This document shows, piece by piece, positions 1 through 64,000 of a DNA stretch of 64,000 bases. How positions within the stretch are numbered: position 1 is the stretch's first letter; each line of letters starts with the position of its first letter. The stretch spans positions 345,599 through 409,598 of the forward strand of contig QPMI01000058.1 in assembly GCA_004431415.1 (NCBI GenBank). Direction: 5' to 3'. The position numbers and the translations under genes are program-made. The notes below the pieces were generated by a model. It was given only the letters and a program-made list of their open reading frames with translations, did no database searches and was not told the origin of the DNA. The stretch comes from Cyanophora paradoxa CCMP329 (lineage: Eukaryota > Plantae > Glaucophyta).

Positions 1-132
1 GGCATCACTTCGCTCGTCAATCAGAAACACAGATAGTGAGTTTCATCCGTTTGATCGCAGTTTTGCTTAATTTCACTTCGCGAATGCGCTTGGCTTGTCT
101 GTCGACTTTTTTCTGTTCCTTATTTAAAACAA

Positions 133-740
133 ATGCCTTCGGCTTCTAGAAAACTTACAAACTCACCCAATAAAAGAATAATATTGAATTTTTGAGCGGT
201 GATACTGAATCTTATCCTTTAGTTCGTCGGACTGCTGGTGGTGAGGGAGCATCTATCGATTTTGCTCTTACTGCTGACGAAAACGCTATTCTAGATAAGA
301 TCCCAAATTCGCGGACAAAGAAAAGCAAAACTAGTAAACTGAAGGATACTGACGATGGTCCGCTGTATGTATCAGAGACTGGTAATCGTAGCAGATATTT
401 CATAAAAACAGTGACTGGGTTGAAAACAATTTCAAAGAAGCGTGCTGGTGATCTTATTGCTGGTATAGCGGTTGAGACTAAAATGGAAAACAAGATTTTA
501 AACGAACCGATTGTTAAGACCAAAATTGAAAAAAAGCTTTCTCCTCCATCATCTGCTGTTCCTGCTAAGACGATCGTCGCAATCCCCGAGGTGGATGAGA
601 ATGCTAGCGAATTACCTGTAGCAAACACATCGATCTTGCGCATCGCCTCTAGCAGCGCTGATCCTGTCGGGCCGTCGATCGAATACAAACCAATGTTAAG
701 TGGATTCACTAAACTTGGACTACGTCATCGGTGGGAATAA
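133..740 (+). CDS. Terminal hypothetical Lys/Ser/Pro-rich protein of element A (one probable frameshift near 170-190)
   Basis: ORF 192..740. An ATG at 133 follows the virus-type TTTAAAACAAATG context. Positionally equivalent to 21832..22167 in element B. Confidence 0.5.
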
Positions 741-744
741 TTAG

Positions 745-1208
745 CGTCTAGCTAGAACCTGAACTCGAGTATGTAATTAGATTCCGATGATATAGTAATT
801 CGAAATACACACAACTAACGTCTAGAATTGAGCTAAACGTGTTTCCTCTGTTAGCTTCATTGTACTCATTAATATCGTCTAGAATTGAGCTAAACATGTT
901 TTCTCTGTTAGATTCAAAGTACACAAAATTAACGTCTAGCTGTATCTGAAGATTATTCTGAGACCGGCGCTTTGGGGGTCCGCCTAAAATCACTGCTATA
1001 TCTTTTGCAAAATCGATCGGACTAGACGTTAGATACTACCTAGCGGTTGCTGGATGGTTGGTTTGGAGAGGTTGTGGTGGTAGACGTAACGAAGGGATGG
1101 AAGAGAATGTGTGTTGGAAGGCGTTGGAGTGTGTGGGTTGGGGTGGTTTGGAGGAGTGAGGGTGAGAAAGAGGTGGGTGGGCTGGAACCCCCACTATCTC
1201 ATTTTTTT
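745..1208. repeat. Putative right terminal inverted repeat of element A with ~57-bp iterons
   Basis: Tandem copies of CGTCTAGAATTGAGCTAAAC..CTCTGTTAG at ~820-940. Organisation parallels 22174-23339. The partner TIR would lie outside the window. Confidence 0.6.
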
Positions 1209-1286
1209 AGCGTTTAGCTCTATCTAGGCGATAATGATGAGTACATTGAAGCACTTCGTGTCCCAAGAGCGCTCTGGTGCGGCCTC
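1209..1286. repeat. Inner 78-bp remnant of the left TIR of element B
   Basis: Exact reverse complement of 22174-22251. Confidence 0.92.
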
Positions 1287-1434
1287 TGGAGAGAGTAACT
1301 TTTTACATTCACTGTAATTCCTAGCTTGCCATGAGCAGCACCAGTGACATGTTATAAAGGAATAGCACCGCCCTATAGTAACGAGCGGTTGGTTGCGCGC
1401 TTTCTCCGAAAATCTTTTGGAGCGCTATTGTTAA

Positions 1435-4400
1435 ATGGAACGACGGTTTGAGATCGCGCGGCTCAAAGAGCAGATAGCAGGCCAGGCCGAGGTTTTGTAC
1501 AATCGCAGGTTTATTCATGGACAATTTAGAAACAAACTACAGCGCATCAGTGCGAGTGGCTCACGTACGAGACTACCGACACTTCAGAAATACGCATCAC
1601 TTTTGAACGAGCTTTCAACAGTACCAAGACCGCCGAGACCAGTTTCAGCTGCTCGGCTAGAGGTTGCTATTGCTGAGGGTATTGTAGCAGGATTTTCAGA
1701 GCTTCCCGATCCGAGTGTGAGCGAGTTCAGCGAAACTGAAGTTACTGAGGAGGACGGCACAGTGACGACACGTACAGCGCTGAACGGGACATATGCTGAC
1801 TGGGAGTACAGGCCCTCACGTGGAACAGGCCGAGTCACGTCGATGCAGGCACAGATTGAAAATAATGCAAGATTCAGAGCAGGCGCAGTGGCATTTGTAA
1901 GCGTGCAGCAAGAATTAGCGAGTCAGGATCGAATGGGTATAGCTTTACAGGTATCAGGAGTCGGACTCTATCGCAAGCCTAACGAGGACTCAGCGCTTGC
2001 AGTAGTCATTGAGCACAGGAAATTTTACCGCATACTCCCAGGGTCAGACATTGTTGAGGCGATCCGCTCACAGCTGGAGGAGCTAGATACTATTGCGCAG
2101 GAAAAGAGCCGTGATTCTTCCGCCTTCGAGACGTGGATTAAGCTACGCTTTACCGCGATTAGATACTTCAGGCGTATGGGTGGCCGCGGACGCGGGTTTG
2201 TACTTCCGAGCTGGCTTGCACTCAAGCAGGCCTTGATCAATATCAATGCACCAAACAACGAGTGCTTTAAATATGCTGTCCTCGCAGCGCGCAATCCGCT
2301 GGCCCAGGGGTGGATTCGAGACATGCAGGAAGCTATCGGCAGCACGAGGCATCGCTAGATTGTACGATGCTAACGTATCCGACACCACTCGATTCGAAAA
2401 TGTTCAGTAAATTTGAGTGTGCGAATAATGTTAAGCTCTGCGTCTACACGACTGCGCTAGACAAGCAAGACATCGTTCCGATCCACATTAGCGCAGCAAC
2501 GGATGCTATACCGATACTTTACGTGCCAGCAGGCGACGGGAATGATGTGGGACATTATTTGTGGATAAAGAACATATCGCGCCTGTTTGGAAAGCATGGG
2601 TCGAATGCGAAGCACTATTGCTTGGCCTGCCAGTGCGGCTTTGGCTCAGACGAGGCCTTTCAGAATCATCTTAAATACGACCGGTGCCTTGATCGAGATG
2701 AGCACGCCAGGGACGTGCTTCCGAAAAAGGGCGAGCACTTTATAAAATTCAATAGTTTCGAAAAGACGATTCGCCAAAGACTAGTTGGGTATGCTGACTC
2801 GGAAACTATGACTGTACCTGTTTTACAGACCGAGAGTCCAGCAAAGACGAAGCAGCTAGGAGTCCACGCAATAGCGTCGATCGGCTGCTTAGTTATTCTA
2901 AACAAGGGCAAAATCAAGGAACGAATGAAACTGTAGAAAGCGTTGAAAATTCAGAGACGATGCAACAGGAGCAGTTTTGGTTCTCGCATATGGATCACAA
3001 ACTGAGGAGTCTGCAGAAGCATTTGTTGCTTGGCTAGATGAAAAAGAGCCGCAGTTTAAGGGAATCTTGGAGGAGAAAGCGACGATGCAGATTACACAGG
3101 CGCAAGAGCGCTCCTTTCAGGCAGCAGAAACATGCTATATGTGTGGAAGCGAGTTTAAAGAAGTCAAAGATAAAAATCGAGATCACTGCCACGACTCCGG
3201 GCAGTATCTTGGAGCGGCATGCAATGCCTGCAACAGGCGACGAGCAAAAGCTGCCGCCGTGCCAATATTCTTTCACAATGGACGAGGATTTGACTTTCAC
3301 CTATTAGTGAGGGCTTTAGCAGCAGGATATAACCGGCGGAAAGTCGCAGAAAATGCATTCCGAGACGAGGTCGAGCGCAAGTTTCAAGCAAAATACGCAG
3401 GACGTGAGCTGAGTACAGATCATGCAATAAATGCAAAGAAGCGACTTGAGCGTGAATTACGTCCTCGTGAGTTACTGTCGACGAAGTTTGACCAGGTGTT
3501 TCAGAACAGCGAGCGTATGTCACAGTTCACATACGGCATTTACGTTTTCCGTGACTCTGCTCAGCACCTGCAGGGTAGTCTCGATAGCCTTGCGGCTGCA
3601 GTACCTGATGTGAAAAAGAATATCACACGTGCACTACATGAGAGCGAGACACGGTTCAAACTAATGACGCGCAAGGGTGTCTATCCATACAAGTACATTA
3701 CGGGCTGGGATCGTCTTGCAGAGACATCACTACCAGGACGCCGCCAATTTTACAATGAGCTAAAACAGTTGAAGTGCTCTCGTGATGATTATATCCACGC
3801 TCAATCGGTCTGGCGTGAGCTTGGTTGCAGGACAATGGCTGACTATACATTGGAGTACATGAAGACAGACATAGCTCTTCTAGGAGACATATTTGAAAAC
3901 TACCGTGACACGTGTATGGAGACGTATAAGCTGGACCCAAGCTACGTTATGAGCATTCCAGGTTTCTCGTGGCAAGCAGCTTTGAAACACACTGGCCAGC
4001 AACTGGAGCTGTTTCACGAAGGGCAAGAAGATATGCACCGCTTTATTGAGAAAGGGATTCGGGGAGGAATCTCGATGATATCAACACGCTATGCTAGAGC
4101 TAATAATGCCTGGATTGATAAGTACATCGTGGGTCACAGGAAAAAACAGGGCTGGTTACTTTATCTCGATGCGAATAATCTTTATGGACTTTCTATGAAA
4201 CAGAAACTTCCTACAGGGACTTCAAATGGGAGAACATTAGTATTACTACTGATCCTAAACTGTATATCACAGACCTAGATGCAAACGGTCCACGAGGGTT
4301 TGCTTTGGAGGTTGACATGCATTGTCCAGAAGAGATGCATGATTATTTTAGTGATTATCCACTTGCTCCGAGCGTATGTGCATTGTAAAAGAGCACCTAT

Positions 4401-5472
4401 CAGAGGCGCAGCGAAAAACTATTGAGCGTGAAAAACTAAGCGGGATCGAGAGAACGCCAAAGCTGGTTCCAAACCTGTTGCCAAAGAAGAATTATGTTGT
4501 TGATGCACGAGTGCTACAGTTTTATGTGTCGATGGGAATGGTTGTTTCTAGAATACACAGAGTGCTTTCGTTCGAGCAAAGTGCATGGCTAGAGAGCTAT
4601 ATCGATTTGAACACTCTGAAGCGAAAACAGGCAGAATTCCCGTATGAAAAAGATCTTTATAAGCTACTAAATAATGCGGTGTTTGGGAAAACGATGGAAA
4701 ACGTACGCAAGCACTGCAATTCAGAGCTTGTGACAACAGGAGAACGACTAGCGAAAATCAACACAGAGCCGAACCGCTTGAGACAGGTCGCTATCTATGA
4801 CGAAAACTTGGTGTATGTAAATAAGCGAAAGAGCGAATACAAACTCAACAAACCGATCTACTGTGGGTTCACAATCCTTGATCTATCAAAGCTACATATG
4901 TATCGGTTTTACTACCAGGTGCTGAAAGCGCTTTGGGGCGAGCGGCTTAAGCTACTTGGAACAGATACAGACAGTCTCATTATTCAGATTGAGACCGAAA
5001 ATTTATACGAGGACCTTCGCAAAATCAAAAACGAGCTAGATGTTAGTGAATACCCTACGAGTCACCCGTTCTTTGAAGGGATGTCAGAAGACGAAGTGCA
5101 GCGACTAAGATCGATGGGCAAGGTTCCAGGGCTGTTCAAGGACGAGTGTGGCGGCAGACAAATGCTTGAGTGGATCGCGAACCGACCGAAATCGTACTAT
5201 ATGAGCACAGAGGAATCACAAGTGCACAAGTGCAAGGGCGTTAACAAGACGTTCAGCAGCTCGCTGACACGAGAGCGATACTACGACTGCATCTTTGGGG
5301 CATATCATGCAACGTAGATGGAATTCTCGGCTTCAGATCGAAACAGCATCGGATCTGGCTACAGCGGACATCAAAGCAAGCCCTACACCCGCTTGATACC
5401 AAGCGATTCCTGTGCGAGGATGGTGTGAACACCAGGGCGATAGGTCACTATAAAAATCTTTCGAATAACTAA
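1435..5472 (+). CDS. polB: Protein-primed family B DNA polymerase (Polinton type) with endonuclease VII-like insert, split by about 5 frameshifts
   Basis: ORFs 1435..2358, 2310..2936, 2977..4278, 4376..5317 plus a tail to TAA 5470-5472. Motifs: NECFKYAV, GHYLWIKNISRL, YADSET (ExoI), RDHCHDSGQYLGAACNACN, FHNGRGFDFHLL (ExoII), RKGVYPY, RGGIS, YLDANNLYG (A), KLLNNAVFGKTMEN (B), TDTDS (C), KCKGV, DTKR..DG..T.AIGHY. Confidence 0.95.
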
Positions 5473-6401
5473 TGGCACCCTCATTCAAAATCACTGCACC
5501 ACCAGGGGCATATCAAGTCGACATACTTTTCATAGGACGTTTTCGACTATTTGCAGCGATTGAGATTGCAACTCGATTCGCAGTTGTCAGAAAGCTTGAA
5601 GATGCTAAACAGATTCCGAAATTCATCGCTCAGCTGCCTGGGATCTGGGGTTTTTCGGGCGACAACGGCTTTAATACGGCTGCTGTGCGGGCAATGGCCG
5701 AAGAGAATTCATTTTCGATGCACACTGACGTCGCTAAGGATGATCACATATCGAAAGGCGACAAGCTAGGGATCATCGATCGATTCGCACGGACATTGCG
5801 AGCCATGATTCAGGCAGACACAGAGGAACGAGGGTCGCCGAATTTTCTCTCCCGGCTGCCTGCTTTGATCAAGGCATACAATCAAACAAAACACAGCTCT
5901 TTTGGCAGAGAGTATTCACCAGCCTGGATGCGAGATCACCCACAGGTTGCTGCCCAGCTGCACCAGGTGCGTCAACGACAGAACGACATTGAGAGAGACG
6001 CATTGAATCTACCAAAGCCAGGGACTGAGGTGCAGATACTCGAGCCTAAGAGCAGCATCTTTGCGAAGGGAGCTACGAAACCGAGCAAGGAGACGTACAC
6101 AGTCGTGGGGCAGGACAGGAACCGAATAAGGGTCGCAACCAAAGAGGGACAGATATTAAGCCGTAGAATCAAGCCTTCAGAAATTCGAGCCCCGAGACAG
6201 CTTCCGAATCAGTCAAAAATAGAACGAGCTGCGGCTAAGGCAAAGCAAGAGCAACAGCTACGGCGCGAGGGTCTCATTGAAACGAAAAAGTATAGCGGAC
6301 AAAGTCGGCAAGCTCGTGAGCTCAAAAAACTAGAGGTTGCAGGGGAGCCTTCACTGCGATTAGGAAGTAAGGTCGCTGGAAACTATGCCCGCCGCAATTA
6401 G
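5472..6401 (+). CDS. Retroviral-type (rve) integrase of the virus
   Basis: YQVDILF (D1), FSGDNGFN (D2), GIIDRFARTLR (at the usual ERFNRTLK position), YNQTKHSS, SH3-like C-terminal part. Intact 309-aa ORF. Confidence 0.85.
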   Translation: MAPSFKITAPPGAYQVDILFIGRFRLFAAIEIATRFAVVRKLEDAKQIPKFIAQLPGIWGFSGDNGFNTAAVRAMAEENSFSMHTDVAKDDHISKGDKLGIIDRFARTLRAMIQADTEERGSPNFLSRLPALIKAYNQTKHSSFGREYSPAWMRDHPQVAAQLHQVRQRQNDIERDALNLPKPGTEVQILEPKSSIFAKGATKPSKETYTVVGQDRNRIRVATKEGQILSRRIKPSEIRAPRQLPNQSKIERAAAKAKQEQQLRREGLIETKKYSGQSRQARELKKLEVAGEPSLRLGSKVAGNYARRN

Positions 6402-6677
6402 CGACCTAATTTCAGTGCGCCTTCGCTCTCGGTATTTTCGGTCGTTGTCAAGTTTTCGTTCAGGGTGTGCAAGGTTATATTGACGGGAGACAGCAATCTG
6501 CCGCTGCCGGTAATCTGGATTTTCATGGTATCGCTTTCGCTGCAGATCTGCACGTCTTTTGCGTCTCTCTGCAAGTATCTCTGGCGTAACCTCACTACGT
6601 ATGTGCACAGGCTTCTCAAAATTCTTGCGAGGCCTGCCTCGTGGACGGGAAGCAGCCGTGATTTCCGCACTGTCCAT
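6360..6677 (-). CDS. Small basic AT-hook DNA-binding protein
   Basis: RPRGRPRK AT-hook followed by an Arg-rich helix, 105 aa. Confidence 0.6.
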   Translation of the reverse strand: MDSAEITAASRPRGRPRKNFEKPVHIRSEVTPEILAERRKRRADLQRKRYHENPDYRQRQIAVSRQYNLAHPERKLDNDRKYRERRRTEIRSLIAAGIVSSDLTS

Positions 6678-6778
6678 TATGAGTGGGTATGTGATTGATA
6701 TATAGGAAAGAAATTCGAGAAACGTTTATGGCGCGTTCAAATCGAAAAATTAAATCGCAGCGGTTTATATAAAACAAA

Positions 6779-7039
6779 ATGGTCGCAGGAACAATTCGAT
6801 TTGGGAAGTACCGAGGTGAGACTCATTTGAAGGTTGTTTTAACCGATCCGAAATATGCCGAATGGCTAATGTCTTGGGAACATCTTCGTGAGTATGATAA
6901 ACGTGAATTGCAGCGTGCATTTGAGATTTCGCAATTAGAAGATTTGACTTTGCATCAACGACGTCCTACAGTTGAACTACCAGATTTCACAGACGAATTC
7001 GTCTCCCTCCCATCGCATTCTTCAGTTGCGACCCAGTAG
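6779..7039 (+). CDS. Small FGKY-motif protein (DUF3820 / exonuclease X C-terminal-like)
   Basis: IRFGKYRGET....DPKYAEWL. TATATAAAACAAAATG start context. Confidence 0.6.
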   Translation: MVAGTIRFGKYRGETHLKVVLTDPKYAEWLMSWEHLREYDKRELQRAFEISQLEDLTLHQRRPTVELPDFTDEFVSLPSHSSVATQ

Positions 7040-7616
7040 CATTTGGTTCGAAAACATTTGGAGAAGCAGTTTTAACCTCGGCAGAGTCAAGCGATTGCTC
7101 GGCTTTAGCTTTTTCATTTTTCAAATAGCGTAAATCTGGTACGTCCATAGGTCTGTGCTTAAACATCTCGCTTCGCAACATCTCGCGGATCTTAGCTCTT
7201 TCTTGCTTGTCTTTTACATACGATTCGATATTAGCTGATCGAGCCTCGAGATCTCGCAATTTATCTGTTAGTTCCTCGATCTGACTCTTTGATACTGTTG
7301 CTGTCTTGATTTTTGGCCCTGAATAACGTGGTTCAGATGCCATTGCTTGGATAATTCTAGCAGCATCATCATCAATATCGGACTGCATTTCAGTAACAGT
7401 TTTAGCCTGGCTTTGTCGATCGTCAATCGCACTTGCGTTAGCTGCTGCCGACGCAATTGTTTTCGCTACGGGTGCGTTTAGTTTGGGGGTGCTTGCAAGC
7501 TCCCCGCTAGGATTAGCAACAGCTGCGCCTTCAGTCGACCCACTTTCAACTAGTGGTTCAACAACATTAACCTTGCGTCTTTCACGATAACCCTTTTTAG
7601 GAATCCCGCGACCCAT
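6987..7616 (-). CDS. Hypothetical coiled-coil protein with basic N-terminus (possible core protein)
   Basis: 209-aa ORF co-oriented with ATPase and MCP. TAAAATAAGATG start context. Confidence 0.55.
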   Translation of the reverse strand: MGRGIPKKGYRERRKVNVVEPLVESGSTEGAAVANPSGELASTPKLNAPVAKTIASAAANASAIDDRQSQAKTVTEMQSDIDDDAARIIQAMASEPRYSGPKIKTATVSKSQIEELTDKLRDLEARSANIESYVKDKQERAKIREMLRSEMFKHRPMDVPDLRYLKNEKAKAEQSLDSAEVKTASPNVFEPNATGSQLKNAMGGRRIRL

Positions 7617-7625
7617 CTTATTTTA

Positions 7626-8366
7626 TTAAGATAATATTTTAAAACGCCTTTTTTTAGAGATAACAGGTAATTCTTTTTTAGACTCTTCTTCTTGTTTTAG
7701 CCATTTAGAGAAACGAAAACTCTTATCTTCGACGGCTTTATCAACGTACCAGGCAGTATCATATTTAGTTCCATCCAAAACTAAGCACTGATAATCGTGC
7801 GCCCAAGTCTCGAACAAGGCGATGAACTTATCCTTTGGTAGGTGTGAAAAGTCTCGATAAATTGCCTCCAGTTCAGTATGATTAGAGTAACTGAAGAAAA
7901 AACAATAGTCGGAGTTCGATCTTATAGATTGACTCAATGCTGTAAGCTTTTGCGACATTAAAATCGTAGAAATGCAAAAATGGCGGCACTGCATAAAAAG
8001 TCGATTAACAACCTTGCTGTTTCGAAGATCAACAGTTTCAGATGCAGCAACAAGATCGTCCAATACAAGTAATATCTGCGGCGCTTTCTTTTTGTTTTCG
8101 ATTAGAGCGCGCTGTGAATCAATGATTTCTGCAACAATGGCAGGTTGAAAATCATCGTAAAGCTCTTTTGTTATTGCTTCGTATTCACCATTGAATTTGG
8201 TGGCCGTAAACACAACCACTCGATTAATCTTTGGATATAGCAGTCGAAGCAGATGCTTTGTGCAATAGAACGATTTGCCACTATTAGATTTCGATATAAA
8301 CAGGGCTTTAAAAGGGACCCTCATATCGCTAGGCTGGAACTTTGCGAGCTCTTGAGACCCATCCAT
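7626..8366 (-). CDS. A32-like (FtsK/HerA superfamily) genome packaging ATPase
   Basis: Walker A-like SKSNSGKS, Walker B LLVLDD, CRH motif, ILMSQ..L...IRSN. Confidence 0.92.
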   Translation of the reverse strand: MDGSQELAKFQPSDMRVPFKALFISKSNSGKSFYCTKHLLRLLYPKINRVVVFTATKFNGEYEAITKELYDDFQPAIVAEIIDSQRALIENKKKAPQILLVLDDLVAASETVDLRNSKVVNRLFMQCRHFCISTILMSQKLTALSQSIRSNSDYCFFFSYSNHTELEAIYRDFSHLPKDKFIALFETWAHDYQCLVLDGTKYDTAWYVDKAVEDKSFRFSKWLKQEEESKKELPVISKKRRFKILS

Positions 8367-8386
8367 CAAAAAGATAGTCGGTGAAA

Positions 8387-9774
8387 TTAGAGGTTCACCT
8401 TACGAAGACCCGCAGCATCAACAATTAGTACAGTGTGAAGGAGAGCTCGAACCTGGACGTAAATCTTGTTGTTTGCATCGTATGCAGCAGGGTTCATAAT
8501 ATTCAGGAAGCAGCTGCTGGAGTTCGTCAGATCTACGAAACCAGTTTGAGCAGCATTTCGAATCGATTTATCCCCACTAATGCAAAATGGCAAACCAGTC
8601 AGAACATACCGATTAAGAGGCGCGTCTAGATTGGAGCACTTGAAGACATCAGCGATGAGTTCGGCACCTTGCAGGAGAGGAACGGGCTCATTTGAATAAA
8701 GTCTCTGGCCATTCAATTCGCAGGAAATAGTAATATCGCGAGCATTAGCCTCGGTTTTGAGGACACTGTGTTTTCCATCAGTTTGGTTCATGTTTGGCTG
8801 CTTGCGAATGCTAACGAACAGGCCGTAGCAAAGTCCACTGATTTGAGACAGATTAATCCGGGTGGGCGCTCCCGCACCAGCATAAGTAATTGAATCAGCA
8901 TCAACCCAGCCGACATCGGTAGCGGGAATTGCGATTCCAGACGTTTTGACTTTCTCAATCACCTGGGCAAAAGTGGCCTCATCAACGTTGATGCAATGAG
9001 CAATAATCTTTGGATTCGAAAGCTCCGGATTGGCAGGGGTGACACTGAGAACATTGGGAGTTATATTCTGGCCGATGTTTGCAGGGGATGCAGCAGCAGC
9101 TCCCACGCTCCCAAGTCCATCTTCTTTAGAAGCATCACCGCCTATGGCATATTCTGTTACAAACCTACCACCATAGCTGGTTTCGACGAAGCCCTGGGCA
9201 CGATCACGGAACCAAACCTCGACGGAAACCTCGCCAGATAGAGCACCAATCGGAAGCACAGAACCCTCCCAGGGACAGGGGATTTTTACACTGAAAATAC
9301 CTCCAGTGCGATTGCTCCCCTGAGGTGGTGTTCCATGGAGCCAGCCACCGGATCGGTACTTCTTTTTAAGCTGAGCATCATCATTGTAAATCAGTGCGCT
9401 GTGAACAAGCCAGTCCTCGGGACAATGTAGCTGTAGGAAGCATATTTGATTTCGATTCGCTTTACGAGAGCACCAACCGATCGCAAATAACCAGTGCGAA
9501 CCAGGTCAGTGTCACCAGTAAATGCTGTCAGCTCGGGAAGGGTAAACTGGAGTTCGAGTCCCTGAAGGAAATTGTATCGGGGCAGGAAATAAGTAACCCT
9601 CTTTCCGAAGCAGTCTCCATAGTCATTGCTTGGGTTGACAACAACACGAACAGGCTTGGTTTGGCTCGTTAGACCTAACATAAGCTCGTTGTTCATGAAG
9701 AAGTCCTTCGCTTCCTGAGGTGTGGTGAGGAGCTCTTTGAGGCCGAGCCGCTGCAAATTCTGAGTAACATCCAT
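8387..9774 (-). CDS. Major capsid protein, double jelly-roll (frameshifted near 9260-9430)
   Basis: N-terminal FGKRVTYFLPRYNFLQGLELQFTLPEL resembles the NCLDV/PLV MCP start. Beta-rich ~460 aa, LPIGAL..V.VEV.F and G.VDL.N segments, adjacent to the ATPase. Confidence 0.75.
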
Positions 9775-9825
9775 CGAAGTATATAATTGCAGTGAAAGAA
9801 AATAATTCTGCCGCTTCACCAAGAC

Positions 9826-10779
9826 TCAGTTTGACGAATTGATCCAAGGATATGTCTTTGACCTTTTCTGGAGCTGAAGTTTTGCAAGTTCGTAAACAAC
9901 ATCACCATTGGGTTCGTCAGGACCATAACGAATTTCGAGAATAAATGACACAGGAGCTCCATTTAAATCAGCGATTCGCTGCATAAAATCGTAAATCTCA
10001 ATAGTCACAGAGTAGAGGTCCAGCTTTGAATAAACATACTTATACAAAGGAGTTGCTTCAGTTGAATCATAGTAGGCTGTTTCGCCTGGACGGAGGGCGC
10101 TGGAATGCTGAGCTTTGAGAAAAAGCCAGGAATTGAAGTATTGGGCATACTGACAAGGTCACCAATTTCAGGAATGCGAAGTAGCACATGATCATCGGGA
10201 GTGACATCGGGTTCATAAGCGCCTTCTATATATTGAATATCGACAGTTAAAGCCTTAGACCGAATCGGTAGAATTGATCGCAAGCCTAGCAGCTTTGCAG
10301 TTCGCTGAGCCCTAGCAACAGCCTGGTAGTTTCTGATTTCCCGCCCACCAGGTTCGGTGCCAACATCAGAGCAATAAAGAACTCGAAGCTAGCTGTGAAC
10401 CCTATTGATTTAACTGCTGAATTATACGTGCACGTGATACCAGTCCCCGTCAACCTTTCGTTTATCTTTGTCACAAGCGAGGTGACGTCGTAATTTCCAG
10501 GTGGAATTGTAATGTTATTCCAGGCTCCAAAACCTGGCTGAGGTGGGTCTGGTCCTCATTTGCAGGATCATATTTGCACCAATATATATACGTGTCAAAC
10601 ACTAAATCCTCTGCTGGATCGAGTGCATCAACTGTGCTCATTGTGTTGGGGATCTCAGCAGATACCAGGCGCACGGCTTTTACATCCTGATAAACTTTAG
10701 GCAGTCTTACTTTAAATTTTGAGGTGGATGTCAGCTCATCCGCTTGGTGGCTTGCAATGCAGACGTAGTCCGTCGGCAT
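9826..10779 (-). CDS. Minor capsid (penton)-like protein 1, frameshifted
   Basis: ORFs 10471..10824, 10286..10474, 10005..10283, 9826..10047. N-term F.V.LP..Y.DV.AVRLVSAEIPN, C-term VTIEIYD...ADLNGAPVSFILEI. Confidence 0.7.
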
Positions 10780-10806
10780 CTTTTTTATATCAGTTAGAGA
10801 ATAAAA

Positions 10807-11723
10807 ATGGTCGAAGACAAGCATCGACGCTGCGCCAGGCTCAGCTTTGACAGTAGAGACAGAAGGCCAATCGATTCAGAGGCAAACTTTGTGCTAGAAA
10901 TAAATGAACCTATAATCAATCCAGTTGCTGTTCGACTTACCCAGTGTGAGTTCGCAAACAGCCTTTACACGAGCATTAGAGATGAGTATCTTTCGATCAC
11001 CTTCCCCAACATTTGGACGGAAAATCTGGCAGTTTTTGAGCCTGGTATAATTACTACTGCAAATATGGGCGAAACAGATCTTTACAACTTTGGCCTATCG
11101 TTTAAGTTTGAACTGGGGGAATCGTAATAGCATATTTCAAATTGTTTCGGGACCCAGAGACACTGAAGATGTCTGCCTATTGCAACCGTTCCTGCACAGT
11201 AACCTGCCAGTTCAAAGCTCTATCGAATCTGCTAGGGCTGAACCGAAATGAGCCCCTCCAGCTGTCTCCTATCGTGTTTGAAGGAGGACAAAGATCAGTA
11301 ACTGCAGCTGAGCGATATCTCGAGGTTGCTGGCATTCCAGTAACACCTTCACACCCTGAATATGGCGTGGATTTCACCGAAAGAATGCGGAGTGAGCCAC
11401 TTGGTTATGCTGTCGAATTTCCAAAGATAATTGACATGAACAGCGACCAGTATCTATTCCTAGTCTGTGAAGAGCTTCGACCATTTGCTTCAAAGCTTCG
11501 CCGTGGGGCCAAAACAATGTGCAACTACGGGCTTGCTCGAATTCAAATGAGTCAGGACGTTGGCAAATTCGTTTATATAAATCAGGATCATCAAAGCGAA
11601 TGGATCCCCATCGAAGAGCGTCTTGTGCTGACTTCCTTGCGACTGCGCATTGTAGACAGAGATGGTGATGATGTATTACTGAATGGATTGCCATGGTCTG
11701 GGGAGCTCCAGTTCATCACTTAG
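10807..11723 (+). CDS. Minor capsid (penton)-like protein 2, one frameshift near 11120
   Basis: N-term FDSRDR...ANF.LEI...I.NPVAVRL...EFANS, central YLFL..EEL, C-term LTSLRLRIVDRDG....LNGLPWSGELQF. Confidence 0.78.
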
Positions 11724-11874
11724 GGAAAGTCGCCAGAGTTGCAGACAAGCCGAAGGCAAGGAGCCACTTGTGCTCCGCACAGCGACCGCTGCGCCAAACT
11801 GATTTGAAAAGTCGCAGACAAGCAGCTCGGCTGTGCCTCCGCCCCGTTTTATTTCTTGGCACAATATATATAAA

Positions 11875-12206
11875 ATGTCGCAGTTGATGCCCATAGCTCA
11901 GATTGAAAAGTACTTACCGTTGATGCGGGACAAAAAAGTATCACTTGTTGCGATTGGAGATAAGCCAAGCACACAAACAAACCTAGGTTTTCTGCAAGCT
12001 TACCGCCGATTTGGTCCTGACGGAATCAAAAAGGAGCTCGCAACCAAAAACACAACTTGGTATCAGCGAAGAGAGAATTACATTAAGAGGCGACTGGAGG
12101 GCGTAATGGAGCACCATTTTGGGAGAAAGATAAATCTGGCAGAACTATTCCAACACGTCTTGGACTCTCTCTGATTTCCTGGGCATTCATGCCGCCGCCT
12201 AATTAA
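11875..12206 (+). CDS. Small basic hypothetical viral protein (frameshift near 12120)
   Basis: ATG in TATATAAAATG context. GFLQAY..WYQRRENYIKR. The alternative frame continues PTRLGLSLISWAFMP. Confidence 0.5.
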
Positions 12207-13680
12207 TGTAACGTCCCCGGAAATCAAGCCGGAATGCATTCACATTTATAAATTCGTTTGTTATAATTTGCACATAGTTATATACCTGTGGGGTGATCAA
12301 ATGCGAGTCACTATGCATTAGATCGAAGCCTGCCATTGTTGGGTTCGCAGCAAGCACATTTGCTAGGACCGTATTTTCAAAAAGCCTCCCATCTTGGACA
12401 TATCCTAAGTTGGTCAGAATGCTGAAATTAAATAGGACTCCGGCAGCAAAAGCTGGCCCATACATAATGATTTGATGTAGCTCAAAAGGCTTTGTAAATT
12501 CGACTCTGATCCAGGGATTAGGTAGAGTGCCACCTTGGAACCCTGTTGAGTTGGGTCGCACATGAGAAGGTGGGTGCAATTCCTCAAAGTCGTTGCTTAT
12601 GATGTTTGCATCTGGAATTATAAACCAGTTGACATCAAATGGCGGCTCAACTGTTAAAGTTGACGATATGATTAGTCTGTCATCGTTCAGTAGGTCATAG
12701 TTCGCCAATAGAAAGCTGCAGAGCGCATTTATTTTAGCATTTATTTCGATTTGTTTCAGCCATAAATCTGTTGTAGAAATCAAATAAGAAATATTCGATG
12801 GGGAGGCATCATCAAGCTTGCTCATGACTGCAGCTGGCAGAGGAACACTTAAACGCCAGTATCTAGTTAGATTCCTATCTGCATCAACTGGAAGCAGTTC
12901 CTGCATTTGAAAGTGCGATTCCAGCTCGCTACCAGCCATTAGCATAGAAATGATTGGGCTGCCTGAGAGGGATAGGATCCAGCCCAGTGCGCCCCAGCCT
13001 GACGTCTCCGAATTCGAAAAGCCTGCAGTCAATTGCTCACTGGCTTGGACTTCACCACAGCTAATGCTCACAAGAACAATTGGATCTTCTGCATCGTAAA
13101 TTTTACTGGCGTGGCTGAGTGCAGCAACTGAGGGATTATTCAAACAGGCAATTGCCCGTCAACAAGGTTTTTGTCCCTAGAACCTTCGGTGGAAAGAATG
13201 TAGGTGCTGCTGAAGATGCTCTCACTGCATCACGAATCAGCGTGCTTGAATATGGCCCATCCTTCGTAAAAACTACTGGCTGCATCCGAACTGTATCAAA
13301 CGCTGTAATTAATACGTCTTTTGTCGATTCTGCAATTGTGTAGTCCAGGGCAACGTCTGTAAGCACCGACTCCAGAGGATTTGCATCATAGCGGCTTCCT
13401 GAGAGCAAGCTTGTGAGTGATCTCGGATTTGCAAATATTGTTGGCAGGTTCGTTTGATATAGACTCAAGATATCACCTGCAGAATATCGGTAAGCAAGAA
13501 CAGAGCCTGGAGCTGATGGGATCGCCAATCCGGCCGCTATTATTGCCCTGTTGAGGTGCCTGCAAAGAAATCAAACAGCTGTGGTATTGCTTTCCCAGTA
13601 ATCGCCTCAATCCGTTGTAGAATTCGGGCTATGACTATTCCACGAGCACCTCCACCTGATAGTGAGAGAATGACCTTCAT
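12199..13680 (-). CDS. Patatin-like phospholipase with C-terminal beta-sandwich-like extension (frameshifted)
   Basis: ILSLSGGGARG oxyanion motif, FDFFAGTSTG (GxSxG), ASSAAPTFFP, VDG...NNP across the frameshift at ~13150. C-terminal PNPWIRVEF...FRLDFRG. Confidence 0.88.
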
Positions 13681-13703
13681 TTTTAAAAGGGGCTTATATA
13701 AAA

Positions 13704-16700
13704 ATGTCCTACATCTTGAAGAAGCCAGTGCCACTTCGTAGATCTCCAGATTTCGTTGATGATCGACTCATAAATATTCGCGTATTTGGAAGCATCTTGG
13801 CAGACTTCAATGCTGATCGTGACATCCACAGGACCGAGTTTAGTCGACCAGCTGCATTAATTCTGCGGAACTCTCACGTTGGTGCCCCAGATATTGCACA
13901 GAGATTCTGTCTTGGTCCCACTGAGAACTTTGTTGCTGAAATTATTGGGTCCAGGGCGTTGCCACGACACCTGCGAATTGCCTCCTCAGGCACAGTCTCC
14001 AAGTATGATTCTGGTAGATTGATATTTAGGCTCCAAAATGATAGAGGGGTCCATACATCAGCTCTACGTCTAATTGATGAATCAAATGATGTCGCAAACA
14101 AAACTGCGGCTCAAATCACTGGGCGAATTCTCCTTGGCGAAGATGCTGCAATATCAGTGCTTGCATCACAAATTCAGCCGTTCCCCTGGGATCTACTATA
14201 TACCGATGCACGAGAAGCAAATCTTCTTTCGGGTTTGATGTAAATCAAATCGATACCGAGCCAGCCACCAGGTTCGATATTCCTGGATGCACCTTCGGCT
14301 CTATCTTGATTGAGGCTGACAGGCACCTGCTCCGGCATTGCATGATAGATATGACCTAGGGCTTCGCACCAGGCAGTGGAGAAATATTCATGGAACTAAT
14401 ATTTATCAGGATGGTAAGAAGGTTAGCACTGAAGAGCAGGTTATCAACATTTTCAACTACTACTTCGGACCTATTGTCCCTATACCACCTCTTCCAGGGT
14501 TACCAAAGCCGCCAATCCCGGATGGACCTGGTCGAGAGCGAGTTGCTGATGAGACAGTTCCTTTCGGTCAACATATTGTCAGTTGGGAGCAAGTTCGCAA
14601 TAAACCTATCTTCGAACCGAAAAAACAAATAGATGAACAGTATTTACCTCCTGAAATCGATATATTAGAGCTTGATGATTACCAATTTGTCCCAGATGAG
14701 GAAGAGTTTTTACCTGACGGTTTCGACCCGCAAGAGTATGAGTATGATCAATACGACCCAAATGAGGAAGAGTATTTACCCGATGGTTTAGATCCACAAG
14801 AGTTTGAGTATGAACAGAATTATGAACCCCATGAGGAATATTTAGCAGATGGTCTCGAACCACCAGTTGTGGATTATGAGCAACCTTATGAACCCCATGA
14901 GGAGTTTTTACCAGATGGATTACAACCGGAGCTTTTTGAGTTCTTTCCAGATTGGGAACAGATCAACAACAAACCAGCGAGATATCCACCAGAGGATCAC
15001 AACCATGATTGGGATGAGATCTTGGGTAAACCTGAGAAATATCCACCTGAAGATCACAGGCATGATTGGGCGATATCGATGGAATTCCACCTGAGTTTCC
15101 GCCAGAAGACCATTTACATATTTGGAGCGAAATACGAGAGCAGCCCACTTTTGCATCAGCAGGAAATGTATTATTAGGAGATATTAACAATGGTGTGAGT
15201 CTCTACCAAAATATAAACACACCAGAAAGATTACAATTAAACGATTATTATGTGAATCGTCAGGGAATCGATGCAGGCACCACAATGGACGGTGAATTGT
15301 ATATTAGACCACCCACAAGGGATGTAATATTACCACTTGGTGGTGGAATTGAAATTAAAAATACAAAACCAGGAATCTACTTAACAAACTACTACCCGAT
15401 GATGTCCCGATGACAGCAGGATTTATTTCTCTACCATCTGATCCAGCAAACTATGATAACAAAGATGCAACAATACAAATTAATGTGACTAATGTAAGCG
15501 ATTTAGACGGATCAAGACCAAAATTAATATTTAGCCGTGAGCAACTCGCAGCAGAAACACTTTTAGGAGATCGCGATGATTATAAACAATGTGAGGTAGC
15601 ATGGATTAAAACAAATTATAATGGTGGAGTTCCTGAGGGTCTTTTAGAAATCAATCAGAGAGCCTCAGCGAAAAACATTCATAACGAAAATATTTCAAGA
15701 GTCGTAACAGAAGATTATTTTAGATGGGATAATATCCCTGACGCACCCGAAAAATTCCCACCCTCAGACCATGAACATGTTAAAGCAGATATTACGGATT
15801 TTGCACATACTCATGTCAAAGCCGATATTACAGATTTTGCCCACACTCACACAAAAGATCAAATAACAGATTTCGCACATGAACACGTCAAAGCCGATAT
15901 TACGGATTTCGCACATGAACACGTCAAAGCGGATATTACAGATTTCGCCCATACTCACACAAAAGCAGATATCTCAGACTTTGCCCATACTCATCTAAAA
16001 GCAGATATTACAGACTTTGCACATGCTCACACAAAAGCAGATATCACAGATTTTGCACACACCCACCTTAAAGCAGATATTACAGACTTTGCACATACTC
16101 ACCTAAAAGCAGATATTACAGATTTTGCACATACCCACACAAAAGTGGATATCTCAGATTTTGCACATAGGCACAATTGGGACGAAATAGACGAACAGCC
16201 AGTATTCGCACAATTGAATGCAATCGGAAACGTTTTTAATGGAGTCACACTTTACCAATCGATTAATACACCTGAAAGGCTATTTTTGAATGATCATTAT
16301 GTTAGTCTCAATGGGTCGTTTACAGGTCAAGACGGCACACCGATGGTGGGAACTCTTGCAGTAAGATTACCCAGGGATCCAATCGTAAATGGAGTGTATA
16401 GTGGTGATTTTAATGTAGGAGTAAATGATACTTTCCCCAGTATCTATGTCACGAATTATCACCCGGGTGAAACAGGACAAGTAGCGGATTTTTCAGCAGC
16501 GATACAAGTAAATGTAACAGATCAAAGTGCATATGATGGAGCAAGACCTAAGATAGTATTCACAAGGAGAAAGTTGTAAACTATCTTCCTGTTGCAGGAC
16601 AACCCACAGATGATCACGGAAAATGTGAGATGGCGTGGATTAAGACAACATCAGGAGGCGCCTTAGAAGTCAATCAGAGAATGGCGGCAAAAAACTTACA

Positions 16701-19695
16701 CAATACCACCCTTTCCGGTGTTGTTACAGATGATTACCTTACCAATAAAGGATATCTCACGTCGGCGGATTTAAGCAGTTATGCAACCGATGCAGAATTA
16801 GCGGCGGCACTTGCGAATTATCTACCTCTTACAGGTGGAACCGTCACCGGAACCGTTAACGCTACCACATTACAAATTGGTGGAACCACAATACCGAAAG
16901 GTTATGAATTTGACCAATTAGATGTGGTTTCGACAGATAGAAGCGCAAATAATTGGACTGTTAATTGGACAGGTCATAGAACGGGACTAACCGGATGTTA
17001 TACGACACCTGAGAATGACGCAGATGTTACGGGTTGTTGGATGCGTTGGACAATTCCAGAAGGTATGAAATCGTTTTATATTCAACTTTTACTGTGGCAT
17101 AATTGTCGATATTTCGATATTTACGGGCAAACTGTAAATGGACATCAACATTTCCTAAGACGAATAAATAACTATCAAGGACTTCAGGATGTTGCAGTTC
17201 AAGATGGAACATACCCAGCTATAATATTTACTTCAGTAAACTGCGAATTTTACAGTAAAATATATGTTCAAGGGCGAAAAGGTCGCATTTATTTTACGGG
17301 TGTGTTTGGTTGGAGTCGTCAGAGAGCAACCGATAATGATGTAGGATTAGTGCATTATGATAATATCGCTTTTAATCCTGTTGGCAAATATTCCGATTTT
17401 GATGTAGTGACCGCTTGGAATGATGCAAGTATAGCTATGGTCGGAAGTTGGCAAACCAATTGGAAACCTACAACAGATAACCCAGTAGCAGGATTTTATA
17501 GCAATCAAGAAGGTGACACAAGCGGTAGTGACTATGTGCAAGCAGCAGTGCCGGCAGGAATGAAAACATGTCACATTCAGTATTTATGTTGGACGAATGG
17601 GCGATATTTCGATATTCAGGGATACCGCAACAGTCGATGGAATCATATTATGAGAGTGAATACTTACCAGAATGTAATAAACACAGCCGATACATTATGG
17701 CATGACGGTTTATTATGGACTTCTGTATTTTGTGGGAATTTTACACATATTAGAGTTGTTGCAAGAAAAGGGCGTTGTTATGTTGGATATTTTGCATGGA
17801 CGAAAGAAGTAGGAAGAACAGCACCAGCGAATGGTATGATTAGTTGGGATAATGTTTATAGCAAACCGTCATTTTATTCAGCCGCAGACCTTCCAGGAAC
17901 AGCAACATGGATTACAAACACTTGGTTAAAATCAACAGATAACATAGAGCGAATATGGTTTGGAAATGGTAATACGACATATATTCGAGGTTATGGAAAT
18001 AGTGATGGGGTTTCAATTGAATTCAGAAACTCAGCAGATGGAGCAATTTTAAAATCTTATAACAATGGAAACCTTTGGGTAAACAACACTTTGACAGTTC
18101 CGACAATAAGCGCTACCACCATTGGTGCAACAACAATAGATGTTGCAACATTAAAAAGAAATGGTTATGACGTTCCGAAATGTTACGGTTTTGATGACGC
18201 CGTAGCAGGTGCCGCTTATCATTCATCGGGCGGAACTTGGACAGTTGGTTATGGGACACCTTGGGATCCAGGATATAATTATGGTAGTTATGTGTATAAC
18301 AGTGAAGCCGATGATACAGCTTCTACAACTACATGGATTCAATATACAATACCCACAGCAATGGTTAATGGGACAGCATTCCTTACACATTTACCATGGA
18401 ATTCTTGCCGTTACTTTGAAATTTGGGGAGTCCGTAGTAATGGAGCAACTGTATTTATTACGAGAGTTAATAACTATCACCCTTATAATAGCGATTCCGA
18501 CGGTCACCACAACGGGTTAAATAATGTCCCTATTTTCCTTGCGGGTCGATTTACTCACATCCGTATTTATCCGAGAGTTGGAAGAGTTCATATTATGGGT
18601 ATTGGTTTCACACATGATCGTGCACATAGTAGTTCATATGGTGGTCACACCGGTTACATTTCTTGGGATAACATTTATAGTAAGCCAAATCTACTTACAC
18701 CGAGTTTAGTTGGAAACATTACAGGTTTTGATACTTGGAGTGGAACAGGTAGTGGTGGTCTATCATTTAGCGGATCTTGGGTATCAGGTTGGACGGCTAC
18801 TAATGATAATCCTGTGGACGGATTTTATAGCAGTATTGAAGGAGAAACGACGAGTAGTGATTGGGCGCAAATCGAAAAACCAGCAAATATGAAAACATGT
18901 CACGTTCAATACTTGTGTTGGACGAATTGCAGATATTTCGACATTGGAGGTTATCGATCGGGTCGATGGTTCCACATTATGCGTGTAAACACTTACCAGG
19001 CTATCTCAAATTATGGAACCTCTGATTATCACGATGGGTTGGCGTGGGCTTCCTTTGCTTGTGATAACTTTTCACATGTTAGATTTGTTGCAAGAAAAGG
19101 GAGATGTCACATTGGTATGGTTGGATGGACGAAAGAAAAAGGAAGAACAGCACCAGCAAATGGTATGATCAGTTGGGATAATGTTTATAGTAAAGATGCT
19201 CGCACCACATGGGCTACCGGAACTTGGATAACATCAGATGAAGGTAATGGGAGAGTTTATTTCGGTTCATCATCGACTACATACATTAAAGGTTACGGTT
19301 ACGAAATGATCCATTTTAGAAATGCAGTTGATATAACAATGCAAGCTTTTTATAATGATGGTAACGCTTACTTTTGGGGATGGCTTACACAAGGAAGTGA
19401 TAGAAGATACAAAACCGACATTAAAAATATAACCGGCGCCCTTTCAGCAATCGAGAAATTACAGGGTGTGAGTTATAAAAAGATTGGTGATGAAAAACAA
19501 AAAGTTAATTTAGGTCTGATTGCGCAAGATGTCGAAAAAGTCATACCAGAAGTAGTAGGTAAAAATCATGAAAATTATTTAACCCTTGCATACACGGGTT
19601 TAATTCCAGTTCTCATAGAAGCCGTTAAAGAATTATCCCAGAAATGCAAGAGTTTACAAGATCAAATAGACCAATGGCGCAGTCAGGCTGCTTAA
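13704..19695 (+). CDS. Large modular fibre/spike protein (one frameshifted gene of ~2000 aa, or 2-3 genes) ending in a peptidase S74-type intramolecular chaperone
   Basis: Consecutive ORFs 13704, 14338, 15066, 15410, 16630. HxH repeats, YLPLTGGTVTG fibre motif, four repeated Trp/Tyr-rich beta modules, GSDRRYKTDI...LGLIAQDVEKVIPEVV...Y.GLIP.LIEAVKEL from ~19396. Confidence 0.8.
14698..14945 (+). repeat. Four ~66-bp coding repeats (acidic EE[FY]LPDG.DPQE.EY motif)
   Basis: Visible in ORF 14338..15177. Confidence 0.8.
15770..16165 (+). repeat. 11 x 36-bp coding tandem repeat, HxHxKADITDFA (phage tail repeat-like)
   Basis: Eleven contiguous in-frame units with synonymous variation. Confidence 0.93.
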
Positions 19696-19726
19696 CTGCC
19701 CTAATAAAAATGTCACAGTATAATAA

Positions 19727-20035
19727 ATGGCGACGTATCCACTTGGTGGAACTCCTTCTACTTCTTCTGAGCCTGTCGCTCTTGCTTTCGATACTATCAA
19801 ACTTGTAGCCGCACTACAAACTGTCGAAAAAACAATACAACAAACTAACAAACTGTCACCGGTTGTTCATGAATATAAAAACCTCTTGGTTAATGTCCTT
19901 GCGCAATCGGCTTATGGTGATCCTGTTGCTAAATACTCTGAGTGCGATAGCAATATCAAAGCAATGACAGCCAATATTCAAGCTCTTTCTGTTGCTTACC
20001 AAGCCCTTGGAGCTAATCTAATCACTTTGGCTTGA
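19727..20035 (+). CDS. Small helical hypothetical protein
   Basis: 102-aa ORF, TATAATAAATG start. Confidence 0.55.
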   Translation: MATYPLGGTPSTSSEPVALAFDTIKLVAALQTVEKTIQQTNKLSPVVHEYKNLLVNVLAQSAYGDPVAKYSECDSNIKAMTANIQALSVAYQALGANLITLA

Positions 20036-20091
20036 TGGTAGTTTGGCTTGTCTGCCGACTTTTTTTTCTTTCCTTCTTAGTAAAATAAGCA

Positions 20092-20945
20092 ATGGGCGAA
20101 TATAATCGGGTTCAGTTACCTATCTATTCACTTGGATCCCCTGCAAATCATTTTCGCCAACACGAAGTCAATGATGAGGTTCGCGGTCTGGAATCCACTG
20201 AACGACCTAATTCGAATGGTAACTCTTTTGACAAAAACTCAATGATTCGAGTAAAAGAACTCCGAGCCGATAAGAATTCGGGTGTAGTTAAAACCACTCG
20301 ACTACTCGTAAGCAATGCAAATTTCTTCCAGCCAATAAATGGAGGCCCTGATGCTTACAGTGTTGATCTGAAAGCCCTCGATTTCGACAAGAATTCTGCT
20401 GCTGCTACAATTCGTTCAGGTGGAGCATTTATTGGTGGTGGTTGCAGAGTTTCAGGTCAACTCTCTTCTTCGATTGCATACAATGATGTCCCGGATTCCT
20501 TGAACAAAATGTTGAAAATCCACAACGAATTCGGTTCTATACACCTGTTGCACAGCAACCTTTTCTTCACTTCTATGTTGCATCATCTGTCTCTCTTGAA
20601 AATTCAGAGTTGGTTTCCATTACAGGAACTGATCGTGTGAGAAGGAATATTCCTCTTCCCACAGCAATGCTTTCGATGTGCAGAGCAAACAACAATCAAC
20701 CAGGTCACAATTACCTATTCTTTGTTCAAGCATCAAATCATTTCGGTCGGGGATATTGTGTATATAACAATTTGACATTTACTTATGATTTGTTTGTCAC
20801 TGAGGTAGGAGTTTACAATACTATGATAATGGGACTGAGAACAGATATAGCAGCTGTTTCGGCACTTCGTGGTGTGAATGTTGCTGATATCTTTACAACC
20901 GGATTTTACCAGGAGCCAGATGTAATCGATGATCCTACTCCGTAA
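20092..20945 (+). CDS. Hypothetical structural/fibre-associated protein, paralog 1 (frameshifted near 20540-20620)
   Basis: Shares GLESTE, ELR.DKN.G.VKTT.LLV.NANF and GGA.IG.G.RV.G with 20969..21793. Confidence 0.65.
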
Positions 20946-20968
20946 AATATATATCACTTTAATGTAAA

Positions 20969-21793
20969 ATGGCTGAAATTGAACGCATCCTAACAGCACA
21001 GCTTTCGCTCGCGGCCCCCGCTACGCACGTTTTACAACATTCTACTTTTGACGATGTGGAAGGTCTTGAATCAACAGAGGTTCAGCCGACATTAAACACC
21101 TTCGGATCTACACATAAACTTCGATTGCAGGAACTCAGATGTGATAAAAATAATGGTATAGTTAAGACAACGAAACTTCTTGTCACAAATGCAAATTTTA
21201 GCTCACATTATGGAGATCCAGACAGCTACGGCGATCCTATTTCGACTTATTCTTTTGAATCTCGTTCTGGAGCTATTAACTGTCGAAATGGCGGCGCATA
21301 TATTGGTGATGGTCTTCGTGTTGGCGGAGCTATTGGAGCTCCTCTCTTCGTAAACGACACGCCAAACCCGATCGACAATCTGACGCGGATTCGGACGTAT
21401 GTCCCCGGTATGAATGCACCATATATTATAAAGATCTTTCCAATTGTTGTTAATGAGCAAACATCAGTAGTTGATTCTCTGGTTGAAATTGGTGATCATT
21501 ATAAGGTAATTGTTGATATCCCTCCGGATATTTATGCACTCTGTCAAGTAGAAGGTGGAACCCCGAATATTTCGGTTGTAATCACACCCTATGACAATTT
21601 CGGGATCGCGTATCATGGTGTAAATTTCGGATTAGAAGATTATCAGTTTTTAGTAAGAGCTACCAGGTTTGGTATCTACAAATGCATCCTTTATGCTGAA
21701 AGAACCGATGCTATTGCTAAACAGAACACATATGCAGAATATGTTGGTACAAACAGGTATTTTCCTATATTCGGCAGCGATACGGCTCCATAG
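20969..21793 (+). CDS. Hypothetical structural/fibre-associated protein, paralog 2
   Basis: Intact 274-aa ORF, GTAAAATG start, paralogy as above. Confidence 0.7.
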   Translation: MAEIERILTAQLSLAAPATHVLQHSTFDDVEGLESTEVQPTLNTFGSTHKLRLQELRCDKNNGIVKTTKLLVTNANFSSHYGDPDSYGDPISTYSFESRSGAINCRNGGAYIGDGLRVGGAIGAPLFVNDTPNPIDNLTRIRTYVPGMNAPYIIKIFPIVVNEQTSVVDSLVEIGDHYKVIVDIPPDIYALCQVEGGTPNISVVITPYDNFGIAYHGVNFGLEDYQFLVRATRFGIYKCILYAERTDAIAKQNTYAEYVGTNRYFPIFGSDTAP

Positions 21794-21831
21794 CCGCATT
21801 CCTTTGTTTTTTTATATTTTTCCATTAATAG

Positions 21832-22167
21832 ATGGATTTGCTTCGAAAATGTATGGATATGTTCCATCTCAACGTCACCAGCAAATTGAATTGTAGTTGC
21901 TGCGAGACGACCATTAACCTCGAAATATCAGACACAGAAGGCTCTCGCACCCCAGAAACTCAGGTTTCGCCTATTAACACACCCAGGACTTCTAGGTCCA
22001 ATTCTCCATTTACTCGAACTGATTCACCTGTACCTTGGCTTGATGCTGAAGGCCGAAGATTGTCTTGGCCTCCCCCAAATATCCCGAAGCCGCTGAAAAG
22101 AAAAAAGTCCTTGCTATCAAGTTTCCGAAAGGAGAAGACTCCAGTTTCGGAAAAGCAGCCAGATTAA
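21832..22167 (+). CDS. Terminal small Ser/Thr/Pro-rich protein with basic NLS-like tail
   Basis: 111-aa ORF ending 6 bp before the TIR. Many SP/TP sites, KPLKRKK. Confidence 0.55.
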   Translation: MDLLRKCMDMFHLNVTSKLNCSCCETTINLEISDTEGSRTPETQVSPINTPRTSRSNSPFTRTDSPVPWLDAEGRRLSWPPPNIPKPLKRKKSLLSSFRKEKTPVSEKQPD

Positions 22168-22173
22168 GTGGAT

Positions 22174-23339
22174 GAGGCCGCACCAGAGCGCTCTTGGGAC
22201 ACGAAGTGCTTCAATGTACTCATCATTATCGCCTAGATAGAGCTAAACGCTTTTCCTCTGGTTGCTTCAATGTTCTCATCATTTCGCCTAAAATTAACCT
22301 AAACGTGCTTCCTCTGTTAGCTTCATCGTACTCATCTATATCGCCTAGACTATTCTGATCCGTTTCTCTGCAGACCGCGCTCATGGGGGCAGCGCTCCTC
22401 TTCGTCTATTCTTCTTCACAGCACTGTCCTAAATAGACATGAGCTATTGCTAGGCTCTGACCTAGGGAATCGGATTGTAGACGTTGCTGGATCGGTGGGG
22501 TAGACGTATATGGTGAAATTACTAATGAAACGCTGGAGGTATACACTTGAAACGCATGGAATCGGCGGCTATGGAGCGAAGCGAAATTGCCCGGGTGTGA
22601 GGTCCATGCGTATACAACAATCGACACATCTCCAGAGGCCACAGCAGACCGCTCCCGTCCTTACGTGCGGCTATAGCTTAACGCTTTTTCCTCGTTTAGC
22701 TTCTCTGTACACATCAATTACATCTAGCTAGAGCTTAACACGTTTCCTCGTTTAGCTTCTCTGTACTCATTAATATCGTCTAGACTATTCTGATCCGTTT
22801 CTCTGCAGACCGCGCTCATAGGGGGCAGCGCTCCTCTGCGTCTCTTCTTTTTGTCAGCTCTGCCCTGAATAGTCGTTAGATATTGCTAGGCTCTGACCTA
22901 GGGAATCGGATAGTAGACGTTGCTGGATCGGTGGGGTAGACGTATATGGTGAAATTACTAATGAATCGCTGGAGGTATACACTTGAAACGCATGGAATCG
23001 TCGGCTATGGAGCGAAGCGAAATTGCCCGGGTGTGAGGTCCATGCGTATACAACAATCGACACATCTCCAGAGGCCACAGCAGACCGCTCTGGGGGCAGC
23101 GCTCCTCTTCGCCTATTCTTGTTGTCTCCTCTGCCTTGTATAGTCGTCAGATATTGCTAGGCTTCGACCTAGGGAATCGGATAGTAGACGTAACAAGAGA
23201 GCGGGGTAGACGTAACGAGAGAGCGGGGTTGGAGTGATAGCGGGGTGGACGCTAGGGCTGGTGCAGCGAGAGAGGTGGTGATGGGATGGGGGTGGCGGAG
23301 AGGGGTGGGCCACCGCGGTGGGCTCTCTCTCGTTTTTTT
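22174..23339. repeat. Right terminal inverted repeat of element B (~1.17 kb) with iterons and an internal ~310-bp direct duplication
   Basis: First 78 bp are inverted relative to 1209-1286. 22346-22654 is repeated at 22781-23090. Ends in CCACCGCGGTGG palindrome, CTCTCTCTCG, T7. The full extent as a TIR is inferred. Confidence 0.75.
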
Positions 23340-26300
23340 ATCTCGCGCCGACATCGAACACGTTAAGTACATCCTCGAAAACCCGGACGCGCCCGAGCCC
23401 AGCGGCAGCCCAGAGCATGTGAAGCGGGTGAAGAATTGGCGCGAGTTCATGAGGGGGAAGTACACGCTGCGCGAGGTTCCAGATCCGACAGACAACCTGA
23501 CAGCGGAGGAGCTCGCCATGCCCAACCCGCGGCCAAGGCGCAAGCTTCGGCTGGTGGTGGAGAAGCAGGTTGACAACCGCTTGAAGCGAGGAAATTCGGG
23601 CGACGCCCCCCACTGGGCAGGGAGCTGGTGTGTGACGAGGACATTTTCATCTGCATCCAGGTGCGATCGCGGTACAACGCAATTCTCTGCGCACGCGCAA
23701 CGCATCTTCAACGCAAGCGTTGGGTTGCTAGCGTTGGACATTCTCAACACATGCGTTGACCATGCGTTGAACAGAATACATTTTAATTTTTATGTCCACT
23801 GCATTGCACTGTTTGTGACGCGGTCATGATCGTGCGCAGCGCGAACACCTTGAGAGCGGGCACAAAGGTGGCACCGGTGTATACAACAATGCGAAGCAAA
23901 GGTACGCGATTCCTCGCTACCTGGTCCGCATCTACGTCAAGATTTGGTGAGTTTTCTGTCCACCGACAAACCAATCGTGACTAAGACTCACCTGCGGTCG
24001 TGGGATGGGCTGCAGTCCAGTCTGCAAGCTCAAGAACAAGAGGAGGCAGCCCGACGGGATCCTCCATCCAATCAAGGTGATTGGTTTCTGGGATCGGGCA
24101 ATTGTCAACTTCTTTGAGATGCCCAAGGCATGGGGCCCCTGCCCCCGCATGGTGAGATGTTGTTATTGATGCGCCTGGCCGCGTGTTAAAATTTACCTGG
24201 GAGTTGCAGGAGTGGCTGCCGGGTGGAAGTGGAATGAGAGCTCAGGCGAGCTCGAGAGGGTCTGGTACTGGGAGCAAGCAGTGCACGTGTGCCGGTACGA
24301 GAAGAAAATCCCGGATCCCGAATTTCCGGGCTGCTACAAGACGGACTTTGTCACGGACGTCATTCCGCGATTCTGGGCATTTGTCCTGGCCATAAAGGTC
24401 AGTTTTCGGCACGGTCATGCGCAGATTTCTGCATCCGGTAACGAACAACGGCGAACGCAGGACCACTACACTCGTTTCCTCATCTTGGAGGCTTGCGAAT
24501 CAAAGTGCGCAGGCGAAGTTGCTGATCGTCTTCGCGAGAAATTTGCCTACTTCGGCGCATGCACAATCCTGTCCTGCGACAACGGATCGGAGTTCAAGAA
24601 TGATGTGAAATTCCCCGATATCTCTTGTAAACTTCAATATTAATTATGTTAACGGAGTATGGCAGATCATGAAGGTCCTTATGGCGGCCTACCCGAACTC
24701 GTCCATCGCCTACGGGAAACCGTACACTCCAGAGCACCAGGGCTCTGTGGAGCGTGCGAACAGGGACTCGAAGCCGACGCTCGCGGCTATTTGCTACGAA
24801 CGCCGGAACCAGAATGCGGAGGACTGGGCGAACTGGGCCCTAGCCATTCCCGATGTATTTAAAATCCTTTCCATACCCCATTTGAAAATTCCAAGTGCAC
24901 TGATCGATGCTGGATTCTCAGGCAATGGAGTCCCACAACAGCATGAAGTTCGCGAACGGCACAAGATGACACCCATCGAGGCCATGACCGGGCGCAGACC
25001 TTCACGAAGGCCTTTGGGAATTGAGCCACCGTCGGATCCGACAAGGCCGTACACCGAGAAGGACATTGAGGACCTCCTCGGAGTGCGCAACGGAATGTCT
25101 GCGCATCCCAACGCATGCGTTGGTAATTGTGTTGTCAGGTTGCAAACATGGAGGAAGTGAACAGAGTGTGCGATGACATGGCGAAGTACGAAGAAGATAT
25201 CGCCAACGCTCTTCTGCAGAGGGCGGAGAGCCCGCTCTTGAAGGATATCCCGGTGTTCTACGTAGTAAGTGCCGTCAATTCATTGCAAATTTTGTCGCAC
25301 TCTCATCCAACGCATTCTCAACGCATGCGTTGGACAGATCGATCAGTTTGTGCGTGCATTCGGGAATGTCCAGGCATGCGCACGGCTTGCCGTGTACAGA
25401 GACCAGATGAAGGCGTGCGCGGAGAAGCAGGGAGCAGGTCCTGTTATCTACAGTATCGGGATCGTGTGGCCGTCCTTGTCAAACAGCTCGGCATGCACGT
25501 CCTCCTACAAGCAAGGGTACCTGGGATCGTCACAGAAGTGGTGGACGTCCCGCATGGCCTCTACACGATCAGGACGATGGCGGGTTTCATTGACACTCCC
25601 ATTCAGGGAGCACAATTGATCAACATGAACCTCGTGGGCGGTACGTGCAGGGTAGTCCCATTTGCACGAATGTTGCACACTCATCAAAAAACTGGTGCAG
25701 GTATGCAGACAATCTGGAAGACAATTGAGGAGAACCGTGCGAACAACATAATGAACGGCACCGTTCCTCTCATGACAGCATTCAAGAGCTTCTGTGGCCA
25801 GGCCCCGGTCTCGACGTGGACCCGTGCAAGTGCAGGATGGCTGCCCTCAGCGTGTCGTGCGTTTTGCGGGCGCCGCCCCCGCACTTCTGCATCCGCGAGA
25901 GAGCGTGAGCTCGAAATATAAACTTAAATTCTAGCTCGATGTCATAACTGAAATTAAGGGACGGCACCTTCAGAAACAGCCAGGCTCGTGGGCATGTCTC
26001 CGGAGTGTACTCCCCCCCCGATCCCTCGATCGGCTCGTCCCACAGTAGCCGCACGACGTCCCGTGCCGTGTTGCAGTCCCCAGTGCCGCGCTTGCCATCC
26101 GTGTCCTCCTTCAGGTAGTTCGCGCCTGTCGCCGCCCTCTTCTTTGCTCGAGGTTCACCTGCAGAGGCGAGCACAGCTCCGACGGATGTCTGGACCTGCA
26201 AGCGCAACACCTCCACGAGCGAACTCAGCTGCGCCGAGTCCGACGAAGTCGCCGCCTGAACCGGCTGGGGCGCCGGCGCTGCAGCTGCGTGCTGCGCCTT

Positions 26301-26418
26301 GCCGCGCTTCATGAGCTTCACAAGTTCGGGGTCGGTGTTGCTGTCGCCGTCCTCGTGCGCTGGCTGCATGTCCCGCCGCACGACGTAGAAGAAACATCCG
26401 GGACTGAGCTTCGGCAGC
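23340..26418 (+). pseudogene. Virus-interrupted near-identical copy of 34142-37224 (Ginger/KRBA2-like integrase plus 3' part of the convergent gene)
   Basis: Direct sequence match, with differences mostly in homopolymer lengths. Confidence 0.9.
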
Positions 26419-27345
26419 CTCGGGGCCGGGGAGGGCGGAGGCGGCGAGCTCCTCGCGGAGGCGCGCCTCCTCCTGCAGCAGCTCCCGGTCCGTCTCCAGC
26501 TCCTCCACCTGGCCCCGCCCCCCGTCAGACCGCGGCCCGCCCCGCCCCGCCTGTCCCCTCGGGGTTCGGAGCGGGAGCCGAGCTCTAGAGCCGCTGGGCC
26601 GAACGAGGCTCGACCCGGGGGCGCCGAGCCTCGGCACTCGAATCCTCTGGCCTTGGGCGGCGCCCCGCCCCGCCCCGCCCGTGCCCGCCCGGCTCCTCCG
26701 GCCTCGGGTGACGCGCCTTGAGCTTGAGGGCCTCGAGCTCCTGGAGCAGCGCCTCGGCCTTCTCCTCCGCCAGCTCCTTCTCCACCGCCGCCCCTTCCGC
26801 CACCTGCGTCCAGCCCAACGCCTCAGCGCTCTGCTTCACGCGGTTTCCATTGCTTCGGAGAGGGGCCGCGGGGGGGGGGGAGGGGGGGGGGGGTTGCGCC
26901 TAGAGCGAGAAGCTACGCTTAGAGATGCGCGGCTGCCTCGCGGGCCCGACTCGAGAACTCGAGGAATCGTGAGCTTGCTAGCGGGGCGCACTCCTGGGCC
27001 TCGGCGAGGGCCCGGCGGGCCTCGGCGAGCTGAGCCTCGACGTCGCGCGCCGACGAGTCCCTCGCGCGCCGCTCCCCCGCCGCCGCCTCGAACCGCGCCG
27101 CCGCCTCTGCCCGATGCACGGGCACGTGGGCGGGGCGGGGTGGGGTTGGGTTGGGGAGGGTTTTTTTTGGGGGGGGGTTGGGGGGGGGAGAATCGCGAAC
27201 CCTGGAGGCGCCGTTCGAGCTCGGCGGTCTTCTCGCGCGCGGCCGCCGCCGCCGCCTCCGACTCTGCGCGCAAACGGGGCCGCGTGAGGGGCGGAGAGGG
27301 CAGCGGACGCGCGGGGATTCGAACCGGCGATCTGGACGGCGAACT
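26417..27345 (-). pseudogene. Duplicated internal fragment of the dynactin-like gene (copy of 42822-43760)
   Basis: Direct match including introns, e.g. the AAVEKELAEEKAEALLQELEALKLK exon. Confidence 0.9.
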
Positions 27346-27347
27346 GG

Positions 27348-27838
27348 ACGGAGGGGCGCGAGGGGCACGGGGTACTCGTCTGGAAGAAAGGGAAGGGGGC
27401 AGTACGGGCCTTGACGGGGGAGCCCGCGAGCTCGACGGCGTGTGCAGCATGTGCAGTATAAACGGCCTGCGCGACCCTCATGAGACATGGGAACGATGAT
27501 TTAGCGATGTCTTCTAATCGCCCTCTCCCGGCTGCTGAACCTTATAGGACCGTCTCATAAACCTAGCTCTCCCAGCTAAGAATTAGCTCGCGTCACATCC
27601 GAGTTAGCATCCTATTGTTAAGTTAGCCGGACGCGGCAACGCGGCGCTAAATCTCATTGGACGGGCTTAAAACTTAAGAGGGAGCTCGGGTTCTAGTCTG
27701 GCCAAGGCGTTTTGGCGCCAGAGCCTCTGGTACGTTGAGAACATCGATTCCGAGAGATCTCGCGAGCTAGATGTCATATACTAGTGTCTATGGAGGCGCT
27801 AGAGCATGCGCGGAGCCTGCGCGCGCGCTGTGCGGCGA
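27348..27838. repeat. ~490-bp direct repeat, copy 1 (copy 2 at 29996-30481)
   Basis: Near-identical sequence. Confidence 0.92.
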
Positions 27839-29995
27839 GCGCCGTTTCCATGGCGCGCGACGCGGCTGCGGCGACTTCGCCCCCCGTCGTTTCTCCCCCC
27901 GTGATTCGCCCCCCGTCTTCGTTCGCCCCGCTTGCGCAGTCGTCGCTGTACCCCCCCAGTCCGCAGCGAGCATACAGCGCCGAACATGGATGATCGACAA
28001 TGTATGTTCGCTGCAGCACGCGATTTTCAGGGCGGCTCGCTTCGCAGGCTACCGGCGCACTATCCTGCAAGCTTTCTAGCGCTAAACAAGCGGTCAGGCA
28101 GGCGCCTGAAGGCACCAAAGCGAATTTGATCTACGCTAGTGGAGGCACAGCATGCAGAAATCGAAAGCGACGGCGCCGCCGGGCGCGCGGCGCTAGCGCT
28201 GCGCATGCAGCCGCATCGCGCGCGCCTACCACTGCCCTACAACTGCCTTGAAAGGCATCTGACAGCAATCGAAAAACGAGCGCAAAGACTCAATCTCCGG
28301 GCTAACAGGCTAAACACTGCACAGCTACTGGAAACTGTGAAATCTGCGTATTGATATCGGACGAGTGCAGGCGCCTGCATGCGCAACGGCCATTGCTGCA
28401 CATGTAGGAGCAGTGCTGCTTCCTGTGGAACCTACTCAAAATCCAGTCGCTAGCTGACGCCAGCTAAGAAAGCGGCTACTGCTATAATGCCACCGTCTCC
28501 ATCTCCGTCGCCGTCATCGGCGCCGGCACTGGTGCCGTCGTTGCCGCCATTGCCCCACCGTCGCCCCACCGGACCGGCGCCGTCGCCGTTGCCGTCCCAT
28601 CGCCGTCGCCGTCGCCGTTCCGGTGCCGCCACCATCGCTGCCGCCGTCCGGCGCCATCGCCGTCCGACGGTCCCCTTGCAGGCGCCGTCGCTGGCGCCGT
28701 CGCCCCCCGCCGTCGCCCTCCCCCGCCGTCGCCTCCGCCGTCACCGTCGCCGACCTCCTCCTCGTCCTCGTCCTCCCCTCATCCGCCCGCATTACACGCC
28801 TCGTCCTACGTACGCATCAGCTTGGCAAGAAACGAGTAGGAGACGGCGGGGGTTACCGCGAATTGCTTCTGCTCTTGCGGGCCCTGCAAGGGTACGGCTT
28901 CACTCATCAGAGGGCGCGGAGGAGCAGGGGCACGTGGAAGGGGTACCGGAATTGGCTACTTGGATAGCACCCGCCCCCCTCTTTTGCGCGTCGAGCAGCA
29001 CATGTGCATGGAAACGAGGCGGCCGAGAGGCGCGCGACGTCGATCTGGGGCGCGGTGAGGGGGTACAGGATTGATGGGGGGTACGCGTGACCTTGGTGGT
29101 GATGGGCACGCGGAGCCTTCACCCAGGGCCTGCGCCGCGGATTCAAACCCGCGCTGCTCGGGAATCGGAGGGGCGGAGCGGACGCGTACGGAGGGCGGAG
29201 TACGAGGACGATGCAGCGTCAGGCTTCCAAGCCCTGTGAGCGTTCAGCAGGTGGCAGAGGCAGGGCGGGGTGCGGGTACGGACGGCGGGGCGCTCGAAGA
29301 GGGAGACGCGAGGAGAGGAGGCCGGGGCGGCGCGGGGCGGCGGCGCGGGGCGCGGGGCTGCTCGCGCTACGAGAGGAGAGAAGGGGCCGGCGGCGGCGCG
29401 GGGCGGCGGCGCGCGGCCGGGTGCGGGCGCTCGAGCGGCCTCGCGGTGGCACCGGCGGCGGACACGGGGCGCTGCTGGCGGCCCTCGAGCGGGCTGCGCG
29501 CCACCTCGCCGCCCTCGACGGCTTCGGCCTAGTGCGGCCTCTCGCCGCCTACGCCCGCGGCCTCCTCCAGTTCGCTGCACGCCTCGAAGCACTCCTCCGC
29601 CCGCCCCAGCAGCCGCCCCGCCTCCGTTTCCGCCTCCCGCGGCCGGCACGCGGGCGGCGGCGGCGGCGGGGCGCCTCCCTTGGGCGAGGGCGTCGAGGCG
29701 CCGCCGGAGGGGAGCAGGGGTCGCCCAAGCTCGCCGCCGACCCCGGCGCCAGCCGCTCCCGCACCACGTACAGCGCCGCAACCGGGCGGGGCGGGCAGCG
29801 GCGCGGGCGGGGGCCGCTCGCCCTCGAAGAGGGAGACTCGAAGAGGTAGACGAGAGGAGAGGAGGCCGGGCAAGAGGAGGCCGGGCAAGAGGAGGCCGGG
29901 CAAGAGGAAGGAGACGGAGGTGGAGACGGAGGTGGTGGGGAGGTGGAGACGGAGGTGGTGGGGGCGCCGGGGTGGTGCAGGCCGGGGAAGAGGAT

Positions 29996-30481
29996 ACGGA
30001 GGGGCGCGAGGGCACGGGGTACTCGTCTGGAAGAAAGGGAAGGGGCAGTACGGGCCTTGACGGGGAGCCCGCGAGCTCGACGGCGTGTGCAGCATGTGCA
30101 GTATAAACGGCCTGCGCGACCCTCATGAGACATGGGAACGATGATTTAGCGATGTCTTCTAATCGCCCTCTCCGGCTGCTGAACCTTATAGGACCGTCTC
30201 ATAAACCTAGCTCTCCCAGCTAAGAATTAGCTCGCGTCACATCCGAGTTAGCATCCTATTGTTAAGTTAGCCGGACGCGGCAACGCGGCGCTAAATCTCA
30301 TTGGACGGGCTTAAAACTTAAGAGGGAGCTCGGTTCTAGTCTGGCCAAGGCGTTTTGGCGCCAGAGCCTCTGGTACGTTGAGAACATCGATTCCGAGAGA
30401 TCTTGCGAGCTAGATGTCATATACTAGTGTCTATGGAGGCGCTAGAGCATGCGCGGAGCCTGCGCGCGCGCTGTGCGGCGA
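29996..30481. repeat. ~490-bp direct repeat, copy 2
   Basis: Near-identical to 27348-27838. Confidence 0.92.
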
Positions 30482-33420
30482 AGGCCTACGTACATTCACA
30501 ATTGAGAATCGGTGTTGCCTTTCCGCCGAGCTCGAGGACACGTGCAGGGCTTGCGGGTGGGACATGAGCGCCCAGGCGGGGGAGGGGGTACGGAAGAGCA
30601 GGGGGTACCCTCGGCCCTCTCTTTTCTTCTGCGCGCCGCGGCGCTGCTGCCGGCCGGCGAGCTCGAGGCCGGGTACGCATCTGCAGCGAGAGCGGAGGCG
30701 CGATCAGGTCGAGGCCGCGGGCGCGGCGCGGCAGAACGAGCGGCGCGCGGCGGCGGACCCCGCAGAGGCTAGCGGAGACCAAGTCTCGCACGGCGTGGAA
30801 GAGGGATGGGCCGGGTACGCATCTGCAGCGAGAGCGGAGGCGCGATCAGGTCGAGGCCGCGGGGGCGCCCCAAGGGCCGGCCCCGCCGCCTGCCCGGCAG
30901 CCGCGCACCTGCTGCGGGCCCCCTAGGGCCGGCCCCGCCGCCTGCCCGGATCGCCGCCGGCTGGCGCCGCCAGCGCCGCCGCGACGCGGCGCACCTGCGC
31001 CGCCGCAGCGCGTGAGCCCTGCCCCGCCCAAGCCCGCCCGCCGGCCCCGCGGCGCGGCAGGACGAGGCGGTGCGCGGCGGCGCACGGCGCGCACGTGAGC
31101 GCCCAGGCGGAGGTACGGAAGAGCAGCGGGGGGGGGGAGGGGGGGGGGCTCGATGGGCGCCGGAGACTCCCTTCTCTTCAGGTCGCTGGCGCCGCCCTCA
31201 TCTGCAGATCTAGAGAGGTTAGAGCCGATCAAAGAGATCGTCTGCGCAGAGAACGCCGTCATTTACACACGTGCCTTATCCATCTTGGAGGCAGGGCGTT
31301 CTTCAGATTCTTGAGTCTTGAGCGTGGATCTCTCCTCGCCTTCCGATTGCGCAGCTCAGTCTGACGCAAACTAGCAATCAGTATGCAGAATGAACGCAAG
31401 GGCAGATTCGACAGGGACGCACGCGGCTCTGGAAAGCGGCGTCTGCTTCTTGCGATCGTCCACCAGGAACCTGCTGCACACCAGCGAGGCACGTAAGGTC
31501 GGCAAAGATCACCTATAAAGTGCGCTGCCCGCACCCACGAGGCGCCGTGGCTGCGCCACGGTGTTGCAAGGATTCGGTTCCCGACGGCGCAGTTCCCGAC
31601 GACAGCGGCAAACAGCCGCTTGCTTCTCGTCAAATTCGAAGCCTTTTGCTGTCATAACTGCCGCTTCTGCTTCGCCTTCGCCTTCTGCTTCGCCGATGCC
31701 CGGACATTCGGGCCTTCTGCCGCTCCGGGGATCCCGTCGGCGCCGCCGCGGCCATCACTGAATGTCTCAAAAGAGCAGTGGCCGCCATCGCGGCCCGGGC
31801 GCCGAGGCCTGACTCTACTATGCACGCCGTTCTGCCGTCGCGGCCTCAAACAAGCTACAGGGGCTCGTATTGCTGCTGCTACTGCTGCTGCAGGCGCACG
31901 CGCCTGCGCAGCCGCGGCGGCTTTGCTTCGCTCGGGGCATCGCCGGACGTCGTACCCGTCCCTCAAGACTTGACCGCGGCGAAGGTCGACGTCGGGCACG
32001 CTGGCTAGGCAGCTCCGGGGGCGTATTTAGAAGACCCAGAGCATTCGTTGACCGGGAGCTGTTGTGCGCACGCCTGCCCGCTTCATGGAGCCTCGGAGGC
32101 CCAGTGCTGCACATGCGCATCCGATGATCGTCGCCCAGGGCGACGCCACGTGTCGCCGCGGCGGCCCCGCCCCTTACACGTCTATTTAATGTATGCGCGC
32201 CCCGTCCGAACCTCAGTAGCGCAGAAAGAGCCCCCGCCGAGTCGCGCGACACTTCAGCAGTGCAGATTGACACAGAAAAAGGCAGACGCCACCAGATACA
32301 GACTACGGGGCGAGAAACCGCGCAGGCGCCTGGTCTCCGTTACACTCTTGAGTGCCTCGATGCGGTCCTGCGCGCGACTGGGCGTCATGCCGAGCCAAAC
32401 CGTGCTCTGGGCAAGGGCCCTGGTGCACCTTCACTTTCCACGCCTGCCTGTCGCCGGGAGGCTTGCGCGGACGCATCTGCGCATAAGGAGATACGAATTA
32501 GGTATGATAAGAACCGCAGCGACAACGAACGCGGCCGGGAGAGGTCGCTGCGGCGTGCGGGGCTCGGAGGGCGCATCCTGTCTCTGCGCGCCGCGCGAGC
32601 CCGGACGGCGGCGGCCGCGAGAATGCGCGGGCCAAGCGGCAGCCTGAACATCATAGAGTCATTTGCCACACGCTCCCGCACCCGCTCTTCGTCCAGCCCT
32701 GCGTGAAGACGTCAGTGCGGACCTGGAACGGCCGCGGCGGTCGCCCGGCACTGCGCGGCGAGCGGGAAGCACCCGACCGTCGCACGAAGCAAAACGGTCA
32801 TCTGAGTTGCGCGACAGGCGTCAAGGGCTGCGGGGCTGCAGGAATCCACGCGAAAGCACAAGTCGGACCGAGAGCGCATCCAAAGTTCCTCCGGCGGGCG
32901 CAGCTGGGAAGGTACGATATGCAGAGCATCATAGCTAACACCTGTGAGTCCTTTGAAGCCAGCTAGACTGCTGCGGCGAGCTGATCGGCCAATTCGTGCG
33001 GGGCGAGCTCAGCACCGCAGGCCGGGCGGCGCTCGAGCGCTCTGAGCACTGCTCTTGCGCTGCAGCATGCGTGGAAGAGCGCGGAGCAGCTGCCGCTGCC
33101 AGCTTCGGCCGCTGCTGTTTCTGTTTTGGTGCGTACCCGGGCAGCCCGCGCTGTACCGTAGACTGAGCCAATGGGAGCGCGGCGACTTAACGAACCGACC
33201 GCCGAGTTACGGGCACCCCCCACCCGTCGGTTAACGTGCCATTGAGAACAATGGGTGATAAATTCTGAATTCAAGGTTTTTAGCGGCTCAAATGAAGCCC
33301 GTCAGGAAAGTGAGCAGGCGGTGTTTTCGGGTTAATTTCTCGACCCTCGAGCCTAAGAATGCATTCTTAAGATAACTAGACGAAACTAACTGCCAAAACA
33401 TAGGTAAATGAGACGGTCCA
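30191..33420. mobile_element. Candidate non-autonomous TIR DNA transposon (~3.2 kb)
   Basis: GGACCGTCTCATAAACCTA (30191-30209) vs reverse complement of 33401-33419 (17/19 match). TTATA flanks at 30186-30190 and 33421-33425. No transposase seen. Confidence 0.5.
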
Positions 33421-33664
33421 TTATAGCCTACCGCCGGGCTACCGGTATAGGACCGCACTGGCGGGAAGCGGTCGGGGAGCCGCGCGCGCGCACCGAGCCC
33501 GAAGGCGCGGCCCTAGGCACATCAGCAATGAGGTGGTGGGAGCATCCAGATGTCAGAGACCTTCCAACAAGTTCGAATGCAGGTGTCCACCCGCAGAGAA
33601 TCTGTCCGGGCTCTGCGGCAATAACTTCCTGTGCAAGACTCTGTTTCCTAACATTCGCATCGAC

Positions 33665-36600
33665 ATGCCCAGCAACGCAGCAGCGGCATCGTCATCGCAA
33701 TCGAGCAACCAACAGCAGTCAGCACCATCGAGCGGCCAGCAGGCGCCGTCCACCTCGAGCGGACAGGCGGCGAGTTCGAGCAGTAAGCCGCGTAATCGAA
33801 ATTAAAGCGGCCAAATACTAGTGAACCGCCGCGGCCGCGCGGGCGCCCTCGGAAGCAGCCACCAGCACCTGCAGCTGTGGGCGCAGATGGCGCAGCAGCT
33901 TCAGAATCACAGCCAGCAGAGGCAGCGGCTTCGAGCTCGAGCTCGAGCAGCAACAACAAAAGAAGGGCTCGGCCGCAGCAGCCGGCAAGCGCATCGACAC
34001 CACCGAATTTCGCCACCGAGTCCAGCGGATGTTCGCCGAATCCCGAGGCGCTGAACCGGTCCCAGCAGCATCAGTGCAGCGCGTAACTTTCGAAGAATAT
34101 CGAGCCGCTATACAGCGTGTGAAGCCCGGAGCGGTGCTGCTATCTCGCGCCGACATCGAACACGTTAAGTACATCCTCGAAAACCCGGACGCGCCCGAGC
34201 CCAGCGGCAGCCCAGAGCATGTGAAGCGGGTGAAGAATTGGCGCGAGTTCATGAGGGGGAAGTACACGCTGCGCGAGGTTCCAGATCCGACAGACAACCT
34301 GACAGCGGAGGAGCTCGCCATGCCCAACCCGCGGCCAAGGCGCAAGCTTCGGCTGGTGGTGGAGAAGCAGGTTGACAACCGCTTGAAGCGAGGAAATTCG
34401 GGCGACGCCCCCCCACTGGGCAGGGAGCTGGTGTGTGACGAGGACATTTTCATCTGCATCCAGGTGCGATCGCGGTACAACGCAATTCTCTGCGCACGCG
34501 CAACGCATCTTCAACGCAAGCGTTGGGTTGCTAGCGTTGGACATTCTCAACACATGCGTTGACCATGCGTTGAACAGAATACATTTTAATTTTTATGTCC
34601 ACTGCATTGCACTGTTTGTGACGCGGTCATGATCGTGCGCAGCGCGAACACCTTGAGAGCGGGCACAAAGGTGGCACCGGTGTATACAACAATGCGAAGC
34701 AAAGGTACGCGATTCCTCGCTACCTGGTCCGCATCTACGTCAAGATTTGGTGAGTTTTCTGTCCACCGACAAACCAATCGTGACTAAGACTCACCTGCGG
34801 TCGTGGGATGGGGCTGCAGTCCAGTCTGCAAGCTCAAGAACAAGAGGAGGCAGCCCGACGGGATCCTCCATCCAATCAAGGTGATTGGTTTCTGGGATCG
34901 GGCAATTGTCAACTTCTTTGAGATGCCCAAGGCATGGGGCCCCTGCCCCGCATGGTGAGATGTTGTTATTGATGCGCCTGGCCGCGTGTTAAAATTTACC
35001 TGGGAGTTGCAGGAGTGGCTGCCGGGGTGGAAGTGGAATGAGAGCTCAGGCGAGCTCGAGAGGGTCTGGTACTGGGAGCAAGCAGTGCACGTGTGCCGGT
35101 ACGAGAAGAAAATCCCGGATCCCGAATTTCCGGGCTGCTACAAGACGGACTTTGTCACGGACGTCATTCCGCGATTCTGGGCATTTGTCCTGGCCATAAA
35201 GGTCAGTTTTCGGCACGGTCATGCGCAGATTTCTGCATCCGGTAACGAACAACGGCGAACGCAGGACCACTACACTCGTTTCCTCATCTTGGAGGCTTGC
35301 GAATCAAAGTGCGCAGGCGAAGTTGCTGATCGTCTTCGCGAGAAATTTGCCTACTTCGGCGCATGCACAATCCTGTCCTGCGACAACGGATCGGAGTTCA
35401 AGAATGATGTGAAATTCCCGATATCTCTTGTAAACTTCAATATTAATTATGTTAACGGAGTATGGCAGATCATGAAGGTCCTTATGGCGGCCTACCCGAA
35501 CTCGTCCATCGCCTACGGGAAACCGTACACTCCAGAGCACCAGGCTCTGTGGAGCGTGCGAACAGGGACTCGAAGCCGACGCTCGCGGCTATTTGCTACG
35601 AACGCCGGAACCAGAATGCGGAGGACTGGGCGAACTGGGCCCTAGCCATTCCCGATGTATTTAAAATCCTTTCCATACCCCATTTGAAAATTCCAAGTGC
35701 ACTGATCGATGCTGGATTCTCAGGCAATGGAGTCCCACAACAGCATGAAGTTCGCGAACGGGCACAAGATGACACCCATCGAGGCCATGACCGGGCGCAG
35801 ACCTTCACGAAGGCCTTTGGGAATTGAGCCACCGTCGGATCCGACAAGGCCGTACACCGAGAAGGACATTGAGGACCTCCTCGGAGTGCGCAACGGAATG
35901 TCTGCGCATCCCAACGCATGCGTTGGTAATTGTGTTGTCAGGTTGCAAACATGGAGGAAGTGAACAGAGTGTGCGATGACATGGCGAAGTACGAAGAAGA
36001 TATCGCCAACGCTCTTCTGCAGAGGGCGGAGAGCCCGCTCTTGAAGGATATCCCGGTGTTCTACGTAGTAAGTGCCGTCAATTCATTGCAAATTTTGTCG
36101 CACTCTCATCCAACGCATTCTCAACGCATGCGTTGGACAGATCGATCAGTTTGTGCGTGCATTCGGGAATGTCCAGGCATGCGCACGGCTTGCCGTGTAC
36201 AGAGACCAGATGAAGGCGTGCGCGGAGAAGCAGGGAGCAGGTCCTGTTATCTACAGTATCGGGGATCGTGTGGCCGTCCTTGTCAAACAGCTCGGCATGC
36301 ACGTCCTCCTACAAGCAAGGGTACCTGGGATCGTCACAGAAGTGGTGGACGTCCCGCATGGCCTCTACACGATCAGGACGATGGCGGGTTTCATTGACAC
36401 TCCCATTCAGGGAGCACAATTGATCAACATGAACCTCGTGGGCGGTACGTGCAGGGGTAGTCCCATTTGCACGAATGTTGCACACTCATCAAAAAACTGG
36501 TGCAGGTATGCAGACAATCTGGAAGACAATTGAGGAGAACCGTGCGAACAACATAATGAACGGCACCGTTCCTCTCATGACAGCATTCAAGAGCTTCTGT

Positions 36601-36740
36601 GGCCAGGCCCCGGTCTCGACGTGGACCCGTGCAAGTGCAGGGATGGCTGCCCTCAGCGTGTCGTGCGTTTTGCGGGCGCCGCCCCCGCACTTCTGCATCC
36701 GCGAGAGAGCGTGAGCTCGAAATATAAACTTAAATTCTAG
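33665..36740 (+). CDS. Intron-rich Ginger/KRBA2/SCAND3-like rve integrase (transposase) gene
   Basis: Spliced reading gives H..GHKGG...C..C zinc finger, DRAIVNFFEM, KDHYTRF, FGACTILSCDNGSEFKN, GKPYTPEHQGSVERAN, TPIEAMTG, SH3-like GDRVAV..PGIV..YTIRT.AG and a Cys-rich tail. About 9 short GT-AG introns. Confidence 0.82.
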
Positions 36741-37656
36741 CTCGATGTCATAACTGAAATTAAGGGACGGCACCTTCAGAAACAGCCAGGCTCGTGGGCA
36801 TGTCTCCGGAGTGTACTCCCCCCCCGATCCCTCGATCGGCTCGTCCCACAGTAGCCGCACGACGTCCCGTGCCGTGTTGCAGTCCCCAGTGCCGCGCTTG
36901 CCATCCGTGTCCTCCTTCAGGTAGTTCGCGCCTGTCGCCGCCCTCTTCTTTGCTCGAGGTTCACCTGCAGAGGCGAGCACAGCTCCGACGGATGTCTGGA
37001 CCTGCAAGCGCAACACCTCCACGAGCGAACTCAGCTGCGCCGAGTCCGACGAAGTCGCCGCCTGAACCGGCTGGGGCGCCGGCGCTGCAGCTGCGTGCTG
37101 CGCCTTGCCGCGCTTCATGAGCTTCACAAGTTCGGGGTCGGTGTTGCTGTCGCCGTCCTCGTGCGCTGGCTGCATGTCCCGCCGCACGACGTAGAAGAAA
37201 CATCCGGGACTGAGCTTCGGCAGCTTCCGAGACGCAGTCCTCAGATCGAGGGTGTCCGCCTCCGGATCGTAGAAGTACAGGTCCAGGCCCGCAGGTCCGA
37301 CGGATTGCGTGAAGCGGAGCTCCCGCTCCGCATCCTTCAAGAGCTCCGCAGGCCATCCCGGGCCTCCCTCGACCTCGAGGGTCACCGTCGCTGCGTCACG
37401 GGCAAGGTGCGCGCACGCGCGGTCGGGCATCAGCGCGGCGCCCGGTGCGCGCCTTCGCATCACAGCTCAAGAGTATCGAACCTTTGGTCGTAGTTAGGCC
37501 TCCGTTCTGCCGGCTGTCGGCGAGAACACGCACTTCGACTGGTTCCGCGGGCGCCTGCAGCTGCCCTGCGCGAGCCGCCGACTCTTCGGCTCCCGCAGCC
37601 GCTGCTGCGTCGCTCGACTCGCCTTGCTTAGCCACTTTGCCCTTCTTGGGCGCCAT
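36730..37656 (-). CDS. Hypothetical gene convergent with the integrase (possible second transposon gene), 3' end uncertain
   Basis: ATG 37656 (MAPKKGK..), probable intron, then the long ORF 36489..37463 with globular-looking composition. Confidence 0.45.
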
Positions 37657-38235
37657 GTGCGGACCGCCCCGCCCGCTGCCGCAGTGCTGTCTGCCGGCTG
37701 CTGCTGTGCGCACTACCTATAGTACTATTGCATCATTCGCTGCGAGTCGTACTACGGTAGTAACCCCCCCAACGCAAGCTCCGGCTGCGCTGGCCGGCGC
37801 CTTTTTTTCTGCGATGGCTCGAAAGCGTGCGCCATAAAAATAAGATGGCGCGCCATTTTATTTGGCGCACCATAGACGATCGCTTCAAGCGGGGTGACGA
37901 TCGCATGGCGCGCGCGCGCCCGCCAGCGGCGCCCGCGGCGCGACTTCGTCGTACACGAAGTTCTGACGAATCGAATACGCCCGACGGCGTCTTGAATCTT
38001 GCCGCTGGCTATGGCCAGCAAGTTAAGTCGATTTCGCCAAACCCGCGCCACCCGCCGCTTCCGAAGGCTACCGAAAAGTACGGGTTCGAATTCGATTCGC
38101 ACCCGGTGACCGTGCGAACTCCTCTCGCCAAGTACTAGTCGTGGAATGTGTACTACATTGTGTAGATCTGAGCATGTTATTTTTTGTTTTTGATATTACC
38201 GTAGTGCCGGCCACAGCCTCTAGTCTACGGCGGCG

Positions 38236-41200
38236 TCAGGCGACGAGCAGCGCGTTCAGGCGGTGCAGCTCCGGGGGGGAGAGGAGCAGGGGTACGGGCC
38301 CCGCGGGGGGCGCGAAGGCCCCCTGGGCGCCCCCCAGGATCGAGTGGAGGTCGCCCAGAAGGGACCCGGCGGCGGCCGCCCCCGTCGGCACCGAGATGCG
38401 CCCGACGGGCACCCTGCGGGCTCCGGCCGGGGCGGCGGGAGATGGGGCCGGGGCGCCCGCGGCGGGGGCCGGGGCGGGGAGGAGGGCGGCGGCGAGGGCG
38501 CGGGCGCGGGCGGCGCGGGCGAGGAGCGGGTCCTCCTCGCCTGCCCCCGCCCCGCCGCGTACGGGCCGTTGCGGGCAGGCCGGCAGGGCCTACGCCGCCC
38601 GCCGCCGCGCTGCCGCCCGCTCGGCCGCCACCGGCGGCGCGGGGGCGCGAGAGAGACGACGCGGGCGCCCGACTCGACGGCGCGCAGGTGCTGCCGGGGC
38701 GCCGCCTCAGGTGAGCCGCTCTCTGGGCCGCCCGGGGCGGGGGGGGGGGGGGGGAGGGGGGGGGGTGCGGGGCGGGGCGGGCGGGGCGGACCCTCACGAC
38801 GGTGCCGAGCTCCCGGATGCACCCGAGCGCGGCGCGGGGGCCCGACGATCCCGCGCCGGCGCGGGCGGCCTGCAGCGCGAGCGGCTCGGCGCCCGGCGCG
38901 GGCGGGTCCGAGGATTCTCCGCTGGCGAGCGGCTGGGCGGGACGGGCGGGGACGGCGACGGCGGCGCGCGGGGCGGCGGCGGCGGGGCGGGACGGGCGGG
39001 GCCGTCGGGGAGGGGCGCGAGGTCCGCGAGCAGCCGCTGCGTCTCGGAAAGCGCCGCGCGGCGCGTCTGCCGCGGGGCCCCTCGGCGAGGGGGAGGCCGG
39101 GCCAACAGGGAGCGGGCGGGGGCGCACGAGGGAATAGAGGTGCCGGAGGGCGTTCTTGAGCGTCACCGCCTCGAGACGCGCGCTGCGCGGCCCCCTCAGA
39201 CCTCTCTTTCTTTCATTCCCAAGGGCCCCCCGGGAGGGCGGGCGGGCGCGCCTCGCGAGCTCGTTGGCGGATGCCGTGCCCTCGAGCAGGGGCGAGGCGC
39301 GGCTCTCCCGCAGCTTCGCCAGCGCTGCCGCGGGGCCCGCCGCCGCCGCCGCGGAGCCGCCGGCGGCCGCAGCAGCGGTGGCCGCCGCCTGCGCGCCCGT
39401 CAGGTGCGGCGCGCCTCCGCCCAGAAGGCCCTAAAGGATCCTATCCCTACTCCTGGAAAGCCTCCAGCGGCCCCGGCAGGCCCGGCAGAGGCGAGCGGGG
39501 CGCACCTTGGCCTCGGCGAGGTCGGCGCGGGCCTTGGCGACCGCCGCCTCGGCCTCCGCCAGGCGCGCCCGGAGCTCGGCCTCCTCCCGCTGCGCCAGCT
39601 GCGCGGGGCGCGTCGGAGGGGGCGCGAAGGGGTGAGGGGGCGGGGGGCGGGGCGGGCCTCGGAGGCGGCGCGGAGGCGGGAGGCCTCCTGCTGGGCCGCC
39701 CCCGTCTGCTCCGCCTGCGCGCCCCCGACCCCTCATCACCGAAGCCGGCGGCTCGAGAAGCGGTCGCCGAGCTCGAGCGTGGCGCGGCTCCCGGCCGGGG
39801 CCGCGTCCACGGGGGCCCAGCGCGTGCGGGGGGCGGGGACCTTGGCGGCGAGCGCGTCGAGGCGGTGGGCGAGCTTCGCGTACTTCACCGCCGCCTCCTC
39901 CAGCTCCTGCCGCCGAGGCGCGTAAGGGGACGCTTCACGGCGCCGTCCGTCGGGCCCGAGAGACAGGGGCGCGGCGCCCCCTCGCGCCGGCGTGGGGCGG
40001 GGCGGGGCGTGGGGCGGGGCACCTTGTCGCGCTGGAGGAGGCGGCGCTCGGCCTCCTCGCGGGCGCGGCGCTCCTCCTCGAGGCGCCCCCGCACGGCCCC
40101 CGCCGCCGCCAGCTCGCCCTTCACCCGCCCCGCCCGCGCCTCCATCGCCCCCCGGCCCCCTCTCGCCTCTCCCCCGCCTGCGCGGCCAGCTCGGCGAGGG
40201 CGGCCCCCTGCGCTCCAGCGCCGGGCCGCTCGGGCGGGCGGGGTTTGGGAGCTGGGGCGGGGGCCGGGCGGGGCGCGCCTTGGCGTCGAAGTCGCCGGCG
40301 AGGAGGCCCTCGAAGGCCTCGTCCACCCGCCGCTGCGCCGCCGCCAGCTCCCCCAGCGCCCCCCGCAGCGGGCCCGCCCCCGCCCCTCCCCCACCGCCCC
40401 CGCCGCCTGCCCCGCCGCCCGCTCCGCCGCCTCGAGCCGCTCGAAGAGGGCGGCGGGGGCGCTCGCGAGGGACGCCCCGCGCAGGCGGCGACGAGGCGGC
40501 GGAGGCGGCCTGCAGCGTGGAAAGGGCGCCCTGCACGCGCGAGAGGAGCGCAGCGCGCGCCCGCTCGTCCCCCTCCTCCGCGCTCTCCAGCAGAACCGCG
40601 TCGGCCTCCTCGCCGGCGGGCGGGCCGGCGAGCCCGCGCGCCGCCTCGGCGGCCGCCCCGGCGAGGTCGGCGTCCAAGGCCTCGAGGCGCAGCAGGAGGC
40701 GCCGGCCGGCCTCCTCCGCCCGCTCCCACGCCGGCACCAGCGCCCGCAGCCGCTCCTCCGGCCCCGCCGCCCTCGCCCCTGCCCCCGCCGCCCGCTCCAG
40801 CGCCGACTGCGGGAAGAAGGCGGCTGAGGGGCTTCACAGAGAGGGAAAGGGGCCGGGGGGGCGGACGTCAAGGTCGGGGGCGTCGGCGGCGTCGCTGAGC
40901 ATGTCCTCCCTGACGGCCTGCAGCAGCCGCTCGAGGGCGCGCTCGACGGCGGGGAGCTCGCGCGCCGCCGCCCCCGCCAGGCGCCCGTACGCGGCGTCCT
41001 CCTCCAGCGCGACGAGCCCCGCCCGCAGCTGCCTCGCCACACTCGTCGCCCGCAGCGCCTTCTCCCGCAGCTGCCCCCGGCCCCGCGGCTCTGGCGCGCG
41101 CCCGGGCGCGCGGGCGAAGCTGTCTCACGCACGCGGAGGGCGGCGCGGCAGGTCGCCGGCGTGAGGCCCGCGCGCAGCAGCTCCACCGGCGTCGACGGGG

Positions 41201-44200
41201 ACGGGTACCGCTGCAGCAGCTGCCCCGGGGTGAGCGGCGGCAGGCAGGGGTCGGACGGCGGGGCGGGGGCGGGGGCGGGGGCGCACGAAGGTGGCGAGGG
41301 CGTCGGCCTTGGCGGCGCAGCGGTGGGCGGCGAGGAGGGCGGCGAGCGGCTCGGCCTCGCCCCGCGCCAGCGCCTCCGGCACCAGCGCCGCCACAAAGTC
41401 CCTGGCGACGATCGTGAGGCACGGAAGCTTGCCGCGGCCTGTGAACGGCGGGCGGGCGGCCCCCTCTAGCCCCCCGCCCCGCCCTGCTCGACGCCCCTCC
41501 ACCCGCCCCGGGGCGCACCTGTGGAGGGCGGCCTCGGCGGCGGCGCAGCGCGCGGCCTCGAGCTCCATAGCGGCGGCCAGGGCCCGCAGCGCCGCCCCGC
41601 CCTCGGCCGCCGCCGCCCGCTGCGCCCGCTCCCGCGCCTCCGCGTCGCCGCCGGGGCCCGAGGAGGCGGCGGCGGCCTCGCGGAGGGACTCGTTGGCGGC
41701 AAGCAGCGCCCGCATGCGCTCCCGGAACTGCTCCAGCGTCCTGCCCGGGGCGGCAAGCCGGCTTGAGGGCGCGAGGGGCGCAGGCAGCGGGGCGGCGAGG
41801 GCGGCACCGCTCGAGGTCGGCGGCGCGCTCGCGAAGGGCGGCGGCCTCGGCCCGGGCCTCCTCGGCCGCCGCGTCGCGCGCGCCCAGCTCGTCGGCGAGG
41901 CGCCGCATCTCCGTCCGGTGCTCCTCCTCGATCGCCTCGCTGCCGGCCCCCGTCGGCGGGGCGCTGGGCGGGGGCCGGGGCGGGGGCGGGGGTACCTGAG
42001 GTCCTTCAGGTCCTCCAGGTCCTGCACCTGGCCCCGCAGCCGCTCCGCCTCCTGCCCCGCCAGAGTGAGACGAGGCCGGCGAGCCCCCGCGCGAGCGGGG
42101 GGGCGGCGTCTGTGGCTCCAAGGCAGCCCCTCCCGCGTTCTACGTCGCAGGGCGGCAGGGCCCCGGCACCTCGTCGAGGGAGGCGTTCTTGGCGATGAGG
42201 CGCTCGGCCATGGCGGCGGCGCCGGCCCCCTCCTCCACCCGCTCCTCCAGCTCCCCCGAGCGCTGCACGCCCGGGCGCCGCCTCAGACGAAGAAGAGCAA
42301 CGGGACGCCGAGTCCGCGGCCCGGCGCGGGCCTCCAGGGCGCTAGGGGGCCGGCGGAGCTTGGCGGGCTCTGCCGGGAGGGCATGGCGGGGCGGTCCTCT
42401 GGGGGCGGGGCGGGGCCGGGGGCGGGGGGGCGCGCCAGCTTCTCGGCGGCGAGGTCGCGCTGGAGGCGCTCGGCGCGCTCCTCCGCCTCCCGCGCCCGCC
42501 CCGCCTCCTTCTCCGCCTCCCGCACCTGCCCCGCGCCCCGCCCCGCCCCGCCTCAGCCGACGGGGGCCGGGGAGGGGGATGCCTGGGCGGCGCGCCTTGG
42601 CCTGGAGGGCGGCCTTCTCGCGGCTGGTGACCTCGTGGACCTTCTGCAGCGCCTCCCGCAGCTTCCCGTTCTGCGGCGCCGGGCCCGACTCAGGACCCCG
42701 GGAGCCCGCCGCGGTTCCGGGCTCGCTTCGGGGCGCTCTGGCGCCCCCAGCGCGCCGCACCTGCTCGCGGAGGGCGCGCAGCTCGGCGGCGGCGGCGGCG
42801 GCCTCGCCCGCCCCACCTCCCGCCTCGGGGCCGGGGAGGGCGGAGGCGGCGAGCTCCTCGCGGAGGCGCGCCTCCTCCTGCAGCAGCTCCCGGTCCGTCT
42901 CCAGCTCCTCCACCTGGCCCCGCCCCCCGTCAGACCGCGGCCCGCCCCGCCCCGCCTGTCCCCTCGGGGTTCGGAGCGGGAGCCGAGCTCTAGAGCCGCT
43001 GGGCCGAACGAGGCTCGACCCGGGGGCGCCGAGCCTCGGCACTCGAATCCTCTGGCCTTGGGCGGCGCCCCGCCCCGCCCCGCCCGTGCCCGCCCGGCTC
43101 CCTCCGGCCTCGGGTGACGCGCCTTGAGCTTGAGGGCCTCGAGCTCCTGGAGCAGCGCCTCGGCCTTCTCCTCCGCCAGCTCCTTCTCCACCGCCGCCCC
43201 TTCCGCCACCTGCGTCCAGCCCAACGCCTCAGCGCTCTGCTTCACGCGGTTTCCATTGCTTCGGAGAGGGGCCGCGGGGGGGGGGAGGGGGGGGGGGGGG
43301 GTTGCGCCTAGAGCGAGAAGCTACGCTTAGAGATGCGCGGCTGCCTCGCGGGCCCGACTCGAGAACTCGAGGGAATCGTGAGCTTGCTAGCGGGGCGCAC
43401 CTCCTGGGCCTCGGCGAGGGCCCGGCGGGCCTCGGCGAGCTGAGCCTCGACGTCGCGCGCCGACGAGTCCCTCGCGCGCCGCTCCCCCGCCGCCGCCTCG
43501 AACCGCGCCGCCGCCTCTGCCCGATGCACGGGCACGTGGGCGGGGGCGGGGTGGGGGTTGGGGTTGGGGGAGGGGTTTTTTTTGGGGGGGGGGGTGGGGG
43601 GGGAGAATCGCGAACCCTGGAGGCGCCGTTCGAGCTCGGCGGTCTTCTCGCGCGCGGCCGCCGCCGCCGCCTCCGACTCTGCGCGCAAACGGGGCCGCGT
43701 GAGGGGCGGAGAGGGCAGCGGACGCGCGGGGATTCGAACCGGCGATCTGGACGGCGAACTCCTCCCTCTGCTTTGCGATGCGGTTCTCGAGTGACTTCAC
43801 CTGAGGCCCCGGCCGGTCGGAGGCTAGAAGAAGGCGGGGGAGAGAGGAGTAAGCGTGGGGGGCACCTCGCGCTCGCGCTCGACGAGCTGCCGCTCGAGCT
43901 CGCGGCGGTGGTGCTCCCACCCCGCGGAGTCGCCCAGCGCCCGCGTGCTGCTGCGGCGCCCCGCGCGTCAGCGCGCCCCGGCGCGCAGCGGGCCGGCCGG
44001 GCGCGCGCGTGCGCGCCTCTGGCGGCGGGCGTCGGCGAGCGTCGCCCCGCTGGAGATGCGGGGGAGGGGCGACCCCTCGGGCGTGCCTGCCGGCGGCGGC
44101 TCGTGCGACGATGTCATTGCGCGCCTGCGCGCCGCGCGGGGCGCTCGACGCGGCGGGCGAAGGCGGCCAGGGGCCGGGCGGGCGGGCGGGCAGCGGTGGC

Positions 44201-45002
44201 GCACCGCCGGGCGGAGTCGGGGACATAGTCGCTGGGCGGGGGCATGGCGGAGCGGAGGGGTGTGACTGGCTCCTCGGGCTGCGGCTCGGCAGAGACGACG
44301 GGCGAGCCGCCGAAGCGGCCGCCGCTGCGGATGTGCACGGGCGACTCGCTGCGGATGGGCGGCGGGGGCGACATCATCGCCCCCTCCGCCTGCTCCTCGT
44401 TGATCGCCGGCGGCACCAGAACGCCCGACGGCGTCCGCGGCGTGAGCGGGGCCGCCGCCGCGGGACTCGCAGCGGCGGAGCGGCCGGCCAGACTCGGGCG
44501 GGCCGGTGTCCGCGGTGACGGGAGGGGAGCGCGCGGAGACGGCAGCGGCGCGGAAGAAGGCTCCTGGCTCTTGCGCAGTGTGCCGCTCAGGGACGTGCGC
44601 GTGGCCGCCGGCGTCGCGCTTGGGCGCGGGATGGAGGTAGTTGCGGTCGTGGATGTGCGCGGCACCGCGGTCGTCGCTGCGTTCCGGAGCTTCAGTACGG
44701 TAAACGATCGAGGATCTCGGTTGCGCTCTATGCTCACTTCGCGCAGTCGCCGCGGAGGCGGGCTTCGCCGCTGCACTTGAACTCGCCGCAGCGGACGTCG
44801 TCTCCTTCCGCGCCTTCAGGCGCTCCTCAAGGGCCGCCTTGCGCTCCTCCAGCGTCGTCCCGGTTGACGGGCGCGCCGTGGCGCCCGCAGCGGCGCCGAG
44901 AGACGCCCGCGCCGGCACCTGCGCTCCCATCGCACCACGTTCGTGCTCTTGCGCGTGTGTACGCACCCGCGGCTTCGGAAGGTTGCTCCCTGGCGCCGAC
45001 AT
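38236..45002 (-). CDS. DCTN1: Dynactin subunit 1 (p150Glued)-like coiled-coil protein, many GC-rich introns
   Basis: Exon peptides AVEKELAEEKAEALLQELEALK/VEELETDRELL, QNGKLREALQKV, GAAAMAERLIAKNASLDE, VQDLEDLKDL, TLEQFRE follow the order of recalled p150 CC1 motifs (LDKEMAEERAESLQQE, QNARLKDAL, GAEEMVEML..NL.LEE). C-term ELHRLNALLVA*. Confidence 0.75.
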
Positions 45003-45046
45003 CGCCGACGCCTCAGCTAGGGGGGTAGAGTCAATTCTGGGCGAAA

Positions 45047-46686
45047 ATGCGGGCGTCGTCGGCCGCTGTGCTGCTGATCTGTGCCGCAATAGCCTACGCA
45101 CACTGGGACAAGCCACCTCCCGCGAGCGGACCGGTGCACGCGGCGGCCTTGCGTTTGCGCGGACGCCGCTCACAGCGCTCGCCCAGTTCGCGGAGCTCGT
45201 CGCGTCGCGGATACGGGCGGAAACCGGAGGTTCCAGGCGTGCGTTTGAAAGCCTTAGGCGTGACCCGTCGCCCCTCGTCGCGCTGCCAGCCAAGGCCCGG
45301 CGCCCGCAGGCGCGCTCATGACGCTGGCGACGAACGGGCAGTACGCGGAGACCGTTTCCGTGCTCGCGTACAGCTACAGGCGCGTGCATCCGCGCTCGAA
45401 CCACTCACTAGTCGTCATGGTGCGGCACTTCTGGCCCAAAAGTTCTGGTTGGCGCCTCTTTCTCTCGCCCCGCGGGTGACGCGCGGGGCCGGCAGGTGCG
45501 GGCGACGGTCCCCGAGGACGCCGTTGAGCTGCTATCCGTCTTGTTCGACCGCGTCGTCGAGGTGAGGCGTACCCCCCCCCCGACCTGCGGAGCCCGCCAC
45601 CGCACTCACGATCCGCAGGTCGAGGAGCTGGACTTCGGCAGCGTAGGGACCTCCGTGACGGACTCGTGGCTCAAGCTCCGCGCGTGGCAGTTCGTGGAGT
45701 ACGAGCGCGTCGTCTACGTACGTACCCCTACTGCCCGCCACCCCACCCCTCCCCCCCGGGGCCGGCTCGCCGACCCCGCGCCCCGCCCGCAGCTCGGGGG
45801 CGACACGCTCATTCTCCGTCCGATCCGCGCCCTCTTCCAGTGCCCCCCGCCCTGCGGTTCGCGTACCCCTTGCCCCTCCCGCCTCCGCCTCCTGCTTCGC
45901 TCGATTCGGGGCCAGGCGTGTACGACGGGTACCTGTGGGAGACTGCGGAGTCGGGTACGTCGATTAACGGAGATGTCTTCGTGCTGCGGCCCTCCCTCCC
46001 CGACTTCGCTCGCCTCGCCGAGTGGGCCGCCGTCTGGGACGACCGGCGCGCCCCGTACCCCCCGCCTGCCTCTCCCCATCAACCTTCCGTTCTGAGCGGC
46101 CGGCGGGGGGGGGGGGGGGGTATACAGGAGGGACGTGATGGGCCCGCGGCCGCGGACGTGGCTGGCTGCCCACGAGGCCCCCTGCGAGGGCCGCCGCCAG
46201 AACACCTTCGTGGGGCCCTACGACCAGGCGCCCGAGCGTACCCCCCGCCCCCTTCTCCCCCGGCCGTAACGGCGTACGCAGGGCTTGCTCAACCGCTACT
46301 TCGGGCGGAACATCACGGTACTCCCCCTCGAGTTCAACTTCATGCCCTACACCCTCCTCTCCCAGGAGGGCTCCTTCGACGTGCGCCCCGACCCCGTACC
46401 CCCGCGCCGTGGACGTCGTACCCCGGTCCGACGCCCCGGGGTGCAGAGGCGCTTCCTGGCGATGGAAGCGGCGCGCGTGCGCGTCGCGCACTACGCGATC
46501 GTGAAGCCCTGGTCGGCCCGCGCGGTCCGCCCGTCCGCACCCGTGCTGCTTCCGTTCCTCCTCCCCGATGAGCCGGCGGGGCAGGAGTACGCGGAGCTTC
46601 AGGAGCCGTGGTTCCGGATGTGGAGGGAGGCGCGGGCCGAGATGCGGGATTGGCTCTGCCGCGAGCGCTCCCTCTGCGCCCTCTGA
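45047..46686 (+). CDS. Glycosyltransferase family 8 (glycogenin-like), N-terminal signal/anchor, multi-exon
   Basis: LMTLATNGQY..VLAYS, KLRAWQFVEYERVVY-LGGDTLIL, NGDVFVLRPS, DQ-GLLNRYF..LPLEFN, AHYAIVKPW. Confidence 0.85.
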
Positions 46687-47429
46687 GGCGGCCGGTCGAC
46701 GTCAGTGACGCCGCAAGCCCCGCCTGCCCCGCCTCGAGCTCGCCGAACCAGCTGCAGCTGATCGAGCCCAGCCCAGGCTGGTACCAGCCTCTCCTCCGCT
46801 CCGAGGCTCTCTCCAGTGCCCCTCGCCTCGCCTCGCCCGGGTTGCCCCCCTTCAAGCTTCCGGTCCCCGGGCCCCCCTTTGTCACAGTGTGCACCACTTG
46901 CACACCACGCGGCCACCGTGCCACCAGTGCCCCGGGCCCACCACGTACGCATGCTTACTAAAGTTAGTACTAGTAGGTTAGCCCAGGCACTGCGGCATGC
47001 GGCATCATGGCATATGAACGGAACAGGGACACTGCAGTTGCACTGCCCCTGTTGGAGGGGAAGGACCTCTAAAGGTCAGCCTCTGGTCTCAATTCTGACC
47101 GAAGGGAAGAAGAGACCAGAGGCTCTAGTATCCACTTTTGATCCACAAATCGAGGTTCCTCTCGAGGTTTTGGGTATTAGGTATGCTATGGATCGCTGTT
47201 AAAGATTCCGTGATGTCATTATGATGTCATTATGACAATGACCTATTGTTAAAAGATTCGGAGATGTCACTATGACGATCAATAGGTGTTAATAGATTCT
47301 GTCAGCTGACTGTGGTAGGGTACGGTGATATTGTGAAGTTCTGCAGCCTCTTACTGGGCTTGGTGGTGAACAGGCGGCATCGCTGGCCGGCGGTCGCGAT
47401 CGTTCGCGATCGCGCATCGGGTTCATTAG

Positions 47430-50400
47430 AAATACGTATCCCACATTGCCGTCCGCCACATACCCCTCTGCGCTTGTCATCTTGCAGCTGAGGTGCTCTG
47501 CCGCTTCAACTGTTGCGCGCGTGTCGCCGACGCTTGCCATCGCTTTCCCGGTATCGATGGCATCGTCGGAACGGCCGGCAAGTCGGGAAGTGCCGGCAGT
47601 TCCCGTGCTGTGTGGGTGCCGGCCCGGGGCTGGCGTTCAATGCGCCCCTTGCGTGGGCCGCATCCTGCAGCAGACGTTCCCCGAAGGCGCCGCTACACCC
47701 GTCGATGACCTCGTTGCCGGGCTGTATCGGAGCGCGGTTCGTCCTGTCAGTGTTTTGCGCCGTCGTACGCGCGCGTTTCCTCCGTAATCGTATACGTATT
47801 TCGTGCCGCAGTTAGTGCTCGCACGCGATGATCAGAGCCGCGTCGTTGAGTGGCCAGTGGCCGACTCTGCGCTCCTCTTACTGTGCCACGCCGTCACTTG
47901 TATCTCTGCCCTTTCAGCGGAGGATCGGGCGAAAGTCATCGCTTTGGCTGCCGCGGACCAGGTGCATTCCGCCCGTTCGTCTCTCTTTGGAGATGGCACG
48001 GCCTGATCGAGAGCGTGGTTACTGATTTGCAGCGGATTTCTAGGATGCTCACCGCCGCTAACATCGATCTCGCGAATATCGATGTCGACGAAATGGGGCA
48101 GAGATATGAGGTGTGCATGTACGATTGCCTTTTCATAGATCTGCGGCCAGCCATATCATGATACCTGCCTCTCTGATGTCACAGAGCGAGTTGACGGAGT
48201 TTGCAAGTGCTGATTCCGCCGCCCGGATGGCCCTTGATCCTGGTCAAATCTATGAACATTGCCAGTTTCTGGCTGAGGTCCAGCTAACGCGGTACAACTT
48301 CAAGAGCGCGGGAATGTCGCACTGGTGGGTTTTTTGTGCCTGTTATTTGCGCATTCGTCCCCTCGTTCTCTGTTGATCGCCTGAACCTTGCAGGTTGGCA
48401 TGTCCTTTCAGCAGACGATCCTCAAGCTGAATTCAAGCATTCCGTCGTACCCCGTTCTTCATTATACCCTGGCGCTGTCCCGGCTGGAGCAGGGGATATC
48501 TCCGGTGCTACGTATTGGGCTGAGGCGCGGGGAAGCTGCTTGCTCTGTCTTTCGCGTGGCGCGTTACTAGTTGCTGACTTAGAGCGTGCAGGCCGCATTC
48601 AAGCTTATCAGGGACACCGACGCGACCGAAAGCAAGCGCTGCTGTGTATGGATCACTTGTTCATTAAGGTAGAGTGCCTGATCCGGCGACTGGCACTTTT
48701 GTCTGATGAGGTTCTCCGCTATTGCGAGGTTAGTAACCTCTCTATTCGCTATCTAGAATATGCATTCCCTCCCTAGGATATGCATTGTTGATTAACCGGC
48801 AGCTGCTGTGGTGGATCTCTGAGCGGTGTTGCGGGTCCTGCCTACTGTCGCAATACCGTCTCGAGCGAGCTGCTTCCACTCTTGGCACTATGTTCATGTG
48901 GGTGGACCGGTCGAGCGACGCAAGCAACGTCTACCAAGTTAGTGTGGCTCACGTGCATTGCTTTCGCTTCTTCTTTGACACGGGGCTGATTTGCAGAAAT
49001 TCGTGATGCTCACCGAGGAGAAAATCGGCAAGCATACTGTGCACTATGTAAGGGCACTCATGCATGGTGCTGCTTTCAACGAGAAGGTTCTCAAGCGCAT
49101 CGACAGAGCCCAGTCGCTTACCAAGGTGCATAATTGCCTTGGCTGATGTAGTCGGGGCGTGCAATGTGGCTGTAATTGAACTCGTGCAGATAGCGATACT
49201 GATCGCAGCCGACGTCGACCGGAACCTGTTAACCTTCCGCGAGAACGGACGGGTGTGTCACGGCGCTCTCGCGATAATAACGTGCCTCGTTCGCTGATGT
49301 TGCCTTGCCATGGATATTCTCACTGTGTCTATCTGGTAGATTGCGCGACTCTACGTGAACCTTTCGGATTACAATCTTCTACCGGTCGAACAAGTTCGTC
49401 GCCGTCAGGGGCAGTGCCCCCTGTATAGGTCATACATAGGGTTCAGGAGTGCATCGACTGTCCTCTTTCTTCCCCACTTCCCTGAACTGGGCTTGTTTTT
49501 ATATGCTGTCCATTGAATGACGTGATTGAGCGTCTGTATGTGCTCGTGTACAGCAGTTCGCTGAATTTAGGGACTTTTGCATCCAGTGACGTTAGCTGGT
49601 TGCCTCTGGTTCGCCCTCCGGGTCCCTGCCTCGTTGTTCGAGTGCCTACTGTGCTTTCCGCGTCCCGCCTCGCGTTCGATGGGTGGTGCCGCTATCCTGC
49701 TTCCATCCGGGCAATGAACGGTCGTTTGTCTCGTGCGGCATCTACGGCATGCAGACACGCTGAATGCTGCAATGAGCTCACGCGTATACGTATGTATACG
49801 CGAATGCGGGGAACCGACTTGATTATCTGTGTACCCGGCACTTCGTTCACCGGCCCTCCTTGTCACTGTTCGGCGCTCGTTGTCCGTTTTTGAGCCGCTG
49901 CTGGTTGATGCGATCGGGCGGGCGCTTCTTCACCATCTGCCGTATTGTCCCTGCCGTGTGATGCCTCCCAAGAGAAGGTGTGTAACCGTAGCGGTTTCAA
50001 GCACTTTCGTCAAAGTGATCTGATCGCCGAGCCGTAGCTCATCTGTTTTGAACTCGGCCGGACGCGAGGCTGCCGTCTCTGTTCCGGCTGAGGGCTACGG
50101 GCAACTGACGAGCATGTTGACGTGTGTCCCTTTTTGCGTCTGCCGCTGGGTGTCTTTATTCTTGACGCACGTTTGCCTAGGGGATGGAGAATGCGCGTGG
50201 AACTCCAATTGGGAAGCGCGGCAAGGGGAATCAAGCGCGGCAGAGGACGATCAGCCGGCCGCATTCAGAACAGACAGTCCCATCCTCCAAGGATTGGCTA
50301 ACGGTGAAAGCGTAATGATTGCGTTGGTTATGGTTTTTCTAGCTTCGTGTGCTGACATGAGACGCGCAGGACGTTCACGTTGCCTGCACGACATCTGGGG

Positions 50401-51053
50401 CTCTCAAGTCCAAGAAGTACAATCACTTGCTTCAGCGCGTGATGCTCGCGTACCCGATGCACGAGCAGCTGCTCCTGCAGTCTCTACGCAGCCTGAGTAC
50501 TCCAGATAGAGCGGCGAACCTTATGTTGAATGGTGGTAGTGCTGTGTGCTTTTCGTGTCCTGTTACTACAGGGGACAACGTTGATCCCCGCGGATTTGGA
50601 GAGCATTTTTGCCTGATGTCCGTAATGAAGGAGTTGAAGCAAATTCGCTGGTTCGATTCGAAAGGAGACGGCATGCCGGAAGAGCTAGAGGTAGAGCTAC
50701 ATCGTCTTTTCCCAGATTATATCTGCACTCTTGCAGTTCCACCTGGCTTCAAGCTGCAGACTGGAGTGATTAATTGCGGCGATTGGGTTTGTGTCTGCTT
50801 CGAAGCTACTTTGGAGGAGCTTGATATTGGCATGAGCTCGCCTGTCTGGCCTGCTGCAGTCGATTGGATTGCCCTCGATATTGCGAACTTCAGCGTTGAG
50901 GAGATGACGAAGGTCATGACGATATCAAGATCGAACCACACCTTTATTTCGCGCAAACGCAAGACTTCCATCGCTCTGATGGAGGAGCAAGTTATGAAGT
51001 CCACGGACCAAGTTCCTGCGTTGGACTTTTCTGCATGTTCGTCCTGCCTATAG
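47430..51053 (+). mobile_element. Degenerate transposon-like multi-exon region (possibly KDZ/Zisupton-like) carrying a Ulp1 protease
   Basis: Lower GC than host genes. Cys/His fragments (LCMDHLF; FECLLC.P..LAFDG across a frameshift at ~49660). Ulp1 motifs downstream. Short repeats at 47197-47300. Confidence 0.35.
50427..51053 (+). CDS. Ulp1/C48-like cysteine peptidase domain
   Basis: EHFCL...IRWFDS...LQTGVINCGDWVC, i.e. His-Asp-Gln-Cys in Ulp1 order. Confidence 0.7.
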   Translation: MLQRVMLAYPMHEQLLLQSLRSLSTPDRAANLMLNGGSAVCFSCPVTTGDNVDPRGFGEHFCLMSVMKELKQIRWFDSKGDGMPEELEVELHRLFPDYICTLAVPPGFKLQTGVINCGDWVCVCFEATLEELDIGMSSPVWPAAVDWIALDIANFSVEEMTKVMTISRSNHTFISRKRKTSIALMEEQVMKSTDQVPALDFSACSSCL

Positions 51054-51375
51054 CGGTATATGTCTACTTTCCTGTTATCCCTTGGATGATGTTTTCATTG
51101 CGGCAGGTGTGATGCCCTCCACTATTTTTTCGTCGGACTAAACTTCTGGAAGCTTAAGGTCTGTGGCTGCATGACTGCCAGCGCCGCGGCGCTGCTCTCA
51201 CTTCTGAGAAGCCAGCTAGTATTACACTTGTATTCGTACAATTTAGTTTGTCGGCCGCGGGGCGGGCGTGCGGGGCGGGGCGGGCGGGGCGGGTCAGGGC
51301 GGCCACGGGCAGGGCGGACGCTGGGTGGGCGGGGCGGCCGCTGGGCGGCCTGTGGGGTGGCCGGTGCGGATAGTC

Positions 51376-52712
51376 CCGGCCGTCCCGGTCAGCCGCGAAA
51401 GCGCCTCGAGTTGGGTTGCCTGCGCTCACCTAGTCGCGCGGGCGCGGCGTCGAAGGGCGGGGAGGTGCGCACGAAGCGAGAGATGAGCCGCCGCTATGCC
51501 CCGGCCGCCGCCGGCGCGAGGACGCTGCGAGTTCACCTCCCTGTGCCCGCCCGTCGCGCGAGGCGTGGACGCGGAGAGCACAGTATGCACCCGCTGCGTC
51601 CGGGCCGCGCCCGCCGCGAAGGCGCCGCGACTCGGTGAGGCGAGCTACCTGCGCCCGTCCGGTCGCACAGGGCGCGGCGTGGAAGGGCGGGGAGGGCCGC
51701 ACCAAGCGAGACATGGGCCGCCGCTGCACCCCGGCCGCCACGGCCCTGACGCGAATTGAAGGCGCCGCGAGTTGGGTCGCCTGCGTTCACCTCGTCGCGC
51801 GGGGCGCGGCGCTGAAGGTCGGGGAGGCGCGCACTAAGCAAGAGATGGGCCGCCGCTGCGTTCCGGCCGCCCCCGCCGCGCGGGCGTCGTGAGTCGAGAT
51901 CCCTGCGCCCGTTCCGTCGCGCGAGGCGCGGCGCCGAAGTGCTTGGAGGCCCGCACCAAGTAAGAGATGGTCCGCCGCTAGCACTGCGCCCTGCGAGGCG
52001 GGTCGACTGCGCTCGGCTTGTCGCGCGGGGCGCGGCGGTGAATGGCGGGGAGGCGCGCACGAAGCTATAGATGGGCCGCCGCTGCGTCCCGGTCGCCCCC
52101 GCCGCGAAGGCACCGCGAGTAGAGCTACCTGCGCCCGCTCCGTCGCGCAGGGCGCGGCTGGAAGGGCGGGAGGTTCGCACCAAGCGAGACATGGCCCGCC
52201 GCTGCACCCCGGGCGCCCCGGCCCTGGCGCGAAGGCGCTGCGGGTCGGGTCGCCTGCCCTCACCTCGTCGCGCGGGCGCGGCGCTTAAGGGCGGGGAGGC
52301 GCGCACCAAGCGAGAGATGGTCCGCCGCTGCGTTCCGGCCGCCCATGCCGCGCGGGCGTCTTGAGTCGAGATCCATGCGCCCGCTCCGTCGCGCGAGGCG
52401 CGGCGCCGCAGTGCGGGAGGCCCGCACCAAGTAAGAGATGGGCTGCCGCTGCGCCCTGCGAGTGGGGTTGCCTGCGCTCTGCTTGTCGCGCGGGGCGCGG
52501 TGGCGAAGGTTGGGGAGGCGCGCACCATGCGAGAGATGACCCGCCGCTGCGCTCCAGGCGGCTTACTATATTCTAGTCCATGTCCTAGCTAACGAACTTC
52601 GTACCGTGGACTGAAAGCAAGATGGCGAATAAGACCCACTCCCTGGATTCGAACCAGGGTCTATGCGATGTGAGCAGCCGTTCCGGACGGCTGGTCTAGA
52701 TCTTCGGGTACC
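51376..52712. repeat. Composite unit 1: GC-rich ~120-bp minisatellite plus tRNA-like end
   Basis: About 9-10 recurrences of CACCAAGCGAGA[CG]ATGG. The whole unit is repeated at 53016-54474. Confidence 0.85.
52633..52712 (-). ncRNA. tRNA-derived (B-box-containing) sequence, probably not a functional tRNA
   Basis: Minus strand CCCTGGTTCGAATCCAGGG is a perfect T-arm. D and anticodon arms are degenerate and contain a palindrome. Confidence 0.45.
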
Positions 52713-53015
52713 GAATATCCAAGCTTCCGCCCGAACCATTTGGCCGTTGTCGCCGGTCATTTTCTCTTCGGGCGGCCTACGTAGTCCATGTCCTAGGTAA
52801 TGAACTGGTAGTTATTTATCCTCTGCTAAACAATCAACGTGTGCGCCCGCAAGGAATCTATGTATCTATCTAGACCGCCGCCAGGGCTGTGGCCCCGCTG
52901 CCGTGCTTGCAGCTGCGAACTTCAGGGCTTGGCCTCTGCTTGCAGCTGCGGACTTGGCCTCTGTGACCGCCGCCGACGCACTCTAGCTTGGGATTTTGTT
53001 CTCAATTGCTATCCT

Positions 53016-54474
53016 CCGGCCGTCCCGGTCCAGTCGCGAAGGCGCCTCGAGTTGGGTTGCCTGCGCTCACCTAGTCGCACGGGGCGCTGCGTCGAAGGCG
53101 GGTAGGTGCGCACGAAGCGAGAGATGATCCGCCGCTATGTCCCGGCCGCCGCCGCCGCGAGGACGCTGCGAGTTCACCTCCCTGCGCCCGCCCGTCGCGC
53201 GAGGCACGGACGCGGAGAGCACAGTAGGCACCCGCTGCGTCCCGGCCGCGCCCGCCGCGAAGGCGCCGCGAGGCGAGCGACCTGCGCCCGTCCGGTCGCA
53301 CGGGGCGCGGAGGGAAGGGCGGGAGGAACGCACCAAGCGAGACATGGGCCGCCGCTGCACCCCGGCCGCCACGGCCCTGACGCGAAGGCGCCGCGAGTTG
53401 GGTCGCCTGCGTTCACCTTGTCGCGCGGGGCGCGGCGCTGAAGGTCGGGGAGGCGCGCACCAAGCAAGAGATGGGCCGCCGCTGCGTTCCGGCCGCCTCC
53501 GCCGCGCGGGCGTCGTGAGTCGAGACCCCTGCGTCCGCCCCGTCGCGCGAGGCGCGGTGTCGAAGTGCGGGGAGGCGGGCACCAAGCGAGAGATGTGCCG
53601 CCGCTGCGTTCCGGCCGCCGCCGCCGCGCGGGCGTCGTGAGTCGAGATCCCTGCGCCCGCCCCGTCGCGAGGCGCGGCGCTGAAGGTCGGGGAGGCGCGC
53701 ACCAAGCAAGAGATGGGCCGCCGCTGCGTTCCGGCCGCCCCCGCCGCGCGGGCGTCGTGAGTCGAGACCCCTGCACCCGCCCCGTCGCGCGAGGCGCGGC
53801 GCCGAAGTGCTTGGAGGCCCGCACCGAGTAAGAGATGGTCCGCCGCTAGCACTGCGCCCTGCGAGGCGGGTCGACTGCGCTCGGCTTGTCGCGCGGGGCG
53901 CGGCGGTGAATGGCGGGGAGGCGCGCACGAAGCTATAGATGGGCCGCCGCTGCGTCCCGGTCGCCCCCGCCGTTAAGGCGCCGCGAGTAGAGCTACCTGC
54001 GCCCGCCCCGTCGCGCAGGGCGCGGCGGGGAAGGGCGGGAGGTTCGCACCAAGCGAGACATGGCCCGCCGCTGCACCCCGGGCGCCCCGGCCCTGGCGCG
54101 AAGGCGCTGCGAGTCGGGCCCTCACCTGTCGTGCGGGGCGCGGCGCTGAAGGGCGGGGAGGCGCGCACCAAGCGAGAGATGGGTCGCCGCTGCGTTCCGG
54201 CCGCCTCCGCCGCGCGGGCGTCGCGAGTCGAGATCCTTGTGCCCGCCCGTCGCGCGAGGCGCGGTGGCGAAGGGTGGGAGGCGCGCACCAAGCGAGAGAT
54301 GACCCGCCGCTGCGCCCCGGGCGGCTTACTATATTCTAGTCCATGTCCTAGCTAACGAACTTTGTACCGTGGACTGAAAGCAAGATGGCGAATAAGACTC
54401 ACTCTGTGGATTCGAACCAGGGTCTATGCGATGTGAGCAGCCGTCCGGGACGGCTGGTCTAGATCTACGGGTAC
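53016..54474. repeat. Composite unit 2: GC-rich ~120-bp minisatellite plus tRNA-like end
   Basis: Diverged direct copy of 51376-52712 with a different monomer number. Confidence 0.85.
54396..54474 (-). ncRNA. tRNA-derived sequence, copy 2
   Basis: GGTTCGAATCC B-box on the minus strand, same context as copy 1. Confidence 0.4.
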
Positions 54475-55729
54475 TGCATATTGACGGGCCCGGCCTGCCG
54501 GTCAGCTGGTCGTTGATATTGACGCGGCCGCGCAGTTGCTCGGCCACAGGTACGGTCCGCGCTTTTATGTCATCGTGAGAGCCTCATGGCTGAGCTTCCG
54601 AAGGAATGTGTCGGGTGGGATGGTGCTAGGTATCCATGCCGGTGCGACAAGAATGAGCGATGAGCTCATTGTTCATCTGGACCGCGGTTTACCGTGCGTT
54701 CCTTCCTCCGCGCATGGCCATGGGTTGTGCTTGTCTTTCTAACATGGAGTGCTTTCTTCTTCCGCGCGAAGCTATTGTGAGCGGACTACGATGGCATGGC
54801 GATTACAGGTTGACCGCGTCGACGTCCCGTCGTGGGTGTCGCCCTCACGGGCAACGACAGATGGATGACCACGCGGGGTCGTCGCATCCTAGTTATAGTC
54901 TACGGCGAACACGGCTCAAGAATGAGTGCCACCGTGCGCCCGTTTTCTGCGCATGTGCAGTGTTGATTCCGCTAACATCGGTCGCCCAAGGTTTAGGCTG
55001 CTGCCCTCGCATGTTCCTGATCGCAGGTTCCAGTGGCCTTCAAGCGTCTTGTCTTTAAGCGTCTACCGTCGCTGCTGCCGCCTTCAAGCGATCGCCGCTG
55101 TCTTCAAGCGTCGCCACCTTCCCGCCTCCTTCGAGCGTCTCGCGTTGTGCTGCCCTTCCCCGCGCCTCCGCCCTTCCGCGTGGGGCCGCGGCGGTGGCAT
55201 GAGGGTGTGCCGACGCCGCCTGCTCATGTTGGTCGAAGTGAGTCGAATGTTGTGTGATGTGCATGTTGTATTCTGTCACAGTGTTGCTATTTGTGGCATG
55301 TCTTATCTGTGTGGATGCCCGCGCGCGCCCTGCATTGCCACATGGGAGCTGGAAAATCACGGTGGCCGTGTGATTGGGGCAGCATGTGCGAGGCGCCGGA
55401 AGGCGGGTGGGCGGGGCCGGCGGGGTCCGCGAGCATGGCATTGAGGGCGGCCGGGGCGAGCTGATGACGTGCCTCTCAATGCGGAGGACGCTGTCCTCTG
55501 TCCCCCGGGACCGCAGCTACAGCGGGTCTGCCGGGGCGGGAGCCGGAATGCGTGGAAGGGGCGCAGGGGGCCGTAGGGGTGGCGTTGGCGAGCCGATGAC
55601 GTCTCCTTCGTCGTGTAGCACGCCGTCCTCGCCCTCCCTTGACTGCCTCTGCGGGGAGCATGTTTGAGCGGCGGGCGATGGGGGCCGTAATTGCTTGGCG
55701 CTGAAGGGTGGCGACGTCGGGTACTGCGC

Positions 55730-57680
55730 GTCTCCCTGCGCAGCATGGCGGCGGGGCGGCGGGGCGGGCGGGGCGGGTGGGGCGGGGCGGGGCGGCTCAC
55801 GAAGCTGGGCGGGGCGAAGCTCGAGGCTGCTCGCCGAGCTGTCGCTTGACGCGGCGTGCAGAGCCTTGCCTCCTGCGCGTCTCTCAGCGCTTCGCGGTGG
55901 CGGAGCGGGTGGGTCGGGCGGGCGGCTCACGATCCCGGCGGGGAGATGCTCGAGGCGCTCGCCGAGCTGCCGCTCGACGCGGCGTGCGGAGCCTTGCCTC
56001 CTGCGCGGCTCTCACCGCAGCATGGCGGCGGACGGGCGGGCGGGGCGCGGCGGGGCGGGTGGGCGGGGCGGGCGGCTCACGAAGCAGGCGGAGCTCAGCT
56101 CGAGGCTGCTCGCCGAGCTGCCGCTCGACGCGGCGTGCAGAGCCTTGCCTCCTGCGCGTATCTCAGGCTTCGCGGCGCGGAGCGGGGTGGGCTGGGCGGG
56201 CGACTCACGATCCCGGGCGGGGAAGCTCGAGGCCGGTCGCCGAGACCGGCAAGCGAGACATGGCCCGCCGCTGCAGAGGCCTTGCCTCCTGCGCGTCTCT
56301 CATCGCTTCGCGGCGGCGGAGTGGGTGGGGCTGGGCGGGGCGGCTCACGATCCCGGGCGGGGGAAGCTCGAGGCCGGTCGCCGAGCTGCCGCTCGACGCG
56401 GCGTGCGGAGGCCTTGCATCCTGCGCGTCTCTCAGCGCAGCATCCTGATCCTCCTCCTGTAGATGGGTGTAGGCGTCCGGATTCTTCATGATCAGCGACC
56501 TCGTGACGAAGCCGGGCGGGCGAGGCTCGATGCCGTTCGCCGAGCTGCCGCTCGACGTGGCGTGCAGCTGTCTTGTCTCCTGCTTGTCTTTCGGCGCGGC
56601 ATGGTGCGGGTGGGCGGGTGGGGGGGGGCGGGGCGGCTCACGAAGCCGGGCGGGGTGAATCTCGAGGCCGCTCGCCGAGCTGCCGCTCGGCTCGTCGTGC
56701 AGAGTCCTTGTTTCCTGCGCGTCTCTCAGCGCAGCATGGCGGCGGAGCGGGCGGAGTGGGGCGGGCGGCTCACGAGCCCGGTCGGGGGAAGCTCGAGGCC
56801 GCTCGCCGAGCGGCTGCTTGAAGCGGCGTGCGGAGGCCTTGCCTCCTGCTTGTCTCTCAGCGCAGCATGCGGCGGACGGGCCCGGGCGGGCGCGGCGGGG
56901 CGGCTCACGAAGCCGGGCGGGCGAAGCTCGAGGCCGCTCGCCGAGTTGCCGCTCGACGCGGCGTGCGGAGGCCTTGCCTCCTGCGCGTCTCTCAGCTCAG
57001 TATGGCGGCGGTCGGGGCGGGGCGGGGCGGGGCGGTGCGGGCGGGGCGGGCGGCTCACGAAGCCGGGCGGGCGAAGCTCGAGGCCGCTCGCCGAGTTGCC
57101 GCTCGACGCGGCGTGCGGAGGCCTTGCCTCCTGCGCGTCTCTCAGCTCAGTATGGCGGCGGTCGGGCGGGGCGGGGCGGGCGGTGCGGGGCGGGGCGGGG
57201 CTGCTCACTAAGCCGGCGGGCGAAGCTCGAGGCCGCTCGCCGAGTTGCCGCTCGACGCGGCGTGCGGAGGCCTTGCCGCAGTGCCTCCTGCTTGTCCCTC
57301 AGCGCAGCAGGCGCTCGTCGAGCTGCCGCTCGACGTGGCGTGCAGAGGCCTTGCCTCGTGCACTTTTCGCATCGCAGCATGGCGTCGGGCTGGGCGGGGC
57401 GGGCGGGCGGGTCGGCTTACGCACCCGGCAGGGTGAAGCTCGAGGCCGCTCGCCGAGCTGCCGCTCGACGCGGCGTGCAGATCTAGATGCCTTGTCTCCT
57501 GCGCGTCTCTTTGCGCAGCATGGCGGCGGGGCGGGAGGGGCGGGGCGGGACGGGGCGGCTCACGAACTCTGTGCGGGGCGAAGCTCAAGGCTGCGAGGCT
57601 AGGCCGCTCGTCGAGCTGCCGCTCGACGCGACGCGCAGAGGCCTTGCCTTCTGCGTGGCTCTCAGCGCAGCATGGAGGAT
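55730..57680 (-). repeat. Tandem array (~13 units of ~130-150 bp) of a 72-nt exon-like segment plus an intron-like segment
   Basis: Minus strand: CTGAGAGACGCGCAG|GAGGCAAGG...GGCTTC|GTGAGCCGCCCC. Confidence 0.8.
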
Positions 57681-58987
57681 GTCGCTGACGCTCCCGCAAC
57701 CTCGCCGGTGCTGAATGACTGAGAAAACGTCATTGCGCGCCGATCAGTACCGAGCCACAGATCGGGGATCAATATCTGCCGTCGAGTCAGAGGAGACACG
57801 CGAAGCGGCAAAACTGGTTCGCGATTCTCCCTGGGCCTCGGGCTGGAGAAGGCGACAGAATTCTCTGTGCCACCTGCGGGACGGTCGGGTGGAGCGCACT
57901 GCGGCACCCTCGCGTTCGAGGGCCCAGCATCTCGGTCTCCTTCTGTTGACAGTTGAGCGCGCGTGCTCAGGATCTCTCGGGCGCGAGGCGCACTTCCGGC
58001 TTTGCTTTGAGCGCCGCTTGGTCGAGCACGACGCGACTCGAGCTCGTATTGTGGACGGTGTACACCTCCGTCGTCCGCAGCTGTGGTTTTTCCTCCGTCC
58101 GCCGTCTGTAGCGTTTGCTCTCCGGTCTTATAGTGTACCCTTGTCTTGCTGCTTAGTTGCTTGGCACAGCATCGTCGTTCGGGCACGCAGAGAGCGCAGT
58201 TGCTTGGACACAGGCACATCGTATTGTGCCGCACGCTTGGCTAAGCCAGCGCTCGTTTTACTCGCGGTCGCAAGGGCTCCGTTACTTGCGGTCGCAAAGA
58301 CTCCGGGAGCTCAGTTTGGGTAGGCTCCCGGTGAGGCGTATAAGGTGACTATTTGATTCACGGAGTGCGGCTACTCCGTGGGACGCGACTTGATTCCTGG
58401 ACGCAGTACTAGTATAGTCACCGCGGCGCCTGTCGGATTGGACTCTGATGAGTGCGGCTGCCGTCAGCTCCGCTAGCGAAGGTGGTCGCAAATCTCTACA
58501 TTGTTAGCGTGTTCGGCGCGACCTGCCTTCTGCAACTGACTTGAGCATCATCGCTGCAGGCACTGCTCCTTCGTCAAACGAGTGCTTTCCGTCGCTAGCT
58601 CGTCTCTACCGATGAGAGCGCTGCCGCGCGGAAGACAGTTCTAAGGATCTTCCAGCAACCGCTGCGGACTCTACTCTGTCGCTGATGGTGCGTCATTTAT
58701 TTAATAAGTTGTCGTTTTTCTTTCTTATTCTCTTAGCGCATATTCTGATATATCTGAACGTTTTATCGGCCTGCGGCAGCGTTTCATAAGGAGCGGTTCG
58801 GCGAAATCTGGCTATTGGAACGCCTTTGAAACCAGCTGATTTCGATGATGATGAGCTTGTTGTTGAAGGTGGCCTTACTTTGGAACAACTGATGGTGATG
58901 ATCATGTTTTCGATGGTGACTTGTCTGATACTGTGATTGCTCTTCTGACGTTTATTTCGCAATTGCGATTGACAGCAATTATATCAG

Positions 58988-61900
58988 ATGCAGCTCTTTT
59001 TTACCGAGAGTTACTGGGTCTGGAGGGAATGCTTCGACTGCGACGGCTGTAGACCCGCACGGCCAGGGGCCGAGGATCTGCCTGTCAACGAGGGAGGCGA
59101 GGATCATGGGTCGGCTGAACTTCCGCGCCCCCTCGTGCCCACCCCCGGGTCCTACGCCTCTCCTTCCAGCTCTCCGGCCTCTGTGCCTGCCGGGCGACCG
59201 GCCGGCGAGCGTCGTGTGTCTCCTTTCCCGGGAGACAGCGACCCGATTATCATATCGTTGATGAGAGCGATGCTTGGGGAGGCGGGCGACGAGGAGGGGT
59301 CTCGAGAGCGCGTTCTCCTCGTGCTGTTCGGAGCCTGATCCATCTGTTGAGGCTCCGATGCGGCAGACGACCGTGCTACTGATGCGGCAAATCTACCAAC
59401 ACTGCAGCGCCACCGACCCGGTGAGTCTGGTGCTCGATGTGCAGCAGGCGCCGCGCTGTCTGCGGCGCCTGCCTTACGCGATCACGGCGCAGGTTGCCGC
59501 GCGGCGTCTGCGCCTTCTCGTCTGCCTGGCTCTTGAGGGCGACGCCCTGGTGCAGGGGCCGCGGGCGTCGAAGTGGTCCGACCCGGTGAGTCTGGTGCCC
59601 GATGTTTGCAGCAGGCGCGCGCTGTCCTGCGGCGCCTGCCCTTACGCCGATCACGGCGCAGGTTGCCGCGTCGGCGTCTGCGCCTTCTCGTCTGCCTGGC
59701 GGTCTTGAGGGCGACGCCCTGTGCAGGGGGCCGCGGGCGTCGAGAGTGGTCCGACCCGTGAGTCTGGTGCCCGATGTTGCAGCAGCCGCGCGCTGTCCTG
59801 CGGCGCCTGCCCTTACGCCGATCACGGCGCAGGTTGCCGCGTCGGCGTCTGCGCCTTCTCGTCTGCCTGGCGGTCTTGAGGGCGATGCCCTGGTGCAGGG
59901 GGCGCGGGCGTCGAGACCGGGTCTCTGGGATCGCGGCCCTCGCATGCCGGTTGCAGACCGATCCATTCGTCCTACAGCTGGTTCCCGATGCGGCAGGCGA
60001 CCGTGCCGCTGCTGCGGCGAATCTGCCAACACTCGGCAGCGCCACCGACCCGGTGAGTCTGGTGCTCGATGTTGCAGCAGGCGCCGCGCTGTCCCGCGGC
60101 GCCTGCCCTTACGCCGATCACGGCGCAGGTTGCCGTGTCGGCGTCTGCGCTTCTCGCTGCTGGCGGTTTTGAGGGCGATGCCTTGGGCAGGCGGCCGTGG
60201 GCGTCGAGAGTGGGTCCGACCCGGTGAGTCTGGTGCTCGATGTTGCAGCAGGCGCCGCGCTGTCCTGCGGCGCTCTTTTACGCCGATTCACGGCGCGGTT
60301 GCCGCGTCGGCGTCTGCGCCTTCTCGTCTGCCTGGCGGTCTTGAGGGCGACGCCCTGGTGCAGGGGGCCGCGGGCGTCGAGACTGGGTCTCTGGGATCGC
60401 GCCCTCCGCATGCCGGTTTGCAGACCGATCCATTCGTCCTACAGCTGGCTCCCGATGCGGCAGACGACCGTGCCGCTGCTGCGGCAAATCTGCCAACACT
60501 CGGCAGCGCCACCGACCCGGTGAGTCTGTTGCTCGATGTTGTAGCAGGCGCCGCGCTGTCCCGCGGCGCCTGCCCTTACGCCGATCACGGCGCAGGTTGC
60601 CGTGTCGGCGTCTGCGCCTTCTCGGCTGCCTGGCGGTTTTGAGGGCGACGCCGTGGGGCAGGCGGCCGTGGGCGTCGAGAGTGGGTCCGACCCGGTGAGT
60701 CTGGTGCTCGATGTTGCAGCAGGCGCCGCGCTGTTCTGCGGCGCCTGCCCTTACGCCGATCACGGCGCAGGTTGCCGCGTCGGCGTCTGCGCCTTCTCGT
60801 CTGCCTGGCGGTCTTGAGGGCGACGCCCTGGTGCAGGGGCCGCGGGCGTCGAGACCGGGTCTCTGGGATTGCGCCCTCCGCATGCCGGTTTGCAGACCGA
60901 TCCATTCGTCCTACAGCTGGCTCCCGATGCGGCTCCAGCGGGAGAGAGGGACGCTCCCACTACAGGAGGGGGTGTGCATGATTCACTTCGCTCAAACTCC
61001 TTCTAATTCTCTGGCTTTTTTCAGCAGGGTCCTTGCCTGCGGGAGATTTTGAGCTGCCGTCACTCGTCATGGAACGCGCGGTGGGTGCTGCGAAAGATCT
61101 TAAGAGGGCGTTCGATGCGGTTGTGAATGCGACGAATCTGTTGCCGTGGGAAGGCGACGATTGGCTACCCCTCAGTATGTTCTTGTATCTTGATTTTTTG
61201 TACTCTCATCTATTTTTGAATGTGTCTTTCCTTCCAGCCAAACCGGTGTTTCCGCCTGAGATCTTCTGGAACGTCCCTGGGAATATCCGAGGGCATTGTG
61301 GTCTTTACTTGTTGCTGAACAATATTATGACGGCAGTCTTCAAATTGAAGTACAACTTGCGGGAAGCAGCGGAGGCCTTCAACAAGTTTGTCGTCCTACC
61401 CAACGGCGTTCGTACAGCATTCATCTACACAGTACCATGGAGCGTGCCTTCAACTGGCTGCTTAACTCTAAATCAGTCACTTTGGAGGACGCGGCTGAAA
61501 TATCTGCGTACGGGTCATCTAATGCCTTCGACACGTCATTCCTGGATGACGAGGCCACGTCGAACATGCGCCAGATGACAGAGACGACCTTCAAGTCGTG
61601 GGTTGCACAGGGACTGACGCCCCGTGAAATTGTGGTGGAACTAGCGAAGATGCGCGATGACGGAGTGAAACACTATCTGCACGTCGAGATGATGGCTGCG
61701 TCGTTCATCAATTTCATTGAATTATCGCGGATCGAAGAGGTCTCGAAGGCTACTTACGGATCGATGTGGGATGATTACTGTCGTCTACAGCATTTATTGT
61801 CGTCGCCGAATCCAGATATCGGTTCTGGGTTCAAGCATCTGACCCATCTTCTGGACTGCATCAGCGAATTGAAGAATTTGCGTCTTGAATTCGAGCGAAA

Positions 61901-63320
61901 GTTGTCGTCGTCGCACCCGTGCGCAGATGAAGCCGAGCTACTTTCTTTGCAATGTCCAGTGATATCCGGAATTCTAACCGAGAGAAACCGAATCGTCTTG
62001 TCTTGGAGGGACTCTGTGATAACGTATGATTCAAACGGTAGTGATGGCAAAATGTCGCGCGTCGCCAAAGATGCATTCATCCGAATTGTTAAATCTACAA
62101 TCACGCGATTGGGCACGTCAGTTGCGGGTGCCTCGAATTTGGTGATGCCACTGTTCTGTATCGCCTGAGTTAATACTGGAATGCGCAGATTGGAACGCGA
62201 AGGACGGAGACACAGTACTTTATAGTTTCGACGATGGGGTTCTTAGTGGATCTCTCAAACGTCGGGACATTGCTACCCTGAGACCGAACGAAGAATTTAC
62301 TGATGAGGTCGTGAATTTTTTCCACCAGTGAGTTAACGCAGTTTCTTGCAGCGTCATGCGCTTTTGATTGTTGCCGTGACCACGAACGGTATAGTTGCTT
62401 GATGGAAAAGTTGCGTGATCCGACGTTCAGGGCTTCTGTACCTGCGACGAGTGTCTGTTTTTTCAACACGTATTTTACCGTGCTTCTGAAGGTGTGTATC
62501 ATGTATCGCCTTATTCCGTCTTGCCGATATTGACTATGCACAGGCGGGGTACGGGGAATCGGATCGGGCTAGGAAATGGTTCGTTAAGGCTGGCGTGAAT
62601 ATTTTCAAAACCCAGTTTCTTGGGTTTCCTGTGCACCTGCCCAAGTAAGCGTCTCGCCTTCTTTAGTGCAGCGGCATGCATACTGATCAATGTGCAGTCA
62701 TTGGATTCTCGTAATTGTCTGCAATTTGGGTAGCCTCGGCCAACGAATATCGGACCCTCGACTGCGACCGGCTATTGTGCAAGTGTGTTCAATGGGTACG
62801 GACGAGAACGCATTCTTGGACCGGAAATGTACACGTCTCCTTAAGGGCTCGCTTATAAGGTCGGCTTTGTGTATATGACTACGGGGGCTCTGTAACGTGA
62901 ATCCGATTCAGGTTCTTCCAATCGGCGTACCGGGACAAGGCTCTGTTTCCCGGGTCACCTCGCGATATATTATCCGGTGACCTTGTTTTCAACTATGTTG
63001 TAGCCGAAGTACGTACATTCTGGCTGGATTATAATATTTAAGGCATTCGATTGATGGGGGCTGTTTGCAGGCAACGCGTCAAGGAGGCGTTGATTGCGGT
63101 GTTCATGTTTGTGTGAACTCAGAGCTACTCGTTACAGGTTGCCTAACCGAATTTATGCAAACTGAGGGTGGTAGCGTATCTACTCCACAGGTTACTGTTG
63201 TGTGTCGTCTCACTCCATATCTCCTGATTTTGCTAATAGTTCATTTGCACCCCTGACGACATCGTGAATATGAGGACGCTCATATATTCCCTGGCTTGTG
63301 AGAAGGTGGGTTCTCATGTT
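58988..63320 (+). CDS. Long multi-exon, probably transposon-associated gene with C-terminal Ulp1-like protease motifs, boundaries uncertain
   Basis: ORFs 58988, 61033, 61296. HWILVIV (62690 ORF) and QGGVDCGVHVC (63065 ORF). Confidence 0.45.
59350..60932 (+). repeat. Tandem array (7 units plus higher-order duplication) of intron-like and ~99-nt exon-like segments
   Basis: GACCCG|GTGAGTCTG...CACGGCGCAG|GTTGCCGCGTCG recurs 7 times. Confidence 0.8.
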
Positions 63321-64000
63321 TTTTGACCTGCATCATTTGAAATGTATGATTAATTATTTTGCGCGTTTATGGACTTCTCAGATTTCAGATCTACATCAGA
63401 TTGCACGCAATGAGGACGCGATTCAGAGGTACTCGGACATGCTGTTATCGTTGGTGACTGCATGCGTTTTGCTTGGCTTATTGTTATTTATTTTATTTTC
63501 TCACCAACTGTTACCTTCCTCGGAACCTCCTGCCGACGAGCCTCGTGTTGGCCTACATGATTCATCCGGTCAGCGTGGGCTTCAACAATCCGATGCCATT
63601 AAATCGGTATGTCGTGCGCTCTTTCAACTGCCCCGTCTATTAATTCCAATGACAAGTTCGCAGGTTCTGAGCCGCGTTGCAGCCCGCGACGGGTCACCCA
63701 AGCTTGGCAGTAAACTTTTGAGGCCCGTCTCTCTGCGCGGAGTGCTCGCATGTCCCATTGTGCGGACCGTGGAGTTGACCGCAACCGTCACGTCTACCCA
63801 ATCGCGTTCCAGCCTGCGAGTCGGCGATGATGTAGTCGCCGTTGCGGTTCCCATGCGTTTGCCTTCACGCTGATCCTGTGCAGGATTCCGGTTCGGCATT
63901 CGCACCTCCCGAACAGCCGGGTTTCATGGGGGGCGATGCATTGGGCCGGCGAGTGACATGGAAGCCCGTTCTCTGGCCGTCTTGCCGGTGCCATCACCTG

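Follow-up and report, generated by a model that had tools for sequence, protein, structure and literature searches.

The window analysed here, a stretch of 64,000 nucleotides from a contig of Cyanophora paradoxa CCMP329, contains an integrated viral element, B, together with the right end of a second element, A, on its left side and host DNA on its right. B spans 1209-23338 of the window and has a size of ~21 kb, or about 23.2 kb if intact, which places it within the 15-40 kb Polinton-like range, and it carries terminal inverted repeats (TIRs), represented in the window by a 1165-bp right copy and 78 bp of the left one. The complete right TIR (22174-23338, + strand) contains 56-bp repeats at 22207-22349 and 22670-22783, and its terminus at 23338 reads ...CTCTCTCG-T6; the end of B consists of this T6 plus one T that is also present in the empty host site, and B therefore ends at 23338 or 23339. 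The TIRs make up 10% of intact B and the repeats within them 2.4%, and the GC content of B is 38-50% compared to ~66% in the host part of the window. The right TIR also displayed an internal 420-bp duplication (22238-22654 vs 22672-23090, 88%), each unit of which begins with the 56-bp repeats, and a 22-bp tandem repeat at 23184-23229. Scanning viral contigs with the TIR repeat motif yielded no match, and Rfam had no match in the window.

The coding content of B was examined with a Pfam scan that covered 28 open reading frames (ORFs) at a cut-off of E 0.01. A protein-primed DNA polymerase B (pPolB) lies in pieces at 1435-5317 (+ strand), with PF03175 matching 2977-4275 (E 4e-9) and with homopolymer indels relative to contigs, and is followed at 5472-6401 (+) by an rve-type integrase, which reached an Atlas score of 0.96 to an rve cluster composed mostly of Preplasmiviricota and has 12 relatives at 27-33% identity. 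This integrase gave no Pfam match at E 0.01 and nothing meaningful in a sequence search against the PDB, and its assignment is a lead by features. The minus strand carries an A32-type packaging ATPase (7626-8369; PF04665, E 1.6e-8) and the major capsid protein (MCP) in two frames (8387-9822), the latter being 60-75% identical to the Cyanophora paradoxa protein P0001. The model of P0001 is of low confidence (pLDDT 45.9); its top Foldseek matches were the PBCV-1 and iridovirus MCPs (E 2.5e-11), and its comparison with the faustovirus MCP gave a VIA Z of 13.9 (rmsd 4.1, 150 aligned). Judged on this low-confidence model of its homolog, the B capsid is predicted to be a double jelly-roll MCP. The MCP lineage was found to be sparse: of 1.84 billion representatives, six matched at E ≤ 0.001, one of which (P0003) is a 3989-aa protein matched in 28 short stretches, and no MCP relatives were confirmed in viral contigs (IMG/VR). 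The Pfam scan further placed a patatin at 13136-13528 (−), a PTR-repeat fibre at 15410-16579 (+) and a 1021-aa fibre with an S74 chaperone at 16630-19695 (+). The fibre region has coding repeats (66 bp and 36 bp; DITDFAH-type, PTR-like) at 14667-14927 and 15720-16211, and the S74 fibre gene contains an internal 410-bp duplication (17460-17865 vs 18789-19194, 72%). Among the 28 ORFs scanned in the window there was no Pfam match to a minor capsid protein or a maturation protease, two proteins that are expected for Polintons and virophages and not for all Polinton-like viruses (PLVs). Taken by its TIRs, size, MCP, A32 ATPase, pPolB and rve integrase, B is an rve/pPolB PLV.

B sits cleanly in a host repeat, an intact twin of which (34141-37227) shows the empty site, ...GCGGTGCTGC^TATCTCGCG, with TATCTC to the right of ^. 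The interrupted repeat occupies 23339-26421 (+) on the right of B, with a weak rve match below the Pfam cut-off, and its uninterrupted copy at 34117-37227 (+) matches it at 99.6% over 3090 nt from 34141. Within the interrupted copy there is a stretch with many CAACGCATGCGTTG-like palindromes. Near-identical host repeats (98-99.6%) adjoin one another in the window (23339-26421/34141-37227, 26417-27345/42822-43760 and 27348-27838/29996-30481), which suggests further nesting of host elements, and three GC-rich degenerate tandem arrays (51355-54481, 55724-57684 and 59276-60933, with units of ~120, 130-150 and 170 bp) had no Rfam match.

Element A and its right terminus

The right-end body of A (1-740, + strand) is multi-copy by contigs and depth, has ~42% GC and ends in an ORF of unassigned function, listed at 192-740 (+) with an upstream ATG at 132 in another frame; in the form listed, this ORF had no Pfam, homolog or Atlas match. 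It is followed by the right terminal repeat of A, placed by sequence comparison and contigs at 745-1208 (+) with an inner edge at ~709-745, which contains 2.5 copies of a 57-bp repeat (798-939, +) homologous to the 56-bp repeats of B and ends in CTATCTCA-T7. The contig sets examined came from four runs (X1, X2, X17 and X9), all of one organism, and 20 of 21 listed runs contain 55-75% of the words of window positions 1-3000. In three of the four runs the contigs of the A body end at 738, and an increase in depth is seen in the 701-800 bin; judging from these contig stops and the depth, the TIR of A probably starts slightly left of 745. The depth of the A body was ~13-16x that of single-copy flanks and that of the B body ~11-13x (GC bias may inflate both values), and one X1 contig (record 1) reaches at least 1 kb to the left of window base 1 with unchanged depth.

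Position 1208 marks the true end of a multi-copy family with insertions at many sites. In all four runs, contigs track A as far as 1207-1212 and from there diverge into different flanks (8 contigs in X1, 7 in X2, 4 in X17 and 7 in X9), and four A ends in X2 continue for ~364, 598, 846 and 2064 letters into unbroken DNA at a depth of 35-45, i.e., single-copy. The exact A end is present in ~9-12 copies by depth, with fewer flanks visible (in X17, a single flank of those listed has no more than one mismatch), and two fully readable flanks (19 nt each) found no match in the window even with as many as 3 mismatches allowed. Depth over 701-1200 lies above that of the A body, and at the terminus (1160-1208) it is only ~1-1.4x the body rather than 2x, with one A end present in the window; this low value may reflect GC bias, or the other end of A may differ. 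A 20-nt pattern of the A end also hit six loci in metagenome contigs, all six of which matched over only 20-22 nt and had no tblastx match, and these were discarded as chance.

The first-pass annotation had described 745-1208 as a diverged relative of the TIR of B, and the terminus at the join as matching the right terminus of B. The relationship stands for the 56-57-bp repeats: in right-TIR orientation, 816-925 matches 22227-22334 at 78% and 819-883 matches 22285-22349 at 86%, and the local score of 96 was reached by none of 1000 shuffles (best shuffle 27). It does not extend evenly over the TIR, as the middle part was not significant (199 of 1000 shuffles reached its score) and the terminal 150 bp were marginal (38 of 1000); the first-pass description is correct with this reservation. 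A and B also have in common a pre-ATG motif (90-132 vs 20043-20088, +; 83% over 46 nt) of the form TTGGCTTGTCTG..CGAC-T-run, located ~40-50 bp upstream of the ATG and with a weaker instance at 11753 (−), which is likely a candidate common viral promoter. On the strength of this sequence kinship we predict that A is likely a PLV related to B; 1.2 kb of A lies in the window, and within it no viral hallmark genes are in view.

The TIR of A varies among copies. In ~4 copies of the family, a T3-truncated end is linked back to the point where the 57-bp repeats begin (1202->799, seen in all four runs), which amounts to a 404-bp tandem duplication of the A TIR (window 799-1204), and contig variants of this TIR exceed the window copy by ~40 bases or fall short of it by 122. 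We considered the 1202->799 joint as a second integration of A into a TIR and rejected it, as four terminal T are missing and 2 bp of microhomology are present; it looks like an expansion of the TIR via tandem duplication, paralleling the internal 420-bp duplication of B.

The junction at 1208/1209

The two elements meet at 1208/1209. To the right of this point, 1209-1286 (−) forms with 22174-22251 a 78-nt inverted repeat of 100% identity (E 2e-35), the sole long perfect one in the window, and corresponds to the innermost 78 bp of B's left TIR. The reverse complement of the right TIR predicts ...CAGAGGAAA|AGCGTTTAGCTC across this position, and the window actually reads ...CTATCTCATTTTTTT|AGCGTTTAGCTC, with ...CTATCTCA-T7 leftward of 1209 in place of the predicted ...CAGAGGAAA. 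The remaining 1087 bp, which form the outer part of this TIR, had no meaningful same-strand match in 1-1208 (a single 21-nt match, E 0.56) and are missing from the window. The initial observation, that the left TIR of B is cut after 78 bp and abuts an end of A, is thus confirmed. The join falls on the precise A terminus, with a left-side microhomology of 0, and lies 15 bp into the second repeat of B (15 of 55 bp); by computation, a break placed at random in a 500-bp TIR, or a random chimera even when restricted to the TIR, would come within one base of its end ~0.6% of the time. A head-to-tail concatemer was ruled out, as the left end of B is not present at the join. The ratio of inner-TIR depth to B-body depth was 1.57, 2.12, 2.27 and 2.02 in the four runs, which indicates that other B copies mostly retain both TIRs and that the truncation is particular to the window copy and not a trait of the family.

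Contigs bridging 1208/1209 were found in none of the four runs, so that the junction is visible in the assembly alone, and depth at 1216-1227 was fully accounted for by the ordinary B-TIR contig (residual 0). The lack of a bridging contig, the presence of both families in more than 10 copies by depth, and indels at homopolymer runs between window and contigs, which resemble typical long-read consensus errors, would all fit an assembly artefact, in which two viral repeats, each present in many copies, were joined into a chimera. We nevertheless hold such an artefact to be distinctly improbable, because there is no shared sequence at 1208/1209 that could drive a misjoin and the join lies exactly on a biological terminus. 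The contigs, moreover, do not carry the window's letters: at 10 checked positions on both sides of the junction, these had none or almost no contig support in the covering runs, which means that the single copy at this locus is unrepresented, or that the contigs derive from another strain. Since the contigs also lack these locus-private alleles, the contig sets drop rare variants, and exact A ends outnumber visible flanks, the missing bridging contig is weak counter-evidence; on the other hand, two 41-letter connectors from the A end survive in X1 and X9, so that contigs of this type are not always lost. In A and near the start of B, several frame breaks fall at homopolymer indels relative to public contigs, and some of them are probably consensus errors. 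A methylation-decay signature in the private changes of this copy was rejected, as no CpG pattern was seen at 10 sites, and a C/A-rich consensus at the pooled loose ends of 1208-1209 was not taken as sequence, being a mixture of 2-5 unrelated contigs (agreement 0.47-0.58).

An identical junction sequence would also be produced by a fusion, in which an exact A end, from a neighbouring A or from a free linear A at a break, became attached to the TIR of B by deletion, end-joining, end capture or one-ended integrase attack, with loss of the outer 1087 bp and the host flank. These TIRs do rearrange, as the internal duplication in B, the 1202->799 joint and the contig variants of A illustrate. We regard this course of events as rather unlikely, since ordinary repair deletion rarely leaves the A end exact without microhomology, and since the only A flank that aligned through 1212 has a mismatch and then runs into other DNA, and is not clearly the parent allele for a fusion.

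A precise join without microhomology at a true terminus of A makes integration of A into the TIR of B the best reading, and an exact element end joined without homology is the product of an rve integrase. We therefore consider it likely that A was inserted by a retroviral-type integrase into the left TIR of an already integrated B, probably at an untargeted site. The integrase would have joined the end of A to the target strand, and we infer nesting in which the left end of A, a short target site duplication (TSD) starting AGCG.. and the other 1087 bp of the B TIR lie to the left of the window, with the host flank ...GCGGTGCTGC expected beyond that remainder. Protein-primed replication starts at the physical end of an element, and with the remainder of the TIR upstream this outer end of B, its replication start, would still be intact. 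The combined A+B unit would be far longer than the 23 kb of B and likely unpackageable, so that the window copy of B was probably immobilised rather than hijacked. As for the proposal that a related virus had integrated into an iteron of B's TIR, its support lies in the real terminus, the shared repeats and motif, and the precise join without microhomology; protein guidance to that site is the unsupported part. The junction probably reflects true nesting by insertion, a type of event already reported from other protists.

A possible target preference

The position of the join inside a repeat unit, when repeats constitute so little of B, could be taken to mean that a repeat-binding protein common to these viruses guides A to the 57-bp TIR repeats of its relatives, thereby building nested arrays. 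The existence of a second type of end-to-repeat joint in ~4 copies, and the lack of a visible flank at some of the ~9-12 exact A ends, which insertion into repeats would lead one to expect, point the same way. Full steering of this kind appears very improbable to us: a single event is at hand and the TIRs account for a tenth of B, at least four A ends in X2 enter 364-2064 letters of single-copy DNA, the window holds no match to either of the fully readable flanks, and the T3 joint, with its missing terminal bases and its microhomology, looks like tandem duplication and not integration. The earlier suggestion of guidance by shared TIR-binding proteins is accordingly unsupported, resting on one event while the readable A ends lie in unique non-TIR DNA. 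A weaker TIR bias may exist, via flanks that are not visible and enter repeats. In that form, in which the integrase of this virus group has a partial attraction to the 57-bp TIR repeats found in relatives, the flankless A ends, the junction and the ~4 joints would be traces of one virus targeting the terminal repeats of another, an idea to which we give a slim chance.

True TIR targeting is reportedly displayed by IS4321 and IS5075, which Partridge and Hall are said to have described in 2003 as targeting the TIRs of the Tn21 family. The behaviour of IS4321, in which most insertions go to one TIR target, was not observed for A, as at least four A ends lie in long unique DNA. These insertion sequences are the best precedent for such targeting, and parts of a later account describe bacterial elements with an RNA-guided DEDD transposase and one fixed target over nearly 900 insertions, whereas A occurs at many unrelated sites (PMC11187229). 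In the literature searched, the coverage of which leaves out most subscription papers, no report was found of a PLV that targets the TIRs of PLVs.

Relation to known nested elements

The stramenopile Halocafeteria seosinensis offers a close parallel in viral nesting. The portion of its study dealing with nesting reports 5 PLVs and 9 virophages that lie within other viral elements (bioRxiv 10.64898/2026.07.28.741278), and, as in our window, where A lies in B and B in a host repeat, TIR-flanked viruses are found there inside viral elements and host transposons. The section that describes this nesting is silent on TIR sites, whereas the site in the window is the TIR repeat of a related virus. In the Cafeteria EMALEs, 4 of 20 Ngaro insertions lie in TIRs, and the EMALEs themselves are described in parts of that paper as being without sequence-specific integration (PMC8547959); nesting terms gave 0 matches in two of its supplement files. 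Ngaro resembles A in being a mobile element inside an endogenous virus, and differs from it in being a tyrosine-recombinase retrotransposon that prefers EMALEs (PMC8547959, in the parts that treat these insertions), whereas A has TIRs and kinship with the element it entered, and no preference was seen for it.

B itself fits the rve PLVs and Maverick-Polinton viruses, which, in the parts of three papers that bear on them (PMC10120064, PMC12220804 and PMC12747079), are elements of 15-30 kb with TIRs, pPolB, rve-type integrase and A32 ATPase, and also with a double jelly-roll MCP, a GC content below that of the host, and fibre and patatin genes. What sets B apart from the rve PLVs of protists treated in those parts is an MCP with few relatives, and the nested inserts described there are retrotransposons and not viruses as here (PMC10120064, PMC12220804 and PMC12747079). 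A TSD of 5-6 bp is given for rve PLVs in sections of PMC12220804 and PMC12747079. A PLV of Cyanophora paradoxa is mentioned in a passage of PMC12220804, and the general PLV class is described in PMC10120064, the main text of which does not mention Cyanophora.

Nested PLVs are thus already in print, and targeting of TIRs by A is unsupported. If the likeliest reading is true, the locus would be a glaucophyte-associated example of virus-in-virus-in-transposon nesting, and would explain why elements such as the window copy of B are missed by TIR finders, as its 78-bp arm falls below the 100-bp filter stated in the relevant part of PMC12220804. The genome it points to has two related families with ~10 copies or more apiece, and preferences in integration are directly countable there. 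Only if such a count found enrichment in TIRs would this amount to a targeting rule for Polinton-type integrases and be of wider importance; if attraction to TIRs were real, endogenous Polinton-like viruses would be using it as a safe-harbour or competition strategy that limits itself.

What the first reader, a model, noticed from the sequence alone, without database searches (positions are those of the whole stretch)
1209..23339. Candidate new lineage of endogenous Polinton-like virus with a phage-like attachment/entry module
Seen: a Maverick-type pPolB+rve module joined to an MCP with an NCLDV/PLV-like N-terminus, two pentons, a patatin lipase, about 8 kb of fibre-like genes and long iteron TIRs. 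Established: canonical Mavericks carry pPolB, INT, ATPase, MCP, one mCP and an adenain-like protease, while PLVs swap modules freely. Inference: this gene combination may define an undescribed group of recently active proviruses, possibly giant-virus-dependent.
Basis: partly seen in the sequence, partly recalled or inferred. Interest (0 to 1): 0.85.

Follow-up and report, generated by a model that had tools for sequence, protein, structure and literature searches.

The report
Glaucophyte alga's integrated Polinton-like virus
This is a 22-kb DNA virus integrated in what is likely the alga Cyanophora; its capsid family and fibre-plus-lipase gene kit were already catalogued but apparently never named, and TATA boxes hard against its start codons suggest it would be switched on by a giant virus.

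Summary
The element is real: Maverick-type pPolB, A32 ATPase, double-jelly-roll MCP, patatin and a ~2,000-codon S74 fibre are shown; the rve integrase and two pentons rest on motifs or weak hits. The MCP is 60-75% identical to a Cyanophora paradoxa protein that is itself an MCP seed in Bellas 2023 (366 hits in that genome). Bulzu 2025 tallied 156 glaucophyte elements with pPolB, rve, S74, lipase and no protease, and described patatin-discoidin fusions and phage-type fibres as common PLV parts. So the 'entry module' and gene mix are known; the capsid lineage is catalogued but, in what I could read, unnamed and unplaced, with no close relatives outside this host. Corrections: only 78 bp of the left inverted repeat is present, cut by the end of a second related element; the frameshifts look like long-read deletion errors (16 of 18 junctions are -1). 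New here: TATAWA lies 0-21 nt before 9 of 16 start codons and divergent genes share 23-27-nt spacers, a giant-virus-type promoter layout. Helper dependence is about even odds. The scan earlier noted nested, replicase-swapping sibling PLVs on other pieces of this genome.

The parts
1..1208 (+). Right end of a second, related element (not part of the finding): last ORF 174-740, one iteron unit, purine-rich tail and terminal CTMTCTCR+T7 motif; it abuts the left TIR remnant
   Evidence: 206 of 283 aligned letters match unit 1 of the right TIR; same terminal motif as 23325-23339
1209..1286 (+). Inner 78 bp of the left terminal inverted repeat
   Evidence: 100% complementary to 22174-22251
1435..5472 (+). 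[quoted passage not shown]
   Evidence: (1,508 hits at E<=1e-20; best 120 are 39-48% identical); domain scheme from PMC11161782 passages
5472..6401 (+). Likely rve-type integrase, 309 aa, intact ORF; third acidic residue is D
   Evidence: motifs (recalled reading); IS481 E 0.025; no Pfam rve hit
6360..6677 (-). Small basic protein with AT-hook
   Evidence: Pfam AT_hook E 0.0043
6779..7039 (+). Small protein with ExoX-like C-terminal motif
   Evidence: Pfam E 0.00063, below cut-off
6987..7616 (-). 209-aa protein of no known family, no Cys
7626..8366 (-). A32-like packaging ATPase, intact ORF
   Evidence: Pfam Pox_A32 1.8e-8; no close database relative
8387..9774 (-). [quoted passage not shown]
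   Evidence: 75% and 60% identical to P0001; folds of P0001
9826..10779 (-). Likely minor capsid protein (penton) 1, three frame breaks
   Evidence: recalled terminal motifs; no family hit; chain of pieces inferred from frames
10807..11723 (+). Likely minor capsid protein (penton) 2, one frame break
   Evidence: Atlas 0.98 to unnamed viral clusters, 0.90 to Sputnik V18/19 cluster; recognition value low, a lead
11875..12174 (+). Small basic protein of no known family
12199..13680 (-). Patatin-like phospholipase, ~494 codons, two break regions; C-terminal ~140 aa likely a discoidin-type sugar-binding domain
   Evidence: Pfam Patatin 1.5e-8, NCBIfam CBASS_lipase 3.2e-13 below cut-off, motifs; C-domain has no hit, reading from recalled motif and Bulzu passage
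13704..19695 (+). Likely one giant fibre gene (~1,997 codons, five frame breaks): acidic repeats, 11 twelve-residue PTR-type repeats, repeated beta-rich domains, C-terminal Peptidase_S74 chaperone
   Evidence: S74 1.1e-16; 25 PHROG families shown, mostly tail
19727..20035 (+). 102-aa protein of no known family
20092..21793 (+). Two paralogous ~275-aa genes (20092-20945 with one break; 20969-21793), 42% identical over the first 143 aa; possible short spikes
   Evidence: no informative family hit
21832..22167 (+). 111-aa ORF next to the TIR
22174..23339 (.). Right terminal repeat, ~1.17 kb: two ~435-bp units plus a partial third, each with 56-bp iterons; ends CTCTCTCG+T7
23339..26421 (+). Host flank: right part of a multicopy rve transposon, cut inside its first ORF; an uninterrupted copy lies at 33825-37227
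   Evidence: 99.6% identity to 34141-36806

Best explanation
A Polinton-like provirus, likely of the glaucophyte Cyanophora paradoxa, belonging to a multicopy capsid family already catalogued in that alga, which likely lies silent until a co-infecting giant virus transcribes it. Shown: gene set, capsid fold, kinship to the catalogued MCP, many related copies, insertion in a host transposon. Inferred from related systems: pPolB copies a linear genome from its ends with its own terminal protein, freed by the vOTU domain; the integrase inserts the ends into host DNA; MCP, two pentons and A32 ATPase build and fill an icosahedral particle without a maturation protease; the S74-folded trimeric fibre binds the next cell and the patatin breaches a membrane, so entry would be independent of the helper. 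Inferred from promoter layout: a giant-virus RNA polymerase starts at TATA boxes beside the start codons. This copy was likely hit in its left end by a second element.
For: MCP 75%/60% identical to P0001; P0001 is a named C. paradoxa EukProt protein whose length and first 400 printed residues match a Bellas 2023 Table S2 seed. Fold: NCLDV MCPs Z 24.1-17.7, Sputnik 14.2, mavirus 13.1. pPolB motifs and colinearity. 20 DNA runs of one organism hold 65-69% of sampled words; 2,107-4,203 contigs per DNA run lay on 1-19900. Breaks: 16 of 18 junctions are -1, two are +1/-2; the 12 shown of 43 indel rows are all extra letters in short-read contigs, 11 of 12 beside a run of the same letter, and the same kind of row occurs in host flank. 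TATAWA in the last 30 nt before 9 of 16 ATGs (dinucleotide-shuffle mean 2.1, 0 of 1,000; 0 of 54 internal ATGs); spacers of 27 and 23 nt between divergent ATGs. ASFV late promoters need TATATA at -1 to +5, whereas a Pol II TATA box lies 25-30 bp before the start site (PMC5294985 passages). C. paradoxa methylates and silences viral genes and holds giant-virus insertions (10.1101/2025.04.15.648976 passages).
Against: The TATAWA pattern was chosen after seeing k-mer counts; TATA boxes are also host promoter elements, and the host's 5' UTR lengths are unknown to me. No helper virus of this host is at hand to compare; the mavirus TCTA motif is not enriched (2 of 16). At least one PLV replicates alone. 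The MCP model has mean pLDDT 58 from 5 sequences, and the libraries hold few PLV capsids, so 'NCLDV-like' is relative. Integrase and penton 1 lack profile support. The pieces of the fibre and penton 1 chains were chosen by me from the ORF list. The host of the window is inferred from its closest relative, not given.
Confidence: 0.55

Rival explanations
1. The same virus family, but autonomous: it is transcribed by host RNA polymerase II and replicates in the nucleus without a helper, like Tetraselmis virus TSV-N1 or animal Mavericks.
For: It encodes its own polymerase, packaging, attachment and membrane-entry proteins; TATA boxes are canonical host elements; a lytic nuclear PLV is on record.
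Against: TATA-to-ATG gaps of 0-21 nt and 23-27-nt bidirectional spacers leave little room for Pol II geometry; most characterised PLVs need a giant virus; fibres also occur in helper-dependent Gezel-14T.
Confidence: 0.3
2. The family now spreads mainly as an intragenomic self-synthesising transposon and no longer makes infectious particles; this copy in particular is immobilised because its left end is split.
For: Left TIR is cut at 1208/1209; no relatives in viral or metagenome contigs by the scans tried (short exact patterns, low sensitivity).
Against: Capsid, fibre and lipase frames are open apart from error-like single-base shifts; 97% of 1435-22167 is coding; distant environmental MCP relatives exist (P0004-P0008).
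Confidence: 0.12
3. The left junction is not a nested insertion but a recombination or assembly join between two related terminal repeats, so the 22-kb unit as seen is partly chimeric.
For: Both sides carry related iterons; no short-read contig shown bridges 1208/1209 (one search lists only part of its pieces).
Against: The neighbour ends exactly at the same terminal motif as the element's own right end and the join has no shared letters; in three runs a contig joins the neighbour's terminus to an iteron array at 798-799 (tables 5 and 5c).
Confidence: 0.2

Closest known systems
Glaucophyte (Cyanophora paradoxa) PLVs catalogued in Bellas et al. 2023 (PMC10120064, Tables S2, S4) and Bulzu et al. 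2025 (PMC12220804, Table S6)
   Same: MCP 60-75% identical to a listed seed; group tallies of 156 elements: A32 139, pPolB 49, rve 85, S74 37, lipases 89, protease 0 in nine columns, tyrosine recombinase 0, SLATT 0, Tlr6F 0; patatin-discoidin fusions and PTR repeats reported
   Different: Tallies are per group, so I did not see this exact gene order, two pentons, end structure or promoter layout described; 66 of 156 carry an AdoMet decarboxylase domain, not detected here; only 2 of 156 were hit by their polinton MCP profile
Group 1 Mavericks/Polintons (Polintoviricetes; Alpha adintoviruses)
   Same: TP-vOTU-Exo(EndoVII)-palm pPolB 39-48% identical to such enzymes (Rhizophagus, Nematostella among named hits), adjacent integrase, A32 ATPase, terminal repeats
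   Different: No adenain/vUlp1 protease detected; MCP search returns no named Maverick MCP; patatin rather than PLA2; large phage-type fibre
NCLDV-related PLVs (Zora/VC102, VC134, VC218, Zephyr, Alpensee) and Mriyaviricetes (10.64898/2026.06.19.733378; PMC11253617)
   Same: Capsid fold closest to NCLDV MCPs; PLV size; rve and pPolB or lipase occur in some of these groups
   Different: Has a DNA polymerase and ~23 kb, unlike mriyaviruses; no HUH or VLTF3 detected; profile assignment could not be run
EMALE virophages of Cafeteria (PMC8547959) and Gezel-14T / Tetraselmis PLVs
   Same: Low-GC integrated element, long TIRs, pPolB+rve (mavirus), fibres (Gezel), helper-matched promoters as a model
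   Different: MCP is not virophage-type; no protease; no TCTA enrichment; helper dependence untested

Membership tests
Catalogued Cyanophora MCP clusters (Bellas 2023) | MCP at least 25% identical over 30% length to a cluster member | tested here: met
   75% over 125 aa and 60% over 346 columns to P0001, which matches a Table S2 seed; which of the two clusters (272 or 94 hits) was not determined
PLV in the broad sense (Bellas and Sommaruga 2026) | Double jelly-roll MCP | tested here: met
   Sibling P0001 model vs PBCV-1 MCP: Foldseek E 7.5e-16; Z 24.1, rmsd 3.8, 349 aligned
PLV in the broad sense (Bellas and Sommaruga 2026) | A32-like packaging ATPase | tested here: met
   Pfam Pox_A32 34.6 bits, cut-off 22.8
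PLV in the broad sense (Bellas and Sommaruga 2026) | Minor capsid protein | tested here: inconclusive
   Atlas lead for penton 2; no profile hit for either
Polintoviricetes group 1 (Maverick/Polinton) | pPolB with TP-vOTU-Exo-palm | tested here: met
   the TP part itself has no profile hit
Polintoviricetes group 1 (Maverick/Polinton) | rve integrase | tested here: inconclusive
   motifs and IS481 E 0.025 only
Polintoviricetes group 1 (Maverick/Polinton) | vUlp1/adenain cysteine protease gene | tested here: not met
   no such Pfam hit in 35 ORF pieces; 97% of the span is assigned and four unassigned ORFs lack Cys; a very divergent protease in 20092-21793 is not excluded
Polintoviricetes group 1 (Maverick/Polinton) | MCP of the Maverick-Polinton clade | tested here: not met
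   phmmer of P0001 over 1.84 billion representatives gave 6 hits, none named as Maverick; no Pfam hit
Polintoviricetes group 1 (Maverick/Polinton) | TIRs flanked by a 5-6-bp target-site duplication | tested here: inconclusive
   only 78 bp of the left TIR lies in the window; left flank absent
Aquintoviricetes / NCLDV-related PLV groups | Best hit among the published MCP group profiles; ATPase tree position | not testable with these tools
   profiles are in preprint supplements that are closed; ATPase had no database relative to build a tree
Mriyaviricetes | 35-45-kb genome lacking a DNA polymerase | tested here: not met
   about 22-23 kb with pPolB; definition from PMC11253617 abstract
Mriyaviricetes | HUH endonuclease, VLTF2/3, Mriya48 | tested here: inconclusive
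   no such Pfam hits; no dedicated profiles available
Virophaviricetes | Virophage-type MCP and maturation protease | tested here: not met
   no Pfam hit for P0001; Z 14.2/13.1 to Sputnik/mavirus vs 24.1 to PBCV-1; no protease hit
Virophage lifestyle (works like) | Promoters shared with, and replication dependent on, a giant virus | tested here: inconclusive
   TATAWA enrichment and ultra-short spacers; no helper genome to compare

The most novel reading that the evidence does not exclude
The glaucophyte elements form their own deep branch of NCLDV-like small viruses that pairs a giant-virus-type capsid and two pentons with a Maverick polymerase, and are read by an asfarvirus-like helper polymerase from TATA initiators at the start codons: an inducible virophage-type defence in the glaucophytes, whose promoter predicts the kind of giant virus that infects them.
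Probability: 0.25. Interest if true: 0.6.

Novelty: new member of a known kind. Interest (0 to 1): 0.3.

Why it matters
As a gene inventory it matters little: each module and the capsid family are in print. It would matter if the promoter reading holds, because a cultured model alga carrying hundreds of these elements (366 MCP hits) and giant-virus insertions would offer a direct test of PLV reactivation in glaucophytes, and because placing this isolated MCP/ATPase lineage bears on how PLV-sized viruses connect to Nucleocytoviricota.

Tried and rejected
No whole genome was held, so copies, gene order in sisters and the far side of the neighbour were not examined. Related-locus scans found nothing: viral contigs with ATPase, pPolB, MCP alignment, integrase, P0008 and fibre, metagenome contigs with P0008 and the MCP alignment; these use short exact patterns and do not show absence. 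ATPase: 0 of 470 candidates at E<=1e-5, so no tree. Single-sequence fold of P0001 failed (pLDDT 34). P0003 among the MCP hits is a repeat protein, taken as spurious. PDB sequence searches for patatin C-part, integrase and fibre middle gave nothing useful; phage and plasmid tblastn none; integrase vs host transposon integrase not significant. Expression: no RNA holder listed; two guessed-RNA contig sets barely cover the element (X21 2 of 30 bins; X24 zero depth in the five bins 19600-22919): not used as evidence. Summed contig depth is about 3-5 times higher over 7300-17200 than over 1300-6600, which would fit one capsid module paired with several replicases, but the tool warns that depth is no copy number. 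CpG o/e 0.81-1.04 across modules shows no clear methylation decay. TCTA promoter motif rejected. Decay as the cause of frameshifts judged unlikely, though it cannot be excluded for single sites since contigs come from many copies. Mriyavirus, virophage and canonical Maverick membership rejected as listed.
Full report
What is there. The stretch 1209-23339 is a 44% GC island beside 66% GC host DNA, 97% coding between 1435 and 22167. Left to right: pPolB, integrase, two small genes, a 209-aa unknown, A32 ATPase, MCP, two divergent penton-like genes, a small gene, patatin, a giant fibre, four further ORFs and a ~1.17-kb terminal repeat. The pPolB palm piece has 1,508 relatives at E<=1e-20 among 4,435 candidates; the 120 listed are 39-48% identical and include Rhizophagus and Nematostella records. 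Its pieces line up in order along single full-length homologues and keep vOTU Cys and His, EndoVII, Exo I-III and Pol A-C motifs (motif names recalled, vOTU scheme from PMC11161782 passages). The integrase is supported by motifs and a weak IS481 hit only. Patatin passes Pfam's cut-off and keeps its nucleophile motif. The fibre ends in an S74 chaperone and carries 11 PTR-type repeats.

Capsid and host. The MCP has one close database relative, P0001, a C. paradoxa protein; an exhaustive search with it gave 6 hits: itself, a 38% Logan protein, three 27-30% ENA proteins and one repeat protein. A five-sequence model (pLDDT 58) is a double jelly roll closest to PBCV-1 and faustovirus MCPs (Z 24.1, 24.0), above Sputnik and mavirus (14.2, 13.1); the Atlas also points to Capsid_N/Capsid_NCLDV clusters, families carried by 11-18% of members. 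Twenty DNA runs of one organism hold two thirds of the words. The host is therefore likely Cyanophora (inferred).

Ends. Only 78 bp of the left TIR is present, identical to the inner end of the right one; 0 of 78 mismatches bounds divergence below about 4%, modest support for a young insertion. Bases 741-1208 are the right end of a related element with kindred iterons and the same terminal CTMTCTCR+T7 motif. The simplest reading is that it inserted into this element's left TIR; the rest would lie outside the window. A terminal homopolymer suits sliding-back priming by protein-primed polymerases (recalled from phi29 and PRD1). The right end interrupts a host rve transposon with an uninterrupted twin at 34141.

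Breaks. Of 18 junctions between gene pieces, 16 are -1 and two +1/-2 (binomial P 0.0007; chains for fibre and penton 1 are my inference). All 12 shown of 43 indel rows in short-read contigs are extra letters, 11 beside a run of that letter, and host flank shows the same. This fits long-read deletion errors; Bellas 2023 section 7 reports such artefacts. Contigs pool many copies, so single sites are not proven.

Promoters. TATAWA occurs in the 30 nt before 9 of 16 start codons, ending 0-21 nt from the ATG (shuffle mean 2.1, 0 of 1,000; 0 of 54 internal ATGs; pattern chosen). Penton 1/penton 2 and patatin/fibre start codons are 27 and 23 nt apart (the latter spacer holds one of the indel rows). 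A review gives the Pol II TATA box at -25 to -30 and ASFV late TATATA at -1 to +5 of the start site (PMC5294985 passages). Virophage activation is thought to rest on helper-matched promoters (PMC8547959 passages; 10.1101/2025.10.09.676808 one passage). C. paradoxa silences viral genes by methylation and holds giant-virus insertions (10.1101/2025.04.15.648976 passages). Together these make helper dependence slightly more likely than autonomy.

What is known. Bellas 2023 (passages, sections 7 and 9, supplement rows) lists P0001's sequence as an MCP seed and 366 hits in two clusters for C. paradoxa, without mention in the main text. Bulzu 2025 (passages, outline, section 7, Table S6) tallies 156 glaucophyte elements and has a section on phage-like fibres: S74 across PLVs of most eukaryotic groups, discoidin alone or fused to patatin mainly in rhizarian and glaucophyte PLVs, a role in entry proposed. 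Starrett 2021 (passages, section 10) noted adintovirus-like proteins in C. paradoxa. Bellas and Sommaruga 2026 (parts 1-4 of 5) report two pentons in some Trimcap B members and frequent replicase switches; Barth 2026 (parts 1-3 of 5) report pPolB-DDE coupling across capsid types. A preprint reports Mriyaviricetes-related regions in a glaucophyte assembly (passages, section 10); whether these are this family is unknown. Five searches found no paper devoted to glaucophyte PLVs or naming this lineage; subscription papers and preprint supplements were not visible and may place it.

Verdict. A real, probably young provirus and a new member of a known kind. The attachment/entry module is not new; the unplaced capsid lineage and the promoter layout are the open points. 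Interest 0.3.

Noticed in passing
window 741-1208 and tables 5/5c: In three runs a contig joins the neighbour's terminus (1202-1204) to the start of an iteron array (798-799), as the window joins it to an iteron at 1209: element ends may land preferentially in iteron arrays of sister TIRs.
   Followed up: partly
window 174-740: Last ORF of the neighbouring element (188 aa stop to stop) has no family hit and no similarity to the 19 ORF pieces of the main element compared.
   Followed up: partly
window 1300-6600 vs 7300-17200: Summed short-read contig depth is several-fold lower over the pPolB-integrase block than over the capsid block, hinting that sisters pair this capsid with other replicases.
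   Followed up: partly
window 11762 (run X7, table 5c): A contig joins the region just after penton 2 to TIR sequence at 1268, suggesting shorter or rearranged sister elements.
   Followed up: no
window 23339-26421 and 33825-37227: Multicopy host transposon with an rve-like ORF (weak Pfam rve); two copies 10.8 kb apart, 99.6% identical, one cut by the provirus.
   Followed up: partly
window 13139-13570: The patatin piece scores best to the CBASS cGAMP-activated phospholipase model (E 3.2e-13, far below cut-off); an antiviral cell-death role instead of entry is not excluded.
   Followed up: no
window 51400-54300, 55750-57700, 59400-60950: Three GC-rich host tandem arrays with ~120-, ~135-150- and ~171/467-bp units.
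   Followed up: no
window 50361-51053 and 61260-62168: ORFs in lower-GC host patches with no useful Pfam hit; possibly transposon remnants.
   Followed up: partly
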